Below, one piece after another: positions 1 through 64,000 of a stretch of 64,000 nt of DNA. The stretch covers positions 26,182 to 90,181 of the forward strand of contig JAWBDT010000005.1 in NCBI GenBank assembly GCA_038821645.1, read 5' to 3'. The notes below the pieces were generated by a model that worked only from the letters and a program-made list of their open reading frames with translations, had not been told where the DNA came from and ran no database searches. Numbering within the stretch: position 1 is the stretch's first letter; each line of letters opens with the position of its first letter. The position numbers and the translations under genes are program-made. The stretch comes from Ignisphaera sp. (GTDB taxonomy: Archaea > Thermoproteota > Thermoprotei_A > Sulfolobales > Ignisphaeraceae).

Positions 1-1250
1 AAATCAGCTTCACGTAAACCTGTGGGAAGCTTTACAGTAAGCTCAACTTCGTATATTTTAGATGCTGAACCTTTCTCTATAAATATAACAGTATCTATAA
101 CACTAGGTATCATACCTATGTCAACTCTACCTATAAACCTTTGTATAGCATCTATCGGAGATGTTGCATGCACTACTCCTATCATACCTATGCCTGCTAA
201 TCTTAAATCAACATATATCTTAAAGTCTTCATCATCTCTCATTTCATCAAATACTGTATAGTCAGGTCTACTAAGGAGAAGAATGTCATGAAGTTCTCTT
301 GATGATGCATAGAATTTCGAGTATTGAGACACAATTGGTGGTAGCTTCATATCTCTTGGAGACTCTATTGTTTTCACGATTTTTCCTTTACGGCTATAGT
401 ATTCTGCTAATGCTTGAGCAAATGTGGTCTTACCCATACCTGGTGCTCCTGCTATTAAGATACCTTCTGCTCTCTCATCTAATCTCTTCATAACCTTAGG
501 CGGTAGGTTATAATCTTCTAGCTTTAGCTTAACTATCGGTTTTGTTATCGTTATCTCATACCCTGTACCTATAGGTGGTGTAACAATAATTATTCTATAG
601 TCTTTGAGCTGTAACAGCATTACTCCTTTACTCTCTATCTCTATAAATCCTTCACCAGCTTTTGCCCGTCTAACTATCTCTTCAATTAACAACTCGACAA
701 TATCTCTGGATTGAGGTCTTTCGACTACTACAGCTAGAATCCATTCGCCAGGACGCCCCTTCTTTGCTAGAATCGGAGATCCTTCTTTTATGTGGAGGCT
801 TAGAGTATTGTGATCAAAATATTTCTCGAACCAGAGTTCTTCGTCAATTGATCGTTGAAGCAAAACAACATCTATACCCATTATTTCACATAATGTTTTC
901 TGCATTTCATTATGTGTTAGAATCTTTGCACCAATCTTCTTAGCTAATTCTCTAGCTAATTGATCTAATTGAGAAATATCATTTATGGCGTCTAAACGAT
1001 ATCCGGAATCCATAAACGATATCTCTATATCGTTCTCATTTCTAGCTATGTTTATAGCATTATACACCTCTTGTATACAGAGTAATCCTAAAGCACTTCC
1101 TTGTAGAGCTTTACTCTCGAAATAATTTATGAACTCTCTAGGTATGATTATCTTACCCTTTATTTGTTTTTCCTTCACGATTCTAGATAAGCTTCTCTCT
1201 ATTATCACAGTAGTATCAGGTACGTAGAGGTCTTCAAATGCTATCTTCAT
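1..1250 (-). CDS. PIN-domain ATPase (PINA / PINc-VapC family ATPase), runs off the left edge of the window
   Basis: Not in ORF track. Manual translation from ATG at 1250: MKIAFEDLYVPDTTVIIE (PIN N-terminus), Walker A GAPGMGKTT, then SRPDYTVFDEMRD and GVVHATSPIDAIQRF. Frame open to window edge. Confidence 0.9.
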   Translation of the reverse strand, partial: MKIAFEDLYVPDTTVIIERSLSRIVKEKQIKGKIIIPREFINYFESKALQGSALGLLCIQEVYNAINIARNENDIEISFMDSGYRLDAINDISQLDQLARELAKKIGAKILTHNEMQKTLCEIMGIDVVLLQRSIDEELWFEKYFDHNTLSLHIKEGSPILAKKGRPGEWILAVVVERPQSRDIVELLIEEIVRRAKAGEGFIEIESKGVMLLQLKDYRIIIVTPPIGTGYEITITKPIVKLKLEDYNLPPKVMKRLDERAEGILIAGAPGMGKTTFAQALAEYYSRKGKIVKTIESPRDMKLPPIVSQYSKFYASSRELHDILLLSRPDYTVFDEMRDDEDFKIYVDLRLAGIGMIGVVHATSPIDAIQRFIGRVDIGMIPSVIDTVIFIEKGSASKIYEVELTVKLPTGLREAD

Positions 1251-1478
1251 TTGAATACCCTATTCTTAGCTATGTAGTGGATATGTTGAGTAACTTAAAA
1301 ATAGATTAGAAACAATTAATTATGTATAAGTCTATAAATCATAACATAACCTCGTAATGGGGTTAAAATAAGTATAGATCCATATCTAATGTAAAAGATA
1401 TAGACAACAATATGAGATCTCCGGTCTTCTCAGTAATAATTAGAAAGTCAAATGATTCATTAAAAGAAATAAAATGCT

Positions 1479-2171
1479 TTACCTATTAATTGAATATGAT
1501 CTGTAAGCTGCTTCAGCCATATCTCTTATAACTTTTGCAGGGTCTTTAGCTTTCATTATAGCTGATGCTACTAGAACACCTGCTGTTCCAAGTTTTATAG
1601 CAGCTTCTACATCTTCTGCTGAAGATATTCCTGCACCTGTAAGTATTATTACCTCTTTATTTACTTCTCTAACCTTTTCTACAGTATTTGTAACTATTTC
1701 TGGTTTAGCTTTAGAGACAGCTATACCTGTTCCTATAAGTTCCGGAGGTTCTACAGCTAGTGCTGTGGGTTTTAATGTAGCTATAGCTGCAGCCGCTATA
1801 GGTGTATCTGCACATACTAGTGTCTCAAGGTTATATTTTTTCGCGTTTTCAACTATTGCAACAATTTCATCAAGCCTAAGCCTATGTTCACTATGATTGA
1901 CTAATACACCTCTAACCCCTATATCCTTAAGAGCTGATACAGGAAGCCAGCCAGTATATGCACCAAAATCGTATGGATCAGCATGTTGAGCATATACAGG
2001 AATAGAAACTTCTTTAATCATGCTCCTTAATTCTGTAGCTGGAGGTATAACTATAACCTCTATATCAAATTCTCTTGCTACTTTTTCAGCATGCTTAGCT
2101 ATATCTATTGCTTTAGACCCAAAAGACGTATTATATGCTTTATAGTTTATTGCTAATACGGGAACCTTCAT
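1479..2171 (-). CDS. tpiA: Triosephosphate isomerase (archaeal type)
   Basis: AINYKAY, NHSEHR, AVEPPELIGTG, GAGIS and GVLVASA motifs; 230 aa. Confidence 0.97.
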   Translation of the reverse strand: MKVPVLAINYKAYNTSFGSKAIDIAKHAEKVAREFDIEVIVIPPATELRSMIKEVSIPVYAQHADPYDFGAYTGWLPVSALKDIGVRGVLVNHSEHRLRLDEIVAIVENAKKYNLETLVCADTPIAAAAIATLKPTALAVEPPELIGTGIAVSKAKPEIVTNTVEKVREVNKEVIILTGAGISSAEDVEAAIKLGTAGVLVASAIMKAKDPAKVIRDMAEAAYRSYSINR

Positions 2172-2290
2172 ACATCATTACCTCACATAAGAGGATCTCA
2201 CATATATACATTGCTATATATACGTAATATATATGTGTAAATTAAGGTGGGTTTATTAATTAAGTTCATGAAACGTAAAAAAGAGATTCA

Positions 2291-3439
2291 TTACTCCAAT
2301 AGCTCTGTCTTAACCTTAGGTCCCTTAACTTGATATAACTTAGCTTCTGTAAATCTATCCTGTAGCTTCTGTAGTACTTGTGGTAATGTGGTATACTCCA
2401 TTTCCTCAGGTCCAAGTCTATGTGGCATAAATGGTCCATGCCTTCTCATGTATTCTGCTATCGTTTGAGCTAATCTTCTAGTCTCATCAAATGCAGGATC
2501 ATCAAAGAGATCTGCTGGTCCTATAAGTCTTCCATTCTTTATCTGGAATCCTAATGCTACAACTCTTGGTGGACCATCAAATCTCGTACATCTAGCGTTA
2601 CGTTGACCTACTGGCATTAATGGTCCAAAGTGGCTTCCTCTCATCCAACCTGCTACAAGATGTGGAAATGCGAAAGCCTCTATAACTTCTCCAACTGCTG
2701 GAAAACCTGATTGAGCTCTAACAATAGCTACAGGATCATCTTTACCTACATACTGGCCCGCTATGAGATTTAGTCTCTCTACAGCAACAACTGCAGCAAT
2801 TTCATTATCACTCTTCCTAAATATCCTTCTTATAACAAATCTTCCTGGTGTACCTATAAGAGCTAAAAGATCGTACATCTCTTCAGGAGAATTAAGAACA
2901 ACATATTTACCAGCTATAACGTCGTATACCTCGAACTTAAATCCATCATGAATCTTTGGATCTATGACTAGCCCTGCTGTATTGAAGGGATCTGCAAACA
3001 CTCTGAAGAGTGGAAGATTAAAGGCGCCGGGCTCAGTTTTATCAGCCATAAAGACTATTACTGGTTCTGAAGGTCTTTCCACAAACTCCATCTCAGCTGC
3101 CGATGGACCTAGACCTCTAACATTTCCAGAAAATGCTTCTGTAAGTAAATCTTGTCCTGCAGCATAGAGTCCTAGTTCTTTAGCAACTTTAGCTGCTTCT
3201 TTGAATGCATTCCAAGCTGTTTCATGAACTTCAGAAGCATCAACACCTTTTCTATGAGTCATTATTAGCTCTAGATCATCTCCTACATGCGTTATATAGT
3301 AGTCTATCAATATACCCTTGCTTTTTGCTTCAGCAAGAACTTTAGCAGCTGCAGCCATGGTGTCTGGATGAACCATGTGGTGTCCTGCTAATGAACCTAT
3401 ATCAGCCTTAATAACCGAAATGGTTGTTTTTTCACCCAT
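2291..3439 (-). CDS. fbp: Bifunctional fructose-1,6-bisphosphate aldolase/phosphatase (class V FBPase)
   Basis: SVIKADIGSLAGH, GQDLL, DKTEPGAFN, YVGKDDP and GWMRGSH motifs. Confidence 0.97.
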   Translation of the reverse strand: MGEKTTISVIKADIGSLAGHHMVHPDTMAAAAKVLAEAKSKGILIDYYITHVGDDLELIMTHRKGVDASEVHETAWNAFKEAAKVAKELGLYAAGQDLLTEAFSGNVRGLGPSAAEMEFVERPSEPVIVFMADKTEPGAFNLPLFRVFADPFNTAGLVIDPKIHDGFKFEVYDVIAGKYVVLNSPEEMYDLLALIGTPGRFVIRRIFRKSDNEIAAVVAVERLNLIAGQYVGKDDPVAIVRAQSGFPAVGEVIEAFAFPHLVAGWMRGSHFGPLMPVGQRNARCTRFDGPPRVVALGFQIKNGRLIGPADLFDDPAFDETRRLAQTIAEYMRRHGPFMPHRLGPEEMEYTTLPQVLQKLQDRFTEAKLYQVKGPKVKTELLE

Positions 3440-3548
3440 TTAATTTACACCAAATTCCATACATGTACTATTAAAAATAAATTTTACTAATATATTGAGT
3501 TTAACAGTATATAAAGTATACACCCTATAGGAACCAATTTCTGTTGAT

Positions 3549-5357
3549 TTAATCTAAGTAAAAGTATTGTCCTATAGATTTCTGGTATCTATCTAGATAA
3601 CTATTGGGCTTATTTATTCTAGGTCTACCTGATTGAGGATCTCTCCTCATCGTTATATTGAGTTCTTTCAAGAAATTATTGAATGTTTTAGCAACAGCAT
3701 CTGGAGCATTTCCATATCCCTTTGAGCCGGGGATCCCTGAAAAGAACATAAGCCTATCTACGGCATAGTCTATGAGCAATACATTGTGGTCAACAACAAA
3801 TATTGATGCCTTTCTTATTCTTGCTACACGCCTTATTACTCTCGATACTGATAACTGATCTTCTACATCTATATGAGATGAGGGTTCATCTAGAAGATAT
3901 ATATCGGCTTCTTGTATTAGTGTACGAGCTATATGAAATTTCTGTAATTCACCTCCACTTAAAGTGGATACATCTTTAGACATTAGTCTATCAAGGTTAA
4001 GCCGCTTAATTATTTCACTATTCATCCAATTACCTTCAGCTAGAGCCTCCTTGTTTGCATTCTTTAAGCATTCTTCAACAGTCATACAACCTTCTATCTC
4101 TCTTGGGAGATATTGAGGTTTATAACTTAACTTAAATGCTACAGTTGTTGTGTAACCATCATCAGGCTTGATTTCGCCTGCAAGAATTTTTATGAATGTT
4201 GTCTTACCTATGCTGTTAGGACCTACAATCCCTATAACTTCACCTCTATGCACCTCTCCGGGCTCTACATAAAGCTCGAAACTGTTTAATCTCTTCCTAA
4301 TTGTTCCCCAAGAACATAATACCTCGCTATATTCTACCTCTCTCTCATTCCTAGATTCATGTAATCTAAATGTTATACTCTCAGATCTTATCTTCATATT
4401 TTCAGAAGGTAAGAAACCTTTTAAATAGTAGTCTATACCAGCATTAGTTGGGTACAGATTTGAAAATATACCATAAGTACCTGGTACACCATATGTTATA
4501 ACAACATTATCAGCTACATAGTCTAGGAATGTTAAATCATGATCTACGATAAACACGTATCTATTGCGTGCTACAAGTTCATCTAATGCTTTAGCAAGTA
4601 CTACTCTTTCTTTTATATCTAAATAGCTAGTAGGTTCATCAAATAGATACACATCTCCTTCTTTCATTAATGCAACAGCTATAGCAAGTTTCTGTAGTTC
4701 TCCTCCACTTAAGATGCTAATATCCTTGTCAATAATGTTTTCCATATTTAATACTGATATAACGTCCCTAAATAATCCACGTTCATCAACCTTTGCTAGA
4801 ATTGATTTTACACTACCCTTTTTAACGTATTTAGGTATATACTCTATATACTGAATCTTATGAACTATCTTTAGATTTTGAGCATAAAGGTTAGCAAAGT
4901 ATTCATAGAATTGTGTACCCTTAAACTTATCAAGCACATAGTCTGTCTTTACCTCACCTTCATATTTACCAAAGTTCGGGATAATGTTACCAGACAATAT
5001 CCTTAAAGCTGTTGTTTTACCTGCACCATTAGGTCCTATGATTGCTACAAACTTTCCTTTTACGGGGATAGGTAGCCCATATAATTTAAATGCATTGGGT
5101 CCGTATCTATGGATAAGCTTTTCCTCTATTTCTTCTGGAAGATTCACTATCCTTATTGCAGCAAAAGGACATTTTTTGATACATATACCACAAGCAATAC
5201 ATTTATCCTCGTATATGAGTGGCTTTCCATTTTTATTCTCACTAAGCTCTATTGCTTTATAAGGTCTTGTTCTATTTATTGGACAAAACCTAATACACGG
5301 TATACCACATTTTTGTGGATTACAAAGATCATAATCTATTGAGGCAACTCTAACCAT
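3549..5357 (-). CDS. rli: Ribosome recycling ATPase ABCE1/RLI
   Basis: N-terminal 2x[4Fe-4S] Cys motifs, two ABC domains (GPNGAGKT, LSGGELQ x2), C-terminal RRDPQSGRPRINK. Confidence 0.97.
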   Translation of the reverse strand: MVRVASIDYDLCNPQKCGIPCIRFCPINRTRPYKAIELSENKNGKPLIYEDKCIACGICIKKCPFAAIRIVNLPEEIEEKLIHRYGPNAFKLYGLPIPVKGKFVAIIGPNGAGKTTALRILSGNIIPNFGKYEGEVKTDYVLDKFKGTQFYEYFANLYAQNLKIVHKIQYIEYIPKYVKKGSVKSILAKVDERGLFRDVISVLNMENIIDKDISILSGGELQKLAIAVALMKEGDVYLFDEPTSYLDIKERVVLAKALDELVARNRYVFIVDHDLTFLDYVADNVVITYGVPGTYGIFSNLYPTNAGIDYYLKGFLPSENMKIRSESITFRLHESRNEREVEYSEVLCSWGTIRKRLNSFELYVEPGEVHRGEVIGIVGPNSIGKTTFIKILAGEIKPDDGYTTTVAFKLSYKPQYLPREIEGCMTVEECLKNANKEALAEGNWMNSEIIKRLNLDRLMSKDVSTLSGGELQKFHIARTLIQEADIYLLDEPSSHIDVEDQLSVSRVIRRVARIRKASIFVVDHNVLLIDYAVDRLMFFSGIPGSKGYGNAPDAVAKTFNNFLKELNITMRRDPQSGRPRINKPNSYLDRYQKSIGQYFYLD

Positions 5358-5434
5358 TAATTATTGACCTCTCTAGAAATCTAACTTGGTAGTTAAAGTA
5401 GCAAAAAAATGCTTTAGTCATATACCCGAGGCTA

Positions 5435-5509
5435 TCACCATTCTTCTTCTTCCCACTCTTCCTCTTCTTCCCACCATTCTTCTTCTTCCCACTCTTCCTC
5501 AAACATCAT
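5435..5509 (-). CDS. Putative 24-aa acidic Glu/Trp peptide MMFEEEWEEEEWWEEEEEWEEEEW
   Basis: ATGATG start at 5509, TGA TAG double stop, GGTG RBS 7 nt upstream, TTTTTAAA TATA-like box with purine-rich BRE at ~5545-5560 on the minus strand. Confidence 0.6.
   Translation of the reverse strand: MMFEEEWEEEEWWEEEEEWEEEEW
5438..5500. repeat. Direct repeat of 27 nt (CCATTCTTCTTCTTCCCACTCTTCCTC) x2 with 36-nt period
   Basis: Copies at 5438-5464 and 5474-5500; encodes EEEWEEEEW twice on the minus strand. Confidence 0.85.
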
Positions 5510-5615
5510 TTATCTACACCAGCATTAGCTTCACAAAACTGGGATTTAAAAATATTTTCTGTAGATAATTTATTAATGTGCTTAAATATATCACAAAGAA
5601 CATGTATCTGTAACT

Positions 5616-6134
5616 CTAATCTTTAATTAATAGATTGCTACATCCAATAATTCCTAAGACTATCTTGCCATATTCAATACTATCAAATATTCGAATTCTG
5701 TCTTCACCAATCTTTGTCTTTAAGTAATCGACGTAAAATTGATTTAGATACGAATCATGAGTCTCATACACGAAACTGCATTTAGTATTCTCTAAAACAT
5801 TTCTCAATACTTTTGAAGTACATTCATTAATTGAATAAACAAGTAGAAGTTTATGTCTATCTGAAAATCTTGAAAGATACTTATTTAGTACTGTATGTAT
5901 TTGTCTTTCTGCAAAAAACCTTATGTAGAATTCTAGCTCTGGCTTTCTTGCTACATTCTTCTTAGTTTCCACAGCTTTAACAGTATTAAAGAAAGCTAAC
6001 ACGATATTCTGCCATGGTGCCTTGAGCCCTTGGAGCAACATACACAATCTTACTCCACTACATAATTCATTAACTTTTGTACAAATTTCTTCATATTGAT
6101 CTGACTCACATTGAATAAATGCTAACAGTATCAA
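5616..6134 (-). CDS. cgi121: KEOPS complex subunit Cgi121-like protein
   Basis: KNVARKPELEFYIRFFAERQI resembles the Cgi121 signature; directly downstream of Urm1 as in crenarchaeal clusters. Confidence 0.65.
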   Translation of the reverse strand: MILLAFIQCESDQYEEICTKVNELCSGVRLCMLLQGLKAPWQNIVLAFFNTVKAVETKKNVARKPELEFYIRFFAERQIHTVLNKYLSRFSDRHKLLLVYSINECTSKVLRNVLENTKCSFVYETHDSYLNQFYVDYLKTKIGEDRIRIFDSIEYGKIVLGIIGCSNLLIKD

Positions 6135-6412
6135 ATAGATCCTCCATGGGCTATAGGTACAATTGTTACAATGTCCTCATTCTTTACTACAATATTGCTT
6201 ATTCCACCATAAACGTTAATGTCAATATCGTTAACTAATATCAAGTATTCATTTTGAAAATCACTATCATCAAATATTTTTTTGAGTTCAGATACAGCAT
6301 CAACAAGTCTAGCGAAAAAAATGTGTAGAGGTTCCTCGCCAGGAATCTCTACATCTATTTCAGATAAACCTAATCTTGATCTTAAATGACCTAGAAATCT
6401 TACCTTGACTAT
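6131..6412 (-). CDS. Ubiquitin-like Urm1/SAMP (MoaD/ThiS family) protein, apparent ATA start, ends ...PIAHGGSI
   Basis: Not in ORF track. 93-aa beta-grasp pattern (I)VKVRFLGHLRSRLG...YLILVNDIDI...DIVTIVPIAHGG; in-frame TAG immediately precedes ATA; GGGTGA RBS 5 nt upstream. Confidence 0.85.
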   Translation of the reverse strand: MVKVRFLGHLRSRLGLSEIDVEIPGEEPLHIFFARLVDAVSELKKIFDDSDFQNEYLILVNDIDINVYGGISNIVVKNEDIVTIVPIAHGGSI

Positions 6413-6434
6413 CTATGTCACCCTTTGTTCCTAA

Positions 6435-6638
6435 TCACGACTCTGATTGTCTTTCTCTTAATTTCACCAGATGCGTAATGTATCCTGCAATCTGATTACG
6501 TAACTTCTTGGATTTTGTACTAACTAATTTAGAAACTAACTCTTTATTGTATTGAAATTCCGGCTTAAACATATCTGGATATAATGTTAATAACTTTCGT
6601 GCAGTTCTTTTCACTATACCTATTCTAACTTTTCCCAT
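6435..6638 (-). CDS. rps17e: 30S ribosomal protein S17e
   Basis: MGKVRIGIVKRTARKL...SKKLRNQIAGYIT; start moved to ATG 6638 behind GGTGA RBS. Confidence 0.96.
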   Translation of the reverse strand: MGKVRIGIVKRTARKLLTLYPDMFKPEFQYNKELVSKLVSTKSKKLRNQIAGYITHLVKLRERQSES

Positions 6639-6804
6639 GATATCACCACATTCACTAGTTGTTACATTACCTATCAATATACACAGACATACTCTATAGA
6701 CCTAAATTAGCTCTAAGCTTTAAAGGTTTCATGGAAATGGACATGCTATTTTCATTAAAATTTATATAGAACCTCTGTAGATGAACGTTATTCGGTGTAG
6801 GTAT

Positions 6805-8469
6805 ATGGCTCAACAAGCTCTACCGCCCTATGAACCCACAGGCATACCTGTAATAATACTAAAGGAGGGATCTAGTAGAACCACGGGACGCGATGCATTA
6901 AGAGCTAACATGATGGCAGCTATAACTGTGGCTGAAATGATAAAAACGACATATGGACCTAGAGGAATGGATAAAATGCTTGTTGATGCATTAGGAGATG
7001 TGACAATAACAAATGATGGTGCTACTATATTAGACAAAATGGATGTACAACACCCAGCGGCAAAAATGCTAGTTCAGATAGCTAAGGGACAAGATGAAGA
7101 AGCTGGTGATGGTACTAAGACTGCTGTAATAATTGCAGGTGAATTACTGAAACGTGCTGAAGAACTTCTAGACAAAGGTTTACATCCTACAGTTATAGTT
7201 AGTGGATATAAGAAGGCTTTAGATTATGCATTAACAATAGCTCACAACATAGCTGAAGATGTTGATGTAGAAAGTTCTTCAGCTGATGAAATACTAAAGA
7301 ATGTTGCTATTTCATCCTTAACTAGCAAAGCTGTACATGGTGCACGAGAGTACATTGCAGACCTAGTTGTTAAAGCTGTTAGACAAATAGCTGAAAAGAG
7401 AGGTGAGAGATGGTACGTCGATATAGATAATGTTCAAATAATAAAGAAGAAAGGTGGAGGTCTACTAGACTCACAATTAGTATACGGTGTTGTTCTAGAT
7501 AAGGAGGTTGTTCATCCAGCTATGCCTAGAAGGGTAGAAAAAGCGAGAATAGCTTTACTCGATACTCCTCTAGAAATAGAAAAACCAGAAATTGATGCAG
7601 AAATAAGAATAAGCGATCCTACACAAATACGTAGATTCCTAGAAGAAAAAGAAAACATCCTCAATAGCTATGTCGAGAAGATTGCTTCTGTTGGTGCTAA
7701 TGTTGTTATTTGTCAGAAAGGTATTGATGATGTTGCTCAACACTATCTAGCTAAGAAAGGTATTATGGCTGTTAGAAGAGTCAAGAGAAGCGATATGGAG
7801 AAACTAGAAAGAGCTTCGGGAGGTAGAATAGTCAGTAATATTGAAGATCTAACAGAAAAAGATCTAGGTGAATGTGAATTAGTTGAAGAAAGAAAGGTTG
7901 GCGAAGATAAAATGGTATTCATAGAGAATTGTAAGAATCCTAAATCAGTATCAATAGTTCTTAGAGCAGGACTAGAAAGACTTGTTGATGAAGCAGAAAG
8001 ATACGCTAAAGATGCCTTGAGTGCTGTTGCAGACATCTTTAGACTACCTAAAATAGTGTATGGAGCTGGAGCCTTTGAAATTGAGCTTGCTAAATATATA
8101 AGAGATTACGCTAATAAGGTTGGAGGTAAGGAGGGTCTAGCTGTAGAAGCATTTGCAAGAGCTATAGAAGGTATTGTTGAGACTTTAGCTACAAATGCTG
8201 GACTGGATCCTGTTGAAATAATTATGAAGCTTAGAGCAGAACACATGAAGTCTGAAGGTAAATACATAGGATTCAATGTATTTACTGGCGAACTAATAGA
8301 TGCGAAGAAACTAGGTATAATAGATCCTCTCCTAGTTAAACTATCTGCACTAAAAGCAGGTACAGAAGCCGCTACTCTAATCCTCAGAATAGATGATGTA
8401 ATAGCAGCATCTAGGAGGAAAGAGGAAGAAAAGAAGAAAGAAGAAAAGAAGGAAGAGGAAGAAAAGTAA
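6805..8469 (+). CDS. thsB: Thermosome (group II chaperonin) subunit, probably beta
   Basis: [14 protein letters not shown] and [10 protein letters not shown] motifs; charged C-terminal tail. Likely start ATG 6805 (ORF track 6781). Confidence 0.93.
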
Positions 8470-8473
8470 ACAC

Positions 8474-10090
8474 TTATACTCTAGCTATTTTAACAAGTAT
8501 AGGTTCAGCTAACTCTGGTAAAACAACTAATGCCTCACCAGGTTTTAGTGCAGAAATCATTTTTTTATGTTCTTTTCTAAATGGTATAGCAGATACAACT
8601 GTCTTTATATCATTGGAAGACTTTAGTGAATGTATTATCTTTGTATTGGTATTTTTAAGTACCACAGATGATAGCATTGAAGGAGCTTGAGTAATTACAA
8701 CAAAACCTATATTCCATTTTCTTACTTCGGCAATCAAGTTAGACACGGGATTCCCTGAATATAGTACATTATGAGCTTCGTCAACTATTATCAATACTGG
8801 CTTCACTATGTTGTTATACTGAGCTTTAATTACTATGGATCTAATCAATAGAGATGATAAAACTCGCTTCACCCTGGTGTTCGGTATATACGATATATCG
8901 AATACATATATCTTTTCTTTATCGATAACTACTTTTTTAAGCTTGTTCCAATATATCTTCAGATAATCACTTGAAAGCGGCTTCAATTTCCTCAATAATG
9001 CTTCTCTCGATTCTGTAAACCATCGTGCAGATGCAGAACTGTTCTGCACAATATCTATTATCTCATCTATACAGTAGCTACTGCTAGTAGTACGTCGAGA
9101 AACAATGTTTATAGCATCTTCTAATATATGGGCTTGAGGAGGCGTTAATTCTAATGCACTTTCCAGAATCTCTAAAAATGATAGAGGTTCTTTCTTTATC
9201 AACTCTTCAAAACTTAGTGGTTCTAAAATTGTTCCATTCAATGGATTTGTATAAACCATACTGTTTTTTAGTTGTATAAGCTCTTTGTATTCTCCATGCC
9301 AATCAAGCACTACTACGGCATAGCCATTTTCAGCAGATTTTTCCGCTATTATCGATGCTGTTGTTGATTTACCACTACCGGTAGAGCCAACGATAGCTAT
9401 GTGTCTAAATATATGATCATTATTAAGCGTAACAATAATCTTTGGATTAGAATACAAATAACCTAATGATATTGTTCCGTGACTGAATATAGATGATAAA
9501 TACTCGTATTCTTCAACAGTATTAATATTGTAAGAAGGATTCACAGATAGAGCATGTAGATGTACTGGTGTTTCTTCTTTTTCTCCTCTTTTTAGGATCT
9601 TAATTAAGTAATCAATTGGACTCTGTAGACCAAGACATTCGTTAAGCAATGCTAAAGGATCACTCTTAACTAAGCATTTTATTTCACCTTGTCCAAGGGT
9701 TTCTACTAATGCACAAATAGTATCTAGTTCTTTGAGTACCTCATCATTTGAGTTACACATTACAATAAGATTCGACTTGACACTATATGGATTAATGCAC
9801 GTCACAAATACATACTTTCTATTACTTGAGCTCCTATGATTCAAAACAGCAATAATATCTGAAACTCTACTGAGATACTGACCATCTCTAGCTTCATCAC
9901 CATTAGTAAGTACAAGCTCTAGTGTACCTATGAATAGATTTTTTCCATAAGGCTCAATATGTAGTTGAGCTAAACTATCAACTTTCTCAAGAAATATACT
10001 AACGTTTTTCCTCTTAATTATACCGACCCCAATATATGGAGATCTATTAAAGTGGTTTAAATAAAAATATAAACAGTACTTATTGTTCAT
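8474..10090 (-). CDS. HerA/VirB4/VirD4-like (DUF87) ATPase
   Basis: RHIAIVGSTGSGKST Walker A, LDWHGEY, IIVDEAHN Walker B, EVRKWNIG, ITQAPS; start uncertain. Confidence 0.85.
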   Translation of the reverse strand: MNNKYCLYFYLNHFNRSPYIGVGIIKRKNVSIFLEKVDSLAQLHIEPYGKNLFIGTLELVLTNGDEARDGQYLSRVSDIIAVLNHRSSSNRKYVFVTCINPYSVKSNLIVMCNSNDEVLKELDTICALVETLGQGEIKCLVKSDPLALLNECLGLQSPIDYLIKILKRGEKEETPVHLHALSVNPSYNINTVEEYEYLSSIFSHGTISLGYLYSNPKIIVTLNNDHIFRHIAIVGSTGSGKSTTASIIAEKSAENGYAVVVLDWHGEYKELIQLKNSMVYTNPLNGTILEPLSFEELIKKEPLSFLEILESALELTPPQAHILEDAINIVSRRTTSSSYCIDEIIDIVQNSSASARWFTESREALLRKLKPLSSDYLKIYWNKLKKVVIDKEKIYVFDISYIPNTRVKRVLSSLLIRSIVIKAQYNNIVKPVLIIVDEAHNVLYSGNPVSNLIAEVRKWNIGFVVITQAPSMLSSVVLKNTNTKIIHSLKSSNDIKTVVSAIPFRKEHKKMISALKPGEALVVLPELAEPILVKIARV

Positions 10091-10115
10091 AAACTGTAGA
10101 ATAGCTTAGAAGGTA

Positions 10116-10472
10116 ATGAATATGGAGTTCAGCTGTAAGGTAGTAGATGTTGCAGATTCGTATTTACCAAACGTCAATATACTGAATATTGATTGTGGTA
10201 TAGCGATAATAAAAATGGATATACATAGAGAACTTAACCTTGCTAGAAAAGGAGATTTAATTAACATAGGTATATACAAATCATTACCACCATATGTTGC
10301 GGGTAAGGATTTTTTAGCCCATGGTTACGTTATAACCAAGAAGAAAGATAACAACTATACAAACATTTACATAAGTTTATGGGGATATTTAGTAGTCATT
10401 AAAACTAACGAAATTAGATTAAATGAGTATCTAAATACTATGGATAAAGTATACATAAAACTGTGGAAATAG
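10116..10472 (+). CDS. rpoG: DNA-directed RNA polymerase subunit Rpo8 (RpoG)
   Basis: OB-fold sized protein with DFLAHGYV and ISLWGYLV motifs; upstream of SmAP and tgtA as in Crenarchaeota. Confidence 0.75.
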   Translation: MNMEFSCKVVDVADSYLPNVNILNIDCGIAIIKMDIHRELNLARKGDLINIGIYKSLPPYVAGKDFLAHGYVITKKKDNNYTNIYISLWGYLVVIKTNEIRLNEYLNTMDKVYIKLWK

Positions 10473-10617
10473 TTATCTACAAAATAATGATAAGATACAA
10501 AGAGAGTAACATGCTCTAGTTTGGGAAATGTAGCAATATTTACAGCATATCATACGGATTAATAATACTTATTATATCTTGTTTAGAAGTAGATATCGTA
10601 ACTTAGGTGAACTCACT

Positions 10618-11058
10618 ATGAGTTATGTCACGCGAAGCATCTCTGGTGAACTTTCACGTTTAATGGATAAAAAAGTTATAGTAAGACTGGTAGACGGAAA
10701 AGTCTATGTAGGTAAAATGCTATCCTTTGATCCTAACACGCTTCATATAGTATTAGGTGATGCAGAAAGTAATGATGGAAAGAAGTTTTACCGCATAATT
10801 ATTAGTGGAACAAGAGTTTCTGAGATTCTTATAGAAGAGCAGCCACTTTTTGATGCTGAAGAATTTGCCACGATTCTAACATCAAAATTGGGCCTCAGAC
10901 CTGATGTAATTAAGGTTCTACATGATGTTAATGTAGTAGTAGTGTACGACAGAATAAAGGTTAGTGAATCTGGTGTTGAAGGTGCTGGAAGTTTTGCCCA
11001 GAGAATATACGAAGTATATACAGAATATATAGAGAATAAAAAGAGAGGTGCAAAATAG
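10618..11058 (+). CDS. Sm-like archaeal protein with C-terminal extension (SmAP3-type Lsm)
   Basis: Sm1/Sm2 motifs (VIVRLVDGKVYVGKMLSFD...HIVLGDA...IIISG) plus about 60-aa extension; start ATG 10618 behind GGTGA. Confidence 0.88.
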   Translation: MSYVTRSISGELSRLMDKKVIVRLVDGKVYVGKMLSFDPNTLHIVLGDAESNDGKKFYRIIISGTRVSEILIEEQPLFDAEEFATILTSKLGLRPDVIKVLHDVNVVVVYDRIKVSESGVEGAGSFAQRIYEVYTEYIENKKRGAK

Positions 11059-12644
11059 ATTGTTTTGAGGTAAAGGATGTAGATCTAGCAGCTAGAATAG
11101 GTAAGATTAAGACAAAACGAGGTGTGATTGAGACACCATATATTTTTCCTGTTGTAGATCCAACATTAAAGAATCAATTCGTATCTCTTAATGATATTCG
11201 TAGGATTGGATTTAATGCTATTATAACTAATGCATACTTGCTTAAGAAGCGATTACAAAAAGTTGAAGATATTCATAGTGTTTTGAATTTTGATGGAGTA
11301 GTTATGACTGATTCTGGAGCTTATCAGCTACTTAGATATGGCAATATAGATATAACTAATGTTGAGATAGTTAATTATCAGTGCGAAATTGGTAGCGATA
11401 TAGGTGTAATACTCGATGTCCCTACACCTTATGATGCGCCATATGAAAAAGCATTAGAAAGTGCTGAAATAACGTTTCAGAGAGCTATTGAAGTACAAGA
11501 TATAATTGAAAAGTGTACAAATACACTCTGGACATTACCGATACAGGGAGGTACACATCTAGAGATTTTACAAAAATATGCTATAAAATCTGATAGCATA
11601 GTTGGATATGGATATAGTCTATTCGCATTAGGCAGCCCTACAACACTCCTAGAGAACTATATGTTTGATAAAGTTATAGAAATGATAGTTACAGTAAGAC
11701 TCAACATACGTCCTTCGTATCCTCTTCACCTTTTTGGTGCAGGTCATCCACTCATCATGCCTTTCGCAATAGCCTTGGGTGTAGATATTATGGATTCTGC
11801 AAGCTATATTCTATACGCTAAAGATGGACGTTACATGACTAGAAAAGGTACCTATGCTGTAAAAGAATTATCGTATTTTCCGTGCTCATGCCCTGTATGT
11901 TCTAAATATACGGTTGAGGAATTCAATAAACTACCTAAACAAGATAAATGGAAACTTTTAGCGTTACATAATCTCTATACATTGTTTAGAGAATTAAATG
12001 AGATAAAAGAATGCATTAAAGAGGGAAGACTTTGGGAATATTTAGAAGAAAAAGCAAGATCTCATCCAGCAGCTAAGAGAGCATTTGAAACAATTAAAAA
12101 GAATCTAGAGTACATTTACAGAAGAACTCCACGTGAAAAGCCTAAGGGAAAAGCTCTCTTCATCTTATCTGAAGACTCTATATACAATCCCAAGTTAATG
12201 TTAGCAAGAAGAGATATTCTTTCCAGAATTTCAAGAATTCCAACAAAAAAGAAATGCATAATATTTGCACCATTAACAACCAAGTCATCGCCTAAAGGAT
12301 TATATAAAGCTACTACAAAAGAATGTCATCTTTATTTCTACTACCCGATACTGGGCCTAATCCCTTACACTTTGATCAATAGCTACCCCTTCTCACAATT
12401 TGAGGCATACAATGAGTTTTCATATAGTGTCATAAAAGATCTAGCTTACACATTTATAGAATATATAATGAATTTGTATAAAAACCTTACCCATATAGTT
12501 GAGGTAACGCTATACATACAAAACAACGTTGAATGGCAATATAGATTTGCGGAAACAGTTAAAGAATATCTACAAATATTAAATCAAAAAGGAATAGGAA
12601 TAAAGATAAAGATATTGAATCTAGGTAATAACCCGACATATTGA
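11055..12644 (+). CDS. tgtA: Archaeosine tRNA-guanine(15) transglycosylase, apparent ATA start
   Basis: MTDSGAYQ, HLFGAGHP, DSASY and CSCPVC motifs. The conserved N-terminus FEVKDVDLAARIGKIKT lies upstream of the ORF-track GTG (11124); the frame is closed by TAA at 11037, so start placed at ATA 11055. Confidence 0.93.
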   Translation: MDCFEVKDVDLAARIGKIKTKRGVIETPYIFPVVDPTLKNQFVSLNDIRRIGFNAIITNAYLLKKRLQKVEDIHSVLNFDGVVMTDSGAYQLLRYGNIDITNVEIVNYQCEIGSDIGVILDVPTPYDAPYEKALESAEITFQRAIEVQDIIEKCTNTLWTLPIQGGTHLEILQKYAIKSDSIVGYGYSLFALGSPTTLLENYMFDKVIEMIVTVRLNIRPSYPLHLFGAGHPLIMPFAIALGVDIMDSASYILYAKDGRYMTRKGTYAVKELSYFPCSCPVCSKYTVEEFNKLPKQDKWKLLALHNLYTLFRELNEIKECIKEGRLWEYLEEKARSHPAAKRAFETIKKNLEYIYRRTPREKPKGKALFILSEDSIYNPKLMLARRDILSRISRIPTKKKCIIFAPLTTKSSPKGLYKATTKECHLYFYYPILGLIPYTLINSYPFSQFEAYNEFSYSVIKDLAYTFIEYIMNLYKNLTHIVEVTLYIQNNVEWQYRFAETVKEYLQILNQKGIGIKIKILNLGNNPTY

Positions 12645-12800
12645 AAGTTTTATTCGATTTCGATCTATCATCATATAAACAAACCAGCTATAGTCTACTC
12701 TAGTTAAACTAGGCACCTATAACATCGCTATTCTATTTCATATTTAATTCAGTGAGAGATATTAAAGTTAAAATACTACAAAACAGAATACCAGTAGTAG

Positions 12801-12858
12801 ATGATGAAGAAGAGCCGATGTGATACCTAAAGGTTATGATCTTATTATCCTCAGCTGA
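12801..12858 (+). ncRNA. Box C/D guide sRNA candidate
   Basis: C ATGATGA (12801), 12-nt guide AGAAGAGCCGAT, D' GTGA, C'-like ATGATCT, 12-nt guide TATTATCCTCAG, D CTGA (12855); intergenic. Confidence 0.6.
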
Positions 12859-13169
12859 TGTTGAATTATATATCAAATAAGTTATAGAGATAAATTGCTA
12901 ATCAGACCTATACTTCTGTATAGCGTGTAGGACAATACTGTTGTAAAACTATATGAACATAAGAAAATTCTATTAACTATAGTATCAGACATCATTTACA
13001 GAAATAAATTCATTCTACTTTACTTTATCATTCCTATGAATGATTATGTTTTGTTGATAAACTCTTGGTATACTTAACATGAATTAATCTGATTGTATTA
13101 GATACTGATGTATCAAGAAAATATTATGTAAGCTAAAGATAAAATCTGTTAGGTAATATCTTTTACTTA

Positions 13170-14054
13170 GTGACATATATGAAGATACTTATCACAGGGC
13201 TTATGGTTTATGACTCAGGTAAAACATGGTTTACTGTAACTTTAGCTAGAAAACTGATTAACAAAGGACTTAAAATATCTATATATAAGCCTGTTGCAGG
13301 TCATAGTTTATGGCACCAGTATCCAACTATAATTGAAAGTATCAAAAGAGGTATGCTTTTTGGAGAAGATATTCTTAAATATGGAGAAGTTTTAAATGTA
13401 AAGGACATTAAGCAACTCGCATTAATGAATCCCATAGATATCCTATTTGCACCTTTAGATATCGTTAAGTATATTGATGATAGAAATATAGAGAAAGCGT
13501 TTGTAGATCTCGAGAACCAGTTTCTACAGATGGTCTTAGCTAGAGTGAGCTTCTGTTCAGATAGTGTAACCAAATATTATGTATTTAGAGAGAATATATC
13601 TAGAACTACACATAGAGTAAGAGAGGTAATAGATTTGTTAGCAAGAAAGTTTAATGCTATAGAAACTGATGTTATGATTTTTAATAGATTGCTACAAAGC
13701 AAAGAAGTTGATGATCAACTTAGCACATGTTTAGAGATGTTAGCTAAGGATAATGATGTTGTTTTAATTGAATCATTTAATAATTCATTAATACCGTATA
13801 TAGGGTTAATCAAAGAAGAAATAGATATACTCTTTGTAGTGTATCCTAGCGTAGTGCTAATCTACAGGAGTAGCATTAAGGATTTAATGAGATTTGTGGC
13901 ACAAAATATCTATGTCTATGGTGATAAGACTCTTGTAACAGATGTATTAGTAAACAATTTTAGATATGATAGATACTACGTGCTTAAACCTAGGGTTTCA
14001 GTATATGACGATGATGAAATATTTGATGATATCCTTAAGCATATAGCTTTATAG
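13170..14054 (+). CDS. Predicted P-loop ATPase/GTPase (BioD/CobQ-like, archaeal)
   Basis: ILITGLMVYDSGKT, YKPVAGH, NPIDIL and VLIESFNN motifs. Confidence 0.75.
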   Translation: MTYMKILITGLMVYDSGKTWFTVTLARKLINKGLKISIYKPVAGHSLWHQYPTIIESIKRGMLFGEDILKYGEVLNVKDIKQLALMNPIDILFAPLDIVKYIDDRNIEKAFVDLENQFLQMVLARVSFCSDSVTKYYVFRENISRTTHRVREVIDLLARKFNAIETDVMIFNRLLQSKEVDDQLSTCLEMLAKDNDVVLIESFNNSLIPYIGLIKEEIDILFVVYPSVVLIYRSSIKDLMRFVAQNIYVYGDKTLVTDVLVNNFRYDRYYVLKPRVSVYDDDEIFDDILKHIAL

Positions 14055-14678
14055 TTTCTTTGATATATCCATCAATAGTTTCACAAATAATGTATTTAAT
14101 TGTACTATTGCTAAATCTTCAATTGTTTCTGCTATAGTTTCAGCTTCATATATGTTTGTACCCAATGACACAACACCGTGTTTCTTCAATATCAATGCGT
14201 TAACATTTTTTGAAACCTTTTCCGCTACATTTTTTGCCAGCTCTTCACTTCCTGGCTCAGCTTCAGCCACATATTCTATGCCTTTTATATAAAACTTTGA
14301 TTCTATCAATAAACTAGGATCTAGCTTTATATCTAGTAGATCTAATATCAATACATTTGGATTGTGTGTATGAACTACTGCTGCAATATCTGGTCTAGAT
14401 TTGTATATAGCTACATGAAATCTCCATTCACTAGAAGGTTTATGATGGCCCTCTATTATATTTCCATTCAAATCCATCTTAATCATATCATCAGTCTTTA
14501 TCTCAGCCTTATATATACTTGATGGAGTAATCCATATGTATTCTGTGCCAGGTACACGCACACTTATGTTGCCCGACAATGCCGATATAAGTCCCCTTCT
14601 GTATAGATTCCTCATAACGGTTACTATATCTTGTTTAATTAGATCATCTATATCATAGAGTTCATAGAGACTTACCAT
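14049..14678 (-). CDS. Class II aldolase/adducin family (FucA/MtnB-like)
   Basis: SGNISVR, ITPS, KPSSEWRFH, VVHTH, LKKHG. Confidence 0.9.
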   Translation of the reverse strand: MVSLYELYDIDDLIKQDIVTVMRNLYRRGLISALSGNISVRVPGTEYIWITPSSIYKAEIKTDDMIKMDLNGNIIEGHHKPSSEWRFHVAIYKSRPDIAAVVHTHNPNVLILDLLDIKLDPSLLIESKFYIKGIEYVAEAEPGSEELAKNVAEKVSKNVNALILKKHGVVSLGTNIYEAETIAETIEDLAIVQLNTLFVKLLMDISKKL

Positions 14679-14848
14679 TATAATTACCCTAGAGCATTTA
14701 TGTCTTGATTAATGAATCCAACTTATGCTTAGAGATAATATGTATTCATGAAGCTATAGATTAAAATTATTGACTATCAATATAAGAGTACTTAATAAAG
14801 CTAGAGATCATCTAGAGTTAATGTGAGATTACAGGAGAAGATACATAG

Positions 14849-16138
14849 ATGAATCATCAGTTTCAGAAGGTGATAAATAAATTGAGTTTAAATGTTGAAA
14901 AGATTAGAGAAGATTTCCCTATATTCAAGAATAATCCTGATTTGGTGTATCTAGATAATGCTGCTACTACTCATAAACCTATTCAGGTAATAGATGCTAT
15001 AAGAGAGTTCTATACAATGTATAATGCCAATATACATAGAGGTGTATACAGACTTAGTGTAAAGGCTACAGAACTTTATGAAGAAGCTCATGCAAAAATC
15101 GCAAAATTCATTAGTGCAAATAGTTGGGATGAAGTAATATTCACTAAAAACTCTACAGATGCTATAAACATGATAGCTTATGCCTTAGGTTTTACGTTCT
15201 TGGAACCTGGAGATGAGATAGTGATTACTATTATGGAGCATCATAGTAATATGCTTCCATGGATAAGGATAGCTGAAATGAGGAAAGCTATAGTAAAATT
15301 CGTAGAGGTGAATAGCAACGGTATCCTTAATTATGAGCAACTAGCTGAATTTATTAATAACAAGACTAAAATTGTAAGTGTGACACATGTCTCTAACGTA
15401 TTAGGTACTATTAATGATTTACAGAGAATATCAAAAATTGTTAGACAAAATTCAGAAGCAATACTTATTATTGATGGAGCTCAATCAGTTCCACATTTAC
15501 CTATAAACGTAAAAGAATTAGATATAGATTTCCTAGTTTTTAGTGGTCATAAAATGCTTGGACCTACTGGTATAGGGGTCTTATGGGGTAAGAAAGATCT
15601 ACTGGAAAAAATGTTACCAGCTATCTATGGAGGAGACATGGTAGAGAAAGTGGAAATAATTGTGAAAAATGGTACCATTGTGCATAAACAAATAGACTAT
15701 AACATATTACCATGGAAATTTGAGGCAGGAACACCAAATATTGCAGCAGGCATAGGTTTGGCCAAAGCTGTAGAATATCTCGAGAACATAGGGATGCAGA
15801 ACGTTGAGACACATGAAAAAGAGTTAACAAGATACACCATAAAACGCCTAAATGAAGAACTGGGAGATTGTATAGAAATCCTAGGTCCTCGAGACCCAAG
15901 TATTCGCGGAGGTATAGTTTCATTCACGATGAAGGGTCTAGATCCCCATGTAATTGCAACACTTCTGTCTATGAATAATGTAGCTATTAGAGCGGGATTT
16001 CATTGTGCTCAACCACTTCACACGTTCCTAGGTCTCTCAAAAGGAAGTGCCCGAGCTAGTTTCTACATATATAACGACTATAAAGATGTAGATGCATTTG
16101 TTAACGAACTTAAGAAGCTACAGAACCTAGTTAAGTAG
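14849..16138 (+). CDS. sufS: Cysteine desulfurase, SufS (group II) type
   Basis: YLDNAATTHKP, MEHHSN, DGAQS, FSGHKMLGPTG, FEAGTP, RAGFHCAQP. Confidence 0.95.
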   Translation: MNHQFQKVINKLSLNVEKIREDFPIFKNNPDLVYLDNAATTHKPIQVIDAIREFYTMYNANIHRGVYRLSVKATELYEEAHAKIAKFISANSWDEVIFTKNSTDAINMIAYALGFTFLEPGDEIVITIMEHHSNMLPWIRIAEMRKAIVKFVEVNSNGILNYEQLAEFINNKTKIVSVTHVSNVLGTINDLQRISKIVRQNSEAILIIDGAQSVPHLPINVKELDIDFLVFSGHKMLGPTGIGVLWGKKDLLEKMLPAIYGGDMVEKVEIIVKNGTIVHKQIDYNILPWKFEAGTPNIAAGIGLAKAVEYLENIGMQNVETHEKELTRYTIKRLNEELGDCIEILGPRDPSIRGGIVSFTMKGLDPHVIATLLSMNNVAIRAGFHCAQPLHTFLGLSKGSARASFYIYNDYKDVDAFVNELKKLQNLVK

Positions 16139-16190
16139 ATTAAAAAGTGATTATATGAACTAAATATTTAAACTAAATTAAACAAAAATA

Positions 16191-16445
16191 ATGTGGAACA
16201 GGTGTAGTATTATGACTGCAACAATAGATCTAACAAAAGAGGATGTATCTTGTGTTGAACACCCTATAGTAAAGCTTGTTAGAACGCTTAATGATCTTAA
16301 TGAAAGTGAGGTTATAGTGATCGTCAGCAAAGATGATATCCCATCCGGTAAAATACTTGAAATGATAGCTGATAAAATAGGATACAAAATCACCGAAATG
16401 ATTGAGAACGAGAAAACCATAAAAGCTAAGTTTACTAGGATTTAG
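16191..16445 (+). CDS. TusA/SirA-like small sulfur-carrier-fold protein
   Basis: About 75-84 aa; TIDLTKEDVSCVEHPIVKL resembles the TusA D-x-x-G-x-x-CP-x-P region; directly follows sufS. Confidence 0.55.
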   Translation: MWNRCSIMTATIDLTKEDVSCVEHPIVKLVRTLNDLNESEVIVIVSKDDIPSGKILEMIADKIGYKITEMIENEKTIKAKFTRI

Positions 16446-16798
16446 ATTAATACTATAACTAGACCTTAGTCACAATTTTAGATTATTCAAACTTAATATC
16501 ACCAAATCAACTACTAAAATATGTCTTATAAATATATAAGTAATGAAGCCTTACATTACTTAACATAATTTTGATGATTTTCCTCTCCAATTAAGTGGAG
16601 ACCTTGTTATATGTTCCATAGGCTTAGAGTTTGGTATATAATTCAATAAAATTTTGAACATATGTTTTAATTGTTACTCAAATTCTATATTAAGAATGTA
16701 ATTTTGGTAAGATAGTGAGATACGGATAAGTCAAAACATTATCTACCAACATGCATAACATAAACACTTTTATACTTTTGTATACATTTGTACCTTAA

Positions 16799-17398
16799 AT
16801 GTTATATACAGTATTGGGTGCTTTAATGCCTAGAAGAAGAATGGTGCCTATTTCTGAAGAAATAATAGATGAAGCAATAAAAATTGGAGAAAGAATAGGA
16901 ATACCATACTTGGTTCTTGTAGAGAAAATACTTTCATCAGTTCTTAGGATTATGCAGCATAAGGGTAATATTCTTGATGTACTATCTATGGTGGATGCAT
17001 TAGATGATATTAAAAGACTTGGAGGAATCCTATTTCCTGCTTCTATGGTTAATAGATCTCTAATAGACTTTAAGAATGAGTCGTTTCAATTACTATGTAA
17101 TGAATATATCAAAATGTGTACATGGTTTGGTGAACTAAGTAGAATTAAGAGATCTGCAACAGTAAATGAATTTAAATCGGTTCTAGCTTTATGGCTTCCT
17201 ATAGCATCAATAGATGTCTCACATAATAATAATGACTACAAATTTGTTATAGGATTTCTAGGGTATAGTCCAGAAGTAGTGAGTTTAGCACGATGTATAA
17301 TTGAAGGACTTATTAGAGGCTACAACTTAAATATGACAGAAATAATAGTTAAAGATTTCTTTATAGTCATTAAGGTGAGAGGCTTTGTCGAAGAGTAG
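16799..17398 (+). CDS. Hypothetical protein with N-terminal ribbon-helix-helix-like segment
   Basis: MPRRRMVPISEEIIDEAIKIGERIG pattern; overlaps the next gene; probable start is the later ATG (MPRRR). Confidence 0.6.
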   Translation: MLYTVLGALMPRRRMVPISEEIIDEAIKIGERIGIPYLVLVEKILSSVLRIMQHKGNILDVLSMVDALDDIKRLGGILFPASMVNRSLIDFKNESFQLLCNEYIKMCTWFGELSRIKRSATVNEFKSVLALWLPIASIDVSHNNNDYKFVIGFLGYSPEVVSLARCIIEGLIRGYNLNMTEIIVKDFFIVIKVRGFVEE

Positions 17399-17882
17399 AA
17401 GATGTATAGGTATCGACATAGAATTAGCTGAAGAACTAAAAAACATATCTAAATCTAGAGGCATGAGTATTGTTAACTATTTGCGTAAACTTCTAGAAGA
17501 ATTAATAGATTTAGAGAAACAAGGATATTATGTACCTGAGTTGCTTCATGAAAAAAAGATAGAGTTAGTGTTATCTAAACTAGGATTTGTTTATGTTCCT
17601 TCAGAAGTAGTATCAGAAACACTTAAACCTGAAGATGTTGAAACAATAGGAGAAAGGATTGGTAAAGCACTAATCGAACTTGACCTAAATATTGAGGAAA
17701 TTATAGAAAGAATAGCTGTAAAAAACGATATAGCTATTGTTCAACGTAATTCAATAATATTGATTCCAGCATCTGGTGTGAAAGAAATGATAAAATATAT
17801 TTTAATTGGTATAGCCAAAGCAGCAGGCATACCTATATCAACATCAGGTAATACTGTGATAATTAGAAGTAGACGATACTAG
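17385..17882 (+). CDS. Hypothetical protein with N-terminal RHH/CopG-like DNA-binding segment
   Basis: RRCIGIDIELAEELKNISKSRGMSIVNYLRKLLE is a typical RHH pattern. Confidence 0.65.
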   Translation: MSKSRRCIGIDIELAEELKNISKSRGMSIVNYLRKLLEELIDLEKQGYYVPELLHEKKIELVLSKLGFVYVPSEVVSETLKPEDVETIGERIGKALIELDLNIEEIIERIAVKNDIAIVQRNSIILIPASGVKEMIKYILIGIAKAAGIPISTSGNTVIIRSRRY

Positions 17883-17983
17883 AAGACAAATATTGTATCA
17901 CGATTTCTGAAGCTTATTAGGTAGACATCTTTATATGAATTTATAATCCTTTTCTCGCATATTTTTCCTAAAGGTGGTAATGT

Positions 17984-18790
17984 GTGATAGATCTACTTAC
18001 ATTGTTTATAATATTCTTAATAATCGTTATCATGACTCTAATAATGTCAAGGTACATCAGAATTGTTAAAGAATGGGAACGCTTTATAGTTCTTCGATTA
18101 GGCAGATATCAAGGTATTAAAGGGCCTGGACTTGTTTTCTTAGTTCCATTTATAGATAGAGGTATTATTGTTGATCTACGCATTACCACAGTTGATGTTC
18201 CTAAACAAGAGGTTATAACTAAGGACAACGTAACTGTGACTGTTGATGCTGTAGTTTACTATCGCATTATTGATCCTGAAAATGCTGTTCTAAAAATTAA
18301 GGATCCACATTATTCTGTAGCACTACTTACACAAACCACAATAAGAGATGTCATAGGTCAAGTAGATCTAGATACCTTACTCACTCAAAGAGAAGAAATA
18401 GGTAAAACCATACAATCTATTGTTGATAGAATTACAGAAGCTTGGGGTGTAAAGATATCACTACTAACACTAAAGGCTATAGAACTTCCTCAAGGTCTTA
18501 TAAGAGCTATGGCTAAGCAAGCAGAAGCAGAAAGACTTCGAAGAGCTAGAATTATCGAAGCAGAAGCAGAAAGAGAAGCTGCTAAGATATTATCTGAAGC
18601 AGCAATAGTGTATGAAACTCATCCAACGGCATTGAGGTTAAGAGAGCTTCAAACATATACAGATATAGCTAGAGAAAAGAATCTAATAATAATTACTGAA
18701 GCTTCGTCTAAGTCCGCATCAACTGCTGCTGCTATATCTACAGCATTATCTGGTAGATATCCTCCTCAGGTTGAGAAGGGTGAAGAATAA
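17984..18790 (+). CDS. Stomatin/SPFH (band 7) protein
   Basis: N-terminal TM, VDLRITTVDVPKQEVITKDNV, AMAKQAEAERLRRA, ALRLRELQT. Confidence 0.95.
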   Translation: MIDLLTLFIIFLIIVIMTLIMSRYIRIVKEWERFIVLRLGRYQGIKGPGLVFLVPFIDRGIIVDLRITTVDVPKQEVITKDNVTVTVDAVVYYRIIDPENAVLKIKDPHYSVALLTQTTIRDVIGQVDLDTLLTQREEIGKTIQSIVDRITEAWGVKISLLTLKAIELPQGLIRAMAKQAEAERLRRARIIEAEAEREAAKILSEAAIVYETHPTALRLRELQTYTDIAREKNLIIITEASSKSASTAAAISTALSGRYPPQVEKGEE

Positions 18791-20117
18791 TATTTATCCC
18801 ATTATTATATCTATAATGATAATATGCCTTGGTACACCATTTCTTACAGTAGTTGCTACAAGTAAGTCTAATTCTGATTATATTGTTGAAGAGGCATTTA
18901 TTATAAGGATAGAAGGTTATACCTCACTAATAGATACTCCTGTACAAGAATATGTAACTAACGCTCTCAATATTGCTAAGAACAGGAATAAACCTTTAAT
19001 AATATATATTGACACCTATGGAGGATATTTAGACCCCGCTCTCACGATATCGAAAAGTTTGCTCGAAGCTGAAGTACCTATAATAGTTTTTGTAAGAGAT
19101 AAAGCATATAGTGCAGGTGCATTAATATCAATAGCGGCACATGTTCTCGCTATGAGGCCTACGGCTGTCATAGGAGCGGCACAACCAATATCAATAAATC
19201 CCGTTACAGGAGAAATAATCTTTATAAACGAAAGTAAAATTTTGAATCCAATACTAAAAACTATGGAATTATGTGCTGAAGCAAGGAAAAGGAATATCAC
19301 AATTATTAAGCGTTTTGTCTATGAGAATCTTGTTTTATCTGGTAAAGAAGCTCTTCAATATAAAGTCATAGATTATGTTGCTAATAGCATTGAAGAACTT
19401 TTAACACATCTTCAAGGTATAGAGATCAACATCTCAGGCATTATTTGGAGACTATATATAAAGCGATATGAAGAGCTCCCTCCGAGTCTAGACATATATA
19501 CCAAGATATTCCTCAGAAATTCTCTTGTAAATTCATTATTACTTTTTATAGGCATCTTCGGAACACTAGGACTTCTATACACAGGACGTATAGATCTTCT
19601 ACCTATAACAATCATAGCGTTAATGTTAGCATTATTTGGAAGTGATATAGAGACTAGATCTATATCAATAACACTCATAGCTTTAGGATCTATATTACTA
19701 TCGATAGAATTATTCATAACGCCAGGATTTGGTGTATTAGGAGTTTCAGGTATAATTGCCATCGTTATAGGATTACTACTAACACCACTACCCTCAACTT
19801 TATATACAGTCAGTATTGTAACTCTTCGGAAAATAATAACAATTTTTGCAATAAGTTTTGGAACATTATTTACATTCATACTTTATAAAGCTATATTGGT
19901 TATGAAGAAGCCTAAAAGCATTAGATATACACCAGAAGATAAGGTAATCGGAAAAGCTATAGATAGGATAGAGCCTGGGGTAAAAGGATATGTATTAATT
20001 GATGGCGAATTATGGGAAGCAGAAAGCAATGAGGTGATAGAGTCTGGAGAAGAAGTAGAAGTAGTAGATAGGAAGGGATTTACTGTAAGGGTTAAGAAGA
20101 TTTCAAGAAATATGTGA
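18771..20117 (+). CDS. nfeD: NfeD long form / stomatin operon partner protein (ClpP-class membrane serine protease)
   Basis: IDTYGG, AYSAGALI, GAAQPI, TM block with TPGFGVLG, C-terminal OB fold GELWEAES. Confidence 0.92.
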   Translation: MRRVKNNIYPIIISIMIICLGTPFLTVVATSKSNSDYIVEEAFIIRIEGYTSLIDTPVQEYVTNALNIAKNRNKPLIIYIDTYGGYLDPALTISKSLLEAEVPIIVFVRDKAYSAGALISIAAHVLAMRPTAVIGAAQPISINPVTGEIIFINESKILNPILKTMELCAEARKRNITIIKRFVYENLVLSGKEALQYKVIDYVANSIEELLTHLQGIEINISGIIWRLYIKRYEELPPSLDIYTKIFLRNSLVNSLLLFIGIFGTLGLLYTGRIDLLPITIIALMLALFGSDIETRSISITLIALGSILLSIELFITPGFGVLGVSGIIAIVIGLLLTPLPSTLYTVSIVTLRKIITIFAISFGTLFTFILYKAILVMKKPKSIRYTPEDKVIGKAIDRIEPGVKGYVLIDGELWEAESNEVIESGEEVEVVDRKGFTVRVKKISRNM

Positions 20118-20185
20118 TGGTATTACTATATTTATAACCGTATGAAATCTACTTAGATATACATGAGCATAATAGATACAAATAT

Positions 20186-21571
20186 ATGATCATGAATCTA
20201 GTTCATCTGTATATAGGTGTCTCTATGAAGCTTATAAAGAATAGACATGAATTAATTAAGGGAGATTTACATAAAATTGTTATTGAATCAGTTGAAGAAG
20301 CTTTTGATTATGTAGACCCTTATACTGCAATAATCAATAATGTGAAACCTACAGACAGAGGTATTAGTGTAAAAGGTATCAACATAGATATTAGTGGAAA
20401 GATTCATGTTGTGGGTTTTGGTAAAGCTTCAAAGAGAATGGCTATGGCAATAAACGATATATTGGGTGATAAGATAGAAGGAGGAATAGTAATAACGCCT
20501 AACGAAGTTGGCAAAATAGGGCCGATAATTTTAGTCAAAGGAGATCATCCTATTCCTGGAGAAAATACTGTAAAAGCGTCTAATCAGCTTATAGAATATC
20601 TCGAACGTGTAGAAAACAATGATACATTACTTGTATTAATCTCTGGTGGAGGTTCGGCTTTATTTGAAATTCCTGAAGATGGTGTTTCACTTGACGATAT
20701 AAGATTTATTACGAAAGAGCTTATGAAAAGAGGAGCTGATATATATGAATTGAATGTTGTTAGAAAAAGATTATCTAAAGTCAAAGGAGGTAAAATGTTG
20801 AGATATATAAGTGCTAAGAACATTGTATCATTAATAATAAGCGATGTAGTAGATGACAAAATAGATACAATAGCTTCAGGACCCACAGCACCAGATGAGA
20901 CAAGCTTTTTAGATGCTTACATGATTTTAAAAAGATATGGTATTTGGAATGAAGTGCCGAACAGAATAAAAACTATAATTGAAAAAGGAATTAAAGGAGA
21001 AACACCAGATACACTTAAGGTTTCTGATCCAATTTTTAGTAAGGTTATGAACGTCATTGTGGCTAGTAATGAAATTCTTCTTGAAGCATTAGCAGAAAAG
21101 CTATCGAAACGAGGGTTTAAACCAATGATTCTTACATCTATGCTTGAAGGTGAGGCAAGAGAGGTTGGAAAGGTATTGGCATCAATAATAAAGAGTATAG
21201 ACAGATATTCGAAACCTGTAGCTAAACCTGTAGCATTATTAGCTGGTGGAGAAACTGTTGTAACTGTACGTGGTAAAGGAATAGGTGGAAGGAATCAAGA
21301 GCTATGTTTGTCGCTTTCTATATCTTTGAAGACAATTGAAAATTACTTAGCTCTCTGCATGGGAAGCGATGGAATAGATGGAATAAGTCCTGCTGCAGGC
21401 GCTATAGTTGATGGAAATGTATTTAAAGAAGCTATACAGATGGGATTAAATCCTATCGAGTTTCTTGAAAATAATGATAGCTTCACATTTTTCTCTAAAC
21501 TAGGTAGAGCTATATTTACAGATTACACAGGAACTAATGTAAATGATATATTTGTGGCTATAATTGTTTAA
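20186..21571 (+). CDS. Glycerate 2-kinase (MOFRL family)
   Basis: GFGKAS, GDHPIP, ISGGGSAL, IASGPT, GGETVV, GGRNQE, TGTNVND. Confidence 0.93.
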   Translation: MIMNLVHLYIGVSMKLIKNRHELIKGDLHKIVIESVEEAFDYVDPYTAIINNVKPTDRGISVKGINIDISGKIHVVGFGKASKRMAMAINDILGDKIEGGIVITPNEVGKIGPIILVKGDHPIPGENTVKASNQLIEYLERVENNDTLLVLISGGGSALFEIPEDGVSLDDIRFITKELMKRGADIYELNVVRKRLSKVKGGKMLRYISAKNIVSLIISDVVDDKIDTIASGPTAPDETSFLDAYMILKRYGIWNEVPNRIKTIIEKGIKGETPDTLKVSDPIFSKVMNVIVASNEILLEALAEKLSKRGFKPMILTSMLEGEAREVGKVLASIIKSIDRYSKPVAKPVALLAGGETVVTVRGKGIGGRNQELCLSLSISLKTIENYLALCMGSDGIDGISPAAGAIVDGNVFKEAIQMGLNPIEFLENNDSFTFFSKLGRAIFTDYTGTNVNDIFVAIIV

Positions 21572-21655
21572 ACCTGTGATTATGCTGATGTTTGCTAAGC
21601 AATAGTAGATATGATAATATAAATACCAGTATTGTTAGAAATCTAGTGAGGAAAA

Positions 21656-22054
21656 ATGTTACCCATGAATCCTCGAGAACTTCAAAAACAATTAAGACAG
21701 TTAAAGAAGTTAGGCATAAAGATAGATCAACTTGTAGATGCTGAAGAAGTATATATAGTATTAAGTGACAAAAAATTGATCTTAGAGAAACCCGATGTGT
21801 TTATAGTCGAGTTTAGTGGACAAAAAATGTTCTATCTAGTTGCCCAAAACATTCGTGAAGAGTTAAAGAAGGATCAACAAATTTCTTCAACACCTACACA
21901 AATAGAGATATCTGATGATGATGTACAATTTGTAGCTGAATACACACATGTATCAATTGAAAAAGCTAAAGAAGCTATACTAAAAGCAGGTGGTGATATA
22001 GCTAAAGCTATAGAGCTTATAGAATCTGAAAAGAAATCATCCTACACTACATGA
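21656..22054 (+). CDS. nac: Nascent polypeptide-associated complex protein (NAC)
   Basis: MNPRELQKQLRQLKKLGI N-terminus; C-terminal UBA-like EAILKAGGDIAKAI. Confidence 0.92.
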   Translation: MLPMNPRELQKQLRQLKKLGIKIDQLVDAEEVYIVLSDKKLILEKPDVFIVEFSGQKMFYLVAQNIREELKKDQQISSTPTQIEISDDDVQFVAEYTHVSIEKAKEAILKAGGDIAKAIELIESEKKSSYTT

Positions 22055-22462
22055 ATTCTTCAAATACTTGTTAACACAAGGACATAAAATCTCTAAAACA
22101 TTAAGAACTGTGCTATTGTCTGCATAACTATATTCACCATGAAAGAAATGCATACCTAATTCAATTGACTTTCTTAAGATATCTTCTGGACAGAACATCT
22201 TTATATCATTATCCCTATTAGTTGTCATAATTAGAATGGTTATAATAACAATCAAGTATCTGGCTATGTAGTAATTTGCCCTATAGTTGGTTACCCCATT
22301 TATACTCAGGTTTATGATGTCTTTACATAGATTCAAATACCATTTTAAACGTATACAAATCTCTCCCATAGCGTAAAGAGACATAAATACTAAATAATTT
22401 AAATCTTTTATGTACTTCGAGGCCTCAATATGGTTAAAGATGGTATAAACTACATTATTCAA
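22037..22462 (-). CDS. Hypothetical protein (only the C-terminal ~60 codons may be real)
   Basis: 141-codon ORF filling the gap, no recognisable motif, overlaps neighbours at both ends. Confidence 0.3.
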   Translation of the reverse strand: MNNVVYTIFNHIEASKYIKDLNYLVFMSLYAMGEICIRLKWYLNLCKDIINLSINGVTNYRANYYIARYLIVIITILIMTTNRDNDIKMFCPEDILRKSIELGMHFFHGEYSYADNSTVLNVLEILCPCVNKYLKNSCSVG

Positions 22463-22975
22463 AATATTTCAGTAGCTATACTCATAACCCTCTTGATTGT
22501 GGCTTACATAAATGTTATTGTAATTTGTGTACCTCCACCAGAAGGAATTAGAGAAGAAATCATCGAGTCTGTAACCAGAATTAGAGAAGTAGTATCTAGT
22601 TTAACTATACCGCAAGATAGGTTTATGTATATGCTCCAAAACGAATTATATATAATGATGTATATCTTCATACCAGTAATAGGACCTATTAACTATATAG
22701 AGATTGTAACTAGATATGCGTGGGGAATAGCTATAACCAGTCACACAAACTCAGACACTATAAGTAATCTACTCATGTTAATGTCTACACCAACACTATA
22801 TTTACATCTTCTATCTTATAGCTTGATTATGATAGAAGGTAATAGAATACTTCTTGATATTGTTAAGAAAAAGTATTATCTTAGGGTATGGCTCTATCAC
22901 ATATTTACCTTATCCATAGCTATATCAATAATGTTGCTTTCTATAACTCTAGAGATCTTATTAACATTTTTCTAA
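22430..22975 (+). CDS. Hypothetical integral membrane protein (SpoIIM/DUF95-like)
   Basis: Several hydrophobic segments; PTLYLHLLSYSL...EG and SITLE patterns. Confidence 0.6.
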   Translation: MVKDGINYIIQNISVAILITLLIVAYINVIVICVPPPEGIREEIIESVTRIREVVSSLTIPQDRFMYMLQNELYIMMYIFIPVIGPINYIEIVTRYAWGIAITSHTNSDTISNLLMLMSTPTLYLHLLSYSLIMIEGNRILLDIVKKKYYLRVWLYHIFTLSIAISIMLLSITLEILLTFF

Positions 22976-23131
22976 CTTTTAACTCAAAATATTGAATAGA
23001 ATATTTGTATCTTTTAGCGAACAAATGGTTAACTATCATATCTAGCTATAATACATTATCTACAGATTAATACAGCATGTTTTCCCAAATTGAGAAAGTT
23101 CATACCATCTTAGAATATTGGAATAAATAGT

Positions 23132-23186
23132 TCAGTGAGATTCGTACACATCATCTTTAAGGTTCAGTAAGGATGCAGTTCATCAT
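23132..23186 (-). ncRNA. Box C/D guide sRNA
   Basis: Minus strand: C ATGATGA, guide ACTGCATCCTTA, D' CTGA, C' ATGATGT, guide GTACGAATCTCA, D CTGA; two 12-nt guides; intergenic. Confidence 0.8.
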
Positions 23187-23347
23187 TTTAATGAGTTTAT
23201 GAATATACTGTACTACGTGATGATGTGGTGATCATACCCACTTATTTGTAATTTTTCACATTTAAAACATTTATGTATATTGCTCTTATGGTGTATCCAC
23301 ATATAGAGCTATATACTAGGGATATTAATGCGTATAAGGTGAAATAA

Positions 23348-24028
23348 ATGCCTCGTGTACCAGTTAAATTAGTTAGTTGGAATGATATTGTTGAATGGAG
23401 CTGGGGTCTAGCTAAGAAAATAGAATCTGATGGATATGTACCAGATGTAGTTATAGCTATTGCTAGAGGTGGTTATGTACCAGCAAGACTTTTATGTGAT
23501 TTTCTAGGAATTGAAAACCTTATCTCAATACAATCACAACACTGGACCGAAGCTGCCAAGAAAGGAGAGAGAGCACTAATAAAATTCGAGTATACAATAG
23601 ATCTATCAGACTATAGAGCATTACTTGTTGATGATATTATAGATACAGGAGAATCCGTTATATTAGCTAAAAGTTACATATTAAGTAATTGGAAACCAAA
23701 GGATCTTCGTGTAGCTGCACTTCAATGGATTTCACCTATAGCCAAGATAAAACCTGATTACTTCTATATAGAAGTAAAGGATTGGGTATGGTTCCAATAT
23801 CCATGGACAAGACTTGAGGATATCACACAATTTATAAAAAGGATATTAGTTGAAATGAAAAGAGATATAGGGAAAGACCTATGGAGTTTAGAAGAACTTC
23901 GTAATGCTTTTTATGAATGGTATGGTATTGAGGTTAACGAAAATTACTTTAGCGAAGCTATTCGACAGCTACTGAAGAAAGGAGTGCTAGTTCATGATGT
24001 AGATAAGTACAAGTATGTTGAAAGATAA
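23348..24028 (+). CDS. Purine phosphoribosyltransferase (HGXPRT-like) with C-terminal extension
   Basis: IAIARGG, LLVDDIIDTGES PRPP-binding motif, WFQYPW. Confidence 0.9.
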   Translation: MPRVPVKLVSWNDIVEWSWGLAKKIESDGYVPDVVIAIARGGYVPARLLCDFLGIENLISIQSQHWTEAAKKGERALIKFEYTIDLSDYRALLVDDIIDTGESVILAKSYILSNWKPKDLRVAALQWISPIAKIKPDYFYIEVKDWVWFQYPWTRLEDITQFIKRILVEMKRDIGKDLWSLEELRNAFYEWYGIEVNENYFSEAIRQLLKKGVLVHDVDKYKYVER

Positions 24029-24692
24029 TATAATACTGATGCATCTCAGGTTAGCTAAATTTATGAAATTCAGCATATGTAACGATAATCTAGACAAGTT
24101 ACTATTTTCAGAACCTAAGAAGATCGTAATATATGGTGAGGCAGCTACAGGTAAAACTAATATTCTTTTAAACACAATAAAATGTTCCTATACATCTTTA
24201 ACTCAACATGAAACTCTATTCTTCATAAGCACAGAAGGATCCTCCTTCGTCACAAGAATGTATCTTTTAGATATAGACTCCAGAAACGTCTTTTTTTCGA
24301 TAGCCATAGATCAGCAACATATTCTTAGCAACGTGTTGGAGATAGTGAAGAATCTTGACTTACTTAAACCTGTATGTATAATCATTGATAGTATTAATTA
24401 TCACTATCGAATAGAATCTTTAACGCCAATAGGTATAAAACTTTTTACAGAACTATTATCGCTTCTTGACACATTTAATGAAAATGGGGTTTTCATCATC
24501 TCTTCAGCTCAGGTAAGAGCTAGCGAAGATGAAGTATTTCCTGGTTATGTATATCTTCACTACTGGGCCGATATAGTTATAGAGTTAGAGCGTATATCTA
24601 CATCAAGAAGAGTTCTAAGAATTGTCAAACCCAAAATTGATCGCTTATTTCAATTCGATGTTGTAGCAAACGGTGTCAAATGGTTAACATAG
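24015..24692 (+). CDS. RecA-superfamily ATPase (RadB/aRadC-like)
   Basis: IYGEAATGKT Walker A, ISTEG, IIIDSI Walker B, SAQVR. Confidence 0.75.
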   Translation: MLKDNIILMHLRLAKFMKFSICNDNLDKLLFSEPKKIVIYGEAATGKTNILLNTIKCSYTSLTQHETLFFISTEGSSFVTRMYLLDIDSRNVFFSIAIDQQHILSNVLEIVKNLDLLKPVCIIIDSINYHYRIESLTPIGIKLFTELLSLLDTFNENGVFIISSAQVRASEDEVFPGYVYLHYWADIVIELERISTSRRVLRIVKPKIDRLFQFDVVANGVKWLT

Positions 24693-24721
24693 TTAATCTA
24701 TTGGTAATTATGGTGATATAA

Positions 24722-24907
24722 TTACATGTTATTTTGTAGTTTCTTAAGTAATTCGGGGTACTTGGCCTTTATCCTGTACTCTACGTATTTATCTTCAGGT
24801 GAGAATCTTGGTGGATGAGGTGTATATGTCTTTGCACCACATTTAGGACATAAATCCTTAAGTGTATAAGTTTTGCAGTTTAAACATTTCCTTATTTTCC
24901 ATTTCAT
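24722..24907 (-). CDS. nop10: H/ACA RNP protein Nop10
   Basis: CxxC...[11 protein letters not shown]...[12 protein letters not shown]. Confidence 0.96.
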
Positions 24908-24913
24908 TAAATA

Positions 24914-25738
24914 TTATCCCCCTTTTTCTACCTCTTCACGTTCTATATTGAATTGATCTATTTCAAGTTCTTTTACTAAATTACGTAACATAGCATCTAT
25001 GTGGCTAAATATCTTTTCAGCATCTTTGTAATGTGGTGCTATTATTTCTATCCTATATCGTGGTGCACCAATAGCATAAACATATACCTTAGTGTTTTGG
25101 GGAAGCTCAATATTGTGTATACTAGTAAGTATTTTCTTTATTCTTTCAATACCATCTGGTTTGTATGTCACAATCTTCATGATAGCCCTAATCTTTACCA
25201 TTTTTATCGATATATGTTTCTTAGCTTCTTCACATACAACATTACTCCAATAGTCTGATATACCTTTTCTAATAAGTGCTTCAGGACCTTCAAGTATACA
25301 TTGCTCAAGAATTGACATTGGATCGATATCTTTTTCAAGCTTAGACCATACCATATTATAAGCCTCATCTAAACTCATTTTTATGTTCCTGGCAGCAAGT
25401 TCTACTATTTTTTGAGCTCTCTGTAGCCTCTTCCACCTCAAAATTTTGATCTTCTTCTCTCCTTCTAAAACTCTTTTAATGGAAATATCTATTTGTACCT
25501 TAGGGGCTTTTTTATCAACCCTTATAACCTTACCTACAACAACACGTCCTTCCTTGAGTACATCCCTTATGTCTTTTACATATCTTGTACTTACTTCACT
25601 CCATGGGATAAATGCTTCTTGTACCTCATATTCGAGAAGAGTAGCATAGGCACCATATTCGAAAACTTTATCTATTCTAGCTATAACTAGTTCTCCGACC
25701 TCAGGTAAACCTTTTTTCCTAAATGGTATGGCACTCAT
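24914..25738 (-). CDS. eif2a: Translation initiation factor aIF-2 alpha
   Basis: LPEVGELVIA S1 domain, AFIPWSEVS, IGAPRYRI. Confidence 0.96.
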   Translation of the reverse strand: MSAIPFRKKGLPEVGELVIARIDKVFEYGAYATLLEYEVQEAFIPWSEVSTRYVKDIRDVLKEGRVVVGKVIRVDKKAPKVQIDISIKRVLEGEKKIKILRWKRLQRAQKIVELAARNIKMSLDEAYNMVWSKLEKDIDPMSILEQCILEGPEALIRKGISDYWSNVVCEEAKKHISIKMVKIRAIMKIVTYKPDGIERIKKILTSIHNIELPQNTKVYVYAIGAPRYRIEIIAPHYKDAEKIFSHIDAMLRNLVKELEIDQFNIEREEVEKGG

Positions 25739-25804
25739 ATCGTATCAACTTGAGTAGATATTTCTACGTAATTCTAGTACTTATTTAATTAAGATAATGA
25801 AGCT

Positions 25805-26023
25805 CTAGTCTAGTATCTTTACAACCTCAGCATTAATGAGCTTTACTTTACCTCCAGTTGACTGAACAATTTGAGTTCCACATACAAGACATCTTGAAGG
25901 AAATGTTGCATGATCAAATACTACTTGTTCGTTTCCACATACTGTACACTTAACTCTAATAAATCTCGATCTAGGTTCTGGTATCAATATTTTTCTCTTT
26001 TTAGCCATGGTATCACCTACCAA
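25805..26023 (-). CDS. rps27e: 30S ribosomal protein S27e
   Basis: [23 protein letters not shown]...CLVCG...TGGK. Confidence 0.96.
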
Positions 26024-26025
26024 CT

Positions 26026-26301
26026 TTAGATTTGTTCAGCTTTCTTGATTCTTATCCCCGTTCTATGGTGTATAAATCCACATTTCGAACATTTAAGCTT
26101 CAGCACCACTTTTTTGGTTACTTTTGCAAATCTTTTTTGCTCTGGTTTACGTTTTGATCCATATCCTTCTTGCTTCCTTAAATATCTCCTTTGACCTTGG
26201 GCTAGCGTTCTACGCTTACCATGTTTATATATGGTTATACTATGTTGTGTATGTGAGCGACATTTAGGACAATATGTGTTCATAGTCCTTGGTATCTTCA
26301 A
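26026..26301 (-). CDS. rpl44e: 50S ribosomal protein L44e
   Basis: [10 protein letters not shown]...[13 protein letters not shown]...[16 protein letters not shown]. Confidence 0.96.
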
Positions 26302-26441
26302 CCAGCATCCCTTGTGTAATCTTCTGCTATGAGTATACCGATTTAGATCGATTTATAAGTCATAATGATACAACCAAGTATGTATTATGAGACTATGTCT
26401 AATCGCTTTTTAGTATAGATATTAACTTAATATTCAATGTA

Positions 26442-26948
26442 TTATTTCTTGATTTGAATAGATACATAAATAGGTTCTACATAGCCTAGTGCACTTAAAA
26501 TTGATGCTAAACTTATATGGATAGGTGTTATGAATCCTTTTGCAATAACTGTATTGTATATCGATATGGGCTTTAATATCCTACATAAAACTTTTTCGCC
26601 ATGTATTATAATTGAATTTTGAACAATATTCTTTAAAACATTGCAAGTGCTTAAGAATAGATTGTAAAGTTTAGATAGAACATCATTACTTGATATTATT
26701 TTTCCTTCGATAGATCTTGATTCTAAAAACTTTAAAACACTATCTATAACCTCATCTATTAATTTAAGAGTTTCATTACATATGCTATAATGTATTGGAT
26801 CATGTACATTAGATAAACACCATCCATTGAATGTTATAACCATATCGTTTATTTCTACTAATGATTTATATATGCTCTCAATATCTATATCTCTAAATAA
26901 GATATCCTCAATTAATTTATATAATATACTTATATCATGCTTAGACAC
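26442..26948 (-). CDS. Probable GINS subunit (Gins15/Gins51)
   Basis: Position between priS and L44e matches the conserved PCNA-PriS-Gins15-L44e-S27e-aIF2a-Nop10 cluster; helical A-domain plus C-terminal B-domain-like (ASILSALGYVEPI). Confidence 0.55.
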   Translation of the reverse strand: MSKHDISILYKLIEDILFRDIDIESIYKSLVEINDMVITFNGWCLSNVHDPIHYSICNETLKLIDEVIDSVLKFLESRSIEGKIISSNDVLSKLYNLFLSTCNVLKNIVQNSIIIHGEKVLCRILKPISIYNTVIAKGFITPIHISLASILSALGYVEPIYVSIQIKK

Positions 26949-26952
26949 ATTA

Positions 26953-28110
26953 TCACCTAACTACATTAACTATCGATGCTAGACCTTTATATACAAAATA
27001 TGATGCATATGGATACTCAAGAGAGGCTTCATCACCTTTCTTAAAACTGAATTCCTCGTCTATTACTGTTACTCGTGGTATAGAAGTTAGGAATCTTATC
27101 TTAAGCTTAATATCAGAGATTGATAGGATATGAGGTGATAGTTCAAAAGCATATACATCTGAGTTACTAATTTGCACCACTTTCCAACCTGTTTTTCCAT
27201 TTATACTATTTGGGACTCTAATTAGGTGTGTAATATCTATTGTGACCTTAGTATCTATGTAGACTGAAATAGCCTTAATTACATTATTTAAGTTTTGCAC
27301 CAGATACTCATAAACTTTTTGTGCTGCTTCAAAATTCAATACGGATTTGAATCCCATTATGAACTCTCTAACCTCTTCATCTACATGATTAGCTAGGTAT
27401 CTCGCTATTCGTCTTCTTATACCACCGTCAGTAACTCTAGGTGGAAGCACTACATACCTCTTCGACTTCTTAATTATTTGATCTACAAATGCTTTCAACT
27501 GATAGTCATCGACCTTTATGTAAGACACTATTTCGCGTCTTTCATCTGATGACATGTAACTATATGGTTCATCAAGTTCTACAATTACATGAAATCCTCT
27601 ATGACCTGAAAACGTTGTAATTATTTCAGTAAAGCCTAAATCGTTTTCAAGTATATCGATAAGTTTTGCGACATGTTCTTTAGCTATATCGATACACTCT
27701 GGCTCAACATGCTCAAATTTGTTTAATTCTTCTCCGCATCGTGGACATAATTTAGCATCTGTTTGTTGAATGTAGAAACCACATTTTCTACAGAATTTCA
27801 TCTGAACATATTTGTCACTTTCTTGACATTCGGATGCTTCATTAGCATCAATATCAAACACTAGATCACTTCCTAACCACTTTTTTTCATCCATAATAGG
27901 ATTTGCAGGTTCTCTATAACGAGCCGAGGAGTAGTAAAGATGTCTTGGAATCACATCAATTATGTATTTCTTCAGTTCTGAAAATGATGAAAAAGATAAG
28001 TGCCGTAGATATGTTTCACTATTGAATGATTGTAGAGCTATTTCTCTAAGGTAGTAATCTTGTGGAAACACAGGATCATTCTTTATATAGAATTCTTTTA
28101 CTAGATTCAT
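26953..28110 (-). CDS. priS: DNA primase small (catalytic) subunit
   Basis: YYSSARY, DLVFDID, FSGHRGFHV, IDTKVTIDITHLIRVPNSINGKTG; Zn-ribbon insertion. Confidence 0.95.
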   Translation of the reverse strand: MNLVKEFYIKNDPVFPQDYYLREIALQSFNSETYLRHLSFSSFSELKKYIIDVIPRHLYYSSARYREPANPIMDEKKWLGSDLVFDIDANEASECQESDKYVQMKFCRKCGFYIQQTDAKLCPRCGEELNKFEHVEPECIDIAKEHVAKLIDILENDLGFTEIITTFSGHRGFHVIVELDEPYSYMSSDERREIVSYIKVDDYQLKAFVDQIIKKSKRYVVLPPRVTDGGIRRRIARYLANHVDEEVREFIMGFKSVLNFEAAQKVYEYLVQNLNNVIKAISVYIDTKVTIDITHLIRVPNSINGKTGWKVVQISNSDVYAFELSPHILSISDIKLKIRFLTSIPRVTVIDEEFSFKKGDEASLEYPYASYFVYKGLASIVNVVR

Positions 28111-28147
28111 GACTATGTTTATTGATTTCGTGTCTATGGTTTGTCCC

Positions 28148-28918
28148 TTACTCTGATCTGGGTGCTACGTAGAATTTCAGTATAGAGCCTGATGTAAGAT
28201 CTAGATCGAATTCGCAAGGAATATCCCTACCTAACTTAATAGTGACAGTTTCTGCCATCTTGGATATCGTTGACAACATCGATAAATACTCCATAGAGTA
28301 CGCATTGACAAATTCTTCAATATCTTGTGGAGATTGGTAGTCTATTAACGTTCCTGCAGGTATTGTTAACGCTATTTCTGCTTCGCCAAGTTCTGAGGCA
28401 GATATAAGTGATATACCTTCTTTATAAACCTTTATCTTTAGAACATCGCCTACATCTTCTAGAATACTTAAAGATACTGCCAATGTTATTCCCGTAGTCT
28501 TTGCCTGTACATCGAATTCCAGCGATAGTTCTGGTATTTCTTCATAGCTTCCTGGAAGAAGAGGTAATGTGAAGATCCTCTCTGTGTTTCCTCTAGATAT
28601 GAGACCTACTGTGAGTTTTAGACCATCACTTGCAATCATTAGTTTATCGCCTCTCCCAGCTCTACGCAAAATTTTTGATACAGATTCTAATGGTATTATT
28701 AGTGTGGATTCTTCATTTACATCGTATTCTTCAAATGCTGTAGAAGGTATAGAAAGATCTACAAGTGCAACATGACTAGGATCCATAGCTTTAAGGCGTA
28801 CACCTTCAGAAGGATGAAACTTTATTCCAACTGCTTCTACGAATTGTGAAAGTTCTCTTAATATGTATCGCCATAGTCTTGCATCAAGGAATACTGCTCT
28901 CAAATTCATTAATTTCAC
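28148..28918 (-). CDS. pcn: DNA polymerase sliding clamp PCNA (paralogue 1)
   Basis: LKAMDPSHVALVDL...FYVAPR. Confidence 0.94.
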   Translation of the reverse strand: MKLMNLRAVFLDARLWRYILRELSQFVEAVGIKFHPSEGVRLKAMDPSHVALVDLSIPSTAFEEYDVNEESTLIIPLESVSKILRRAGRGDKLMIASDGLKLTVGLISRGNTERIFTLPLLPGSYEEIPELSLEFDVQAKTTGITLAVSLSILEDVGDVLKIKVYKEGISLISASELGEAEIALTIPAGTLIDYQSPQDIEEFVNAYSMEYLSMLSTISKMAETVTIKLGRDIPCEFDLDLTSGSILKFYVAPRSE

Positions 28919-28989
28919 CTACACTCTACAACATGTTGTATACAGTATTAATATTTATGGTATATAGTGTGATAGATATAGGTTATCAC

Positions 28990-29343
28990 CTATACCTCAG
29001 TACAGTTAACAGATTTAGTAAAGTTGTCTATGGCTTGTATAACATTGTTCGAGTTTTTCATTAAAATACTACATCTATATAGACTACAGTTTTGAACATC
29101 TACACATATACACTTAATGCTAATGATGTCTGTTTTATTAATCAGCCTTATTAAATCGTCTTTAGTGATAATACCTAGACAGTCAATCGCTTTATCTCGA
29201 AGTGTTCTTATCTCTATAACTTTCCTATCCTCATCTACATTCATAACAACACTACTTCCTTCACTAATATCTAGAATGAGTCTTGCATATGATGGTATGG
29301 TTATCCTTCCTTTACCATCAATCTTAACTACTTCAATATACAT
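28990..29343 (-). CDS. AbrB/MazE/SpoVT-family DNA-binding protein with Cys-rich C-terminal domain
   Basis: VVKIDGKGRITIPSYAR AbrB signature. Confidence 0.8.
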   Translation of the reverse strand: MYIEVVKIDGKGRITIPSYARLILDISEGSSVVMNVDEDRKVIEIRTLRDKAIDCLGIITKDDLIRLINKTDIISIKCICVDVQNCSLYRCSILMKNSNNVIQAIDNFTKSVNCTEV

Positions 29344-29386
29344 ATCTATATCCTCAGATCATGTAACTTAGTTACCTATCATTGAT

Positions 29387-30148
29387 TCAGCCTCTTGGAG
29401 CTATCCATGCAACAATCCTTCCTCCACCAGCAACATTTAATGAAATCTTCAGAGGCTTCTCAGGACCAAAAGCTATTGTACAGTCATCAGCTAGATCTAG
29501 CAATTTCGAGAGTGGCTTAAGATGATCTACACCGTATTTTACTATGGCACTTCCTATAGATGATTCTAGATATGTTAATGGTTGAAACTGTCTTAGTATT
29601 GTACTGTATTCTGCGAGCTCACCGTGTCCCAACACCTTTAAAGCATTTATATCTGACGAATACACAAACGTTATCTCATCTCCAACCAATGCTACATCCT
29701 TTATAATCCCCACTAGTTCCGATGTAGGTAACGATGCTTGAACTTCATACGATATATCGATTTCTCCTAGTCTTTCGAAACCTATATCTGATAGTGATAC
29801 TGTATGCTCCCTCTCGACACCCGACCTTACATTTAGTATTTTAATTTTGAGTTCTCTAGAACCTTCAAGATACTCAAATACAACTCTATCTCGTTTTGAT
29901 GCTCTTTTAAATGATTTAATACATTCATCTCTATCAGCTACTACACTAACATTACTCGTAACAGTATATTCTTCAAAAACCGTTGAAGGAAGCTCGAAAA
30001 CAACCATCGTGACTTTATCTGGACTTAATGCTTCTATAGTAAAACCCTCCAAGCCAAAGGCCATAGGTATCTGATCGACAATCCCTTTAAGTGCAGCCAT
30101 AACCTTTTTAAATACTACTCCACTTGGATAAACTGCTCTCACACTCAT
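29387..30148 (-). CDS. pcn: DNA polymerase sliding clamp PCNA (paralogue 2)
   Basis: ALSPDKVTMV, FKRASKRD, WIAPR; 253 aa. Confidence 0.92.
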   Translation of the reverse strand: MSVRAVYPSGVVFKKVMAALKGIVDQIPMAFGLEGFTIEALSPDKVTMVVFELPSTVFEEYTVTSNVSVVADRDECIKSFKRASKRDRVVFEYLEGSRELKIKILNVRSGVEREHTVSLSDIGFERLGEIDISYEVQASLPTSELVGIIKDVALVGDEITFVYSSDINALKVLGHGELAEYSTILRQFQPLTYLESSIGSAIVKYGVDHLKPLSKLLDLADDCTIAFGPEKPLKISLNVAGGGRIVAWIAPRG

Positions 30149-30233
30149 TAAGACACCGATATTTCTCTTTTTTTACAAACCTTAAAATTGTTACAATTTA
30201 TGAGTATATATTAAGTCATTTGAGTGAAGGTTC

Positions 30234-30608
30234 ATGACTAAAAAAGTTAAAGTATATAAAACTATTGGAGACTACGTAGTATTAGTAATGCTTGCTGAAG
30301 ACGCTACCGAAATACTCAATATATTGCAGAGAAGCTTGAATAAAGGTGAGGAAGATGTTGAAGATACTATACGTATGATTAACTATTTTGATACATTCTA
30401 TAACATCATGAAGAAGAAATTTAAGGAATATCTAACACCTAAAAAGAATGTAAGTGATATTATCAGGAAAAGAGTTCTTATAGACAAAATAAAGTTAATT
30501 AAGACTGATGGAACAAGAATAGTTGAGGTTATCTTGGATAGATCTGTATCATTAGATGAAGTTCTAGAGATACTTATTAGTAATAATATAGAAGTAGAAA
30601 AAACTTAA
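30234..30608 (+). CDS. Hypothetical protein
   Basis: 124-codon ORF with normal composition filling the gap, divergent from PCNA. Confidence 0.7.
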   Translation: MTKKVKVYKTIGDYVVLVMLAEDATEILNILQRSLNKGEEDVEDTIRMINYFDTFYNIMKKKFKEYLTPKKNVSDIIRKRVLIDKIKLIKTDGTRIVEVILDRSVSLDEVLEILISNNIEVEKT

Positions 30609-30871
30609 GATTTTCTTTTACGTGACCTCTTTGAAGCTTCTTTTGTTGTCTCTTGTAATGATTTAGATGAAAGAAATGAATTTAGGGCTTCATTAATAGT
30701 GATTCTATTCTGTAAAAGACCGTTCCATATTTCAGCTCTAGATAGAAATAACTCAATTTCTGATATACTTATGCTTCCTATATCAATCTCTTCCTCTCCT
30801 AAATAGTCTGCTTCTTCTTCTACTACGCTCTCTTCTTCGATTACCTCACTTGAAACCTCTTCATCGAACAT
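30605..30871 (-). CDS. rpo13: RNA polymerase subunit Rpo13-like protein
   Basis: Acidic N-tail, core ISISEIELFLSRAEIWNGLLQNRITINEA resembling Sulfolobus Rpo13, basic C-tail; start moved to ATG 30871 behind GGTGG. Confidence 0.8.
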   Translation of the reverse strand: MFDEEVSSEVIEEESVVEEEADYLGEEEIDIGSISISEIELFLSRAEIWNGLLQNRITINEALNSFLSSKSLQETTKEASKRSRKRKS

Positions 30872-30961
30872 GATTTCCACCAATTTATAAATTGCTTTAA
30901 GTATGTGATTATAACACTTGATAACATAAGTCAACATAACGAACTTTTATATCTTTCGTTC

Positions 30962-31675
30962 TTAGTACATTTCATGACTCTCTAGCCCAACCTTCTTAGA
31001 TCGTAAGGGTTTTTCACATTCTTTAGTATACCATGGAATGATTACTCCAAAAGGTGGTATTGCGGATAACAGTATTTCAACACCATGGTTTTTCGATATA
31101 CAGCTTAATCGATAGCATATTGACATAATAGTTGCATAGATCGCTACCGTAACAATGTTTACAGATATTATGTAAGAGTACAGTATATGAACACCTATAC
31201 AAATTCCTAAGATAAGTATGATTAATCCACGAGATTTAGGTTCTGAATTACATTCCCTACTTAATGATAAACAGAGATGATTATTATGACTATAAACGCA
31301 TTTGTCTGCAAGTTTCAGTAGTACATAGGACATCACAATGTATATTAACACTACTTCTATACTCCATAAATAAAGAATTAATAACATGGATTCAAATAAT
31401 AATAACGCTCTTGTATTTATTATAGATATTCGAAGTGTTTCGACAAATATTAAGATAAGTAATAGAACGGTGTACTCAATATTCATTGATAAGAATACCA
31501 GTATGTTGATAACTCTACTCCAGATACCTGTTTTGAAGAACATATCTAGTGTATTGTTAATGTAACTATTAACGATATAGGAGAAGATATAGAGTAAGCA
31601 AGGACCATATATTGCTGGATAGAAAAGCAAAAAACCATGCTTAACTTTTTCAAGGATCATACACTTAGACCTCAA
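30962..31675 (-). CDS. Hypothetical multi-pass membrane protein
   Basis: About 6-7 hydrophobic segments. Confidence 0.6.
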   Translation of the reverse strand: MRSKCMILEKVKHGFLLFYPAIYGPCLLYIFSYIVNSYINNTLDMFFKTGIWSRVINILVFLSMNIEYTVLLLILIFVETLRISIINTRALLLFESMLLILYLWSIEVVLIYIVMSYVLLKLADKCVYSHNNHLCLSLSRECNSEPKSRGLIILILGICIGVHILYSYIISVNIVTVAIYATIMSICYRLSCISKNHGVEILLSAIPPFGVIIPWYTKECEKPLRSKKVGLESHEMY

Positions 31676-31841
31676 ATTATTTCTATATAATGGTCACAAA
31701 TACTATAAAACCATCTGTATCTTAGTAATCCATACAGGAGATAATAAGGAAATTAGCTTATTATCCGTATATCGTATCGTGAAAGTAGGTAAATATATTA
31801 GTGACAATGCTTACGTTATCTAGTATGAGAGATGATAGAAT

Positions 31842-34721
31842 ATGATGGAAGTTCTAGGAGAAGATGACATTAAACGATTATTAAATGCTGTGGGATTCTA
31901 TTCTCCAACTCTTGTTCAAAAAATTGCAATACCAAGGATACTGAGTCACGAACTAGACATAATAATAGTTGCTCCTACAGGTAGTGGTAAGACTGAAGCT
32001 GCTATTTTGCCCCTTATGTATAAATTAACATTAAAAGGTGTAAATAATAATAGTGGTGTTAAAATACTCTATATAACTCCTCTGAGAGCTCTAAATAGAG
32101 ATATATATCGTAGAATTGAACGAATTGCATCAATCTTTAAGTTAAATGTAGATGTATGGCATGGCGATACCTCTCCAAGTGCTAGAAAAAGAGTCCTAAA
32201 GAACCCTCCTAATATCTTGATTACTACTCCAGAAAGTCTTCAAATATTGTTAATTAAGGAAAGAATGCGAGATAGCTTCCGTAGCTTATATGCTGTTGTA
32301 GTAGACGAAGCACAAGATATTTTACCAAATGAACGAGGAACAGAACTTGTTGTAGCTCTTGAGAGACTCGATGAAATTGTCGGTAGACATGTGAGGAGAT
32401 TGCTTATTTCTTCACCATTAGGTAATGTAGATTCCATTGCTCATTATTTTTTCTCGGGCAGAAGATATGATGTGGTGTATGTTAAAGGTTCTAAGGAATA
32501 TGACATAGAGGTATTGGTTTCAGATAACTCGTACAATGATGGAGAATTTGATGTCGATAATGTTGTAGCATTCCTATGCAACAACATCTTAGGTAATGAA
32601 GCTCCGAGACAAGTTCTCTTGTTTGCCAATACGCGTGTCACAGCAGAAGAACTTGGCTACAGTCTATCTAAATGCTTAGATAAGGATGTTATAGCCTTGC
32701 ATCATAGTTCCTTATCTAGAGATATAAGAGAATTGGTTGAAGAGATGTTCAAGAAAGGAGACTTACGTATTGTTGTTGCTACATCTAGTCTCGAACTAGG
32801 TATAGATGTGGGTGGCGTAGATATGGTTATACAGTACATGTCTCCTAGACAAGCATTAAAGCTTGTACAAAGAGTTGGTAGAGCTGGACATCGAGAACAA
32901 GCTGTATCTAAGGGAGTTATAGTAGTTCCACCACTTGTTACAGAGTTAATGGAATCCCTAATTATAGCTCGTAGAGCCATGAGGGGCTTCCTAGAACGTT
33001 TAAACTATCATATAGCACCACTTGACGTACTTGCTCATCAAATAGTTGGTATAATTCTAGAGAGGGGACATGCTAATATAGAGGAGATATGGAGAATTAT
33101 CACAAAAGCTACTCCGTTCAACTCTATAACATTATCACAGATCGAAGCTGTAGTAGATTTTCTCAATACGATTGGTATAATCAAGTGTGAAAATAGAGAA
33201 TGTATGTACACTAAAAGAGGACTTATATACTATGTATCAACAAATATGATTCCTGACACTAATCACTATGAAGCTAAATCTCTCCTAGATAGGAAGACTG
33301 TGGGATTTCTTGATGAAGAATTTGTATTAACTTGCAATGAGGATGATGTTATTGTTTTAGCCGGTAAGTTATGGAGAGTAGTTGGAGTTGATGTAGAGAA
33401 TAGAGAGGTAGTAGTTTTACCTATAGAATCGTCTGATCAAGAGATTCTACCTAAATGGGTCGGAGAAACTATTCCGGTTCATAGAAATGTTGCACGTGAA
33501 GTCTGTGCCTTTGCTAGAAGATTTTGTACTTGTGATACCGATATTTGTGTAGATAGATTAATGGATGAGTATAGAGCTAGTGAGATTGTAAGGGAATTTT
33601 TTAAAAAGAATAGAGAAAAGATTTGCCGAATATACCCTAGGGATGACACTATTGTTGTAGAAGTATTTCGTATGCAAAGAGAGAATAAATCATTACTCGC
33701 CTTCTACACATGTCTAGGTACGAAAGCTTCTGAAGCATTCTCCATATTGCTAGAGTATCTAGTAAAGTATGAATTAGGTGTATCAGTAGCATATAAGTCA
33801 CATCAGTTGGGTACTGTTCTATTCGTCAATAGTTTACTCAGTAAGAATGACTTAATCAAGATTTTTAAGAAACTTCATCAAATAGCTAGAGCTCCTGATG
33901 AAGTAACAGAAATCATTAAAAATGTGGTTAAGAATAGTTCTTTATTTAAATGGAGATTAGTAAGTGTTGCCAAGAAACTAGGTATCATAGGTAAGGAAGT
34001 TGAGGCAATTAACGTGAAAAGAATTATTGAAGGTTTATCTAATATCGATATCGTTGTTTCAGAAGCTTTGAGGGAACTCTATTTAGATAAAATCGATATA
34101 GATGAACTTCTAAGATTTCTTCAAAATATTGCTAAGGGTAAAATCAAAGTCAAAATAATCATTTCTTCAAAGGCATCACCATTTATTGAAGAAATTGCTG
34201 CATTAAGTGTGTTTAGAACCTTAGTTAAATATTCAATACTTCCTCGCGAAACTATGATTGAAATTGTTAAGAGAAGACTTCTTGAAACTGAAATCAAATT
34301 GTTCTGCACCTCTTGTTACAATACATGGAGTATAAACTTGAAAGAAAGGCTAAGTTCGTGTAGTTCGTTATTCTCTTGCTCTATAGTATGTCCTTATTGT
34401 GGATCCATGGCTATAACGTTAGTTAATCAAGCCGATGAAACACGCTTACTCAAGAAAGTATTTGAAAAACTCAGGAGAAGTAGTTATGAAGATGTCAAGT
34501 TTCTACAAATAGAGAAAGAGATTTTAGATAAACATCGAAAACTAGTAGATTTTATTATGAGTCATGGGGTAGCAGGAGTTATAGCGCTTCAAGGTATTGG
34601 TATAGGTATTGAAGCTGCGAAACGTATTATAGCTAAGTCTTCAGATCTTGATACACTAATAATGAATATCATAGATCAGGAAAAAACATTCTTAAGGACT
34701 GCAAGATATTGGAGGAAATAA
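31842..34721 (+). CDS. lhr: Lhr-family SF2 helicase
   Basis: APTGSGKT, YITPLRALNRD, HGDT, ITTPESL, ATSSLELGIDVG, QRVGRAGH, PLDVLAHQI, PKWVGE; C-terminal CxxC...CxxC and HhH-like end. Confidence 0.92.
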   Translation: MMEVLGEDDIKRLLNAVGFYSPTLVQKIAIPRILSHELDIIIVAPTGSGKTEAAILPLMYKLTLKGVNNNSGVKILYITPLRALNRDIYRRIERIASIFKLNVDVWHGDTSPSARKRVLKNPPNILITTPESLQILLIKERMRDSFRSLYAVVVDEAQDILPNERGTELVVALERLDEIVGRHVRRLLISSPLGNVDSIAHYFFSGRRYDVVYVKGSKEYDIEVLVSDNSYNDGEFDVDNVVAFLCNNILGNEAPRQVLLFANTRVTAEELGYSLSKCLDKDVIALHHSSLSRDIRELVEEMFKKGDLRIVVATSSLELGIDVGGVDMVIQYMSPRQALKLVQRVGRAGHREQAVSKGVIVVPPLVTELMESLIIARRAMRGFLERLNYHIAPLDVLAHQIVGIILERGHANIEEIWRIITKATPFNSITLSQIEAVVDFLNTIGIIKCENRECMYTKRGLIYYVSTNMIPDTNHYEAKSLLDRKTVGFLDEEFVLTCNEDDVIVLAGKLWRVVGVDVENREVVVLPIESSDQEILPKWVGETIPVHRNVAREVCAFARRFCTCDTDICVDRLMDEYRASEIVREFFKKNREKICRIYPRDDTIVVEVFRMQRENKSLLAFYTCLGTKASEAFSILLEYLVKYELGVSVAYKSHQLGTVLFVNSLLSKNDLIKIFKKLHQIARAPDEVTEIIKNVVKNSSLFKWRLVSVAKKLGIIGKEVEAINVKRIIEGLSNIDIVVSEALRELYLDKIDIDELLRFLQNIAKGKIKVKIIISSKASPFIEEIAALSVFRTLVKYSILPRETMIEIVKRRLLETEIKLFCTSCYNTWSINLKERLSSCSSLFSCSIVCPYCGSMAITLVNQADETRLLKKVFEKLRRSSYEDVKFLQIEKEILDKHRKLVDFIMSHGVAGVIALQGIGIGIEAAKRIIAKSSDLDTLIMNIIDQEKTFLRTARYWRK

Positions 34722-34801
34722 AATAATCATTAATGCCATCGAGATTCTCTACATCATTCATCAGATTACAGTATAATTACACTTTATATACTGATTAAAT
34801 A

Positions 34802-35086
34802 TTGTGGGAGACAATGGATATAGTACAATTAATTAGAGATTTAATAGGAAAAGTAGTTATAATTTCATGGATGTTGTTTCTACTAACGTGGATAATTGGA
34901 TGGGCTATCAAGGGATCTCCCATCCCTTCAAGTAAGATTAGGAGAGTGGGACAAGGTTTAATAGAGGACGCTATTTGGGGCGCCTTTTGGGTTGCTATTG
35001 GAACCTCTATCTTTTGGTTAATATCGTACATATCTTCAGCTATCGGAAATGTACTACCAAAGCCACCTGTACCTGAACTACCTTAA
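34802..35086 (+). CDS. cedA1: Crenarchaeal DNA-import pilin CedA1
   Basis: WIIGWAIKGSPIP...GQGLIEDAIWGAFWVAIG two-helix signature; likely start at ATG (MDIVQ). Confidence 0.88.
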   Translation: MWETMDIVQLIRDLIGKVVIISWMLFLLTWIIGWAIKGSPIPSSKIRRVGQGLIEDAIWGAFWVAIGTSIFWLISYISSAIGNVLPKPPVPELP

Positions 35087-35104
35087 CATTAGTCAGGTGC
35101 TACA

Positions 35105-36487
35105 ATGCATCTACTTTTAACATCATTTTATTTATCGATTCTAACATTCTATCTAGGTGTTTTTATCTATGCACTACCTATACCCATAACTGGCCTTAAG
35201 AGGTGGGGCCCTAGATTAATAAATGATGCATTCTTTATAGCCATTCTTTCTACAACTATAGATAGTATCATAGGTTTTGCTGACTACTTAAGACATACTT
35301 TAGGAGGTAATTGGACATATTATATACACGCCGTTAGGGGTTTAATAATGTATAGAACAACCCTCATAACTGTTTTAAGTATACTGAAAGACTACATATT
35401 AAAGGTTGTTCCAGGTGTATCAAGACTTCTATCAATAGGTATAAACATCCTTACAGCATCACTATATGCATTACTACTCATGTACTTTCTCGCTTTACTG
35501 GTTTATTATAACATTGGGGTACTCTCATCTTTGGGTATAACATTAATGGCTATACCATTCAGAATAGCTAGGAGTGCAGGTGCATTTCTTCTATCATTTA
35601 CACTTGTGCTCTATTTAGCTTTACCCTTGTATCCAAATTTCGTGTCAATTCTTTCTGTACCACTTTCACATTCATTTCTAGATGTTACAGTAATATATGG
35701 TAATATTGTTACCGATTTAGGCTATAGAGTTCTAGAAGGATATGTAGGTCTTGAAGTAGAGAATAAATATATAGGTCCAGCAAAACTTGCACCTAACGGA
35801 CATATGCTCCTAATAGTTAATAAAAAGTATCTAGACAAACCATCAACATTATATTTTGATGCATCTAGTCATAGATTCTATACAAACTTAACAAACATCA
35901 TTCTATCAAATTTATGTCTAAATCGATCTACACTAAATATGTGTAGAATAGATGTAGCAGTTAAAGGATTACTCTACTACAGAAAAGGTATGACTATACA
36001 TATGACACCTCAACCACAATTCTTAGAAATATTGGAGATAGAGAGCAACTCTATCTCTTTTAAGGTTAAGCTTCAATCAAATGGAAGTCTCTACCTCTCT
36101 ATAGTAAATCAATACAAAATAAATCTAATATCTATAAACAATACCATCAATATAGATGATTTAGCAAAATATAGAGCCTATGGTTGGATATGGTATAACG
36201 TTCCAGGAAATACATATGTAATTCCACTAACACCAGGGATCTATACCATACATCTAAAGTTTGAAGTAAGTTCCTTAGAAGGACTAGAACCATCTACAGA
36301 TCATTTGTATCCTATCAATATATATGAACTACAGTCAGAGACCGTAGGCGATATTATGGATATACTCACCTATACTTCATATGTAGAAGTTATCTCATCT
36401 CTACTATATCTTTCGTTACTCATGTCAACATCTTATGGTTTATCGAAACTACTAGGTAGTACTACAAGACTTAGGCTGATACCATGA
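35105..36487 (+). CDS. cedA: Crenarchaeal DNA-import membrane protein CedA (long form with extracellular domain)
   Basis: GVFIYALPIP.GLKRWGPRLINDA, LMAIPFRIARSAGAFL and C-terminal TM; follows cedA1. Confidence 0.85.
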   Translation: MHLLLTSFYLSILTFYLGVFIYALPIPITGLKRWGPRLINDAFFIAILSTTIDSIIGFADYLRHTLGGNWTYYIHAVRGLIMYRTTLITVLSILKDYILKVVPGVSRLLSIGINILTASLYALLLMYFLALLVYYNIGVLSSLGITLMAIPFRIARSAGAFLLSFTLVLYLALPLYPNFVSILSVPLSHSFLDVTVIYGNIVTDLGYRVLEGYVGLEVENKYIGPAKLAPNGHMLLIVNKKYLDKPSTLYFDASSHRFYTNLTNIILSNLCLNRSTLNMCRIDVAVKGLLYYRKGMTIHMTPQPQFLEILEIESNSISFKVKLQSNGSLYLSIVNQYKINLISINNTINIDDLAKYRAYGWIWYNVPGNTYVIPLTPGIYTIHLKFEVSSLEGLEPSTDHLYPINIYELQSETVGDIMDILTYTSYVEVISSLLYLSLLMSTSYGLSKLLGSTTRLRLIP

Positions 36488-36654
36488 TACTAAATGAACT
36501 TCGCAACAAAATAATACTATTCAACTTAGTAATGATTATTCTATTTGTTATGATTATGATTAAATATAACGAAGACTTCAACCTAATTAACCTTATTCTA
36601 TTATTAGGAGTATCAATATCATCCTACATACTTTTAGAAAAATACAGAAAATAG
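36484..36654 (+). CDS. Small 2-TM protein (56 aa), CedA2 candidate
   Basis: Not in ORF track. ATGA overlap with cedA stop; MILNELRNKIILFNLVMIILFVMIMIKYNEDFNLINLILLLGVSISSYILLEKYRK. Confidence 0.6.
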   Translation: MILNELRNKIILFNLVMIILFVMIMIKYNEDFNLINLILLLGVSISSYILLEKYRK

Positions 36655-36797
36655 TAATCTGATTTTTATTGTATAGAACAAACTTCTTAGCCATGAACAT
36701 TTAAACTTAATAACTAAGTAATTCGAATTCTATAACAAACCTGGTAATACATAATTCAAATACTAAAATCCGTAGTATACTCTGTGATTAAAGTTAG

Positions 36798-36847
36798 TTG
36801 ATGAATCTACCCGAAATCTGATGCATGATGAATTTGCCAAGTTCTGA
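36798..36847 (+). ncRNA. Box C/D guide sRNA
   Basis: C TTGATGA, guide ATCTACCCGAAAT, D' CTGA, C' ATGATGA, guide ATTTGCCAAGTT, D CTGA. Confidence 0.8.
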
Positions 36848-37230
36848 AACGTAATGCAACTGTTTCAGGGTTCATAATGATTTATAAGGGTTGATATATG
36901 TTGCTTTATCGTGAATTGAACCTATTCCCAAGGCAAATGGGCAACAAAAATTCAAGTAGATGGGTATCCAATATCAGGATGTGATATTTCCCTACAACTA
37001 TGAATTCAATGGAGATGTGGTGTAGATTTAAGGTTGCTCCAAATGAGTGGAGATCAACGACATAGACTTCAATGAAACACGCTCGAAGCTCATGAAAACA
37101 AGGATCAATATTAGATTACATCAACTACATGAAATCTAAACCTCTATTAGTTAATAACTGAAACAGTTATTAGTTTTAGTATACGATAACGCTATCTTGA
37201 TGATCATTATGTAACAAGGGTGTATTATCT

Positions 37231-37512
37231 ATGTATATCCAAAACATTAAGAGAGAGAAATATATTAATATATTTGTTTTACTTAAAGAGAGTGAGAACC
37301 TTAAAGATTTGATTAGGATCATAGATAGTATTTGCATACCTAAGTTATGTAAATATGATATAAAGAAGAGCTTTATAGATAACTTCATCTACATAAAGGT
37401 ATATAGCGTTGCTTCACCATTGAAAGACTTTAAGCAAGAGGTAGAGAAGGCACTAGAGAAACTTAAGGACTATATATCGTGGATGAAAGTAGAGGTTATT
37501 GAAGTTAAATAG
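37231..37512 (+). CDS. Hypothetical small alpha/beta protein
   Basis: 93-codon ORF with GGGTG RBS and amphipathic pattern. Confidence 0.55.
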   Translation: MYIQNIKREKYINIFVLLKESENLKDLIRIIDSICIPKLCKYDIKKSFIDNFIYIKVYSVASPLKDFKQEVEKALEKLKDYISWMKVEVIEVK

Positions 37513-37803
37513 GCTTTCTACAAATTTGTATTCAATTATGAGAAAGACTGATATTAGTCTTGTCCATAGGAACTAATGAACTTTTTCTATATTCAGCTAT
37601 TATTCTCTACTATCCCCACAATTAATATATTGAAGGTTAACTTCATAAAACATACAATAGTATTTTGTTGATCATAAAATTATCCACATTGAGTCATATA
37701 TCTGACATCACTCTTGAGGTAGTAATAACGAGAGAAGCTATATAATTTAGCATGAAAGCTCTATGGATATCAAATATTCATGATATCAGGGGTAGCAACT
37801 ATA

Positions 37804-38184
37804 CTATTCCTCTACTTCATAGTTTCTTAAAACAATCCTCTTTTCTACACGTTTAGGCTTCAATGATGATGCTATAAAGTTGAATGCTTTTTCTGGATCT
37901 GTATGAGTGCCACAACTATATACATCAACTGTAGCAAACGAATATTCAGGCCATGTATGAATAGATATGTGACTCTCTAGCACAATACCAAACACACTAA
38001 CACCAAATCCTATTTTCCAGGATTTTATATCAAGTAATGTCATGTTACCAACAATTGCTGCTTCTCTTACTAGGTTTACTAAAAACAGTACATCATTTAA
38101 CTTATTTTCTTCACATTCGTAAAGATCTCCTACAATATGTTTTCCATATACTAACACCTTTTTTGTTAGTAATGAGGTCCCCAT
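37804..38184 (-). CDS. speD: Pyruvoyl-dependent S-adenosylmethionine (or paralogous arginine) decarboxylase
   Basis: [28 protein letters not shown]; crenarchaea have an ArgDC paralogue, so substrate is uncertain. Confidence 0.88.
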
Positions 38185-38425
38185 TTTGGTTCTAGAGAGA
38201 TTTGGTGTATACTATTTATAAGTATTTCTGTAATCAATTAATTGACTAGACTAAAAAACCCTATATAAACTTGTTAAACAGTTACGTGAGTGAAAATCCT
38301 CTACCTTAAAAATCGTTATCCATATCTACTCACTAACACATCTCAATTAACAACTATTTTGATTGATATTTAATAAGTAGCCACCATATATCGATATATC
38401 TAGATTAGGAAGGTTTGAAGACACT

Positions 38426-38731
38426 ATGAGCAAATATGAACTAATAGATAAGATATCTAAGTATCTTAGCAAAGACCTTTTACAAATTATTCAAGGTCTC
38501 GAAGAAGATGAGAAAAAAGTGCTTGAATACTTTCTCCAAAATGTATCCGTAGGTGCTATTATCTCTATAAGGGAGCTGAAGGCTTTGTATAAAGTAGACG
38601 ATCCTAAATCAGTAATAAGGAAGCTTATAGATAAAGGTCTTATTGAACAAGGTTATGGATGCTACAATTTGTCTAAACCGTTGCGTGAAGCATTATTTAT
38701 GCTCATTACCTCATCAAGTAAAAGAACTTAA
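38426..38731 (+). CDS. PolB1-binding protein PBP2 family (winged helix)
   Basis: EYFLQNVSVGAIISIRELK...DPKSVIRKLIDKGLIEQGYGCYNL matches the PBP2 pattern as I recall it. Confidence 0.75.
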   Translation: MSKYELIDKISKYLSKDLLQIIQGLEEDEKKVLEYFLQNVSVGAIISIRELKALYKVDDPKSVIRKLIDKGLIEQGYGCYNLSKPLREALFMLITSSSKRT

Positions 38732-38837
38732 AAGTATAAGATGTATAGTGCCGAACATTATCTAACAAATTATAGAGTTGTTACAGAATTTAATTTAGAG
38801 AAATGATGCTGTATATAGACTGATGATATGATAAAAA

Positions 38838-39143
38838 CTACTGAAGCATTTTCGATATGGATTTAATGATACTATTTAATTCATCTATAACACATCTATC
38901 GATACATTCTCCATAACATTTCTTGATCCTCTTGCCGTTACCATCTCTACAATTGAAATCACATTCTTTTTCACATGTATCAGAATCTATTTCGAGTATT
39001 GTATATCCATTTAGTCTACGTACACGGAATAACTGCAATAGTCCAGAATCTTTTAACACATCTACTATCTCTGTATTTTTAGAATCCAATATAGCGAATC
39101 CAAAGAGTTTTAATGTATTCAAAAATCTGGTTAATTTGTCCAT
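38838..39143 (-). CDS. Hypothetical protein with twin Cx3Cx3C motif
   Basis: CEKECDFNC-x10-CYGECIDRC; GGTG RBS. Confidence 0.7.
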   Translation of the reverse strand: MDKLTRFLNTLKLFGFAILDSKNTEIVDVLKDSGLLQLFRVRRLNGYTILEIDSDTCEKECDFNCRDGNGKRIKKCYGECIDRCVIDELNSIIKSISKMLQ

Positions 39144-39325
39144 AAATTTTGCACCATGTACCAGTAATTTAGATTAGCGTGTGTGCCTTAAGCCTTTATG
39201 CTGTTTCATTGGTTCATAGACTATGTCTAGATCACGTAATTATCTACATGATCTATTTTAGGTCTTTGTGTTTATGGTTCTATAACTAATGGTATTCATG
39301 AATGTTTTATATGTACTGTCGTTGT

Positions 39326-39613
39326 TCATATATTCAATGATTTTACTATATTATCATCAGATCCTACCCTCAAAATCGAGTCTACCTGTACAATCTTTAT
39401 ATCACTTGTTTCAACATTAATACATATCATTTGTGTAGCTATATCTTTCATAGGTATTCTTGTAATACCTTCTATGTTAATTAACTCGATCCCACAGTAT
39501 TTTTCGTCATGTATGTTTCTTCCCTCATGGTTATATGTCTTTACATGCACACATCTAGATTTATAATCAATACATATTTGGCTAACAATCCCCATATTCA
39601 TATCTATTACCAT
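39326..39613 (-). CDS. Hypothetical protein
   Basis: 95-codon beta-rich ORF, no strong motif. Confidence 0.55.
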   Translation of the reverse strand: MVIDMNMGIVSQICIDYKSRCVHVKTYNHEGRNIHDEKYCGIELINIEGITRIPMKDIATQMICINVETSDIKIVQVDSILRVGSDDNIVKSLNI

Positions 39614-39759
39614 TATACAAAAATTTATGTCTATCTATTGAGTTAATCTTGATTGCAATCTAGATATGCAGTAAGCTAACAATATATAAGCGTTACAGTA
39701 ACAGTTAGTAGAATTCAGTAGTAGCTAATAAGGCTAGGATCATAGAGAATATATAGGGT

Positions 39760-40260
39760 GTGAGCCGAATGACACAAATCAAACTAGAGGTAATAGATAT
39801 CCCTATACCTTCTGGATGTAATGTTATTATAGGACAGAGTCATTTTATAAAAACTGTCGAAGATATCTACGAAACTCTTGTGACATCTGTTCCCAATATA
39901 AGATTCGGATTGGCTTTTAATGAGGCTAGTGGTAAGAGATTGGTGAGATACGAAGGTAATGATGAAGAGCTTGTTAAGCTTGCAATAGATGTAGCTAAGA
40001 AGATTGGTGCAGGACATGTTTTTATACTCTATATAAAGAATGCATGGCCTATAAATGTATTAAATGCTCTTAAGAATATACAAGAAGTTGTGAGGATATA
40101 TGTTGCTACAGCTAATCCTCTTCAAGTAATTATAGCCGAAACAAATCAGGGTAGAGGCATTATAGGTGTAGTAGATGGATATCCACCTCTAGGTATCGAA
40201 AATGAGGAAGATAAGAAAGAGCGACATCAATTCTTAAGAAAGATAGGGTATAAAAAATGA
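39760..40260 (+). CDS. Adenosine-specific kinase / DUF355 (PAE2307-like) family
   Basis: [39 protein letters not shown]. Confidence 0.9.
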
Positions 40261-40910
40261 GTAGAAATAATAACGATACGATAGTAATTGAATATTATAA
40301 ACCTTACGATATAGAGATACCAGATGTGTGTATTATAACATTATATAAAAAAGATAGTGTAGAAACTATAGTACAGTCTAAGGATTTTGCATCAAATTTG
40401 GTAAGTGACGAAGATCTATTTTTATCATGGCTTTCAAGCTTAAGTTCATCAAAAGGTTATCCATTAGTAAGAGCTATGGTAAAACTTAATGGTATTGGTT
40501 ATGAAGCTATATATACATCAACTAGATCTAATAATGTTCTGAATTTCCCATATATATCGCAAGTGAAACGTGTATACCTATTTACACAATTGAAACCTCA
40601 AGAACTTCAGTCAGAAACAGGTGAAATAATTCTAAAGCCTAATCAAAACAATGTCTCTATCCTTTCTCATGATCTTTCACATAATGAGCTCTATATATTC
40701 TATAGCCCAATAAGAATATTAAATCAATCAAAAATAGCTGCACTAGCAATAGAAGTTAATGAAGGTATTTTCTATGTTAAAGTAGAAGAATTTATATCAA
40801 AAAGCATATCATCAAGAAGTAGAAGGAAATCTACTAAAAGTAAAAGTAGTAGAAAAAAGAAGAAGAAAAGAAGAAGAAAGATACGTAAAGTGAAAAACTC
40901 TTTATCTTAG
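40257..40910 (+). CDS. Hypothetical protein with long Lys/Arg/Ser-rich C-terminal tail
   Basis: ATGA-coupled to upstream gene; tail [26 protein letters not shown]. Confidence 0.7.
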
Positions 40911-41891
40911 AATACAGGCTAGAATAGCTTTAGCTGTATGTAATCGATTTTCTGCTTGCAACCACACTACAGAATTCTTCGACTCTATAACATCATCAGT
41001 AACTTCTTCACCTCTATGTGCTGGTAAACAATGCATGAATACATAATCTTTTTTAGCATGAGAAACAAGTTGTGTATTAACTTGATAAGGTTTTAGATCT
41101 TTAATTCTCTTATCACGCTCTAATTCTTGACCCATACTCACCCACACATCAGTATATATGACATCAGCATCTTTTGCTGCTTCTATAGGATCTCTAACTA
41201 TATTTATTTCAGCATTTGTTTCACTAGCTATTTCATAAGCCTTTCTCATTATTTCACTACGTGGTTCATAGCCTTTAGGAGAAGCTATATACAGTTTTCC
41301 ACCAAGCATTGCTATAGCTAGCATAAAGCTATGAAGAACATTATCACTTCCATCTCCTATGAACGCTATCTTGAGGTTTGCTATCCTTCCTTTAGTTTCA
41401 ATAATAGTCATTACATCAGCTATCGCTTGAAGAGGATGCTCAATATCGCTTAACGCATTTATTACTGGTTTGCTAGAATATTCCGCTAGTTCAATTAGAT
41501 TTTCGTGTTTATAGACTCTAGCCGCTATACCATCTACATAACGTTCTAAAACTCTAGCAGTATCTTTTATAGGTTCTCCTCTAGCTAGTTGAAGCTCTTG
41601 AGATGATAGATATAGTGATGCACCCCCAAGTTGATGCATAGCAACTTGCAAACTTACACGTGTACGCGTACTATGTTTCTCGAATATCAGAGCTAACACT
41701 TTTCCAGATAGTATAGGGATCACTACTTCACCTCTGTAAAATCTATTCTTTAGCTCAAAACTGAGACTTACTAACTTTTCTAGCTCTACCTTAGAACAAT
41801 CTGCTATAGACAGAAGATCTCTACCCTTCAAACTATCAACAAAGTTCATGATGCTACACCAAATAGCATGTTGAACCTTCTGTATACACAA
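40902..41891 (-). CDS. argF: Ornithine carbamoyltransferase
   Basis: STRTR, HPLQAIAD, TDVWVSMG, MHCLPAHRG, QAENRLH; true start likely MNFVD. Confidence 0.96.
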   Translation of the reverse strand: MCIQKVQHAIWCSIMNFVDSLKGRDLLSIADCSKVELEKLVSLSFELKNRFYRGEVVIPILSGKVLALIFEKHSTRTRVSLQVAMHQLGGASLYLSSQELQLARGEPIKDTARVLERYVDGIAARVYKHENLIELAEYSSKPVINALSDIEHPLQAIADVMTIIETKGRIANLKIAFIGDGSDNVLHSFMLAIAMLGGKLYIASPKGYEPRSEIMRKAYEIASETNAEINIVRDPIEAAKDADVIYTDVWVSMGQELERDKRIKDLKPYQVNTQLVSHAKKDYVFMHCLPAHRGEEVTDDVIESKNSVVWLQAENRLHTAKAILACILR

Positions 41892-42221
41892 TATTTATAC
41901 TTTACCGCAAAAGCTTTTACGATACATATCAGCTATCTACATTTTACTAAAAATAATAGGTATTTTACTTTCTTTCTTAATCCATGAATATATCTTGAAA
42001 CCTTCAATTATAGTTAAAAATATTTAATAACGTTGTTAACAAACTTGAGTAACTATTGTATTGTGAGATCAGAGGTAATTGAAGCAATCTGTACTATATG
42101 CAACTAGATAGCATTAGGTACTACTATTATAAGATTATACTTGAGTCATGAATAGTTATAATCTTTGAGGATCAATCTTTTCAGTAAATAGTGATTAAGC
42201 AGGGTTGTAGGTAATACCTTC

Positions 42222-43529
42222 ATGATGTCTCGATATAAAACACATAGATGTATAGATATAACTAAAGAACTGGTGGGACAGGAAGTAGTCTTAGCTGGAT
42301 GGATTCATCAGATTAGAGATTTAGGAGGCAAAAAGTTTATTGTACTTAGAGATGGTAGCGGTTATATACAGATAACCATATCAAAAGATTCTGTCTCTAG
42401 CGATATTCTTGCAACAATACAGGATCTCACTTTTGAGACTGTGCTCCAGGTGAAAGGTATTGTTAAAGAAGATCCTAGAGCTCCTAGAGGTGTAGAGATA
42501 ACACCCATACAAATAAATATATTGAATAAAGCTAGATCCCCTCTACCTCTAGATGTAAGTGGTAAGGTTAAAGCAGATCTAGACACTAGGTTAAGGGAAC
42601 GTGTACTAGATCTTAGAAGAGCTGAAATGCGTGCAATAGTAATGATAATGAATACTGCTATTAGGACTATACGTAACGTACTAATATCTAAAGGTTTTGT
42701 AGAGGTATTTACACCGAAAATTATAGCTACTGCTACAGAAGGAGGTGCAAATCTATTTCCAGTAATATACTTTGGTAAAGAAGCTTTTCTAGCTCAAAGT
42801 CCACAACTATATAAGGAACTACTAGCAGCATCACTTGAACGTGTATTTGAGATAGGACCTGCATGGAGAGCTGAAGAAAGTGACACACCTTACCATTTAT
42901 CGGAATTCATAAGTGTTGATATAGAGGCAGCTTTTCTTGACTATAGAGATGTTATGTCCATACTTGAGGAATTAGTTTACATGGTATTCAAATCTGTTGA
43001 AAAAGAGAATTCAGAGGATTTAAAGGTCCTTAGATACAGTTTGCCAGAAATATCTATTCCTTTCCCTAGAATATCCTACACAGAGGCTCTTGACATATTG
43101 AGAAGGAAAGGACTGGATATAAAGTTTGGCGACGATCTAGGAACCCCCGAACTAAGGGTTCTGACATCAGAAATAGAGTCTCCACTATATTTTATAGTAG
43201 AGTTTCCAACAAAAACAAGAGCATTCTATACCAAACCAAAAGATGATACTCCAGAATTAAGTGAAAGTTTTGACCTTATATGGCAGCATCTGGAGCTTGC
43301 TTCTGGTAGCTCTAGAATCCATGTTAAAGAAATGTTTATAGAAGCTCTAAAAAGTAGAGGACTTAATCCCGATAACTTCCAGTACTTCATAAAGTGGTTT
43401 GACTATGGAATGCCTCCTCATGCTGGTTGGGGACTTGGATTAGCGAGATTCTTATTGCTACTTACAGGTAGAACCAATGTTAAAGAAGTAACATTGTTTC
43501 CGAGAGACAAGAAGAGGTTATCTCCATAG
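42222..43529 (+). CDS. aspS: Aspartyl-tRNA synthetase (archaeal type)
   Basis: OB anticodon domain, [35 protein letters not shown]. Confidence 0.96.
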
Positions 43530-43538
43530 CTTAATGAC

Positions 43539-44711
43539 TTATGTAAATAGTAGCGGATCTGATCTAATTATTTCACGTATAAAAATTGAGGCATAACTTC
43601 CTCTATCTAGTACGAAACTAATTCTAATTTCGTTTCTTTCAGAATATACATAAATATCTCTAGCATATGTTATACTTTCTCTAAAATCTCCTCTAGACTC
43701 TATTCCTAACTCCTTCAATATAAAATCTTTAGGTTCTATACCTTCAACATTAAGCACTTCTTCAATTATGTTTTTGATACCAGGTTGATGAATCTTAATC
43801 CTACTTCCAATTATGGGTATATATCTATAGATGCTATTCATGATGCTTACTGTGTTTTCTATACTTCTATTATTTAGCATTTCTATCCATAGCTTTGATA
43901 ATACTACATTAAATAGGTATGATTGATATGCTTCAACAAATAATCTGAGGTAGTGTCTAGGTATTGCCTTCTTTATGAATGTTAAAGAATCTTCATATCT
44001 GTATCGAAGATTACAGAAAGTATATCCTCTTCCATTAATAGCTGAATATTGTGTAGAAAATGAGTGTTCACATAACACTTCAATAAATGAATCCCAATTC
44101 TTTTTCACCAAAAATTTGCCTAATATATGTGTTATAGGTCTTCTTGATCCAAACCGTTGATAGCCGAAGAAGTTTAGAAACATTCCTCTATACTTCTTTA
44201 CAACATTTAGTCTATTCATAATTACATCTACGTTATCTGGATCTATGACCAACTTTATCATAAATTTGTTACCGTTATGTATAACTTCAGTATCACATTG
44301 CCATAGAAACGCTTCTACATGTCTTTCATTCATTTCCAATTTTAATTCTTTAACAGGAGCTCTACATCCATATAGTATAACAACTTGGTGAGCTACAGCT
44401 TCAGTATCTTTTAGTCCTAGTATCTCAGAAGAACTACAGCTGAGCTTCTTCTTAAGTAGTTCACATAATGTGTAGGTATCTATATTGATTTTCTTTGCTA
44501 TATATATGTATTTATTGTGACATTCATCAATAGATCCATGATCTCTACCTAGAACATCTAGACTAATCCCATTAACTATCTCATATACTACAAATCCGTA
44601 GGGTCTAGGTATCAAAACCTCTATTTCCATATCATTAGCTTCAGGATAAGTATATGTGTATATACCTAAAGCTATATCAAGAAAATGTTTCGATATAAGC
44701 TGCTTGATCAT
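43539..44711 (-). CDS. truD: tRNA pseudouridine(13) synthase TruD
   Basis: GLKD catalytic motif, NFFGYQRFG, AYQSYLFN, GSYAS. Confidence 0.9.
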   Translation of the reverse strand: MIKQLISKHFLDIALGIYTYTYPEANDMEIEVLIPRPYGFVVYEIVNGISLDVLGRDHGSIDECHNKYIYIAKKINIDTYTLCELLKKKLSCSSSEILGLKDTEAVAHQVVILYGCRAPVKELKLEMNERHVEAFLWQCDTEVIHNGNKFMIKLVIDPDNVDVIMNRLNVVKKYRGMFLNFFGYQRFGSRRPITHILGKFLVKKNWDSFIEVLCEHSFSTQYSAINGRGYTFCNLRYRYEDSLTFIKKAIPRHYLRLFVEAYQSYLFNVVLSKLWIEMLNNRSIENTVSIMNSIYRYIPIIGSRIKIHQPGIKNIIEEVLNVEGIEPKDFILKELGIESRGDFRESITYARDIYVYSERNEIRISFVLDRGSYASIFIREIIRSDPLLFT

Positions 44712-44722
44712 GTGAATCTCCG

Positions 44723-45106
44723 CTAAAGTAGAGATAGAGATCCTGTGACTCTATCGATATATTCTGAAGGAGCAGGACCTACACCGAGAGCTGTGACAGT
44801 TCCTGGTGGAAGTTCTGTCAATCCTGCATCAACTATTAAAGCAGTTACAATACCGTATTCTTCAGCAAGTTTTTTTATCTTAAGTAATTCATCAATAGAA
44901 TTGACCTTCACCACAATTTTCTTCTGACCTTGTGCTCTCCATAATTCAACATTTCTACGACATCGAGTATCTTCAATACATTTAATAACAGCTTCTACAG
45001 CTGCATGTGCCACTTGTACTGCTAACTTTCCTTTACTCATTTTTATATCGGTTCTTACAACAATTACTTGCTTAAACTCTTTATCATCACAACCCATTCT
45101 AAACAC
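44723..45106 (-). CDS. pth2: Peptidyl-tRNA hydrolase Pth2
   Basis: [30 protein letters not shown]. Confidence 0.96.
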
Positions 45107-45192
45107 CTAAAACAAGATAGAGGTATATGTTCAATGACCATTTACTCATCTCTTGAATGAGATAACAAATATTGTTACAGAACTCGACAATT

Positions 45193-46500
45193 CTATTCTT
45201 TCTCGATAAGTCTTTCTGAAAGCCTCTCTATCTCTACTTCTTCTTGACTCCACTTCTCCATATCCTTAACTGTTGCTACATTTTTCTCAAGTTCCTTCCT
45301 ACCAATAATTATGACATATTTGAAGGAATATTTTGAGGCATATTCCAACCATCTACTCAGCTTACTAACTGATGAAGGTACCTCTAACTGAATGGTAAAT
45401 CCTTTATTTCTAAGCTCTTTTGCAATATTGTATGTTTTTGTATATGCCTTTACATCATCTATAAGCAGTAGAATGAGGACTCGCTTTCTATGTAGTGGTA
45501 CACTCTTCATTCCTTTGTTCATTAACGCTAACATAGTTCTTTCAACACCTATAGCGAAACCTGTTGTCGAGAGGTTTTCGCCTCCATAGATTGTTGTCAG
45601 GTTGTTGTATCTACCTCCACCAGCTATACTTATACTCATTGATGGTACTACAACCTCGAATATAATGTCCGTATAGTATGCTATACCTCTAGCAAACAAT
45701 GGTTCTACAATAACATTAGCACCTATACCTCTGACCATCTCGATATACCTTTCTAGTAATTCAACATGTCTCGTAATCCTGTTGTCGTCCTTAATGCTAC
45801 TCAATACTTCCTTTAATATATTCATAGTGTCTTGCGACTCGCTCTTAAGTATAGCTAAAGTTTCTAATATTTTGGCTTCTTCATATGATCCTCTTGCAAT
45901 GAATAACTCTACTGCTTTATTATACATACCTTTGTCTAGGTAGTGAAGAAGTCTATCTACATCATTATCCTCTAAACCGGCTCTATTAGCTAATTCTCTA
46001 AATATACCTACATTATTAACCTTATACCTTCTATTCTTGAGATCTATAGCATCATAGAATTCCTCTAAGAGCTCAATAAGTTCGACATCATAATATACTT
46101 CATCTCCTCCCAAAATCTCTACACCAGCTTGAGTAAACTCTCTATATCTACCGAACTGAGGTTCATCATATCTAAATACATTACCTATATAGTAGATTCT
46201 TATTGGTTTCGACCAATGCCTCAATTCCTTTAAGTAAACCCTAACTATACTCGGAGTTATCTCTGGTCTAAGAGCTACTTCTCTTCCAGCTTTATCTTTG
46301 AATACAAACATTGATTCCCTTATCTCTTCACCAGATTTAAGTGCAAAAAGTTGAAAACTCTCTATGGTAGGTGTTCTTATCTCTATATAACCAAAACGTT
46401 TAACCACTTCAGCAAAAGTCTGACATATCCATGTCAAGAACTCACTTTCAGGTGGTATATAGTCTCTGAATCCACGTACAGGTTCATAAGATACGTGCAT
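45193..46500 (-). CDS. hisS: Histidyl-tRNA synthetase
   Basis: VRGFRD, LRPEIT, FRYDEPQFGRYREF, RGIAYYT, GGGRY, GFAIGVER. Confidence 0.96.
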   Translation of the reverse strand: MHVSYEPVRGFRDYIPPESEFLTWICQTFAEVVKRFGYIEIRTPTIESFQLFALKSGEEIRESMFVFKDKAGREVALRPEITPSIVRVYLKELRHWSKPIRIYYIGNVFRYDEPQFGRYREFTQAGVEILGGDEVYYDVELIELLEEFYDAIDLKNRRYKVNNVGIFRELANRAGLEDNDVDRLLHYLDKGMYNKAVELFIARGSYEEAKILETLAILKSESQDTMNILKEVLSSIKDDNRITRHVELLERYIEMVRGIGANVIVEPLFARGIAYYTDIIFEVVVPSMSISIAGGGRYNNLTTIYGGENLSTTGFAIGVERTMLALMNKGMKSVPLHRKRVLILLLIDDVKAYTKTYNIAKELRNKGFTIQLEVPSSVSKLSRWLEYASKYSFKYVIIIGRKELEKNVATVKDMEKWSQEEVEIERLSERLIEKE

Positions 46501-46504
46501 AACT

Positions 46505-46996
46505 TCACCTCCTCTCTATTCTAGGAAAGTCTGTTTTATTAACCTCATAATACGTAACTTCACCATTAATATCAACTACAGCTATAACTAGTCTATAGCC
46601 CTGCTTAATAGCTCTATCAACAATTTTGTAAAGTTCTTCTGCAACTATGTATGAATCTTCATCAAGCACATATATCTTTATTTTTTCATCAATAATCACA
46701 AGCTCGTTATTGAAGTCTCCAATACCGACTTTCTTTCCTTTCTTAACAAGATCGTAGAGCACTATAAATGTGGAGAATGTATTGACATCCTTTAATGATT
46801 TTATCAAGTCTATAAACTCTATTCTTTCTCCTTTCTCATCAATTATTTCAACAATACTTGTATACGCTAGGTATAAGAGAATGGGTAGTGGAATCTCTCT
46901 CTCTTCTGACAATCCGAATCTCTCTTTAAGATCAGGTGGTGCTTTAACTAGATATGCCTTACGGTCTATATATTTCACTAAGGTGTTTGTACTCAT
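46505..46996 (-). CDS. tRNA-splicing endonuclease structural (beta) subunit
   Basis: EndA-like fold ending IAVVDINGEVTYYEV; no recognisable catalytic KFG/H motifs. Confidence 0.75.
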   Translation of the reverse strand: MSTNTLVKYIDRKAYLVKAPPDLKERFGLSEEREIPLPILLYLAYTSIVEIIDEKGERIEFIDLIKSLKDVNTFSTFIVLYDLVKKGKKVGIGDFNNELVIIDEKIKIYVLDEDSYIVAEELYKIVDRAIKQGYRLVIAVVDINGEVTYYEVNKTDFPRIERR

Positions 46997-47082
46997 CTAT
47001 ATACCACAATCTGTGCATAGTGTGATTAACAGGATATTAACTTATATCAGATTCTTTACATAAATGTCTAGGTAGAATAGCT

Positions 47083-48138
47083 ATGTACTTACCTTATCCA
47101 ATAAAGGTAAAAGCTCTTGAATGGATTAATGGAAAAGTAAGGTGGCTAAATACAAAACTCTTACCAGAGATAGAGGTATATGAAGAGAGTAATGATTATG
47201 AAAAAGTTGCAAGAGCTATAGAGGATATGGAGATAAGAGGAGCACCTGCAATAGGTGTAGCAGCTGCTTTAGCTATAGCTTCTACAGCTTACAATACATC
47301 TACAGATAGTGTTGAAGATCTACGAAAGAAGTTGCTTAAGGCTATAGATAGACTCAGAAAGACTAGACCTACAGCATATAATCTCTTTTGGTCATTAAAT
47401 CAGATTGAAGAGATAGTAAATAGATCCTATACAAGTGTTGAAGCACTTAAGAAAGCTGTTATAGATAAAGCTCTAGAGCTATATGAAATGGATATAAAGG
47501 TTAATACACTCATAGGTGAGTATGGAGAGAAGTTAATAGAAGATGGAGATACTATTCTAACACATTGTAATGCAGGTGCTCTAGCTACTGTGGCTATGGG
47601 TACAGCTCTAGCTATCATAAGGATTGCATGGTATAAAGGTAAGAGGATAAAGGTTATAGCAACAGAGACAAGACCCATGCTTCAAGGAGCTCGATTAACT
47701 GTTTGGGAACTCATGAAAGAAGGTATACCTGTAACTCTTGTAACAGATAATATGGTTGGCTACATAATGTATAAAAGACTAGTGGATAAAGTCATAGTTG
47801 GTGCAGATAGAATTCTTCCTGATGGACACGTAATTAACAAAATAGGTACCTATACTGTAGCCATAGTTGCTAAGCAACACAATGTACCTTTCTATGTGGC
47901 GGCACCAACTTCAACAATAGATCCTTGGGCCAAATTAAATGAGGTAATTATAGAAGAACGTGATCCTGATGAAGTTAGGAAGATAATGAATAAATTGTTG
48001 ATAACAGTAGAAAACGTACCTGTGTACAATCCTTCATTTGATATAACACCACCTGAACTAGTTACAGCTATTGTAACAGAAAAAGGCGTTATAACACCTC
48101 CATATACAGAAAACCTCAAGAAGTTGTTACAGAACTAA
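47083..48138 (+). CDS. mtnA: Methylthioribose-1-phosphate isomerase (eIF2B-alpha family)
   Basis: IRGAPAIG, TRPTAYNL, THCNAGALAT, ETRPMLQGARLT, GADRI, NKIGT. Confidence 0.92.
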   Translation: MYLPYPIKVKALEWINGKVRWLNTKLLPEIEVYEESNDYEKVARAIEDMEIRGAPAIGVAAALAIASTAYNTSTDSVEDLRKKLLKAIDRLRKTRPTAYNLFWSLNQIEEIVNRSYTSVEALKKAVIDKALELYEMDIKVNTLIGEYGEKLIEDGDTILTHCNAGALATVAMGTALAIIRIAWYKGKRIKVIATETRPMLQGARLTVWELMKEGIPVTLVTDNMVGYIMYKRLVDKVIVGADRILPDGHVINKIGTYTVAIVAKQHNVPFYVAAPTSTIDPWAKLNEVIIEERDPDEVRKIMNKLLITVENVPVYNPSFDITPPELVTAIVTEKGVITPPYTENLKKLLQN

Positions 48139-48195
48139 TATATTTAATAAGACTTTATATAGTTATTGTGTTGCACAAAATATCAAATACAATGA

Positions 48196-48960
48196 TTATC
48201 TGTGCTTAAGTATCGATATTATTTCTACAGCTTTTCGAACATCTTTTTCTACAACAGTACCTGTGACAATAATATCGGCACCTGCTTCAGCAAGATCTTT
48301 GGCTACTTCTTTATCTCGTATACCTCCACCAACAATAACCATAACATCTTCAACAACTTTCTTAACAATATTGACAGTTTTAGAGGGTACAGGTTGTTTT
48401 GCACCTGAACCTGCTTCAAGATATACAAACTTCATTCCCATATATTTGGCTGCCAATGCATATGCTGCAGCTATAGAGGGTTTATCTAATGGTATAGGTC
48501 TTGCTCTACCCATAAAGCTTACAGAGGTATTGAAGGAACCTATAACTATGTAGCCTGTGGGCAAGACCTCTAGCCCAAACCTCTTTATAAGTGGAGCAGC
48601 AGAGATCTGAGCACCAATAACATAATATGTGTTATCTGAATTAAGTAGTGATATGAATAGAAGTGCATCAGCATAAGGAGAGAGTCCTGCTATACTACCT
48701 GGAAAGAGTATTGAAGGTTTATCAAATTCTTCAACTATTTTAGCTATAGCTGTAACATCATCACTAAATACCTGGAGACTTCCACCTATTAGTATAGCAT
48801 CAGTACCTGCATCTACAACCAACTTCAATGTTCTTTTAATTTCGTCTGAGGCTCTAACCTTCTCGGGGTCTATGAGAGTGAAATGTATTTTTGTGTTATT
48901 CTTAACCATATTCTCTAGATATCTATAGACTCTACCTCTCCACTTCAATTTGAACACCAT
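48196..48960 (-). CDS. Geranylgeranylglyceryl phosphate synthase
   Basis: HFTLIDPEK, IGGS, LFPG, YLEAGSGA, VGGGIR. Confidence 0.94.
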   Translation of the reverse strand: MVFKLKWRGRVYRYLENMVKNNTKIHFTLIDPEKVRASDEIKRTLKLVVDAGTDAILIGGSLQVFSDDVTAIAKIVEEFDKPSILFPGSIAGLSPYADALLFISLLNSDNTYYVIGAQISAAPLIKRFGLEVLPTGYIVIGSFNTSVSFMGRARPIPLDKPSIAAAYALAAKYMGMKFVYLEAGSGAKQPVPSKTVNIVKKVVEDVMVIVGGGIRDKEVAKDLAEAGADIIVTGTVVEKDVRKAVEIISILKHR

Positions 48961-48966
48961 ATTAAG

Positions 48967-49341
48967 CTATGGTTGGTGTACCTTTAATAGCTTTCTCAAA
49001 GTTGATGAAAATCCTTCATATACTATCTCCTCAACAATCTTAGCTAAAATTTTTGAATCTACTTCAAGTTCTACAACCTTATTGACTTTTTCAGCTATCT
49101 TAAATCCTACAACATGATAACATGGATTCTCTCTTTTTCTAGATAAATAGTTTATTACAAAATCATCACATGTACAGAATCTACAAGGTGCAACTATGTA
49201 GTCTCTCTTTAATCCCTTAAATACATAAAATTTGAATTCTCTACACTTTATCACAATAAATCGTTTGCTATTAAGAGCTTCTTCAATCTTATCATAACCT
49301 GTAAACTTTTGGAGTATCTGTTCTCTACAGAGGTACTCCAT
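48967..49341 (-). CDS. SWIM zinc-finger protein
   Basis: FCTCDDF...PCYH. Confidence 0.8.
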   Translation of the reverse strand: MEYLCREQILQKFTGYDKIEEALNSKRFIVIKCREFKFYVFKGLKRDYIVAPCRFCTCDDFVINYLSRKRENPCYHVVGFKIAEKVNKVVELEVDSKILAKIVEEIVYEGFSSTLRKLLKVHQP

Positions 49342-49419
49342 ACATATCTGTGACTCTATGTCTACTAAAATAGTTTAAATAGTCTCTACAAAATATCGAA
49401 ACCTGGTGAGTGATAAAGT

Positions 49420-49593
49420 ATGTCTAGATCAGGTAAGAAAGGGCGTAGAGCTGTTGGTGTATCAAGTTACGTAGGACTTGTTAGATTCTATGAAGAAGTG
49501 GAAGAACAGATAAAGATTCCTCCATATGTAATACTATTGCTAGCGTATATAACATCGATAACCATTCTAGCACTTAGGATACTCTTACGTTAA
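49420..49593 (+). CDS. secG: Protein translocase subunit Sec61-beta (archaeal SecG)
   Basis: Not in ORF track (57 aa): MSRSGKKGRR...GLVRFYEEVEEQIKIPP followed by one TM. Confidence 0.9.
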   Translation: MSRSGKKGRRAVGVSSYVGLVRFYEEVEEQIKIPPYVILLLAYITSITILALRILLR

Positions 49594-49686
49594 GTATTAA
49601 TATTCACTAGATTTATACACTTATCAACTGTTACAAGATCTGTATACTGGAATAGATATTTAATTGGTATAACAAAAACACTTACT

Positions 49687-50018
49687 AGCTAGGCCCGATC
49701 CACAAGTAGCTACGGAGTCTAGAGCTCCGAGGAAACACCGCCCTCTACATGGATCCGGAGCTCCGCAAGGAGCCGGGGTAAAACCCCGGGCTCTGGCACA
49801 GAAACGACATGTCCATAAACCAATGAAGATGATGCGGTGAGGATCCCCAGGTAACTGGGGATCAGTTAACCCGTTGATGAGGTTTATGGGAGCAGTGAAA
49901 CGGCCATCCTCCGGAGAGTAAGGTCCGATCTCTATGAGCTCCATGCGAGAGATCGGGAATCCGCTTAGCCAAATGCTACTGAATACAGAAGGCGGGTTAT
50001 TGTGGATCGGGCCTAGCT
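49687..50018 (+). ncRNA. rnpB: RNase P RNA
   Basis: GC-rich island; long P1 stem AGCTAGGCCCGATCCACAA/TTGTGGATCGGGCCTAGCT; GAGGAAACACCGCCC and ACAGAAGGCGGGTT (P4); GCACAGAAA and GTGAAACGGCC conserved elements. Confidence 0.95.
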
Positions 50019-50326
50019 CAATTTTGTTAGATACTTTTCTACAGGAAACTGAGGGGTTAGTAATACCTAGTTCAAATACTTATTGTTGCATTATTTTGTT
50101 CTCTTTTAATCACAGAGACCCCTCAGCTTGTATATACTGATTATGAGCATTTATTTTTGAAATACTTTGAATTATATTATAAAGTTTGTATAATTGTGTC
50201 ATCATATTGTTAATAAAACATAACATAATATCGTTATGAGTCATTAACTATTATTGTGTAAAATATTGTAACAATTTCTTCACTAGAAACAGAGGGGTAT
50301 CTAGATATGTGGGACAAATGTGTGTT

Positions 50327-51748
50327 CTATAGGAAACTGAGGGGTTCCATAAGAAAGCTTACGTCAGTTACAGAAAGCGATAGTTGTGGAGGATGCATAG
50401 AACGTTCTCTTCCATATCTCTTTAATGGTTTAACAAGATGCTTTAATTCACTTGGTGGTGGTATATAAAGTCCTTCAACTATATCTCTTGTAGTTATAAT
50501 GCAGTCGAGAGGTGTATTGTGAGCAACATATCGACATTTTTTGCAGCTGTAACCTTTACCAAATCCCTTCTTAGTCATTCTCTTTCCACAGATAGGGCAT
50601 CTAGGGGCTTTACATATATATAGTGGAGCTAGTTTCTCTACAAATAATTTTTCTACATGTAGATAGGATGTATTACGCCAAGATTTTACATGTCCTTGTA
50701 CTACAACAATATCTCCAGGAATAAGTCTTCTAGCTATGGAAACCAGTCCTGAAGGTTTAAAGAATATTAAATCTATTGATCCAGAATCATCAATTCCTTT
50801 AATAATAACATGTCCCCCTTGTATAATTCTGGGAAATTCAGATATCCTTAACCTAATTTTTGCAGTTCTATAGATTCTTAGATCGGATACTCTTCTATTA
50901 ACAGCATGTGCATCTGTTGCTTGATTTGATCGAAATATTGTCCAAGCGGCTACAGGTTCACATGGTTTTATTATATTTAGAGCTTTTTTAAGATCATAAA
51001 TATCGTCGCCTCTAACGCCATAGAGAATAGGATCATAGCCATGGGGTGTTATTAGAACTCTATTTGTTTCGTAATCTATGTTATTAAATGTTGTGTCATT
51101 TGTGATATCGTCGAAGAGTTTGATAGAGTCTATGTCTATACATCGCTCCTTATTGTAAAACTGTTTAGAACGATAAACAATTAACTCATACGTGTAATCA
51201 GAAGCTGTAGCAAGCCAGCCAATAGCTGCTGTAGCACCAACAAGTCCTCGGCCACGGAATTCATTGCTTATGTATACATTCTCTCTCTCAGTAAACTTCA
51301 AAAGTTTTTCGAACACTATAGATGGTAGAACAATATCTGTCAATGAATTCATATATATCTTAGAGAATATTGGAGGTATAGAACCTATTACTACGATAGC
51401 ACCAGGATCTTCATAGTAGTGATGTATATCTATATCTACTGCTTCACTAAGTTTTTTGTAATATTCTAGAAGGATAGAGTCTATGACATCAAATATTTTG
51501 TCTATATATGAACAAGGAATTTTGATATGTAGTGCTACAGCACCGTTTCCTCGAGTCTTCCATGGAATTGAAGGATTTAATCTAACTAGATTTGGATAAT
51601 CAATGAAGATGAGATCTATGTAATTGGCTAGTTTATGTATAAGAAATGTAGCTGTATGTGTTGTACAACCATATTGATGCAGATCAAAATCATCTAAACC
51701 TATGTGTATTGTACATAGGTAGTCTTTGTATTCTGTTTCTAACATCAC
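50327..51748 (-). CDS. tiaS: tRNA(Ile2) agmatinylcytidine synthase
   Basis: HIGLDD, GCTT, LVRLNPSIPWKTRGNGA, PILYGVRG, SNQATD, C-terminal Zn ribbon, HLVKP. Confidence 0.94.
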   Translation of the reverse strand: MMLETEYKDYLCTIHIGLDDFDLHQYGCTTHTATFLIHKLANYIDLIFIDYPNLVRLNPSIPWKTRGNGAVALHIKIPCSYIDKIFDVIDSILLEYYKKLSEAVDIDIHHYYEDPGAIVVIGSIPPIFSKIYMNSLTDIVLPSIVFEKLLKFTERENVYISNEFRGRGLVGATAAIGWLATASDYTYELIVYRSKQFYNKERCIDIDSIKLFDDITNDTTFNNIDYETNRVLITPHGYDPILYGVRGDDIYDLKKALNIIKPCEPVAAWTIFRSNQATDAHAVNRRVSDLRIYRTAKIRLRISEFPRIIQGGHVIIKGIDDSGSIDLIFFKPSGLVSIARRLIPGDIVVVQGHVKSWRNTSYLHVEKLFVEKLAPLYICKAPRCPICGKRMTKKGFGKGYSCKKCRYVAHNTPLDCIITTRDIVEGLYIPPPSELKHLVKPLKRYGRERSMHPPQLSLSVTDVSFLMEPLSFL

Positions 51749-52059
51749 TATTGCACAGACGACATCTCATTCTTTATATTACTTGATACAACAATCATGG
51801 TTATAGTCGATCTAACTTTTGGTATTCTTCTTATTTTTGATGTCACTATATCCTTTAGCTTTTCGATAGTATCAGCCTCTATTTCAATGAATAAATCGTA
51901 TATACCATAAACAAGACTAGCGTTTTTAACACCTTCGATATTCTTTATGTCGGCTAGCACCTCTTCTTCAGCACCTACATCAGTATTTACTAATACCAAG
52001 GCTCTTGGCATAACCTTTGTACACCTTAGCGTACTAGCATAAAAAGGGTATAAAAACAC
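51748..52059 (-). CDS. Stand-alone Lrp/AsnC ligand-binding (RAM) domain protein
   Basis: ALVLVNTDVGAEEEV...VYGIYDL...VRSTITMIV; probable start MPRALV. Confidence 0.88.
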   Translation of the reverse strand: MFLYPFYASTLRCTKVMPRALVLVNTDVGAEEEVLADIKNIEGVKNASLVYGIYDLFIEIEADTIEKLKDIVTSKIRRIPKVRSTITMIVVSSNIKNEMSSVQ

Positions 52060-52135
52060 ATTTGAATCTAGGATAATAGAGATTTAGATGGCTAAACCAA
52101 AATTATTGTTTTAGTATCGTTATAGGTAACTATGT

Positions 52136-52714
52136 ATGATTAAGATATATGTGGTAACGAAAGGAGAAGACAACCCAGATATGTGTACAGGTGAAAAGCT
52201 GATTAGGAGGGGGTTAGCCAAGCGATTAACAAACTTGAGACAGTTACCGGATTGTGCAATTGTGTTAAATCCTTTTGCTTATACGTATATTAAATATAGT
52301 GATAGAATATTGTTAGAGAAATGTGGTTTAGTAGCTATAGATGTTTCATGGAAAAGAGGTATAAAGTTCTTGAAGATCATGAAGAGGGGGGTTCATAGAG
52401 TTCTACCTGTGCTTATAGCAGCCAATCCTACAAACTATGGCAAACCATTCAAACTTAGTACAGTAGAAGCTATTGCTGGAGCTCTATACATAACGGGCTA
52501 TAGTGATTATGCAGATACAATATTGAAGCATTTTAGATGGGGAGAACAATTTATAGAGATTAATAGAGCTAAGCTAGAGAAATACTCACAAGCTGAGAAT
52601 GATGAAGAGATCGAGATTATACAGATGGAGCTATTGGGTATAGATAGAAACGTGTTGAAAGGTTTAAAACTTATAGACATACTACATAGAATGATTACAC
52701 AAGAAATCTCATAG
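52136..52714 (+). CDS. tsr3: 16S rRNA aminocarboxypropyltransferase Tsr3
   Basis: DNPDMCTGEKL, AIDVSW, LPVLIAANPTNYGKPFKLSTVEA, FRWG. Confidence 0.93.
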   Translation: MIKIYVVTKGEDNPDMCTGEKLIRRGLAKRLTNLRQLPDCAIVLNPFAYTYIKYSDRILLEKCGLVAIDVSWKRGIKFLKIMKRGVHRVLPVLIAANPTNYGKPFKLSTVEAIAGALYITGYSDYADTILKHFRWGEQFIEINRAKLEKYSQAENDEEIEIIQMELLGIDRNVLKGLKLIDILHRMITQEIS

Positions 52715-52785
52715 AAACCAATAGATATTGTTAACAGTAAAATTAAGTAAAGCTTAATTTCTGTCTTCTACTACTGCACATGACA

Positions 52786-52859
52786 GGGCCCGTCGTCTAG
52801 CCTGGTAGGACGCCGCCCTCACGAGGCGGAGGTCCGGGGTTCGAATCCCCGCGGGCCCA
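52786..52859 (+). tRNA. tRNA-Val(CAC)
   Basis: GGGCCCG acceptor stem, anticodon arm CCGCC-CTCACGA-GGCGG, GGTTCGAATCC; no intron. Confidence 0.97.
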
Positions 52860-53076
52860 TTAACTATGCTGTATATGAATGATTTCTACTCCTCTACATA
52901 TAGATAAGGTTTTATTGTATTATCATAGACTTAGAGAAACAATACATCTTTAATCACTCTTTCTATCGCTATATGTTATGATGTTTGTAGAATAGAATTG
53001 AAGTAACTTGGTTAGTTATAAAGATATTTTGTATAAAATTTATACAAGCTTATATTTTCGGTCTACATGGAAGTAG

Positions 53077-53298
53077 ATGGTGCTAGAGAATATGAGTAGC
53101 TCGACAGTACTATTACCTATATTTGAGCCAGCAGTTATAAGGTTGTGTTCAAGTTGCAAGAAGACTATAGAACCTCATGAGAAAGCTGTAAGCTTTAAGT
53201 GTCCTAGTTGTGGTGCAGTAACTATCTGGAGATGTCAGAGGTGTAGAAGTCTTTCATTACCATACAAATGTCCTAATTGTGGATTTGAAGGTCCTTAG
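53077..53298 (+). CDS. Zn-ribbon protein (DUF1610/HVO_2753 family)
   Basis: Four CxxC pairs ending YKCPNCGFEGP; upstream of EF-1beta. Confidence 0.9.
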   Translation: MVLENMSSSTVLLPIFEPAVIRLCSSCKKTIEPHEKAVSFKCPSCGAVTIWRCQRCRSLSLPYKCPNCGFEGP

Positions 53299-53308
53299 GT
53301 GAAGCCAC

Positions 53309-53590
53309 ATGCCTGCAATGGTTTTAGCAGTCATTAGGGCATATCCAAAAGAACTTATGGACAACATGTCACAACTTGTTGCAAAAGTACAAGATGTCCT
53401 GAAAGAGAAGGGATATGACTTACTGAAATGGGAAGCTGTAGATATAGCGTTTGGATACAAAGCTGTAGATCTCTATGTAATGATGCCTGAGGAACAAGAA
53501 AGAGGAACAGAGGATGCTGAAGAAGCTATTAAATCTGTAGACGAGATAGATAATGTTGATGTAGTTTACGTAACAAGAATAAGTACATAA
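53309..53590 (+). CDS. ef1b: Translation elongation factor aEF-1 beta
   Basis: DIAFGYKA...GTEDAEEAI...V. Confidence 0.9.
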   Translation: MPAMVLAVIRAYPKELMDNMSQLVAKVQDVLKEKGYDLLKWEAVDIAFGYKAVDLYVMMPEEQERGTEDAEEAIKSVDEIDNVDVVYVTRIST

Positions 53591-53603
53591 GGGCAATACA
53601 TAC

Positions 53604-53825
53604 TTGTTCTTTAGAAGAAAAATAGATTTCAAAATTCTTGAATACTTGAAAGCGAAGGGTAAAGCTACAGATAGAGAGCTATATGATGCTCTATCAAAAG
53701 AATTCAACATTTCATACAATCAATTACTATCCATAATAATGCAATTAGAAATAGAGGGCTTTATTAGTGTTGTTTTTAGTAGAGACTACATGACTATAAT
53801 GCTCAAAAGGATTTTAAATACTTAA
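53604..53825 (+). CDS. Small winged-helix protein
   Basis: ILEYLK...TDRELY...LMQLEIEGFISV-type wHTH pattern. Confidence 0.65.
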   Translation: MFFRRKIDFKILEYLKAKGKATDRELYDALSKEFNISYNQLLSIIMQLEIEGFISVVFSRDYMTIMLKRILNT

Positions 53826-53877
53826 GCATCATAAAAATATAGAAACTCTTGTTAGTTAACTAGTACTGGTTGTATCT

Positions 53878-54942
53878 ATGGGTGTGAACCTAAAGGATAT
53901 AATACCTTCTTCGTGTCGTCAAGAAGTAGATGACCTAAAGGCTTTGGCTCAAAGGGTTATAGCACTTGATGCATATAATGCTCTATATCAATTCTTAGCC
54001 GCAATAAGACAACCAGATGGAACTCCGCTTATGGATAGCAAAGGTAATGTAACAAGCCATTTAAGTGGTCTCTTCTATAGAACTATAAACCTTATGGAAT
54101 ACGGTATAAAACCTATCTATGTATTTGATGGAAAACCTCCGGAACTTAAGAGAGAAGAACTTGAGAGGCGACGCACAAGAAAAGAAAAAGCGTTGGAAAT
54201 GGCTGTAAAAGCATATAGCGAAGGATTAAAGAAAGAAGCAGCTAAATACGCTGTTCAAGCACTATACCTTACAGAACCAATGGTACGTAATGCGAAAAAG
54301 CTTTTAGAGGCTATGGGTGTACCATACGTTGAAGCTATAGGTGAAGGTGAAGCTCAAGCTGCCTATATAGCTAAAAAGGGATTGGCATGGGGTACAGGTA
54401 GCCAAGATTATGATTCACTACTTTTTGGTGCACCTAGGCTTGTAAGGAATCTCACTATTACTGGTAAAAGAAAGCTTCCAGGAAAAGATATATACGTAGA
54501 GATAAAGGTTGAGGTAATAGAGTTAGATAAGTTGTTAAAGGCGTTGAGCATTACTAGAGAACAGTTAATAGATGTGGCTATACTCATAGGTACAGACTAT
54601 AATCCTGATGGTGTAGAAGGTATAGGTCCAAAGACAGCTCTTCAGTTAATTAAAAGTCATGGAACAATAGAAAAAGTAATCAAATTGTTACAAAATCCAC
54701 AATTTCCTGAAGATCCTTTAAAGATAAGAGAGTATTTTCTTAATCCACCTGTGGTAGACATACATGACATAGAGTGGAGGGAACCTGACAAACAAGCTGT
54801 TATAGAGATATTGGTTAAAGAACATGATTTCTCTATAGATAGAGTTGAAAATGGATTAAAGAGGTTAGAGAAAGCATATAAAGAATACATTAGAGGTACT
54901 AAAGCCACCTTAGATCAATGGTTTATTGCTTCGAAAAAGTAG
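53878..54942 (+). CDS. fen: Flap endonuclease 1
   Basis: DAYNALYQFL, TSHLSGLFYRT, EGEAQAA, SQDYDSLLFG, GTDYN, C-terminal PIP-like KATLDQWF. Confidence 0.97.
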   Translation: MGVNLKDIIPSSCRQEVDDLKALAQRVIALDAYNALYQFLAAIRQPDGTPLMDSKGNVTSHLSGLFYRTINLMEYGIKPIYVFDGKPPELKREELERRRTRKEKALEMAVKAYSEGLKKEAAKYAVQALYLTEPMVRNAKKLLEAMGVPYVEAIGEGEAQAAYIAKKGLAWGTGSQDYDSLLFGAPRLVRNLTITGKRKLPGKDIYVEIKVEVIELDKLLKALSITREQLIDVAILIGTDYNPDGVEGIGPKTALQLIKSHGTIEKVIKLLQNPQFPEDPLKIREYFLNPPVVDIHDIEWREPDKQAVIEILVKEHDFSIDRVENGLKRLEKAYKEYIRGTKATLDQWFIASKK

Positions 54943-54970
54943 AGCAAGAATTAAATAAATTTTCTGAACC

Positions 54971-55534
54971 TTAGTAGCTAATCTTTATTCTATAAATCTC
55001 ATTGTATATCGTACTAAGGAGTGTTTCGATCTCACTTGTTTTAAGTGGTAATAGTTTTGCATCTGATTTAGGTATTCTAACTATATGTTGAACTGAGCCA
55101 TCGGGAGTCCATACACTATCTATTCCCTGTATGCGGGCAGGAGATATGAGTTGTGCTATAAATGTCTTAGGATCAGCTGTTCTTTGAATAATTCTTACCC
55201 GCATACCTATTCTCTCACTTAATGTCTTTCCAAGCCTTATTATTGCAGATCTAGGTGTATCTTCTTGAAGTTCCAGAACTATTATCAGTAATGAATCTAT
55301 CTTATAGCTTTTTACATAACTCGAGTTCTTCAGAAACTTAAAGTTACCTTCATTCTCTATATCAAGAAGATGCTTCATAACCTCTACCTCAAATTCCGAG
55401 TGTTCCCCACTTTCAACTATTCTTCTACATCTAGGGCACAAGACACCGCTTCTTATACAGATACTGTCCAATGGTATTCTCATACTGTTACTGTCCCTCA
55501 GCAAATCTGTGTCCATTTCTAGTTTGTTTTTCAT
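54971..55534 (-). CDS. NusA-like KH-domain protein with N-terminal CxxxxxLCPRC
   Basis: [19 protein letters not shown]...WTPDGS. Confidence 0.75.
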
Positions 55535-55621
55535 TTAAGCCTTTACAACCGTTCAGCTTATAAATTTAAGTATTCTTTTTACCGTCCATATGTATGGGTC
55601 TGTAAATATCTGGTGAACAAT

Positions 55622-55789
55622 ATGCCTCTAGCTGATCCTGAACTAGCAAAAATCGTAGAAAAGAGGCTCCTAGACAAAAAAGTATGTAGGAGGTGTGGAG
55701 CATTAAATCCCCCAACAGCTACACGTTGTAGGAGATGCAGAAGCGATAATCTAAGGCCTAAGAAGAAAGCTGTTGCCATGAAGAAGTAA
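55622..55789 (+). CDS. rpl40e: 50S ribosomal protein L40e
   Basis: Not in ORF track (55 aa): [31 protein letters not shown]. Confidence 0.96.
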
Positions 55790-55808
55790 AGCTGTATAAA
55801 GGTGTATC

Positions 55809-56375
55809 ATAACGTATACTATTAAACATGTTGCAAAGGTTTTAAAGCAACTAAAGGATGTAGGTATAGAGGGTATAATTATAGGAAGTACATGTCTGTC
55901 TATAGCTCTAGGTAATATTGATATTGAAGGAGATATAGATCTATTTACAACATCTATAAGCCCTTTCTTTGATGAAGAAAGGATAAGACAGATAGCTTAT
56001 CAGAAGGGATGGTCTACTGGTACCACAGAGCTTGGTACACCATCTATAATACTTAATGTTGAAGGAATAGACATAACTGTAGAGCTGTATGAGAACATTC
56101 TTGATTTCTATATACCTTCAGAATCTATAGACATTTGCCGACAGAGTATAGAAGTAGATGGAACTGAGATTACATATGTTGCAGTAGAGTGCTGGATTGT
56201 TTTTAAAGCTAGAAGAGGATCTGATAGAGATATACTATCACTTTCAACTATTAAACAGTTTGTAGATGAAGGCGTGCTACCTATAAACAAAACACTTTTA
56301 GAAAAGATGATCGAACTATATGAAGATGATAAAAGGTACATATATAACAGGTTAAAGAACCTGAACTTGATTTAA
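55809..56375 (+). CDS. Nucleotidyltransferase (DUF2204-like, Pol beta superfamily), apparent ATA start
   Basis: Not in ORF track. 188-codon open frame with IIGST...GDIDLF NTase motif, ELYENILDF and FKARRG; in-frame TAA at 55797; AGGTG RBS 4 nt before ATA. Confidence 0.85.
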   Translation: MTYTIKHVAKVLKQLKDVGIEGIIIGSTCLSIALGNIDIEGDIDLFTTSISPFFDEERIRQIAYQKGWSTGTTELGTPSIILNVEGIDITVELYENILDFYIPSESIDICRQSIEVDGTEITYVAVECWIVFKARRGSDRDILSLSTIKQFVDEGVLPINKTLLEKMIELYEDDKRYIYNRLKNLNLI

Positions 56376-56492
56376 CCTAGACTAATCAAGACACAAGATC
56401 TAATCCTTACACTAGTTTCTTTAAGCATTGTTCTAGAAGCAAAGACCTCTTTCTAGAATACATTAGGTGGTATAGTGAGATTATGGTAAGCT

Positions 56493-57482
56493 ATGGTTAA
56501 TGAGGATATACATATTTGTAGATGGCTTAGATATATTATCAATAGGTGGTTAGTGATGAAGGAGAGGGTAAAGGATGTAAGATTATGGAAAGACATGAGT
56601 TTAGAAGATTTGATTAAAGTTTATGGCGATATACATGGATTCATGGCTGGTCATCTCTATGAGGCAATAGATGTTGTGAAAGAGATTGTCAGAAAATGTG
56701 ATATAAGATTTTTAAGTTTCACAGGTAATCTTGTTGCTACAGGTCTCAGAGGTATCTTAGCTCAAATTATAGAGAATAGATTATTTAACGTTATTGTAAC
56801 TACTTGTGGAGCTATAGATCATGATATAGCTAAAAGTTTTGGTGGTATGTATAGTAAGGGGTTTTTTGATGCTGATGATGTTCAGCTTCGTCGTGAGGGT
56901 ATACATAGACTAGGTAATGTGTTTATACCTATGGAAAGTTATGGACCACTCATAGAGAGTGTTGTTAGAGATGTACTTAATGAAATAAGCAGAAGTATTC
57001 CTAATAAAGTTTGGAGTATACGTGAAATTTTACAAGAATTAGGTAAAAGGATTCTTGATGAGAACTCTATACTTAGAGCATCATATAGAGCTAATGTACC
57101 TATCTTTGTTCCAGGATTTCTCGATGGTGCCTTTGGTACAGCATTGTTCATGTTTAAGCAATTCAATGATCTTAAGGTAGATGTCTTCTTGGATGAGAAA
57201 GAACTTGCAGATATAGTGTTTAGTGCTAAGTCTATTGGAGCTTTAATTGTTGGTGGAGGTATAAGTAAGCATCATACGTTGTGGTGGGCTCAATTCAGAG
57301 AAGGTCTAGATTATGTAGTATATATATCTACAGCTATAGAATGGGATGGCTCGCTTAGTGGTGCTAGACCTAAAGAGGCTATTACATGGGGTAAGCTAAA
57401 GGATAGATCTAGACATGTATTTGTATATGGAGATGCATCTATAATCCTGCCTATAATAGCGTATAGTGTACTATTTACATAG
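56493..57482 (+). CDS. dys: Deoxyhypusine synthase
   Basis: TGNLVATGLRG, GGGISKHH, DGSLSGARPKEAITWGK; true start likely MKERV. Confidence 0.96.
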   Translation: MVNEDIHICRWLRYIINRWLVMKERVKDVRLWKDMSLEDLIKVYGDIHGFMAGHLYEAIDVVKEIVRKCDIRFLSFTGNLVATGLRGILAQIIENRLFNVIVTTCGAIDHDIAKSFGGMYSKGFFDADDVQLRREGIHRLGNVFIPMESYGPLIESVVRDVLNEISRSIPNKVWSIREILQELGKRILDENSILRASYRANVPIFVPGFLDGAFGTALFMFKQFNDLKVDVFLDEKELADIVFSAKSIGALIVGGGISKHHTLWWAQFREGLDYVVYISTAIEWDGSLSGARPKEAITWGKLKDRSRHVFVYGDASIILPIIAYSVLFT

Positions 57483-57611
57483 CAGTAGAGAAGTTATCTA
57501 CGTGAAGCTTAATAACTGTGGCTATATATAGCGATATTTATAGGTAAGTGAAGAGCTATAGCTATGTATATAGGATTAGTGTAGCACTCTCTATGTGAGG
57601 AGTAATAGAAG

Positions 57612-59198
57612 ATGGGCATAGGTACAGAGAAGTTTAGGAGTATAAGTCCGGCAGAGTTCTTCTATAGAAACAAAGAGATAGCTGGGTTTGCGAATCCAGC
57701 TAGAGCTATGTATCAATCTGTTAGAGAGCTTGTGGAAAATGCTCTAGATGCTACAGATGGCCATGGTATACTACCTAATGTAGAGATATCGATAGAGGCT
57801 CATCCAGAGAAAGCGTCTGCCTATAGAATAACTGTGAAAGATAATGGTATAGGTATACCAGCTGAATACATACCTGATGCATTTGGTAGAGTTCTTTTTA
57901 GCTCTAAATATGTTCTAAGACAGACTAGAGGTCTTTTTGGTTTAGGTGCGAAAATGGTTGTTCTCTATGGTCAGATAACTGTTGGAGAACCTACAGAAAT
58001 TATTTCAGCAACTATAGGGTCAAAGAAGGTGTATATGTATAGAGTAGCTATAGATGTAAAAGAGAATAAACCTATAGTTCTGTATAAAGCTGTATGGCCT
58101 AATAGCTCAGATTGGCATGGAACTATAGTTAAGGTTGCTATAGAGGGTGATTGGGGTAGAGCTAAACAGAGAGTTATAGACTATGTGAGAAGAACAGCTA
58201 TAGTTGCTCCCTATGCCAACATAGTCATGAAAACACCTGATGATGAAGTCTATATATATCCAAGAGCTGTAGAGATAGTTCCTCCTCCACCTAGAGAAGT
58301 CAAGCCTCATCCACATGGTGTTGATATAGAGATGCTTAAGTCAATGATTGATGATACTAAAGCAGAGACAATTATAGAGTTTCTCTCGACAGAGTTTCAG
58401 GGAGTTGGGGAGGTAACAGCTCAAAGGTTTCTGCAACTCTATGGTTTTGATCCTTTAAAGAAGGTTAAAGAACTTACTCAAGAAGAAATTGAACAGTTAG
58501 TTAAAGCATTGAAAGAATTTACAGAGTTTAAGAAGCCTAGAGCAGATCATTTATCGCCTATAGGTGCAGATTTGATAAAGATAGGTTTAAGAGAAACACT
58601 TAGACCAGAGTTTGTAGAAGCTATTACAAGAAAACCTGTAGTATATGAAGGTCATGCTATAATAGTTGAAGTAGGCATAGGATATGGAGGAGCTATACCT
58701 GTATCAGATCAACCTATTCTGCTTAGATATGCTAATAAGATACCTTTGCTATATGATGAGAAAAGCGATGTAGCATGGAAAGTTGTTTCAGAGAACATAG
58801 ATTGGAACTACTATGAGTTAGAGTTTCCTGCACCAATAGCTATTCTTGTGCATATCTGTGGAACAAAAATACCATATAAAGGTGTTGGAAAGGAGAGTAT
58901 AGCTGATGTACCTGTTATAGAGCATGAGGTAGAGGAAGGTGTGAGATATGTTGCTAGAGCCTTGAAGCTTTATCTATCTCGAAAACAGAGAGAAGAAGAG
59001 GCTCTAAGGAAAGCATTCACTATAATAAAGTACATACCTGAGGTAGCATCTTCCTTAAGCGTTTTTGCTATGGCAAATCCTGTTAAAATCGATCCCTCTA
59101 CTATTGAGAATAAGTTGTTTGAAATGGTTAAATCTAGATATGGTGAAGCTCTGAAATCTGTATCATCAGTTAGAGATGTGGTTCTAAATACAGAATAG
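57612..59198 (+). CDS. top6B: DNA topoisomerase VI subunit B
   Basis: RELVENALDA, DNGIGI, QTRGLFGLG, RYANKIPL, GKESIA. Confidence 0.97.
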   Translation: MGIGTEKFRSISPAEFFYRNKEIAGFANPARAMYQSVRELVENALDATDGHGILPNVEISIEAHPEKASAYRITVKDNGIGIPAEYIPDAFGRVLFSSKYVLRQTRGLFGLGAKMVVLYGQITVGEPTEIISATIGSKKVYMYRVAIDVKENKPIVLYKAVWPNSSDWHGTIVKVAIEGDWGRAKQRVIDYVRRTAIVAPYANIVMKTPDDEVYIYPRAVEIVPPPPREVKPHPHGVDIEMLKSMIDDTKAETIIEFLSTEFQGVGEVTAQRFLQLYGFDPLKKVKELTQEEIEQLVKALKEFTEFKKPRADHLSPIGADLIKIGLRETLRPEFVEAITRKPVVYEGHAIIVEVGIGYGGAIPVSDQPILLRYANKIPLLYDEKSDVAWKVVSENIDWNYYELEFPAPIAILVHICGTKIPYKGVGKESIADVPVIEHEVEEGVRYVARALKLYLSRKQREEEALRKAFTIIKYIPEVASSLSVFAMANPVKIDPSTIENKLFEMVKSRYGEALKSVSSVRDVVLNTE

Positions 59199-59199
59199 G

Positions 59200-60375
59200 G
59201 TGGTGTTTGTGTCGAGTCTTCACTATTCATCTAAGGTTGATCAAAAAGCAAGACTTTTAGCTGCTGAAAAACTTAAATCACATTTCGAGAAGCTTGTTAA
59301 AGCTATAATTGATGGTGAAGAACCTAAACTGATAATACCTAAAAGAACTTTATCGAACACCATATTTGATAGCAAGAGAAAGCTCTTGCTTCTAGGTTCA
59401 GAAGTTTTTGAGAGAAGATTTCTCGATGTTCATGAAGCTAGAAAGTTTATGCAGACCCTGCTTATGGGCAAGATAATATACGAGGCTTTAATCAATAACG
59501 AGTATCCAACGATAAGAGATCTCTACTATAGAGGTAAGCACACGATACGTTATAAGTCGTATAAAGGTAAGATTGAGGAGGAGAATACATGGGATGAACA
59601 GAAAGAAAGTGATTCAGTTTTAAGAGATATAGAGGTTTATGCAGATCTACTTAGAGAAGATATGCTTATACTAAGCAAAGAGAAGGGTAAAGTTGTGGGG
59701 GATATGAGGATAAGGTCTGGTGATGATGTTATAGATCTCAGCAAGATGGGTCATGGTGCATACGCCATAGAGCCTACACCAGACTTGATAGAGTTTGTTG
59801 ATGTAGATGCAGAATTTGTTTTGGTTGTAGAGAAGGATGCTGTTTTCCAGCAGCTTCATAGAGCAGGATTCTGGAGGAAGTATAGAGCTATACTGATAAC
59901 GAGTGCAGGTCAACCAGATAGAGCTACAAGAAGATTTGTTCGTAGACTAAATGAAGAGTTAAAGCTACCTGTATTCATATTAACTGATGCAGATCCCTAC
60001 GGATGGTACATATATAGCGTCTTCAGAATAGGCTCTATAACCTTGTCCTATGAGTCTGAAAGATTAGCAACACCAGAAGCAAAATTCTTAGGTGTAAGCA
60101 TGACAGATATCTTTGGGGAAAAAGGTAAGAAGCCGTATCTAAGTGAGTCAGAGAGAAGAAACTTCATAATAAAAGCAAAGAAAACAGATATAAAGAGAGC
60201 ACAAGAACTCTTGAACTATGAATGGTTTAAAACCGAGAAATGGGTAAAAGAGATAAATCTATTTCTAGAGAAACAGAGCAAACTAGAAATAGAGGCACTC
60301 ACAGGTAAAGGTCTATACTTCCTCATAGACACCTACATACCAACAAAAATACAGACTAAAGATTTCATAGAATAA
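59200..60375 (+). CDS. top6A: DNA topoisomerase VI subunit A
   Basis: TIRDLYYRGKH, VVEKDAVF, GQPDRATR, TDADPYG. Confidence 0.97.
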   Translation: MVFVSSLHYSSKVDQKARLLAAEKLKSHFEKLVKAIIDGEEPKLIIPKRTLSNTIFDSKRKLLLLGSEVFERRFLDVHEARKFMQTLLMGKIIYEALINNEYPTIRDLYYRGKHTIRYKSYKGKIEEENTWDEQKESDSVLRDIEVYADLLREDMLILSKEKGKVVGDMRIRSGDDVIDLSKMGHGAYAIEPTPDLIEFVDVDAEFVLVVEKDAVFQQLHRAGFWRKYRAILITSAGQPDRATRRFVRRLNEELKLPVFILTDADPYGWYIYSVFRIGSITLSYESERLATPEAKFLGVSMTDIFGEKGKKPYLSESERRNFIIKAKKTDIKRAQELLNYEWFKTEKWVKEINLFLEKQSKLEIEALTGKGLYFLIDTYIPTKIQTKDFIE

Positions 60376-60452
60376 TATTATATGAAGTAATACATTGATA
60401 CAAACTACATAAAGTTATAAAACCAGCTACATTAAACAAACTGTAGGGTAAA

Positions 60453-60541
60453 GCCGCCGTAGCTCAGCTGGGAGAGCGCCCGGCTGAAGAGAAAAGGTCC
60501 CAGGCACCGGGAAGTCGGGGGTTCAAGTCCCCCCGGCGGCA
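60453..60541 (+). tRNA. tRNA-Phe(GAA) with 16-nt intron at 37/38 (60490-60505)
   Basis: GCCGCCG acceptor stem; CCCGG-CTGAAG[intron]A-CCGGG; GGTTCAAGTCC. Confidence 0.92.
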
Positions 60542-60604
60542 TATATTCTTAAACTTAAAAGCTTCTGATACACAAACTATCTAGATGAATAAACAAAACT
60601 TTGA

Positions 60605-60717
60605 GCCGGGGTGGCCGAGAGGTCTAAGGCGGCGGGCTGCAGTAGAGCAAATATTCCGGCTTAAACCGCCTGTCGAGACCCGTTAATTCCCGGGTTCGAA
60701 TCCCGGCCCCGGCTCCA
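60605..60717 (+). tRNA. tRNA-Cys(GCA) with 35-nt intron at 37/38 (60643-60677), CCA encoded
   Basis: GCCGGGG/CCCCGGC acceptor stem, U73 discriminator, GCGGG-CTGCAG[intron]A-CCCGT. Confidence 0.9.
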
Positions 60718-60925
60718 ATTATTTATTGGAACTATCTGTATGCTTAATGCTGCTATAGAGAAGGAACTAGATCAAAACATACAGTATAGATATTATGGTT
60801 ATAGTAAGTGTGAGAATAGATATCTATATTATAGATTAAACATAGACATAGCTATGGTAATGAGGAAACTACAGTAGATCAAGAGACATCACTTCCCTCT
60901 TATTTGTATCAATTATTAAGTTTGA

Positions 60926-60999
60926 TGGGCCCGCGGGGATTCGAACCCCGGACCTCCGCCTCGTAAGGGCGGCGTCCTACCAGGCTAGACGACGGGCCC
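60926..60999 (-). tRNA. tRNA-Val(TAC)
   Basis: Reverse complement is identical to the tRNA-Val(CAC) at 52786 except the wobble base (CTTACGA loop). Confidence 0.97.
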
Positions 61000-61693
61000 G
61001 CTTAATAGCATCTATATAGGTATATCATAGAGTGTTTATTTATTTATGATCTACATTATCCTACACTTAGTTTGAGGATTTAAGTTTATCTGATCGTTAT
61101 AGCTAAATGTGTTGAAAACTCAACTAGATGTATTATTCCATAAATAATACATACTGTGGTAACTTAACAACACCAGTTAAAGATTGTTTATCTAAGGATG
61201 TGATGAATTCAGTAACTCTATCCAGTATACATTGATGACCTTAAGACCACAAAATATCAATGAAAACAATATCCTCTGTAAATGTTTTAACTGTTTTTAG
61301 CTACTGTGTGTAGGTGCCTCATATCAATGACAACTAGATAGCAATCAGGAGTGGAAAGATATACTTGTTCCTCAAGGACTTAGTGGTACCGATCTATGCA
61401 GTTCTCGATGTCCTTACGACGAGTGAACAGATGTTGAGGAGGAAACTTGTGGCAATAATATCCATATATAATACCCATGTTACTTAAAACATCTAGATAA
61501 ACCTAAATAAACAACACAAATATCCACATAGATCTATATACAGAAGAAAATATAAATTAATTGATTATATGTGCCTAGAGGTTATGACTAGAATAGTTAT
61601 TGAGTTCAGTTTTTATCAAATACCTAATTGTTTTTGTCTATGGATATACAGTAAAGCTTAAAGCTATGATATGTGTATAATGTTGATTAATAG

Positions 61694-61744
61694 ATGATGA
61701 GTTACACAGGCCTTGAGATTGATGATGTAGACTCCTTTATCTGA
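61694..61744 (+). ncRNA. Box C/D guide sRNA candidate
   Basis: C ATGATGA, guide GTTACACAGGCC, D' TTGA, C' ATGATGT, guide AGACTCCTTTAT, D CTGA; overlaps the stop of the convergent ORF. Confidence 0.7.
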
Positions 61745-62855
61745 TGAAGGCTGTATTCAGTTTTATGAGTTCTACCATATGTAGATATGTATTGCTTGTT
61801 GCGAAAACTGTTATTGTTGAGTTTACTGGTCTGCTATATACTGTTGAAGGAAATCTTAATGATGTTTTTGTAACATTATATGGATAGAATTCTATTGAAT
61901 ATATATCGTACATGAGTCTCTTTATGTATATCTTTATACTTCTGGCGTTGATTAGCCATACACCTTTTATGTTTCTTCCAGCTACATCACTATATAGTGT
62001 TGAATGAGTCTCGAAGTATCTACATGTATTGTTTGATATAGCTATATACATGTATCCTCCTTGTGCTCTACCTCTATTCACCATATATACATAGAACCAT
62101 CCTCTAGTTATTTCATCAAAATTTATACATATTTCTAGTTCTGCAATAGTAGAGTACATTGTTATACCGACGGTAGAGTCATCATGATCCATGAGTTTCG
62201 ATAAATCAAGAATTGTGTAGTTATATAGTGTGATAGCTATGTAGTTTTTGTTCTCTATATCTGGTGCATCATCTAGATATATAGAGAACTTATTGAGAAT
62301 TTCTTCAGAATCTGTAACTATTGTGGTATATCCTTCAGATGTAGTGTATATGTGGAAATATGTTTCAGGTGCTACAACTCTTTTCACTCTATAAGGTACA
62401 TGGTTTACAGTACTGAAGCCTAGATATGTTGGTGGAATTCTTTCAAAATACATAAAGTCTCTATATGAATCGCTATCTGATGCTCTATGGCTACAGAACG
62501 TGTTACCGTTTCTAGTCTCTATACAGACCTTCTCTACATCGTTAACATCTAGAGCAATAGCTATCTCTCCTCCACCAGCTAGAGATACATCAGTATCTCT
62601 AATGATTATAGTTCTATTCACAAGCTCTATATACATGAGATCAAGATAGCTTTTCTTAATCCCTCTATTCACTATACGTATCGAGGAACTCTCTAGATAG
62701 ATGTCTAGAACTTCTCTAGTCTTCTCTATATTGTTAACAGCTTCTCTAGCAACACTACCTATAGTATACATCCATTCAGTAGATAGATACGTAATCAAAA
62801 TGGTTAAGAGGATCAAGAGAGTTGCTCCTATATACTCACTTTGACCACGGTTCAT
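61737..62855 (-). CDS. Type IV pilin-like protein with class III signal peptide (large, adhesin-like)
   Basis: MNRG|QSEYIGATLLILLTILI cleavage motif plus hydrophobic helix; IVNRG and VCIETRNGNTF pilin-like core; several N-x-S/T sequons. Confidence 0.75.
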   Translation of the reverse strand: MNRGQSEYIGATLLILLTILITYLSTEWMYTIGSVAREAVNNIEKTREVLDIYLESSSIRIVNRGIKKSYLDLMYIELVNRTIIIRDTDVSLAGGGEIAIALDVNDVEKVCIETRNGNTFCSHRASDSDSYRDFMYFERIPPTYLGFSTVNHVPYRVKRVVAPETYFHIYTTSEGYTTIVTDSEEILNKFSIYLDDAPDIENKNYIAITLYNYTILDLSKLMDHDDSTVGITMYSTIAELEICINFDEITRGWFYVYMVNRGRAQGGYMYIAISNNTCRYFETHSTLYSDVAGRNIKGVWLINARSIKIYIKRLMYDIYSIEFYPYNVTKTSLRFPSTVYSRPVNSTITVFATSNTYLHMVELIKLNTAFIR

Positions 62856-63255
62856 AGACCTTCACCTCAAAAACAACAAAAACATTGTTGCTAGAGCTAT
62901 AGATGTAGAGAGGAAGTTTATCTAGAAAAACAATACATTTATCATCGATATAGAGATGATCTACATATTCATCAAATACTATAGTTAGGTTAATCGGTCT
63001 ATAGAATCTAAATACACAGAAATACTTTGGTGAATCACTATACCTACATACCTCAACATCATCTACTACAACTCTATAGTTAGACAAATTATAGCATACA
63101 GCATGTTCATGAACATGAATAGCTCTAGGTTTAACTACAGTATATATATCAATAGATTTGATGTATATATGTAGAGCAACAACAGTAGCTAAAGCAATCA
63201 TTACAGCTAGTGCCACAAAGCTAGAGATACCTCTACAAAACACAGACAACCCCAA
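62836..63255 (-). CDS. Small type IV pilin-like protein with class III signal peptide
   Basis: CRG|ISSFVALAVMIALATVVAL; overlaps the downstream pilin-like gene. Confidence 0.65.
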   Translation of the reverse strand: MGLSVFCRGISSFVALAVMIALATVVALHIYIKSIDIYTVVKPRAIHVHEHAVCYNLSNYRVVVDDVEVCRYSDSPKYFCVFRFYRPINLTIVFDEYVDHLYIDDKCIVFLDKLPLYIYSSSNNVFVVFEVKVYEPWSK

Positions 63256-63292
63256 ACAAAAACATAGCTAAAAAAGAGAGAAACACATATAG

Positions 63293-63362
63293 ATACATAT
63301 GTACACAAATATACACAGATATATACACATGTTTATACATATGTAGACAAATACCTTAAATA
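63293..63362. promoter_or_regulatory. Two 19-nt direct repeats containing palindrome TACATATGTA, 42 bp apart, next to a TATA-like CTTAAATA in a divergent promoter
   Basis: ATACATATGTACACAAATA (63293-63311) and ATACATATGTAGACAAATA (63335-63353). Confidence 0.45.
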
Positions 63363-63406
63363 GGGATGCCAACACAGTATACACCCAGAATGGGTGAACA
63401 TAACTC

Positions 63407-64000
63407 ATGTCGAAACCAAGATACATATCCACATACCTAATACTATCACTACTCACGATATCAGTAATAGCCCCAATAATATCAATACTATACACACAAC
63501 AACAAACAATAGTAGTAGCACAAATAATAGGGGTGGATCCACCAGAATATAGTGTATCCAGGAGAAACAGCTAAAGTAAAGGTAGCAGTATTCTTCGGAG
63601 GTATAACAATAACAGTAAGACTAACCAGTGGAGAAACGGGACAGGTATGGTCTGAAAGATCGTTACACGCATTATCGCCAGGAGAATATGAAGTACTAGT
63701 ACCACTACCAGAAAAACTACCCGGTGCAACAGATGACACTGCTCCATCTGGGCTTGTGGATCTATTTGTAGAAGTATGGGCAATAGGTCAGAGACAAGAT
63801 TATAAAATCATTTCTGTTGGTCCAAAGATAGTGGTTACACCACCTGTTTCAACAATAGTAGATCCCTATGGCAATCCAAGTAGTGTGACTGTAAACTTCT
63901 ATGGATTTGTACCAGGAACCACTATAAGTGATCTAATATTCATCAACAAAGTATCGCAAGAATCTTATATTTACAATATTACAAATATTACAGGTGTTAT
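63407..64000 (+). pseudogene. Secreted beta-rich surface/S-layer-like protein with +1 frameshift after the signal peptide; runs off the right edge
   Basis: ATG 63407 (GGTGA RBS) gives signal peptide MSKPRYISTYLILSLLTISVIAPII...VVAQIIGVDPP, stopping at 63574; the +1 frame from 63531 stays open to 64000 (NIVYPGETAKVKV...PKIVVTP...NITNIT). Confidence 0.6.

Follow-up and report, generated by a model that had tools for sequence, protein, structure and literature searches.

A reading frame made up almost entirely of glutamate and tryptophan codons lies directly upstream of the ABCE1 gene in Ignisphaera, raising the question of whether so simple a sequence is a gene and, if so, whether its peptide or the act of translating it bears on ribosome recycling. 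Archaea and eukaryotes all possess ABCE1 and cannot do without it, and we know of no work describing what sets its cellular level or what modulates it away from the ribosome. The locus was analysed within the window, i.e., the whole 64-kb stretch of DNA considered here, and in the genomes of relatives.

The Glu/Trp Reading Frame and Its Internal Repeat

On the minus strand of the window, positions 5435..5509 read MMFEEEWEEEEWWEEEEEWEEEEW, followed by TGA TAG. The predicted product comprises 24 residues (16 E, 5 W, 2 M, and 1 F), in agreement with a sequence-only reading of this DNA that had described a minus-strand peptide with 16 E and 5 W here. Having neither Lys nor Arg, such a peptide would escape tryptic workflows. 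The reading frame, hereafter the E/W ORF, has the following features:

5438..5509, minus strand: coding sequence of the putative E/W microprotein, 24 codons (MMF, then E3-W-E4-WW-E5-W-E4-W)
5432..5437, minus strand: stop codons TGA and TAG, a tandem pair found only in the window among the eight loci compared
5436..5500, minus strand: internal repeat made up of two identical 29-nt units spaced 36 nt apart and an intervening 79% copy

The exact 29-nt direct repeat occupies positions 5436-5464 and 5472-5500, with the 79% copy at an offset of 18 nt, and this is the arrangement that had been described as a duplication with a 36-nt period. Tandem Repeats Finder (TRF) assigned periods of 18 and 9 to the tract. 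An 18-nt GAR/TGG motif occurred twice, compared with 0.00 occurrences in 100 shuffles, and no other acidic, Trp-rich short ORF was found within the 64-kb window; the E/W ORF is not a chance repeat. The internal repeats differ by lineage, for example with a 30-nt period in locus L001, which fits slippage in units of GAR codons. The double stop noted in the sequence-only reading is present in the window and is not general: six of the eight loci carry a single stop, and in L008 the second stop follows one codon later.

Genomic Context

The two genes that enclose the E/W ORF lie on the same strand:

3549..5357, minus strand: ABCE1, the ribosome-recycling ATPase and next gene downstream, with two Pfam ABC_tran domains, Fer4_RLI, and Fer4
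5616..6134, minus strand: probable Cgi121 (KEOPS subunit) of 172 aa, the upstream neighbour, whose TTG start overlaps the stop of a Urm1-like gene

The ABCE1 protein matched the solved chain 6tmf_d, deposited as "ATPase", at 2.1e-198, and further matches were named ABCE1 or RLI1. In the window, its gene starts 77 nt past the E/W stop, exactly the distance given previously. The 172-aa gene is probably Cgi121, judging from profile comparisons: a profile of eight orthologues matched 1zd0 at 4e-8 and Cgi121 chains at approximately 0.009 among PDB sequences, the NCBIfam Cgi121 model was matched at 4.7e-4, under its cut-off, and no Pfam family was matched. S17e was recognized by Pfam at 4.5e-14, and the Urm1-like gene gave a partial Pfam match at 8.9e-4, under the curated cut-off. 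The S17e-Urm1-Cgi121-ABCE1 cluster proposed from the sequence is thus supported, with the Urm1-like Pfam match and the Cgi121 NCBIfam match under the cut-offs. In the downstream direction, the genes comprise ABCE1, an FBP aldolase/phosphatase (FBPase), and a 230-aa ORF that resembles triose-phosphate isomerase (TIM), judging by its translation. None of these three is a gene of Glu or Trp biosynthesis, and no tRNA-Glu or tRNA-Trp gene was found within the 64-kb window. A precursor of a RiPP or a cofactor was considered and dropped, as no maturation enzyme is located nearby.

Conservation in Relatives

The loci of relatives were obtained by searching genome contigs for ABCE1. This returned 15 loci, namely seven of Ignisphaera/Desulfurococcales type, one from Undinarchaeota (L007), and seven bacterial ones. 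The bacterial loci were chance matches to the ferredoxin motif, and neither these nor L007 carried an E/W ORF. The comparison set therefore consisted of eight loci, the window and the seven relatives with a full ABCE1 match, among which ABCE1 identity ranged from 64 to 76%.

Exactly one E/W ORF was present in each of the eight loci, on the same strand as ABCE1 and 54-115 nt before it. Every ORF contains five Trp codons, ends in E3-E6 followed by Trp with the stop right after this last TGG, and has an in-frame stop 0-4 codons before its start. The distance from one Trp to the next differs by 1-3 residues in two segments, and the WW pair is missing from L001. Length differences never break the frame, and the start, a purine SD-like motif, and the stop are kept, although indels in multiples of three would be expected from slippage of 3-nt units anyway. 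The region is syntenic across all eight genomes, and the block S17e-Urm1-Cgi121-sORF-ABCE1-FBPase-TIM is kept in the relatives that cover it. The proposal of an unannotated microprotein gene is strongly supported by frame-preserving homologues in all seven relatives. The sequence-only reading had named missing frame-preserving homologues and frame-breaking repeat lengths as evidence against it; the frame is intact in 7/7.

Selection on the Amino Acids and Competing Frames

Pairwise differences at codon positions 1, 2, and 3 amounted to 0.02, 0.00, and 0.27 in the E/W ORF compared with 0.25, 0.149, and 0.536 in ABCE1, and the variable columns at these positions numbered 2, 1, and 18 of 31 aligned. 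The frequency of GAA/GAG exchange at aligned Glu codons was 0.398 in the E/W ORF and 0.413 at the conserved Glu of ABCE1. These swaps are ABCE1-like and positions 1 and 2 are nearly frozen; the silent sites are free and the amino acids fixed more tightly than in ABCE1. As judged from these alignments, purifying selection acts on the amino acids of the peptide. The eight peptides together contain 139 Glu and no Asp, whereas in ABCE1 Asp also occurs in 25 of the 78 Glu-containing columns. The lack of Asp among 139 Glu points to a requirement for Glu itself, such as helix formation on binding, rather than for charge alone, and argues against a purely charge-based mimic or ion binder, although part of the deficit in Asp codons could stem from a constraint that keeps the nucleotide sequence polypurine.

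The same tract could instead be a polypurine (GAR)n/TGG element of DNA or RNA, or be read in a different coding frame, the +1 frame giving a peptide rich in K, R, G, and N and the antisense strand one rich in Ser and His. After codon 3 the tract is indeed without C and confines T to TGG, slippage of GAR units would give in-frame indels without any selection, and a TTG start opens the +1 frame in seven of the eight loci. However, no replacement by another purine occurs at the first two positions of the GAR codons (no AAR or GGR), which a purine tract would permit, and Rfam gave no match. The +1 frame has no start in L008 and runs into unrelated tails (28-56 aa from stop to stop). The conserved ATG(ATG), the SD and promoter at fixed distances, and the stop at the same codon belong to the E/W frame only, on which account the alternative frames were rejected as coding frames. 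We consider this reading of the tract very improbable. The E/W ORF keeps start, stop, and ribosome-binding site and is substituted at silent sites, as expected of a protein-coding sequence, with the caveat that its A/G changes would be equally synonymous if read in the antisense Ser/His frame, itself startless in four of the eight loci. From this comparison, the E/W ORF is very probably a translated gene.

Promoter, Ribosome-Binding Site, and Spacer

The signals around the E/W ORF and in the spacer before ABCE1 are as follows:

5544..5560, minus strand: BRE/TATA-like promoter element AGAAAATATTTTTAAAT
5525..5531, minus strand: block AAGCTAA, located between the TATA element and the SD and identical in the window and L001-L003
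5517..5520, minus strand: SD-like GGTG of the E/W ORF, 7 nt before its ATG
5403..5409, minus strand: T7 run in the spacer, at a distance of 25 nt from the sORF stop and 45 nt from the ABCE1 ATG
5367..5373, minus strand: SD-like GAGAGGT of ABCE1; in the relatives, GGTG, AGGT, or GGGT lies 6-13 nt before the ABCE1 ATG

GGTG is found 7-9 nt before the E/W ATG in seven of the eight loci and is replaced by GAGGA in L008, and AGAAAT(A/G)(T/C)TTTTA is conserved 34-36 nt before the ATG, also in 7/8. The ribosome-binding site and TATA/BRE-like element that the sequence-only reading had assigned to this ORF were thus recovered in most relatives, and the FBPase gene of the window shows the same promoter layout. 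From its distance to the TATA element, we infer that the AAGCTAA block marks a putative transcription start site. The promoter, this block, and the SD are kept, in contrast to the spacer before ABCE1, which is poorly conserved in length and sequence.

Regarding the spacer, all seven relatives carry a T6 run that ends 12-18 nt before the ABCE1 ATG. Archaeal promoter geometry places a TATA box farther from the start codon, and a role of these runs as the ABCE1 TATA box was rejected for the seven relatives as too close to the ATG; in the window it is possible. The T7 run of the window could act as an oligo-T terminator or attenuator or else be the TATA box of ABCE1. In L004-L006, a separate promoter for ABCE1 could not clearly be recognized. 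Reading a T-run as a terminator follows general knowledge of termination and not the T-run statistics of this genome: a run of T5 or longer occurs within 120 nt past the stop in 10 of the 44 long ORFs of the window, and sense-strand runs of T6 or more number 6 compared with 29 of A6 or more, a depletion that is not clear after allowing for composition. U-tracts have been described to function in archaeal termination (PMC8716108).

Database, RNA, and Literature Searches

No Pfam family was returned for three of the eight E/W peptides at E up to 10, no NCBIfam family for four versions of the peptide, and no PDB sequence at E up to 10. Exact look-up of nine versions in a collection of 15 billion proteins gave no match, because the peptide lies below the size cut-off of gene finders, and tblastn gave none in phage and plasmid records, a result that carries no information because the low-complexity filter was on. 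Rfam had no match at E up to 1 on either strand of 5000..6900, and no terminator-like hairpin was found in 5200..5800. Minimum free energies (MFE) of folding differed from shuffles by z-scores of -1.53 to +1.35 over the eight loci, with no shared structure. In the MFE folds the U-run pairs with GAA runs, which is trivial for purine and pyrimidine tracts and weak even at 37 °C. An RNA element was set aside given the lack of an Rfam match and of a significant fold. Matches from a scan for bacterial-type promoters and terminators did not exceed those in shuffles. Among the literature matches listed for ABCE1, archaea, and upstream ORFs, no title concerned this peptide or an archaeal sORF before ABCE1; the text EEEWEEE retrieved plant NAC papers alone, and the matches for Ignisphaera small proteins were unrelated by title.

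A Possible Free Peptide Acting on the Translation Apparatus

Our tentative preference is for a translated gene whose peptide acts in trans on the translation apparatus, with the stalk-tail patch of ABCE1 as the prime candidate. The E/W ORF would then be an unannotated gene of the Ignisphaera lineage with its own BRE/TATA promoter and Shine-Dalgarno site, and the first reading frame of a unit that runs on into ABCE1. Its product would be a polyanion of ~24 residues, in which Glu runs leave five Trp, the N-terminal Met-Met-Phe/Leu, and the C-terminal Trp exposed. As a detached acidic tail with aromatic anchors, the free peptide would dock where the translation apparatus presents a basic and hydrophobic surface, the first candidate being a patch on nucleotide-binding domain 1 (NBD1) of ABCE1, where it may tune the recruitment of ABCE1 or the activation of its ATPase in ribosome splitting. 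Judging from the sequences, action in trans taken by itself is plausible, if still short of an even chance; that ABCE1 or the sites to which the stalk tail binds are the target is suggested by analogy and is quite unlikely on its own.

The analogy starts from the ribosomal stalk, whose tail is described to bind ABCE1 NBD1 and translational GTPases through C-terminal anchors, the C-terminal peptide of aP1 binding NBD1 through hydrophobic residues and activating ABCE1 (PMC6125642). The E/W peptide shares with this tail (aP1, P1/P2) a short, flexible, acidic chain that carries hydrophobic or aromatic anchors at its extreme C-terminus, and an acidic stretch ending in a hydrophobic or aromatic free C-terminus was found in 8/8 loci. 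The corresponding patch of the window's ABCE1 is hydrophobic and basic, as mapped through a P. abyssi chain with its numbering assumed. The E/W peptide differs in being encoded by a gene of its own instead of forming part of a ribosomal protein, shows no sequence similarity to the tail, and has as anchors five Trp along the chain instead of Leu/Phe; the Leu/Phe motif (L103, L106, and F107 in aP1, as given in PMC6125642) is absent from the C-terminal part of the E/W peptide. This dissimilarity and the lack of a PDB sequence match speak against the trans-acting explanation. Likewise, the variable Trp spacing and the missing WW pair of L001 are more compatible with fuzzy binding than with docking at a defined site.

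A second comparison concerns eIF3j/Hcr1, which aids ABCE1-dependent splitting and whose N-terminus reaches the nucleotide-binding sites of ABCE1, the yeast eIF3j N-terminus lying at a similar ABCE1 position in what has been termed a "multivalent interaction patch" (PMC7780240). In contrast to the E/W peptide, eIF3j is a dimeric helical-bundle protein and several times longer, and the likeness implies no homology. The N-terminal region of eIF3j is acidic with a conserved Trp, and eIF3j is not known in Archaea.

The peptide also seems built for full translation, because bulky residues (M, M, F/L, and W) break up its acidic runs, and in E. coli bulky residues just before an acidic stretch have been described to counteract translation abortion (bioRxiv 10.1101/2021.02.02.429294). 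A codon-sensing leader would show the same Glu-only and Trp-only codon content, however, and adjacency to ABCE1 does not separate action in trans from action in cis, because the whole region is syntenic in all eight genomes.

Translation of the Reading Frame as a Possible Leader

The close rival is a leader cistron, in which translating or terminating the E/W ORF, and not the free peptide, sets the ABCE1 output of a shared transcript; we regard it as a real if doubtful possibility. Its general basis is the position of a short same-strand ORF directly upstream of ABCE1 in 8/8 loci, as in an attenuator, with an oligo-T run in every spacer, placed close before the ABCE1 ATG in the seven relatives, and without a clear separate ABCE1 promoter in L004-L006. 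A role in cis would not preclude one in trans, because the leader peptide peTrpL is reported to be active in trans as well (PMC7298713). Against a leader stand the poorly conserved spacer, the chance that the T7 run of the window, 45 nt before the ATG, is simply the ABCE1 TATA box, and the absence of an archaeal leader-peptide attenuator among the literature matches listed.

The mechanism could take three forms. In the first, a recycling feedback, scarce ABCE1 would leave unrecycled ribosomes at the sORF stop, from where they would reinitiate 54-115 nt downstream; loss of function of ABCE1/Rli1 has been associated with aberrant reinitiation (PMC13530914, PMC11109482).

In the second, the N-terminal acidic runs would abort or stall translation by intrinsic ribosome destabilisation (IRD) and so report ribosome or Mg2+ status. 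Chains rich in D/E at the N-terminus are reported to cause abortion of translation both in yeast and in a factor-based human system (PMC9718836), and at least 7 D/E per 10-residue window near the N-terminus is given as a criterion for IRD-prone human genes (PMC12673854). In the E/W peptide, acidic residues are concentrated in the first ~10 positions: residues 2-11 include 7 D/E, which reaches this threshold, whereas none of the window's 45 long ORFs exceeds 4, and the densest 10-residue stretch of the peptide has 9. The small residues expected beside a destabilising acidic stretch were not found; M-M-F/L or Trp precedes every acidic run, and such bulky neighbours should suppress rather than promote destabilisation. 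The effect may also be weak in hyperthermophilic archaea, because N-terminal D/E is not avoided in the Pyrococcus furiosus proteome according to PMC9718836. A known counterpart would be MgtL, likewise a very short ORF that precedes a regulated gene and begins with acidic residues directly behind its start codon. MgtL is bacterial and combines an acidic/proline motif with subsequent premature abortion (bioRxiv 10.1101/2021.02.02.429294), whereas the E/W peptide is without proline, has bulky residues flanking every acidic run, and precedes the gene of a ribosome-splitting ATPase.

In the third form, a shortage of charged tRNA would stall ribosomes at Glu or Trp codons and alter read-through of the oligo-T before ABCE1. 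Glu-only, never-Asp codons would suit such sensing at the codon level. The layout resembles trpL/peTrpL in its short upstream ORF, repeated codons including Trp, and a T-run in between, and differs in that the downstream gene is not one for Glu or Trp, that alternative hairpins were not found, that the host is archaeal, and that the E/W ORF conserves the whole peptide instead of a codon run only. Neither a codon run for an amino acid supplied by the downstream gene nor a terminator/antiterminator structure was found: ABCE1 is unconnected to Glu or Trp supply, there are no terminator hairpins, and the folds are no better than shuffles (z of -1.5 to +1.35). A classical attenuator of the trpL type is unsupported; the earlier suggestion of a Trp/Glu-sensing leader persists as part of this rival.

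Some of these elements could be joined with the trans-acting explanation. The E/W cistron would be heavily initiated and hard to translate and terminate, and would serve as a gauge of ribosome-recycling capacity: when ABCE1 is short, unsplit ribosomes would run into ABCE1 or change oligo-T read-through, restoring ABCE1, and the released peptide may also dock on the stalk-tail patch. We rate this combination as unlikely.

Possible Partners Unrelated to ABCE1

The position before ABCE1 could also be an inherited accident of gene order, with the microprotein serving a partner unrelated to ABCE1, such as a basic chromatin or ribosomal protein, polyamines, metal ions, the nearby genes for KEOPS and Urm1, or a binding site for nucleic acids that the peptide would block as a mimic. 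This explanation draws on the same coding evidence as the trans-acting one, the E/W ORF has its own promoter, and linkage is little informative because relatives covering the region share the syntenic gene block. In addition, acidic residues that expose aromatics have been described as a general binding design of disordered acidic peptides (PMC9241528). The acidic activation domains to which that source refers share with the E/W peptide this exposure of aromatics for fuzzy partner binding; they differ as fast-evolving segments of eukaryotic transcription factors from a near-invariant, stand-alone archaeal peptide. Nothing positive favours any one partner, however, and the absence of Asp speaks against a purely electrostatic mimic or ion binder. 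We rate an unrelated partner as unlikely.

Significance

The Glu/Trp peptide has remained nearly invariant while ABCE1 diverged by 24-36%, which amounts to extreme selection on a low-complexity sequence. It is small enough for synthesis, carries intrinsic Trp fluorescence, and is open to direct tests whichever way it works. If the E/W ORF works in cis, leader-peptide control and nascent-chain sensing would be extended to Archaea, and a gauge of recycling capacity, if true, would have no described precedent as a leader-peptide control circuit in Archaea or as a dedicated ABCE1 regulator in any domain. If the peptide binds ABCE1 or the factor sites to which the stalk tail binds, ribosome recycling would gain a trans-acting regulator of a new kind.

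Organization of the E/W ORF and its surroundings

Directly upstream of the ABCE1 gene, the minus strand of the window carries a short open reading frame (E/W ORF) whose translation is the 24-residue Glu/Trp peptide MMFEEEWEEEEWWEEEEEWEEEEW, followed by the double stop TGA TAG. Two identical 29-nt copies stand in direct repeat within the tract at a spacing of 36 nt, corresponding to the 36-nt-period duplication described in the sequence-only reading, which had also placed the ORF under its own ribosome binding site and promoter. Both signals were located, namely GGTG 7 nt upstream of the ATG and the TATA/BRE-like element AGAAAATATTTTTAAAT at 5544..5560, in the same layout as at the window's fructose-1,6-bisphosphatase gene. 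ABCE1 starts 77 nt past the E/W stop, and the S17e gene, an Urm1-like ORF, and a 172-aa ORF that probably encodes Cgi121 are tightly packed upstream, as the proposed S17e-Urm1-Cgi121-ABCE1 cluster implied.

Features of the E/W locus in the window and its relatives
5509..5438, minus strand: E/W coding sequence; ATG ATG TTT, then GAR and TGG codons only
3549..5357, minus strand: ABCE1, next gene downstream of the E/W ORF
5403..5409, minus strand: T7 run, 45 nt upstream of the ABCE1 ATG
6131..6412, minus strand: Urm1/SAMP-like ORF, open for 93 codons, C-terminus ..AHGGSI
12-24 nt upstream of ABCE1 (ATG at 3001) in the related loci L001-L006 and L008: T6 run, adjoining an SD-like motif

The Urm1/SAMP-like ORF of the window lacks ATG, GTG, and TTG until its last 37 codons, while in relatives it begins with GTG or ATG; the start may be non-canonical or recently lost, or the sequence may contain an error.

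The composition of the peptide is unusual for this window. An 18-nt GAR/TGG motif has 0.00 expected occurrences in shuffled sequence, and no second short ORF of comparable acidity and Trp content was found within the 64-kb window. Compared with the window's 45 long ORFs, the peptide has seven D/E at residues 2-11 (at most four in the long ORFs) and a Trp share of 21% (0.8%). The gene is unannotated: the peptide matched no family in Pfam or NCBIfam and no PDB sequence, no Rfam family matched at the locus, and none of nine versions of the peptide was present in a collection of 15 billion proteins.

Conservation and coding potential

A search of genome contigs with ABCE1 as query returned 15 loci, comprising seven Ignisphaera/Desulfurococcales-type MAG contigs (ABCE1 identity, 64-76%; the L008 contig ends within ABCE1), one Undinarchaeota locus, and seven bacterial chance matches. 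The expected frame-preserving homologues were present, with exactly one E/W ORF in each of the seven related loci, 54-115 nt upstream of ABCE1; none was found in the Undinarchaeota locus or the bacterial matches. The comparison set thus consists of eight closely syntenic genomes. The peptides measure 24-27 residues (28 in L008 if counted from an upstream ATG), a range to be read knowing that slippage of 3-nt units yields in-frame length changes without selection. They begin with M-M-F/L, except for M-Y-F in L008, contain five Trp each, and all end in Trp with the stop codon immediately after. An in-frame stop lies 0-4 codons upstream of every start, the promoter element keeps a constant distance in seven of eight loci, the SD-like motif is GGTG in seven and GAGGA in L008, and an AAGCTAA block upstream is identical across the window and L001-L003. 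Unlike these signals, the spacer to ABCE1 is barely alignable.

Variable columns at codon positions 1, 2, and 3 numbered 2, 1, and 18 (31 alignment columns), with the caveat that A/G substitutions are silent also in the antisense Ser/His frame. Pairwise differences by codon position were 0.02/0.00/0.27 in the E/W ORF versus 0.25/0.149/0.536 in ABCE1, which is among the most conserved proteins known, and GAA/GAG exchange at aligned Glu codons was 0.398 versus 0.413. The E/W peptide is therefore more constrained than ABCE1, with silent sites drifting freely, a pattern that fits strong purifying selection on a coding sequence. The antisense frame has no start codon in four of eight loci, and conserved boundaries and signals belong to the E/W frame only. 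We consider it very probable that the E/W ORF is a translated gene.

The eight peptides contain 139 Glu and no Asp, while Asp shares the column at 25 of 78 Glu-containing ABCE1 columns; charge alone is thus insufficient to explain the sequence. Beyond codon 3, C is absent in all eight loci and T is confined to TGG. Three readings remain: a requirement for the Glu residue itself, e.g., for helix formation upon binding; a requirement for Glu codons through codon-level sensing; or a preference for purine-only RNA.

The spacer and its oligo-T run

The ORF is predicted to be transcribed from its own promoter. An oligo-T run is present in every spacer between the ORF and ABCE1; in all seven relatives it is a T6 ending 12-18 nt upstream of the ABCE1 ATG, immediately 5′ of the SD-like motif, within otherwise unalignable spacers. 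Judged by standard archaeal promoter geometry, the T6 is too near the ATG to serve as the ABCE1 TATA box in the relatives; the window's T7 could do so. As U-tracts act in archaeal termination according to an excerpt of PMC8716108, the run is a candidate signal for termination or attenuation between the two genes. The window's own genome sequence provided no independent support for T-run termination, no terminator hairpin was found at this region, and no significant RNA structure was found there in the eight loci. Immediately past the stop, L001 (2913..2935), L002 (2919..2941), and L003 (about 2905..2925) share a conserved block with the sequence CTTCGAATTATTTTTACTA or a variant of it; the block looks like an ABCE1 TATA box or a first T-run terminator, in spacers where TATA-like stretches are not interpretable at 65% A+T.

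The run is also a candidate site for a U-binding protein. At higher window coordinates are genes for a HerA-type ATPase (8474..10090, minus), RNA polymerase subunit G (10116..10472, plus), and an Lsm protein with an Lsm_C domain (10579..11058, plus). U-rich RNA is a ligand of Lsm proteins, and this gene may or may not be related to the T-run.

Possible functions

Tentatively, we favor a free acidic-aromatic peptide as the putative product; with its free C-terminal Trp it could dock on the stalk-tail patch of ABCE1 nucleotide-binding domain 1 (NBD1), a candidate site, or alternatively on equivalent sites of translational GTPases. Excerpts of two studies describe the hydrophobic end of the flexible C-terminal region in aP1, the archaeal stalk protein, binding NBD1 and activating the ATPase (PMC6125642), and the N-terminus of yeast eIF3j at a similar position, a "multivalent interaction patch" (PMC7780240). 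Mapped via a P. abyssi chain with assumed numbering, the patch in the window's ABCE1 is hydrophobic and basic. Residues around 161-176 and 223-231 form the surface bound by the stalk tail in Pyrococcus ABCE1; under the same alignment and numbering, three Tyr (VHKIQYIEYIPKYV) make it appear more aromatic in the window than in Pyrococcus, and the Sulfolobus chain is also aromatic there. In E. coli, bulky residues before acidic runs counteract translation abortion (bioRxiv 10.1101/2021.02.02.429294, in part), and by analogy the bulky residue ahead of each acidic run suggests that the E/W peptide is meant to be completed.

Somewhat less probably, the ORF would be a cis-acting leader. Acidic N-terminal runs destabilize ribosomes in bacterial, yeast, and human systems (excerpts of PMC9718836, PMC12673854, and bioRxiv 10.1101/2021.02.02.429294) and aberrant reinitiation is linked to loss of ABCE1 function (excerpts of PMC13530914 and PMC11109482), so a busy short ORF ahead of ABCE1 could feed back on ABCE1 synthesis. 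A microprotein whose partner is unrelated to ABCE1 would fit as well but is less probable still. Readings other than the E/W frame are very improbable: the +1 frame (window 5350..5502, minus; also L001-L006) would encode a strongly basic K/R/G/N-rich charge mirror of the acidic peptide and has a TTG start in seven of eight loci, but it is startless in L008, its tails are unrelated among loci, and it is probably not a gene.

When compared to known systems, the E/W peptide resembles stalk tails and acidic activation segments in composition but lacks the Leu/Phe motif of the stalk tail. In position, the ORF resembles MgtL and attenuator leaders; however, MgtL-type leaders have small residues by their acidic runs where the E/W peptide has bulky ones, and attenuator leaders have alternative hairpins, absent here, and precede genes that make the cognate amino acids, unlike those after the E/W ORF. 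The free-peptide and leader roles would not be exclusive, by analogy with peTrpL. The E/W ORF lacks a defining feature of each system to which it was likened, and is best filed as a conserved microprotein or leader cistron.

Follow-up and report, generated by a model that had tools for sequence, protein, structure and literature searches.

How are conserved genes translated when their reading frames hold no canonical start codon? The question is raised by a 64,000-nucleotide stretch of DNA (the window) from the genome of an Ignisphaera-like hot-spring archaeon (G000, 1.57 Mb in a 31-contig draft). Three of its genes, encoding a Urm1-like protein, an archaeal tRNA-guanine transglycosylase (tgtA), and a nucleotidyltransferase, have no ATG, GTG, or TTG between the in-frame upstream stop and the conserved or domain residues, and each occurs in one copy in G000 with full-length open frames in relatives. 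A sequence-only reading of the window had proposed AUA as the start of all three. The sequence facts on which it drew (ATA positions, upstream stops, GGTG(A) motifs, an ATAG overlap at tgtA, and the start of rps17e) were all correct, and alignment of orthologues upheld the AUA start for the Urm1-like gene and pointed to another codon in the other two. The Urm1-like locus comprises the following features:

6131-6412, minus strand: Urm1/MoaD/ThiS-like beta-grasp gene, 93 codons plus stop, C-terminus ...HGGSI, predicted start ATA at 6412-6410
6418-6422, minus strand: GGTGA Shine-Dalgarno (SD) motif of this gene, 5 nt before the ATA
6435-6638, minus strand: rps17e, canonical start GGTGA-TATC-ATG, stop 22 nt upstream of the Urm1-like ATA

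Between the SD motif and the Urm1-like ATA, and abutting the latter, is an in-frame TAG (6415-6413); the first in-frame ATG, GTG, or TTG is codon 57 of 93. Codon 1 aligned as ATA in 15 of 16 genus loci, a count that, like the others given here, overstates independence since orthologues share ancestry; ATG stands in the sixteenth locus, and at this position other genera carry ATG, TTG, or GTG. GGTG precedes the ATA by 6 to 8 nt in the orthologues (6 nt in the window), within the canonical range, and codon 2 varies. The Pfam Urm1 match scored 20.3 bits, below the cut-off of 21.8, and the GG is followed by Ser-Ile; a 69% identical homologue (P0003) is named as a MoaD/ThiS family protein and carries PF02597. 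Judging from these alignments, translation of the Urm1-like gene very probably begins at AUA 6412, and the gene may be co-transcribed with rps17e.

At the nucleotidyltransferase, the conserved codon is the one next to the proposed ATA:

55812-56375, plus strand: DUF2204 nucleotidyltransferase gene, predicted start ACG at 55812-55814, not ATA at 55809
55801-55804, plus strand: GGTG SD motif of this gene, with spacers of 7 nt to the ACG and 4 nt to the ATA

The ATA (55809-55811), with an in-frame TAA at 55797-55799, was rejected as the start because it is kept in 1 of 16 genus loci, the closest relative having GTA; its 4-nt spacing is rare. The adjacent codon is ACG in 13 of these loci and ATG in the other three, and GGTG followed after 7 to 8 nt by ACG recurs in the orthologues, with a spacer that varies and contains in-frame stops. 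No canonical codon occurs before codon 159 of 191 in the stop-to-stop frame, and the DUF2204 profile (PF09970; 155.8 bits, above cut-off) matches from residue 6 over profile positions 3-180 of 181. Initiation at ACG 55812 is therefore likely. Spacing also separates the three proposed AUA starts. Among 287 canonical starts taken as a reference, the distance from GGTG to the start has a mode of 7 nt and a range of 4 to 9 nt, the extremes being rare (4 nt in 16 and 9 nt in 11). The ATA of the Urm1-like gene stands at 6 nt, those of tgtA and the nucleotidyltransferase at the rare spacing of 4 nt.

A single ATA proves little, since ATA is the most frequent codon (62.8 per 1000), and some of the listed ATA sites must be due to chance, given that control spacings yield 4 to 6 ATA per interval. 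The near-cognates ATA, ATT, ATC, ACG, and CTG as a class nonetheless exceed chance behind GGTG. In G000, 31 near-cognates versus 64 other codons were counted 6 to 8 nt past GGTG, compared with 22 versus 165 at control spacings of 12 to 17 nt (odds ratio 3.6, p=3.4e-5), and the same test in a complete relative (G015) gave 32/105 versus 29/245 (p=6.6e-4). The genome scan suggested earlier returned a surplus of about 20 genes in the 1.57 Mb of G000. This supports initiation away from AUG at a notable rate, although AUA is joined in it by ACG, CTG, ATT, and ATC. The length of the SD match is 5.29 at near-cognate sites, 5.25 at canonical starts, and 4.76 at other codons. An in-frame stop lies a median of 3 codons upstream of canonical starts too, and such a nearby stop is partly a by-product of the SD motif because GGTGA followed by 6 bases places TGA in frame at codon -3. 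Pfam domains begin 5′ of the first canonical codon in TGT, DUF2204, AA_kinase, Flavodoxin, L7Ae, Endonuclease V, and UDG genes. A genome from another family showed a similar near-cognate signal over 400 kb, and the trait may therefore not be restricted to the Ignisphaera lineage.

Among individual members of the class, the initiation-factor gene aIF1A has ATA in all 19 family loci; of the 11 outgroup loci listed, 10 have a canonical codon (ATG, TTG, or GTG) in frame just upstream and L243 has only CTG. Compared with G015, CTG is shared by both genomes in the RIO kinase gene, ATA in C13:28431, and ATT in C11:48696, whereas ATG in G015 corresponds to ACG in the genes for uracil-DNA glycosylase (UDG) and endonuclease V and in C15:19417, to CTG in the isopentenyl phosphate kinase (IPK) gene, and to ATC in rpl30e. 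This comparison over-calls near-cognate starts: three flagged cases, aIF1, dihydroorotate dehydrogenase, and C4:32069, were discarded as false on account of conserved leaders or overlapping genes. One further candidate lies in the window:

8474-10021, minus strand: HerA-like ATPase gene, ATA 10021 followed by ATT 10018, a weak fourth candidate

The ATA is present as had been noted, and the product matches Pfam DUF87/HerA at 100.8 bits. The next canonical codon would remove about 32 aligned residues, and the sole in-frame ATG upstream precedes a TATA-like stretch (read by eye). The stop of a mini-ORF (TTG GGG TCG GTA TAA) overlaps the ATA as ATAA. The ATA-ATT pair is shared only by the window and its closest relative, and inspection by eye showed a canonical start in frame in at least 7 of the 14 remaining orthologues.

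Near-cognate initiation behind an SD motif probably explains this class of genes without a canonical start. GGUG(A) would pair with the 16S 3′ end and position the 30S subunit, whereupon initiator Met-tRNA would take a codon one base off AUG (AUA, ACG, CUG, AUU, or AUC) 6 to 8 nt downstream. Such weak starts would be expected to hold output low, as for the repair enzymes and the gene downstream of rps17e; alternatively, they may tie output to the stringency of start selection, as proposed for aIF1A. In Sulfolobus extracts, aIF1 is reported to discriminate against AUU (PMC4705826), and near-cognate starts should accordingly be inefficient here, aIF1 being present, which is a point against them. 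Relaxed start selection through aIF1 had been offered as a cause, but loss of the factor is excluded, since all 31 genomes examined contain aIF1 (PF01253), which starts with a canonical ATG. Nor did the initiator tRNA, whose inspection had been suggested, appear other than ordinary by eye in G015 (A1-U72, a G-C-rich anticodon stem, and a CAU anticodon).

For tgtA, no in-frame near-cognate is conserved across the family, and a different arrangement emerged:

10618-11058, plus strand: SmAP (Sm-like) gene, stop TAG at 11056-11058, 1 nt before the tgtA TTG and overlapping the ATA as ATAG
11047-11050, plus strand: GGTG upstream of tgtA, with spacers of 4 nt to the ATA and 9 nt to the TTG
11055-11057, plus strand: in-frame ATA of tgtA, not conserved, with an in-frame TAA (11037-11039) 6 codons upstream
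11060-11068, plus strand: TTG-TTT-TGA, proposed UUG start, UUU slip codon, and zero-frame stop; the coding frame would resume in +1 at GAG 11067
11061-12644, plus strand: tgtA coding frame, from the TGT codon to the stop

The gene has a match in 30 of 31 relatives. Its product aligns with Pfam TGT (PF01702; 253.8 bits, above cut-off) over profile positions 2-356 of 357, position 2 falling on residue 12, and the first canonical codon in frame is a GTG 23 codons further on. In 16 family loci lacking an in-frame ATG or other start, ATA precedes the TGT codon in only four. The element conserved at the start in all 16 is an out-of-frame TTG within TTG-TTT-[T/C]GA-G, and the dinucleotide preceding it is variable (GA, GT, AT, AG, AA, or CC). 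As the zero-frame codon after TTG-TTT, 5 loci have TGA and 11 have CGA; CGA is rare (2.4 per 1000) and readable, since tRNA-Arg(UCG) is present. Canonical homologues have an in-frame ATG or TTG followed by TTY-GAR (M-F-E), and the tgtA of a genome from another family (L024) reads ATG-TTT-TTT-CGA-G. The distance from the SmAP stop to the TTG in relatives is 1 to about 5 nt (mostly 1 to 2), and the frame of the stop relative to tgtA varies.

We propose that tgtA initiates at the out-of-frame UUG 11060, just past the SmAP stop. The ribosome would decode UUU as Phe and then move +1 on U-UUU, prompted by a next zero-frame codon that is a stop (UGA, in the window) or the rare CGA (in relatives), and would continue at GAG to give M-F-E-V-K-D, the N-terminus of canonical homologues. 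Re-pairing of the slip codon one base forward, on UUU or UUC, is possible in 16 of 16 family loci. The [T/C]GA is not independent evidence for the slip because it is forced by the conserved Phe-Glu. The GGTG lies 9 to 10 nt before the TTG, at or past the edge of the canonical range, which counts against the slip, as do the readability of CGA and the availability in the window of an in-frame ATA overlapping the SmAP stop. Also against it, a genome-wide scan for other +1 frameshift cases gave none further that was convincing. In its favour, the start-proximal slip site of aRF1, conserved in 44 of 49 loci, suggests that the lineage uses such slips. On balance, we lean modestly towards a UUG start and a +1 slip in tgtA.

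In the window genome alone, the in-frame AUA 11055 could instead be a restart codon, with ribosomes that end SmAP at UAG reinitiating on AUAG. The overlap is real and also occurs in loci L002 and L005, and at thrB, a thrC-like gene, and the HerA-like gene an ATA[A/G] likewise overlaps the stop of a mini-ORF led by an SD motif. However, a stop overlap arises wherever A or G follows ATA, so that the chance rate is high; L003 and L004 have GTA where the four loci have ATA, and eight loci (listing region L006-L011, L014-L016) hold no near-cognate at all between the upstream stop and the TGT codon. We regard such a restart as unlikely, and the slip at the conserved UUG as the better account of tgtA.

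Turning to the class as a whole, the SD motif might set the P site by itself, with codon identity at the right distance hardly mattering. Some genes fit this description in having no near-cognate at the right spacing: a P-loop NTPase, for example, has GTT 7 nt after GGTG, and a 2-hydroxyacid dehydrogenase has TTT at 7 nt in both genomes. Enrichment at 6 to 8 nt is nevertheless limited to one-mismatch codons, the other 54 codons numbering 64 against 87 and 78 at the controls, and the start codons of the Urm1-like, nucleotidyltransferase, and aIF1A genes are kept while their spacers vary, which makes this explanation improbable. Shorter products from the next in-frame canonical codon are very improbable. 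Such a start is what NCBI annotates for one homologue of the Urm1-like protein, whose sequence is given as MRFLGH... from a GTG three codons further down, as expected from the earlier remark that gene callers truncate such genes, but no more than 3 of the 16 genus loci have GTG as codon 4. In the window the next canonical codon is codon 57 of 93 in the Urm1-like gene, codon 159 of 191 in the nucleotidyltransferase, and 23 codons on in tgtA, and Pfam domains and orthologue alignments begin well before it. Editing of the mRNA to restore AUG, by A-to-I change of the third base or by C-to-U, deserves even less credence; the A-to-I form, raised as the more speculative option in the sequence-only reading, would suit AUA alone, and ACG, CTG, ATT, and ATC at the same spacing would require several different chemistries. 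We know of no archaeal case of such editing. Least credible, and contradicted by the orthologue comparisons, is the idea that ATG was misread as ATA during sequencing or assembly, or that the genes are pseudogenes in decay whose intact copies lie elsewhere. Draft though G000 is, the non-canonical codons recur in 13 to 19 separately assembled genomes including a one-contig genome, the frames are intact, conserved, and single-copy in G000, and 13 public runs each contain at least half of the words sampled from window positions 6000-11500 (a word match, not base level). Taken as a whole, near-cognate starts together with the tgtA slip are the likely explanation, on sequence grounds, for working genes that lack an in-frame AUG, GUG, or UUG.

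The aRF1 gene has its own prfB-like +1 site, conserved in 44 of 49 distinct loci and laid out as a start, one to three codons, NTT, a stop, and a continuation in the +1 frame. Tentatively, and with some doubt, we suggest that start-proximal recoding is a regular control layer in Ignisphaera and neighbouring families. Weak AUA, ACG, and CUG starts would be under selection, with AUA on aIF1A letting the cell sense its own start-codon stringency, and a prfB-like +1 slip would operate in tgtA and likewise in aRF1 across several families. If so, aRF1 would provide Archaea with their first reported cellular case of programmed +1 frameshifting, and would take release-factor feedback loops for the first time beyond Bacteria and giant viruses.

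NCBI genetic code table 11 lists ATA, ATT, ATC, and CTG as alternative initiation codons, the same four as here; ACG, to our knowledge absent from that table, is extra. Archaea are described as using AUG, GUG, and UUG starts (PMC4705826), and our literature search found no description of conserved, family-wide near-cognate use in archaea. A bacterial parallel is the autoregulated AUU start of infC (IF3), likewise a one-mismatch codon kept by selection behind an SD motif (PMC4705826), and its logic might extend to aIF1A, with AUA in 19 of 19 family genomes. Unlike infC, the present system is archaeal, with aIF1, aIF1A, and aIF2; aIF1A is the homologue of IF1 and not the fidelity factor, AUA and ACG take the place of AUU, and about 20 genes rather than one or two would be involved. 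Eukaryotic non-AUG initiation (CUG, ACG, and GUG, with stringency set by eIF1 and eIF1A) involves homologues of aIF1 and aIF1A and the same one-mismatch hierarchy, but here positioning would be by the SD motif and not by scanning and Kozak context. Known cases of termination-reinitiation coupling of the ATGA type, in archaea and bacteria, restart on canonical codons in the coding frame; the tgtA TTG is likewise close to the SmAP stop (1 to about 5 nt, mostly 1 to 2) and, unlike the restart codons of those cases, out of the coding frame. Recoding of the prfB kind has been stated to be absent from archaeal release factors (PMC3521657), and section 7 of a 2021 review lists no cellular +1 case in archaea (PMC8211752). 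As at the bacterial prfB site (CUU-UGA-C), UUU-UGA-G in tgtA and NUU-UAG-Y in aRF1 would re-pair one base forward on UUU while the A site holds a stop or slowly read codon, and a G-rich run resembling an SD motif lies upstream; unlike prfB, the host is archaeal, the site lies one to four codons past the start, and most tgtA orthologues carry the sense codon CGA in place of the stop.

The window belongs to contig C5 in an Ignisphaera sp. genome (G000; 1.57 Mb, 31 contigs, ~35% G+C), and at least 20 public sequencing runs, one of them an RNA run, match it. Four of its genes are considered here:

6412, minus strand: ATA of a Urm1/MoaD-like gene, downstream of rps17e
10021, minus strand: ATA of a HerA-like gene
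11055, plus strand: ATA of tgtA, directly downstream of a SmAP gene
55809, plus strand: ATA of a DUF2204 nucleotidyltransferase gene

A sequence-only reading had proposed AUA initiation in the Urm1-like, tgtA, and nucleotidyltransferase genes, and its observation that canonical starts (ATG, GTG, or TTG) are missing is correct. The three ATA codons were found at these positions, each with an in-frame stop 1 to 6 codons upstream, a GGTG(A) Shine-Dalgarno (SD) motif 4 to 5 nt upstream, and no in-frame canonical codon ahead of conserved residues. The tgtA ATA does overlap the SmAP stop as ATAG, and rps17e does start as GGTGA-TATC-ATG. Throughout the genome, an SD at the preferred spacing (GGTGA plus 6 nt) contains an internal TGA in frame three codons before the start, so genes with an SD normally have an in-frame stop just ahead of the start, and such a stop is no special mark of these sites. 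Orthologues of each of the three genes were then fetched from 30 relatives, and their start regions were aligned codon by codon. The claim of noncanonical initiation proved right in kind, but of the three ATA codons only that of the Urm1-like gene survived this comparison.

In the Urm1-like gene, the aligned first codon is ATA in 15 of 16 genus loci and ATG in the remaining one, while other genera carry ATG, TTG, or GTG at the same position. GGTG lies 6 to 8 nt upstream of the ATA in the orthologues, with a variable spacer and a variable second codon. Nearby canonical codons are limited to a GTG at codon 4 in 3/16 loci; the NCBI annotation of a homologue starts there (MRFLGH...), which shows how gene callers truncate this gene. 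An in-frame GTG inside the SD itself (GTG ACA TAG ATA) was rejected as a start; it is not conserved and is a coincidence. At the other end of the protein, the C terminus (window positions 6131 to 6145, minus strand) reads HGG-SI, and homologues likewise end in Gly-Gly plus two or three residues (FA, CDC, KS); a protease would have to uncover the Gly-Gly ahead of conjugation or thiocarboxylation.

For the nucleotidyltransferase, the ATA is present in the window only (1/16 loci; the closest relative has GTA there), and the conserved codon is instead the adjacent ACG (13/16, with ATG in the other 3). This ACG lies 7 to 8 nt downstream of GGTG in 10 loci and is aligned with the ATG of sister species in 3 further loci. 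The spacers hold in-frame stops, e.g., TGA AAA ACG or TAG GGG ACG, so nothing upstream of the ACG is usable as a start. The alignment thus points to the ACG, rather than the ATA, as the codon at which translation starts. The HerA-like gene is a weaker candidate. Its ATA-ATT, which follows a mini-ORF ending on the ATA (ATAA), is shared by the window and the closest relative, and at least 7 of the other 14 orthologues were seen by eye to have an in-frame canonical start.

The whole genome was scanned for codons located 4 to 9 nt after GGTG at the head of a frame of 100 codons or longer; codons preceded by a canonical codon in that frame, or followed by one within 8 codons, were left out. Canonical starts (n = 287) peaked 7 nt after GGTG, and the codons one mismatch away from ATG, termed near-cognate, comprised ATA (19), ATT (10), ACG (5, 4 of them at 7 nt), CTG (4), and ATC (4). 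These codons were enriched at start spacing in both G000 and G015, a one-contig relative.

Near-cognate codons and other codons after GGTG at start spacing (6 to 8 nt) and at control spacing (12 to 17 nt)
G000: 31 near-cognate/64 other at 6 to 8 nt; 22/165 at 12 to 17 nt; odds ratio, 3.6; p = 3.4e-5
G015: 32 near-cognate/105 other at 6 to 8 nt; 29/245 at 12 to 17 nt; odds ratio, 2.6; p = 6.6e-4

In G000, the excess amounts to ~22 sites at 6 to 8 nt versus 207 canonical starts, and the mean SD complementarity at near-cognate sites (5.29) is close to that of canonical starts (5.25), with 4.76 for other codons. We infer that the SD would place these codons for mismatched pairing with the initiator tRNA. 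Individual examples were named where a Pfam domain reaches upstream of the first canonical codon or where the G015 orthologue aligns a start codon to the site.

Named candidate near-cognate starts in G000 (C, contig)
ACG: uracil-DNA glycosylase, endonuclease V, a methyltransferase, C15:19417
ATA: flavodoxin-like protein, radical-SAM protein, C13:28431
CTG: isopentenyl-phosphate kinase, RIO kinase, a dehydroquinase, Trm112-like protein
ATC: rpl30e
ATT: an Fe-S protein, C11:48696

A comparison of G000 with the whole of G015 gave 1255 reciprocal pairs, in 99 of which the first canonical codon of the G000 gene has 5 or more aligned residues ahead of it. This list over-calls: some entries are conserved leaders, rRNA shadow frames, or overlaps with the gene upstream. 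Flagged aIF1, dihydroorotate dehydrogenase, and C4:32069 were discarded as conserved leaders or upstream-gene overlaps. The window contributed 4 flagged frames out of 63 paired ones, and inspection revealed a normal ATG in one of the 4. In the genome G028, which belongs to another family, the initial 400 kb contained 9 near-cognate versus 40 canonical codons at 6 to 8 nt, suggesting that near-cognate starts may extend beyond Ignisphaera. Candidates from this stretch (L274 to L293) have plausible protein N termini, including, at 7 nt after GGTG, a CTG in a HEPN-like protein and an ATA in a 364-aa protein. Literature searches returned no report of AUA or ACG as start codons in Crenarchaeota. Since gene callers drop or shorten such genes, as in the truncated NCBI homologue, the metabolic and repair inventories of these genomes are incomplete.

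Some genes showed other unusual arrangements. The homoserine kinase gene thrB (C16) and a thrC-like gene (C3) are preceded by SD-led mini-ORFs of 3 to 5 codons conserved in G015 (ATG CGC CAA ACA CTA TAG and ATG CTC CAA ACA CAT TAG; TTG GAA ACA TAA). The end of each mini-ORF coincides with or adjoins an in-frame ATA belonging to the main gene, giving an ATAG or ATAA overlap, and this arrangement may reflect termination-reinitiation on a near-cognate codon. A 2-isopropylmalate/citramalate synthase-like gene (C17) reads GTG GTT TAG AAA TCC (GTG GTC AAG AAA TCC in G015), with an in-frame TAG at codon 3 and no other start for 58 codons; readthrough, an error, or a different mode of starting could account for this. 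At SD spacing, neither a canonical nor a one-mismatch start is available in three genes: a 2-hydroxyacid dehydrogenase (C3; TTT at 7 nt plus an overlapping TTG, in both genomes), a P-loop NTPase (C11:26761; GTT at 7 nt), and C2:65128 (GG ATG T, with an out-of-frame ATG, in both genomes).

Several explanations other than near-cognate initiation were considered. Sequencing errors or pseudogenes are excluded because the codons recur in many genomes assembled separately, the frames are intact, and the genes are single copy. Initiation at downstream canonical codons would remove most of each protein. The A-to-I editing suggested earlier as a means of restoring AUG, like mRNA editing generally, cannot explain the mix of ACG, CTG, ATT, and ATC starts. 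Loss or alteration of aIF1 was rejected: aIF1 is present in 31/31 genomes with a canonical start, its flagged noncanonical start being a conserved leader followed by a normal ATG, and no obvious change in the machinery was found. G015 has three CAU tRNAs, one of which resembles an ordinary initiator by eye, and a search for unusual tRNAs found none.

One near-cognate start falls on an initiation-factor gene. The aIF1A gene (C3:61385-61699; loci L214 to L243) starts with ATA in 19/19 family genomes, 7 to 8 nt downstream of GGTG and with in-frame stops just upstream in many. Of the 11 outgroup loci listed, 10 carry ATG, TTG, or GTG in frame just upstream, and the remaining one, L243, has CTG alone. 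The RIO kinase gene directly downstream of aIF1A has its CTG start in both G000 and G015. In the usual description of archaeal initiation, the start codons are AUG, GUG, and UUG, and other codons are rejected by aIF1. A lineage that retains about 20 one-mismatch starts offers a natural system for examining how stringency is set and used. The aIF1A start recalls the AUU start of bacterial infC, as described in a passage of PMC4705826, and a comparable feedback role might be envisaged for it.

The tgtA family set comprised 18 loci, 2 with an in-frame ATG and 16 without. The in-frame ATA occurs in only 4 of these 16, which argues against it as the start; what is invariant instead is an out-of-frame TTG, all 16 loci reading N-TTG-T-TTY-GAR, while the two bases preceding the TTG are free (GA, GT, AT, AG, AA, CC). 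At eight loci, no near-cognate codon lies between the in-frame stop and TGT, seven of these having a single sense codon there (AGT, GTT, AAT, or GAT). Homologues outside the family have an in-frame ATG-TTC-GAG or TTG-TTY-GAR (M-F-E), so that the family tgtA resembles TTG-TTY-GAG plus one extra base. Initiation would then take place at UUG, 1 to ~5 nt (mostly 1 to 2) downstream of the SmAP stop, and UUU would be decoded next. With UGA (5 loci, window included) or CGA (11 loci) as the zero-frame codon in the A site, tRNA-Phe would be driven to slip +1 onto UUU or UUC; CGA is rare, at 2.4 per 1000 codons. The resulting protein would have the N terminus M-F-E-V-K-D, like canonical homologues. L024, a locus from another family, carries ATG-TTT-TTT-CGA-G at the start position.

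Some observations count against a slip: GGTG is 9 to 10 nt from the TTG, tRNA-Arg(UCG) is present, an in-frame ATA is available in the window, and the conserved Phe-Glu forces [T/C]GA, which is thus no independent evidence. Nevertheless, UUG initiation with a +1 slip appears more likely than an in-frame ATA start. A SmAP-TgtA fusion by readthrough or frameshifting was rejected because the frame relation of the two genes differs among species. Genome-wide, no class of further "start plus one base" genes was found; the one extra match, a C9 membrane protein, has an in-frame ATG and no G015 orthologue. A metagenome scan for tgtA returned nothing beyond close copies and canonical distant homologues.

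A second site, outside the window, bears on the tgtA slip. The aRF1 gene (C2:2791-3906) has no in-frame start, and 62 loci were fetched (L184 to L213 and L310 to L341), 49 of them distinct after removal of 13 duplicates. In 44 of the 49, drawn from several families and counting the doubtful L210, a start codon is followed by 1 to 3 codons, NTT, and a stop, usually TAG but TGA or TAA at a few loci, and the +1 frame continues TTT-AGY. At the other five loci, the gene starts normally in frame. Ignisphaera, Desulfurococcaceae, Thermosphaera, and "Sulfolobales archaeon" are among the names in the record titles; the motif is missing from the two Acidilobaceae loci. This start-proximal site has the same architecture as bacterial prfB. 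A passage of PMC3521657 describes such recoding as absent from archaeal and eukaryotic release factors, section 7 of a 2021 review (PMC8211752) lists no cellular +1 frameshift in archaea, and portions of PMC5009743 mention none. Literature searches found no later report of aRF1 frameshifting. Together, the tgtA and aRF1 sites would allow the long-sought programmed +1 frameshifting of Archaea to be tested in a relative that can be cultivated, and that of aRF1 looks like an autoregulatory frameshift of the prfB type.
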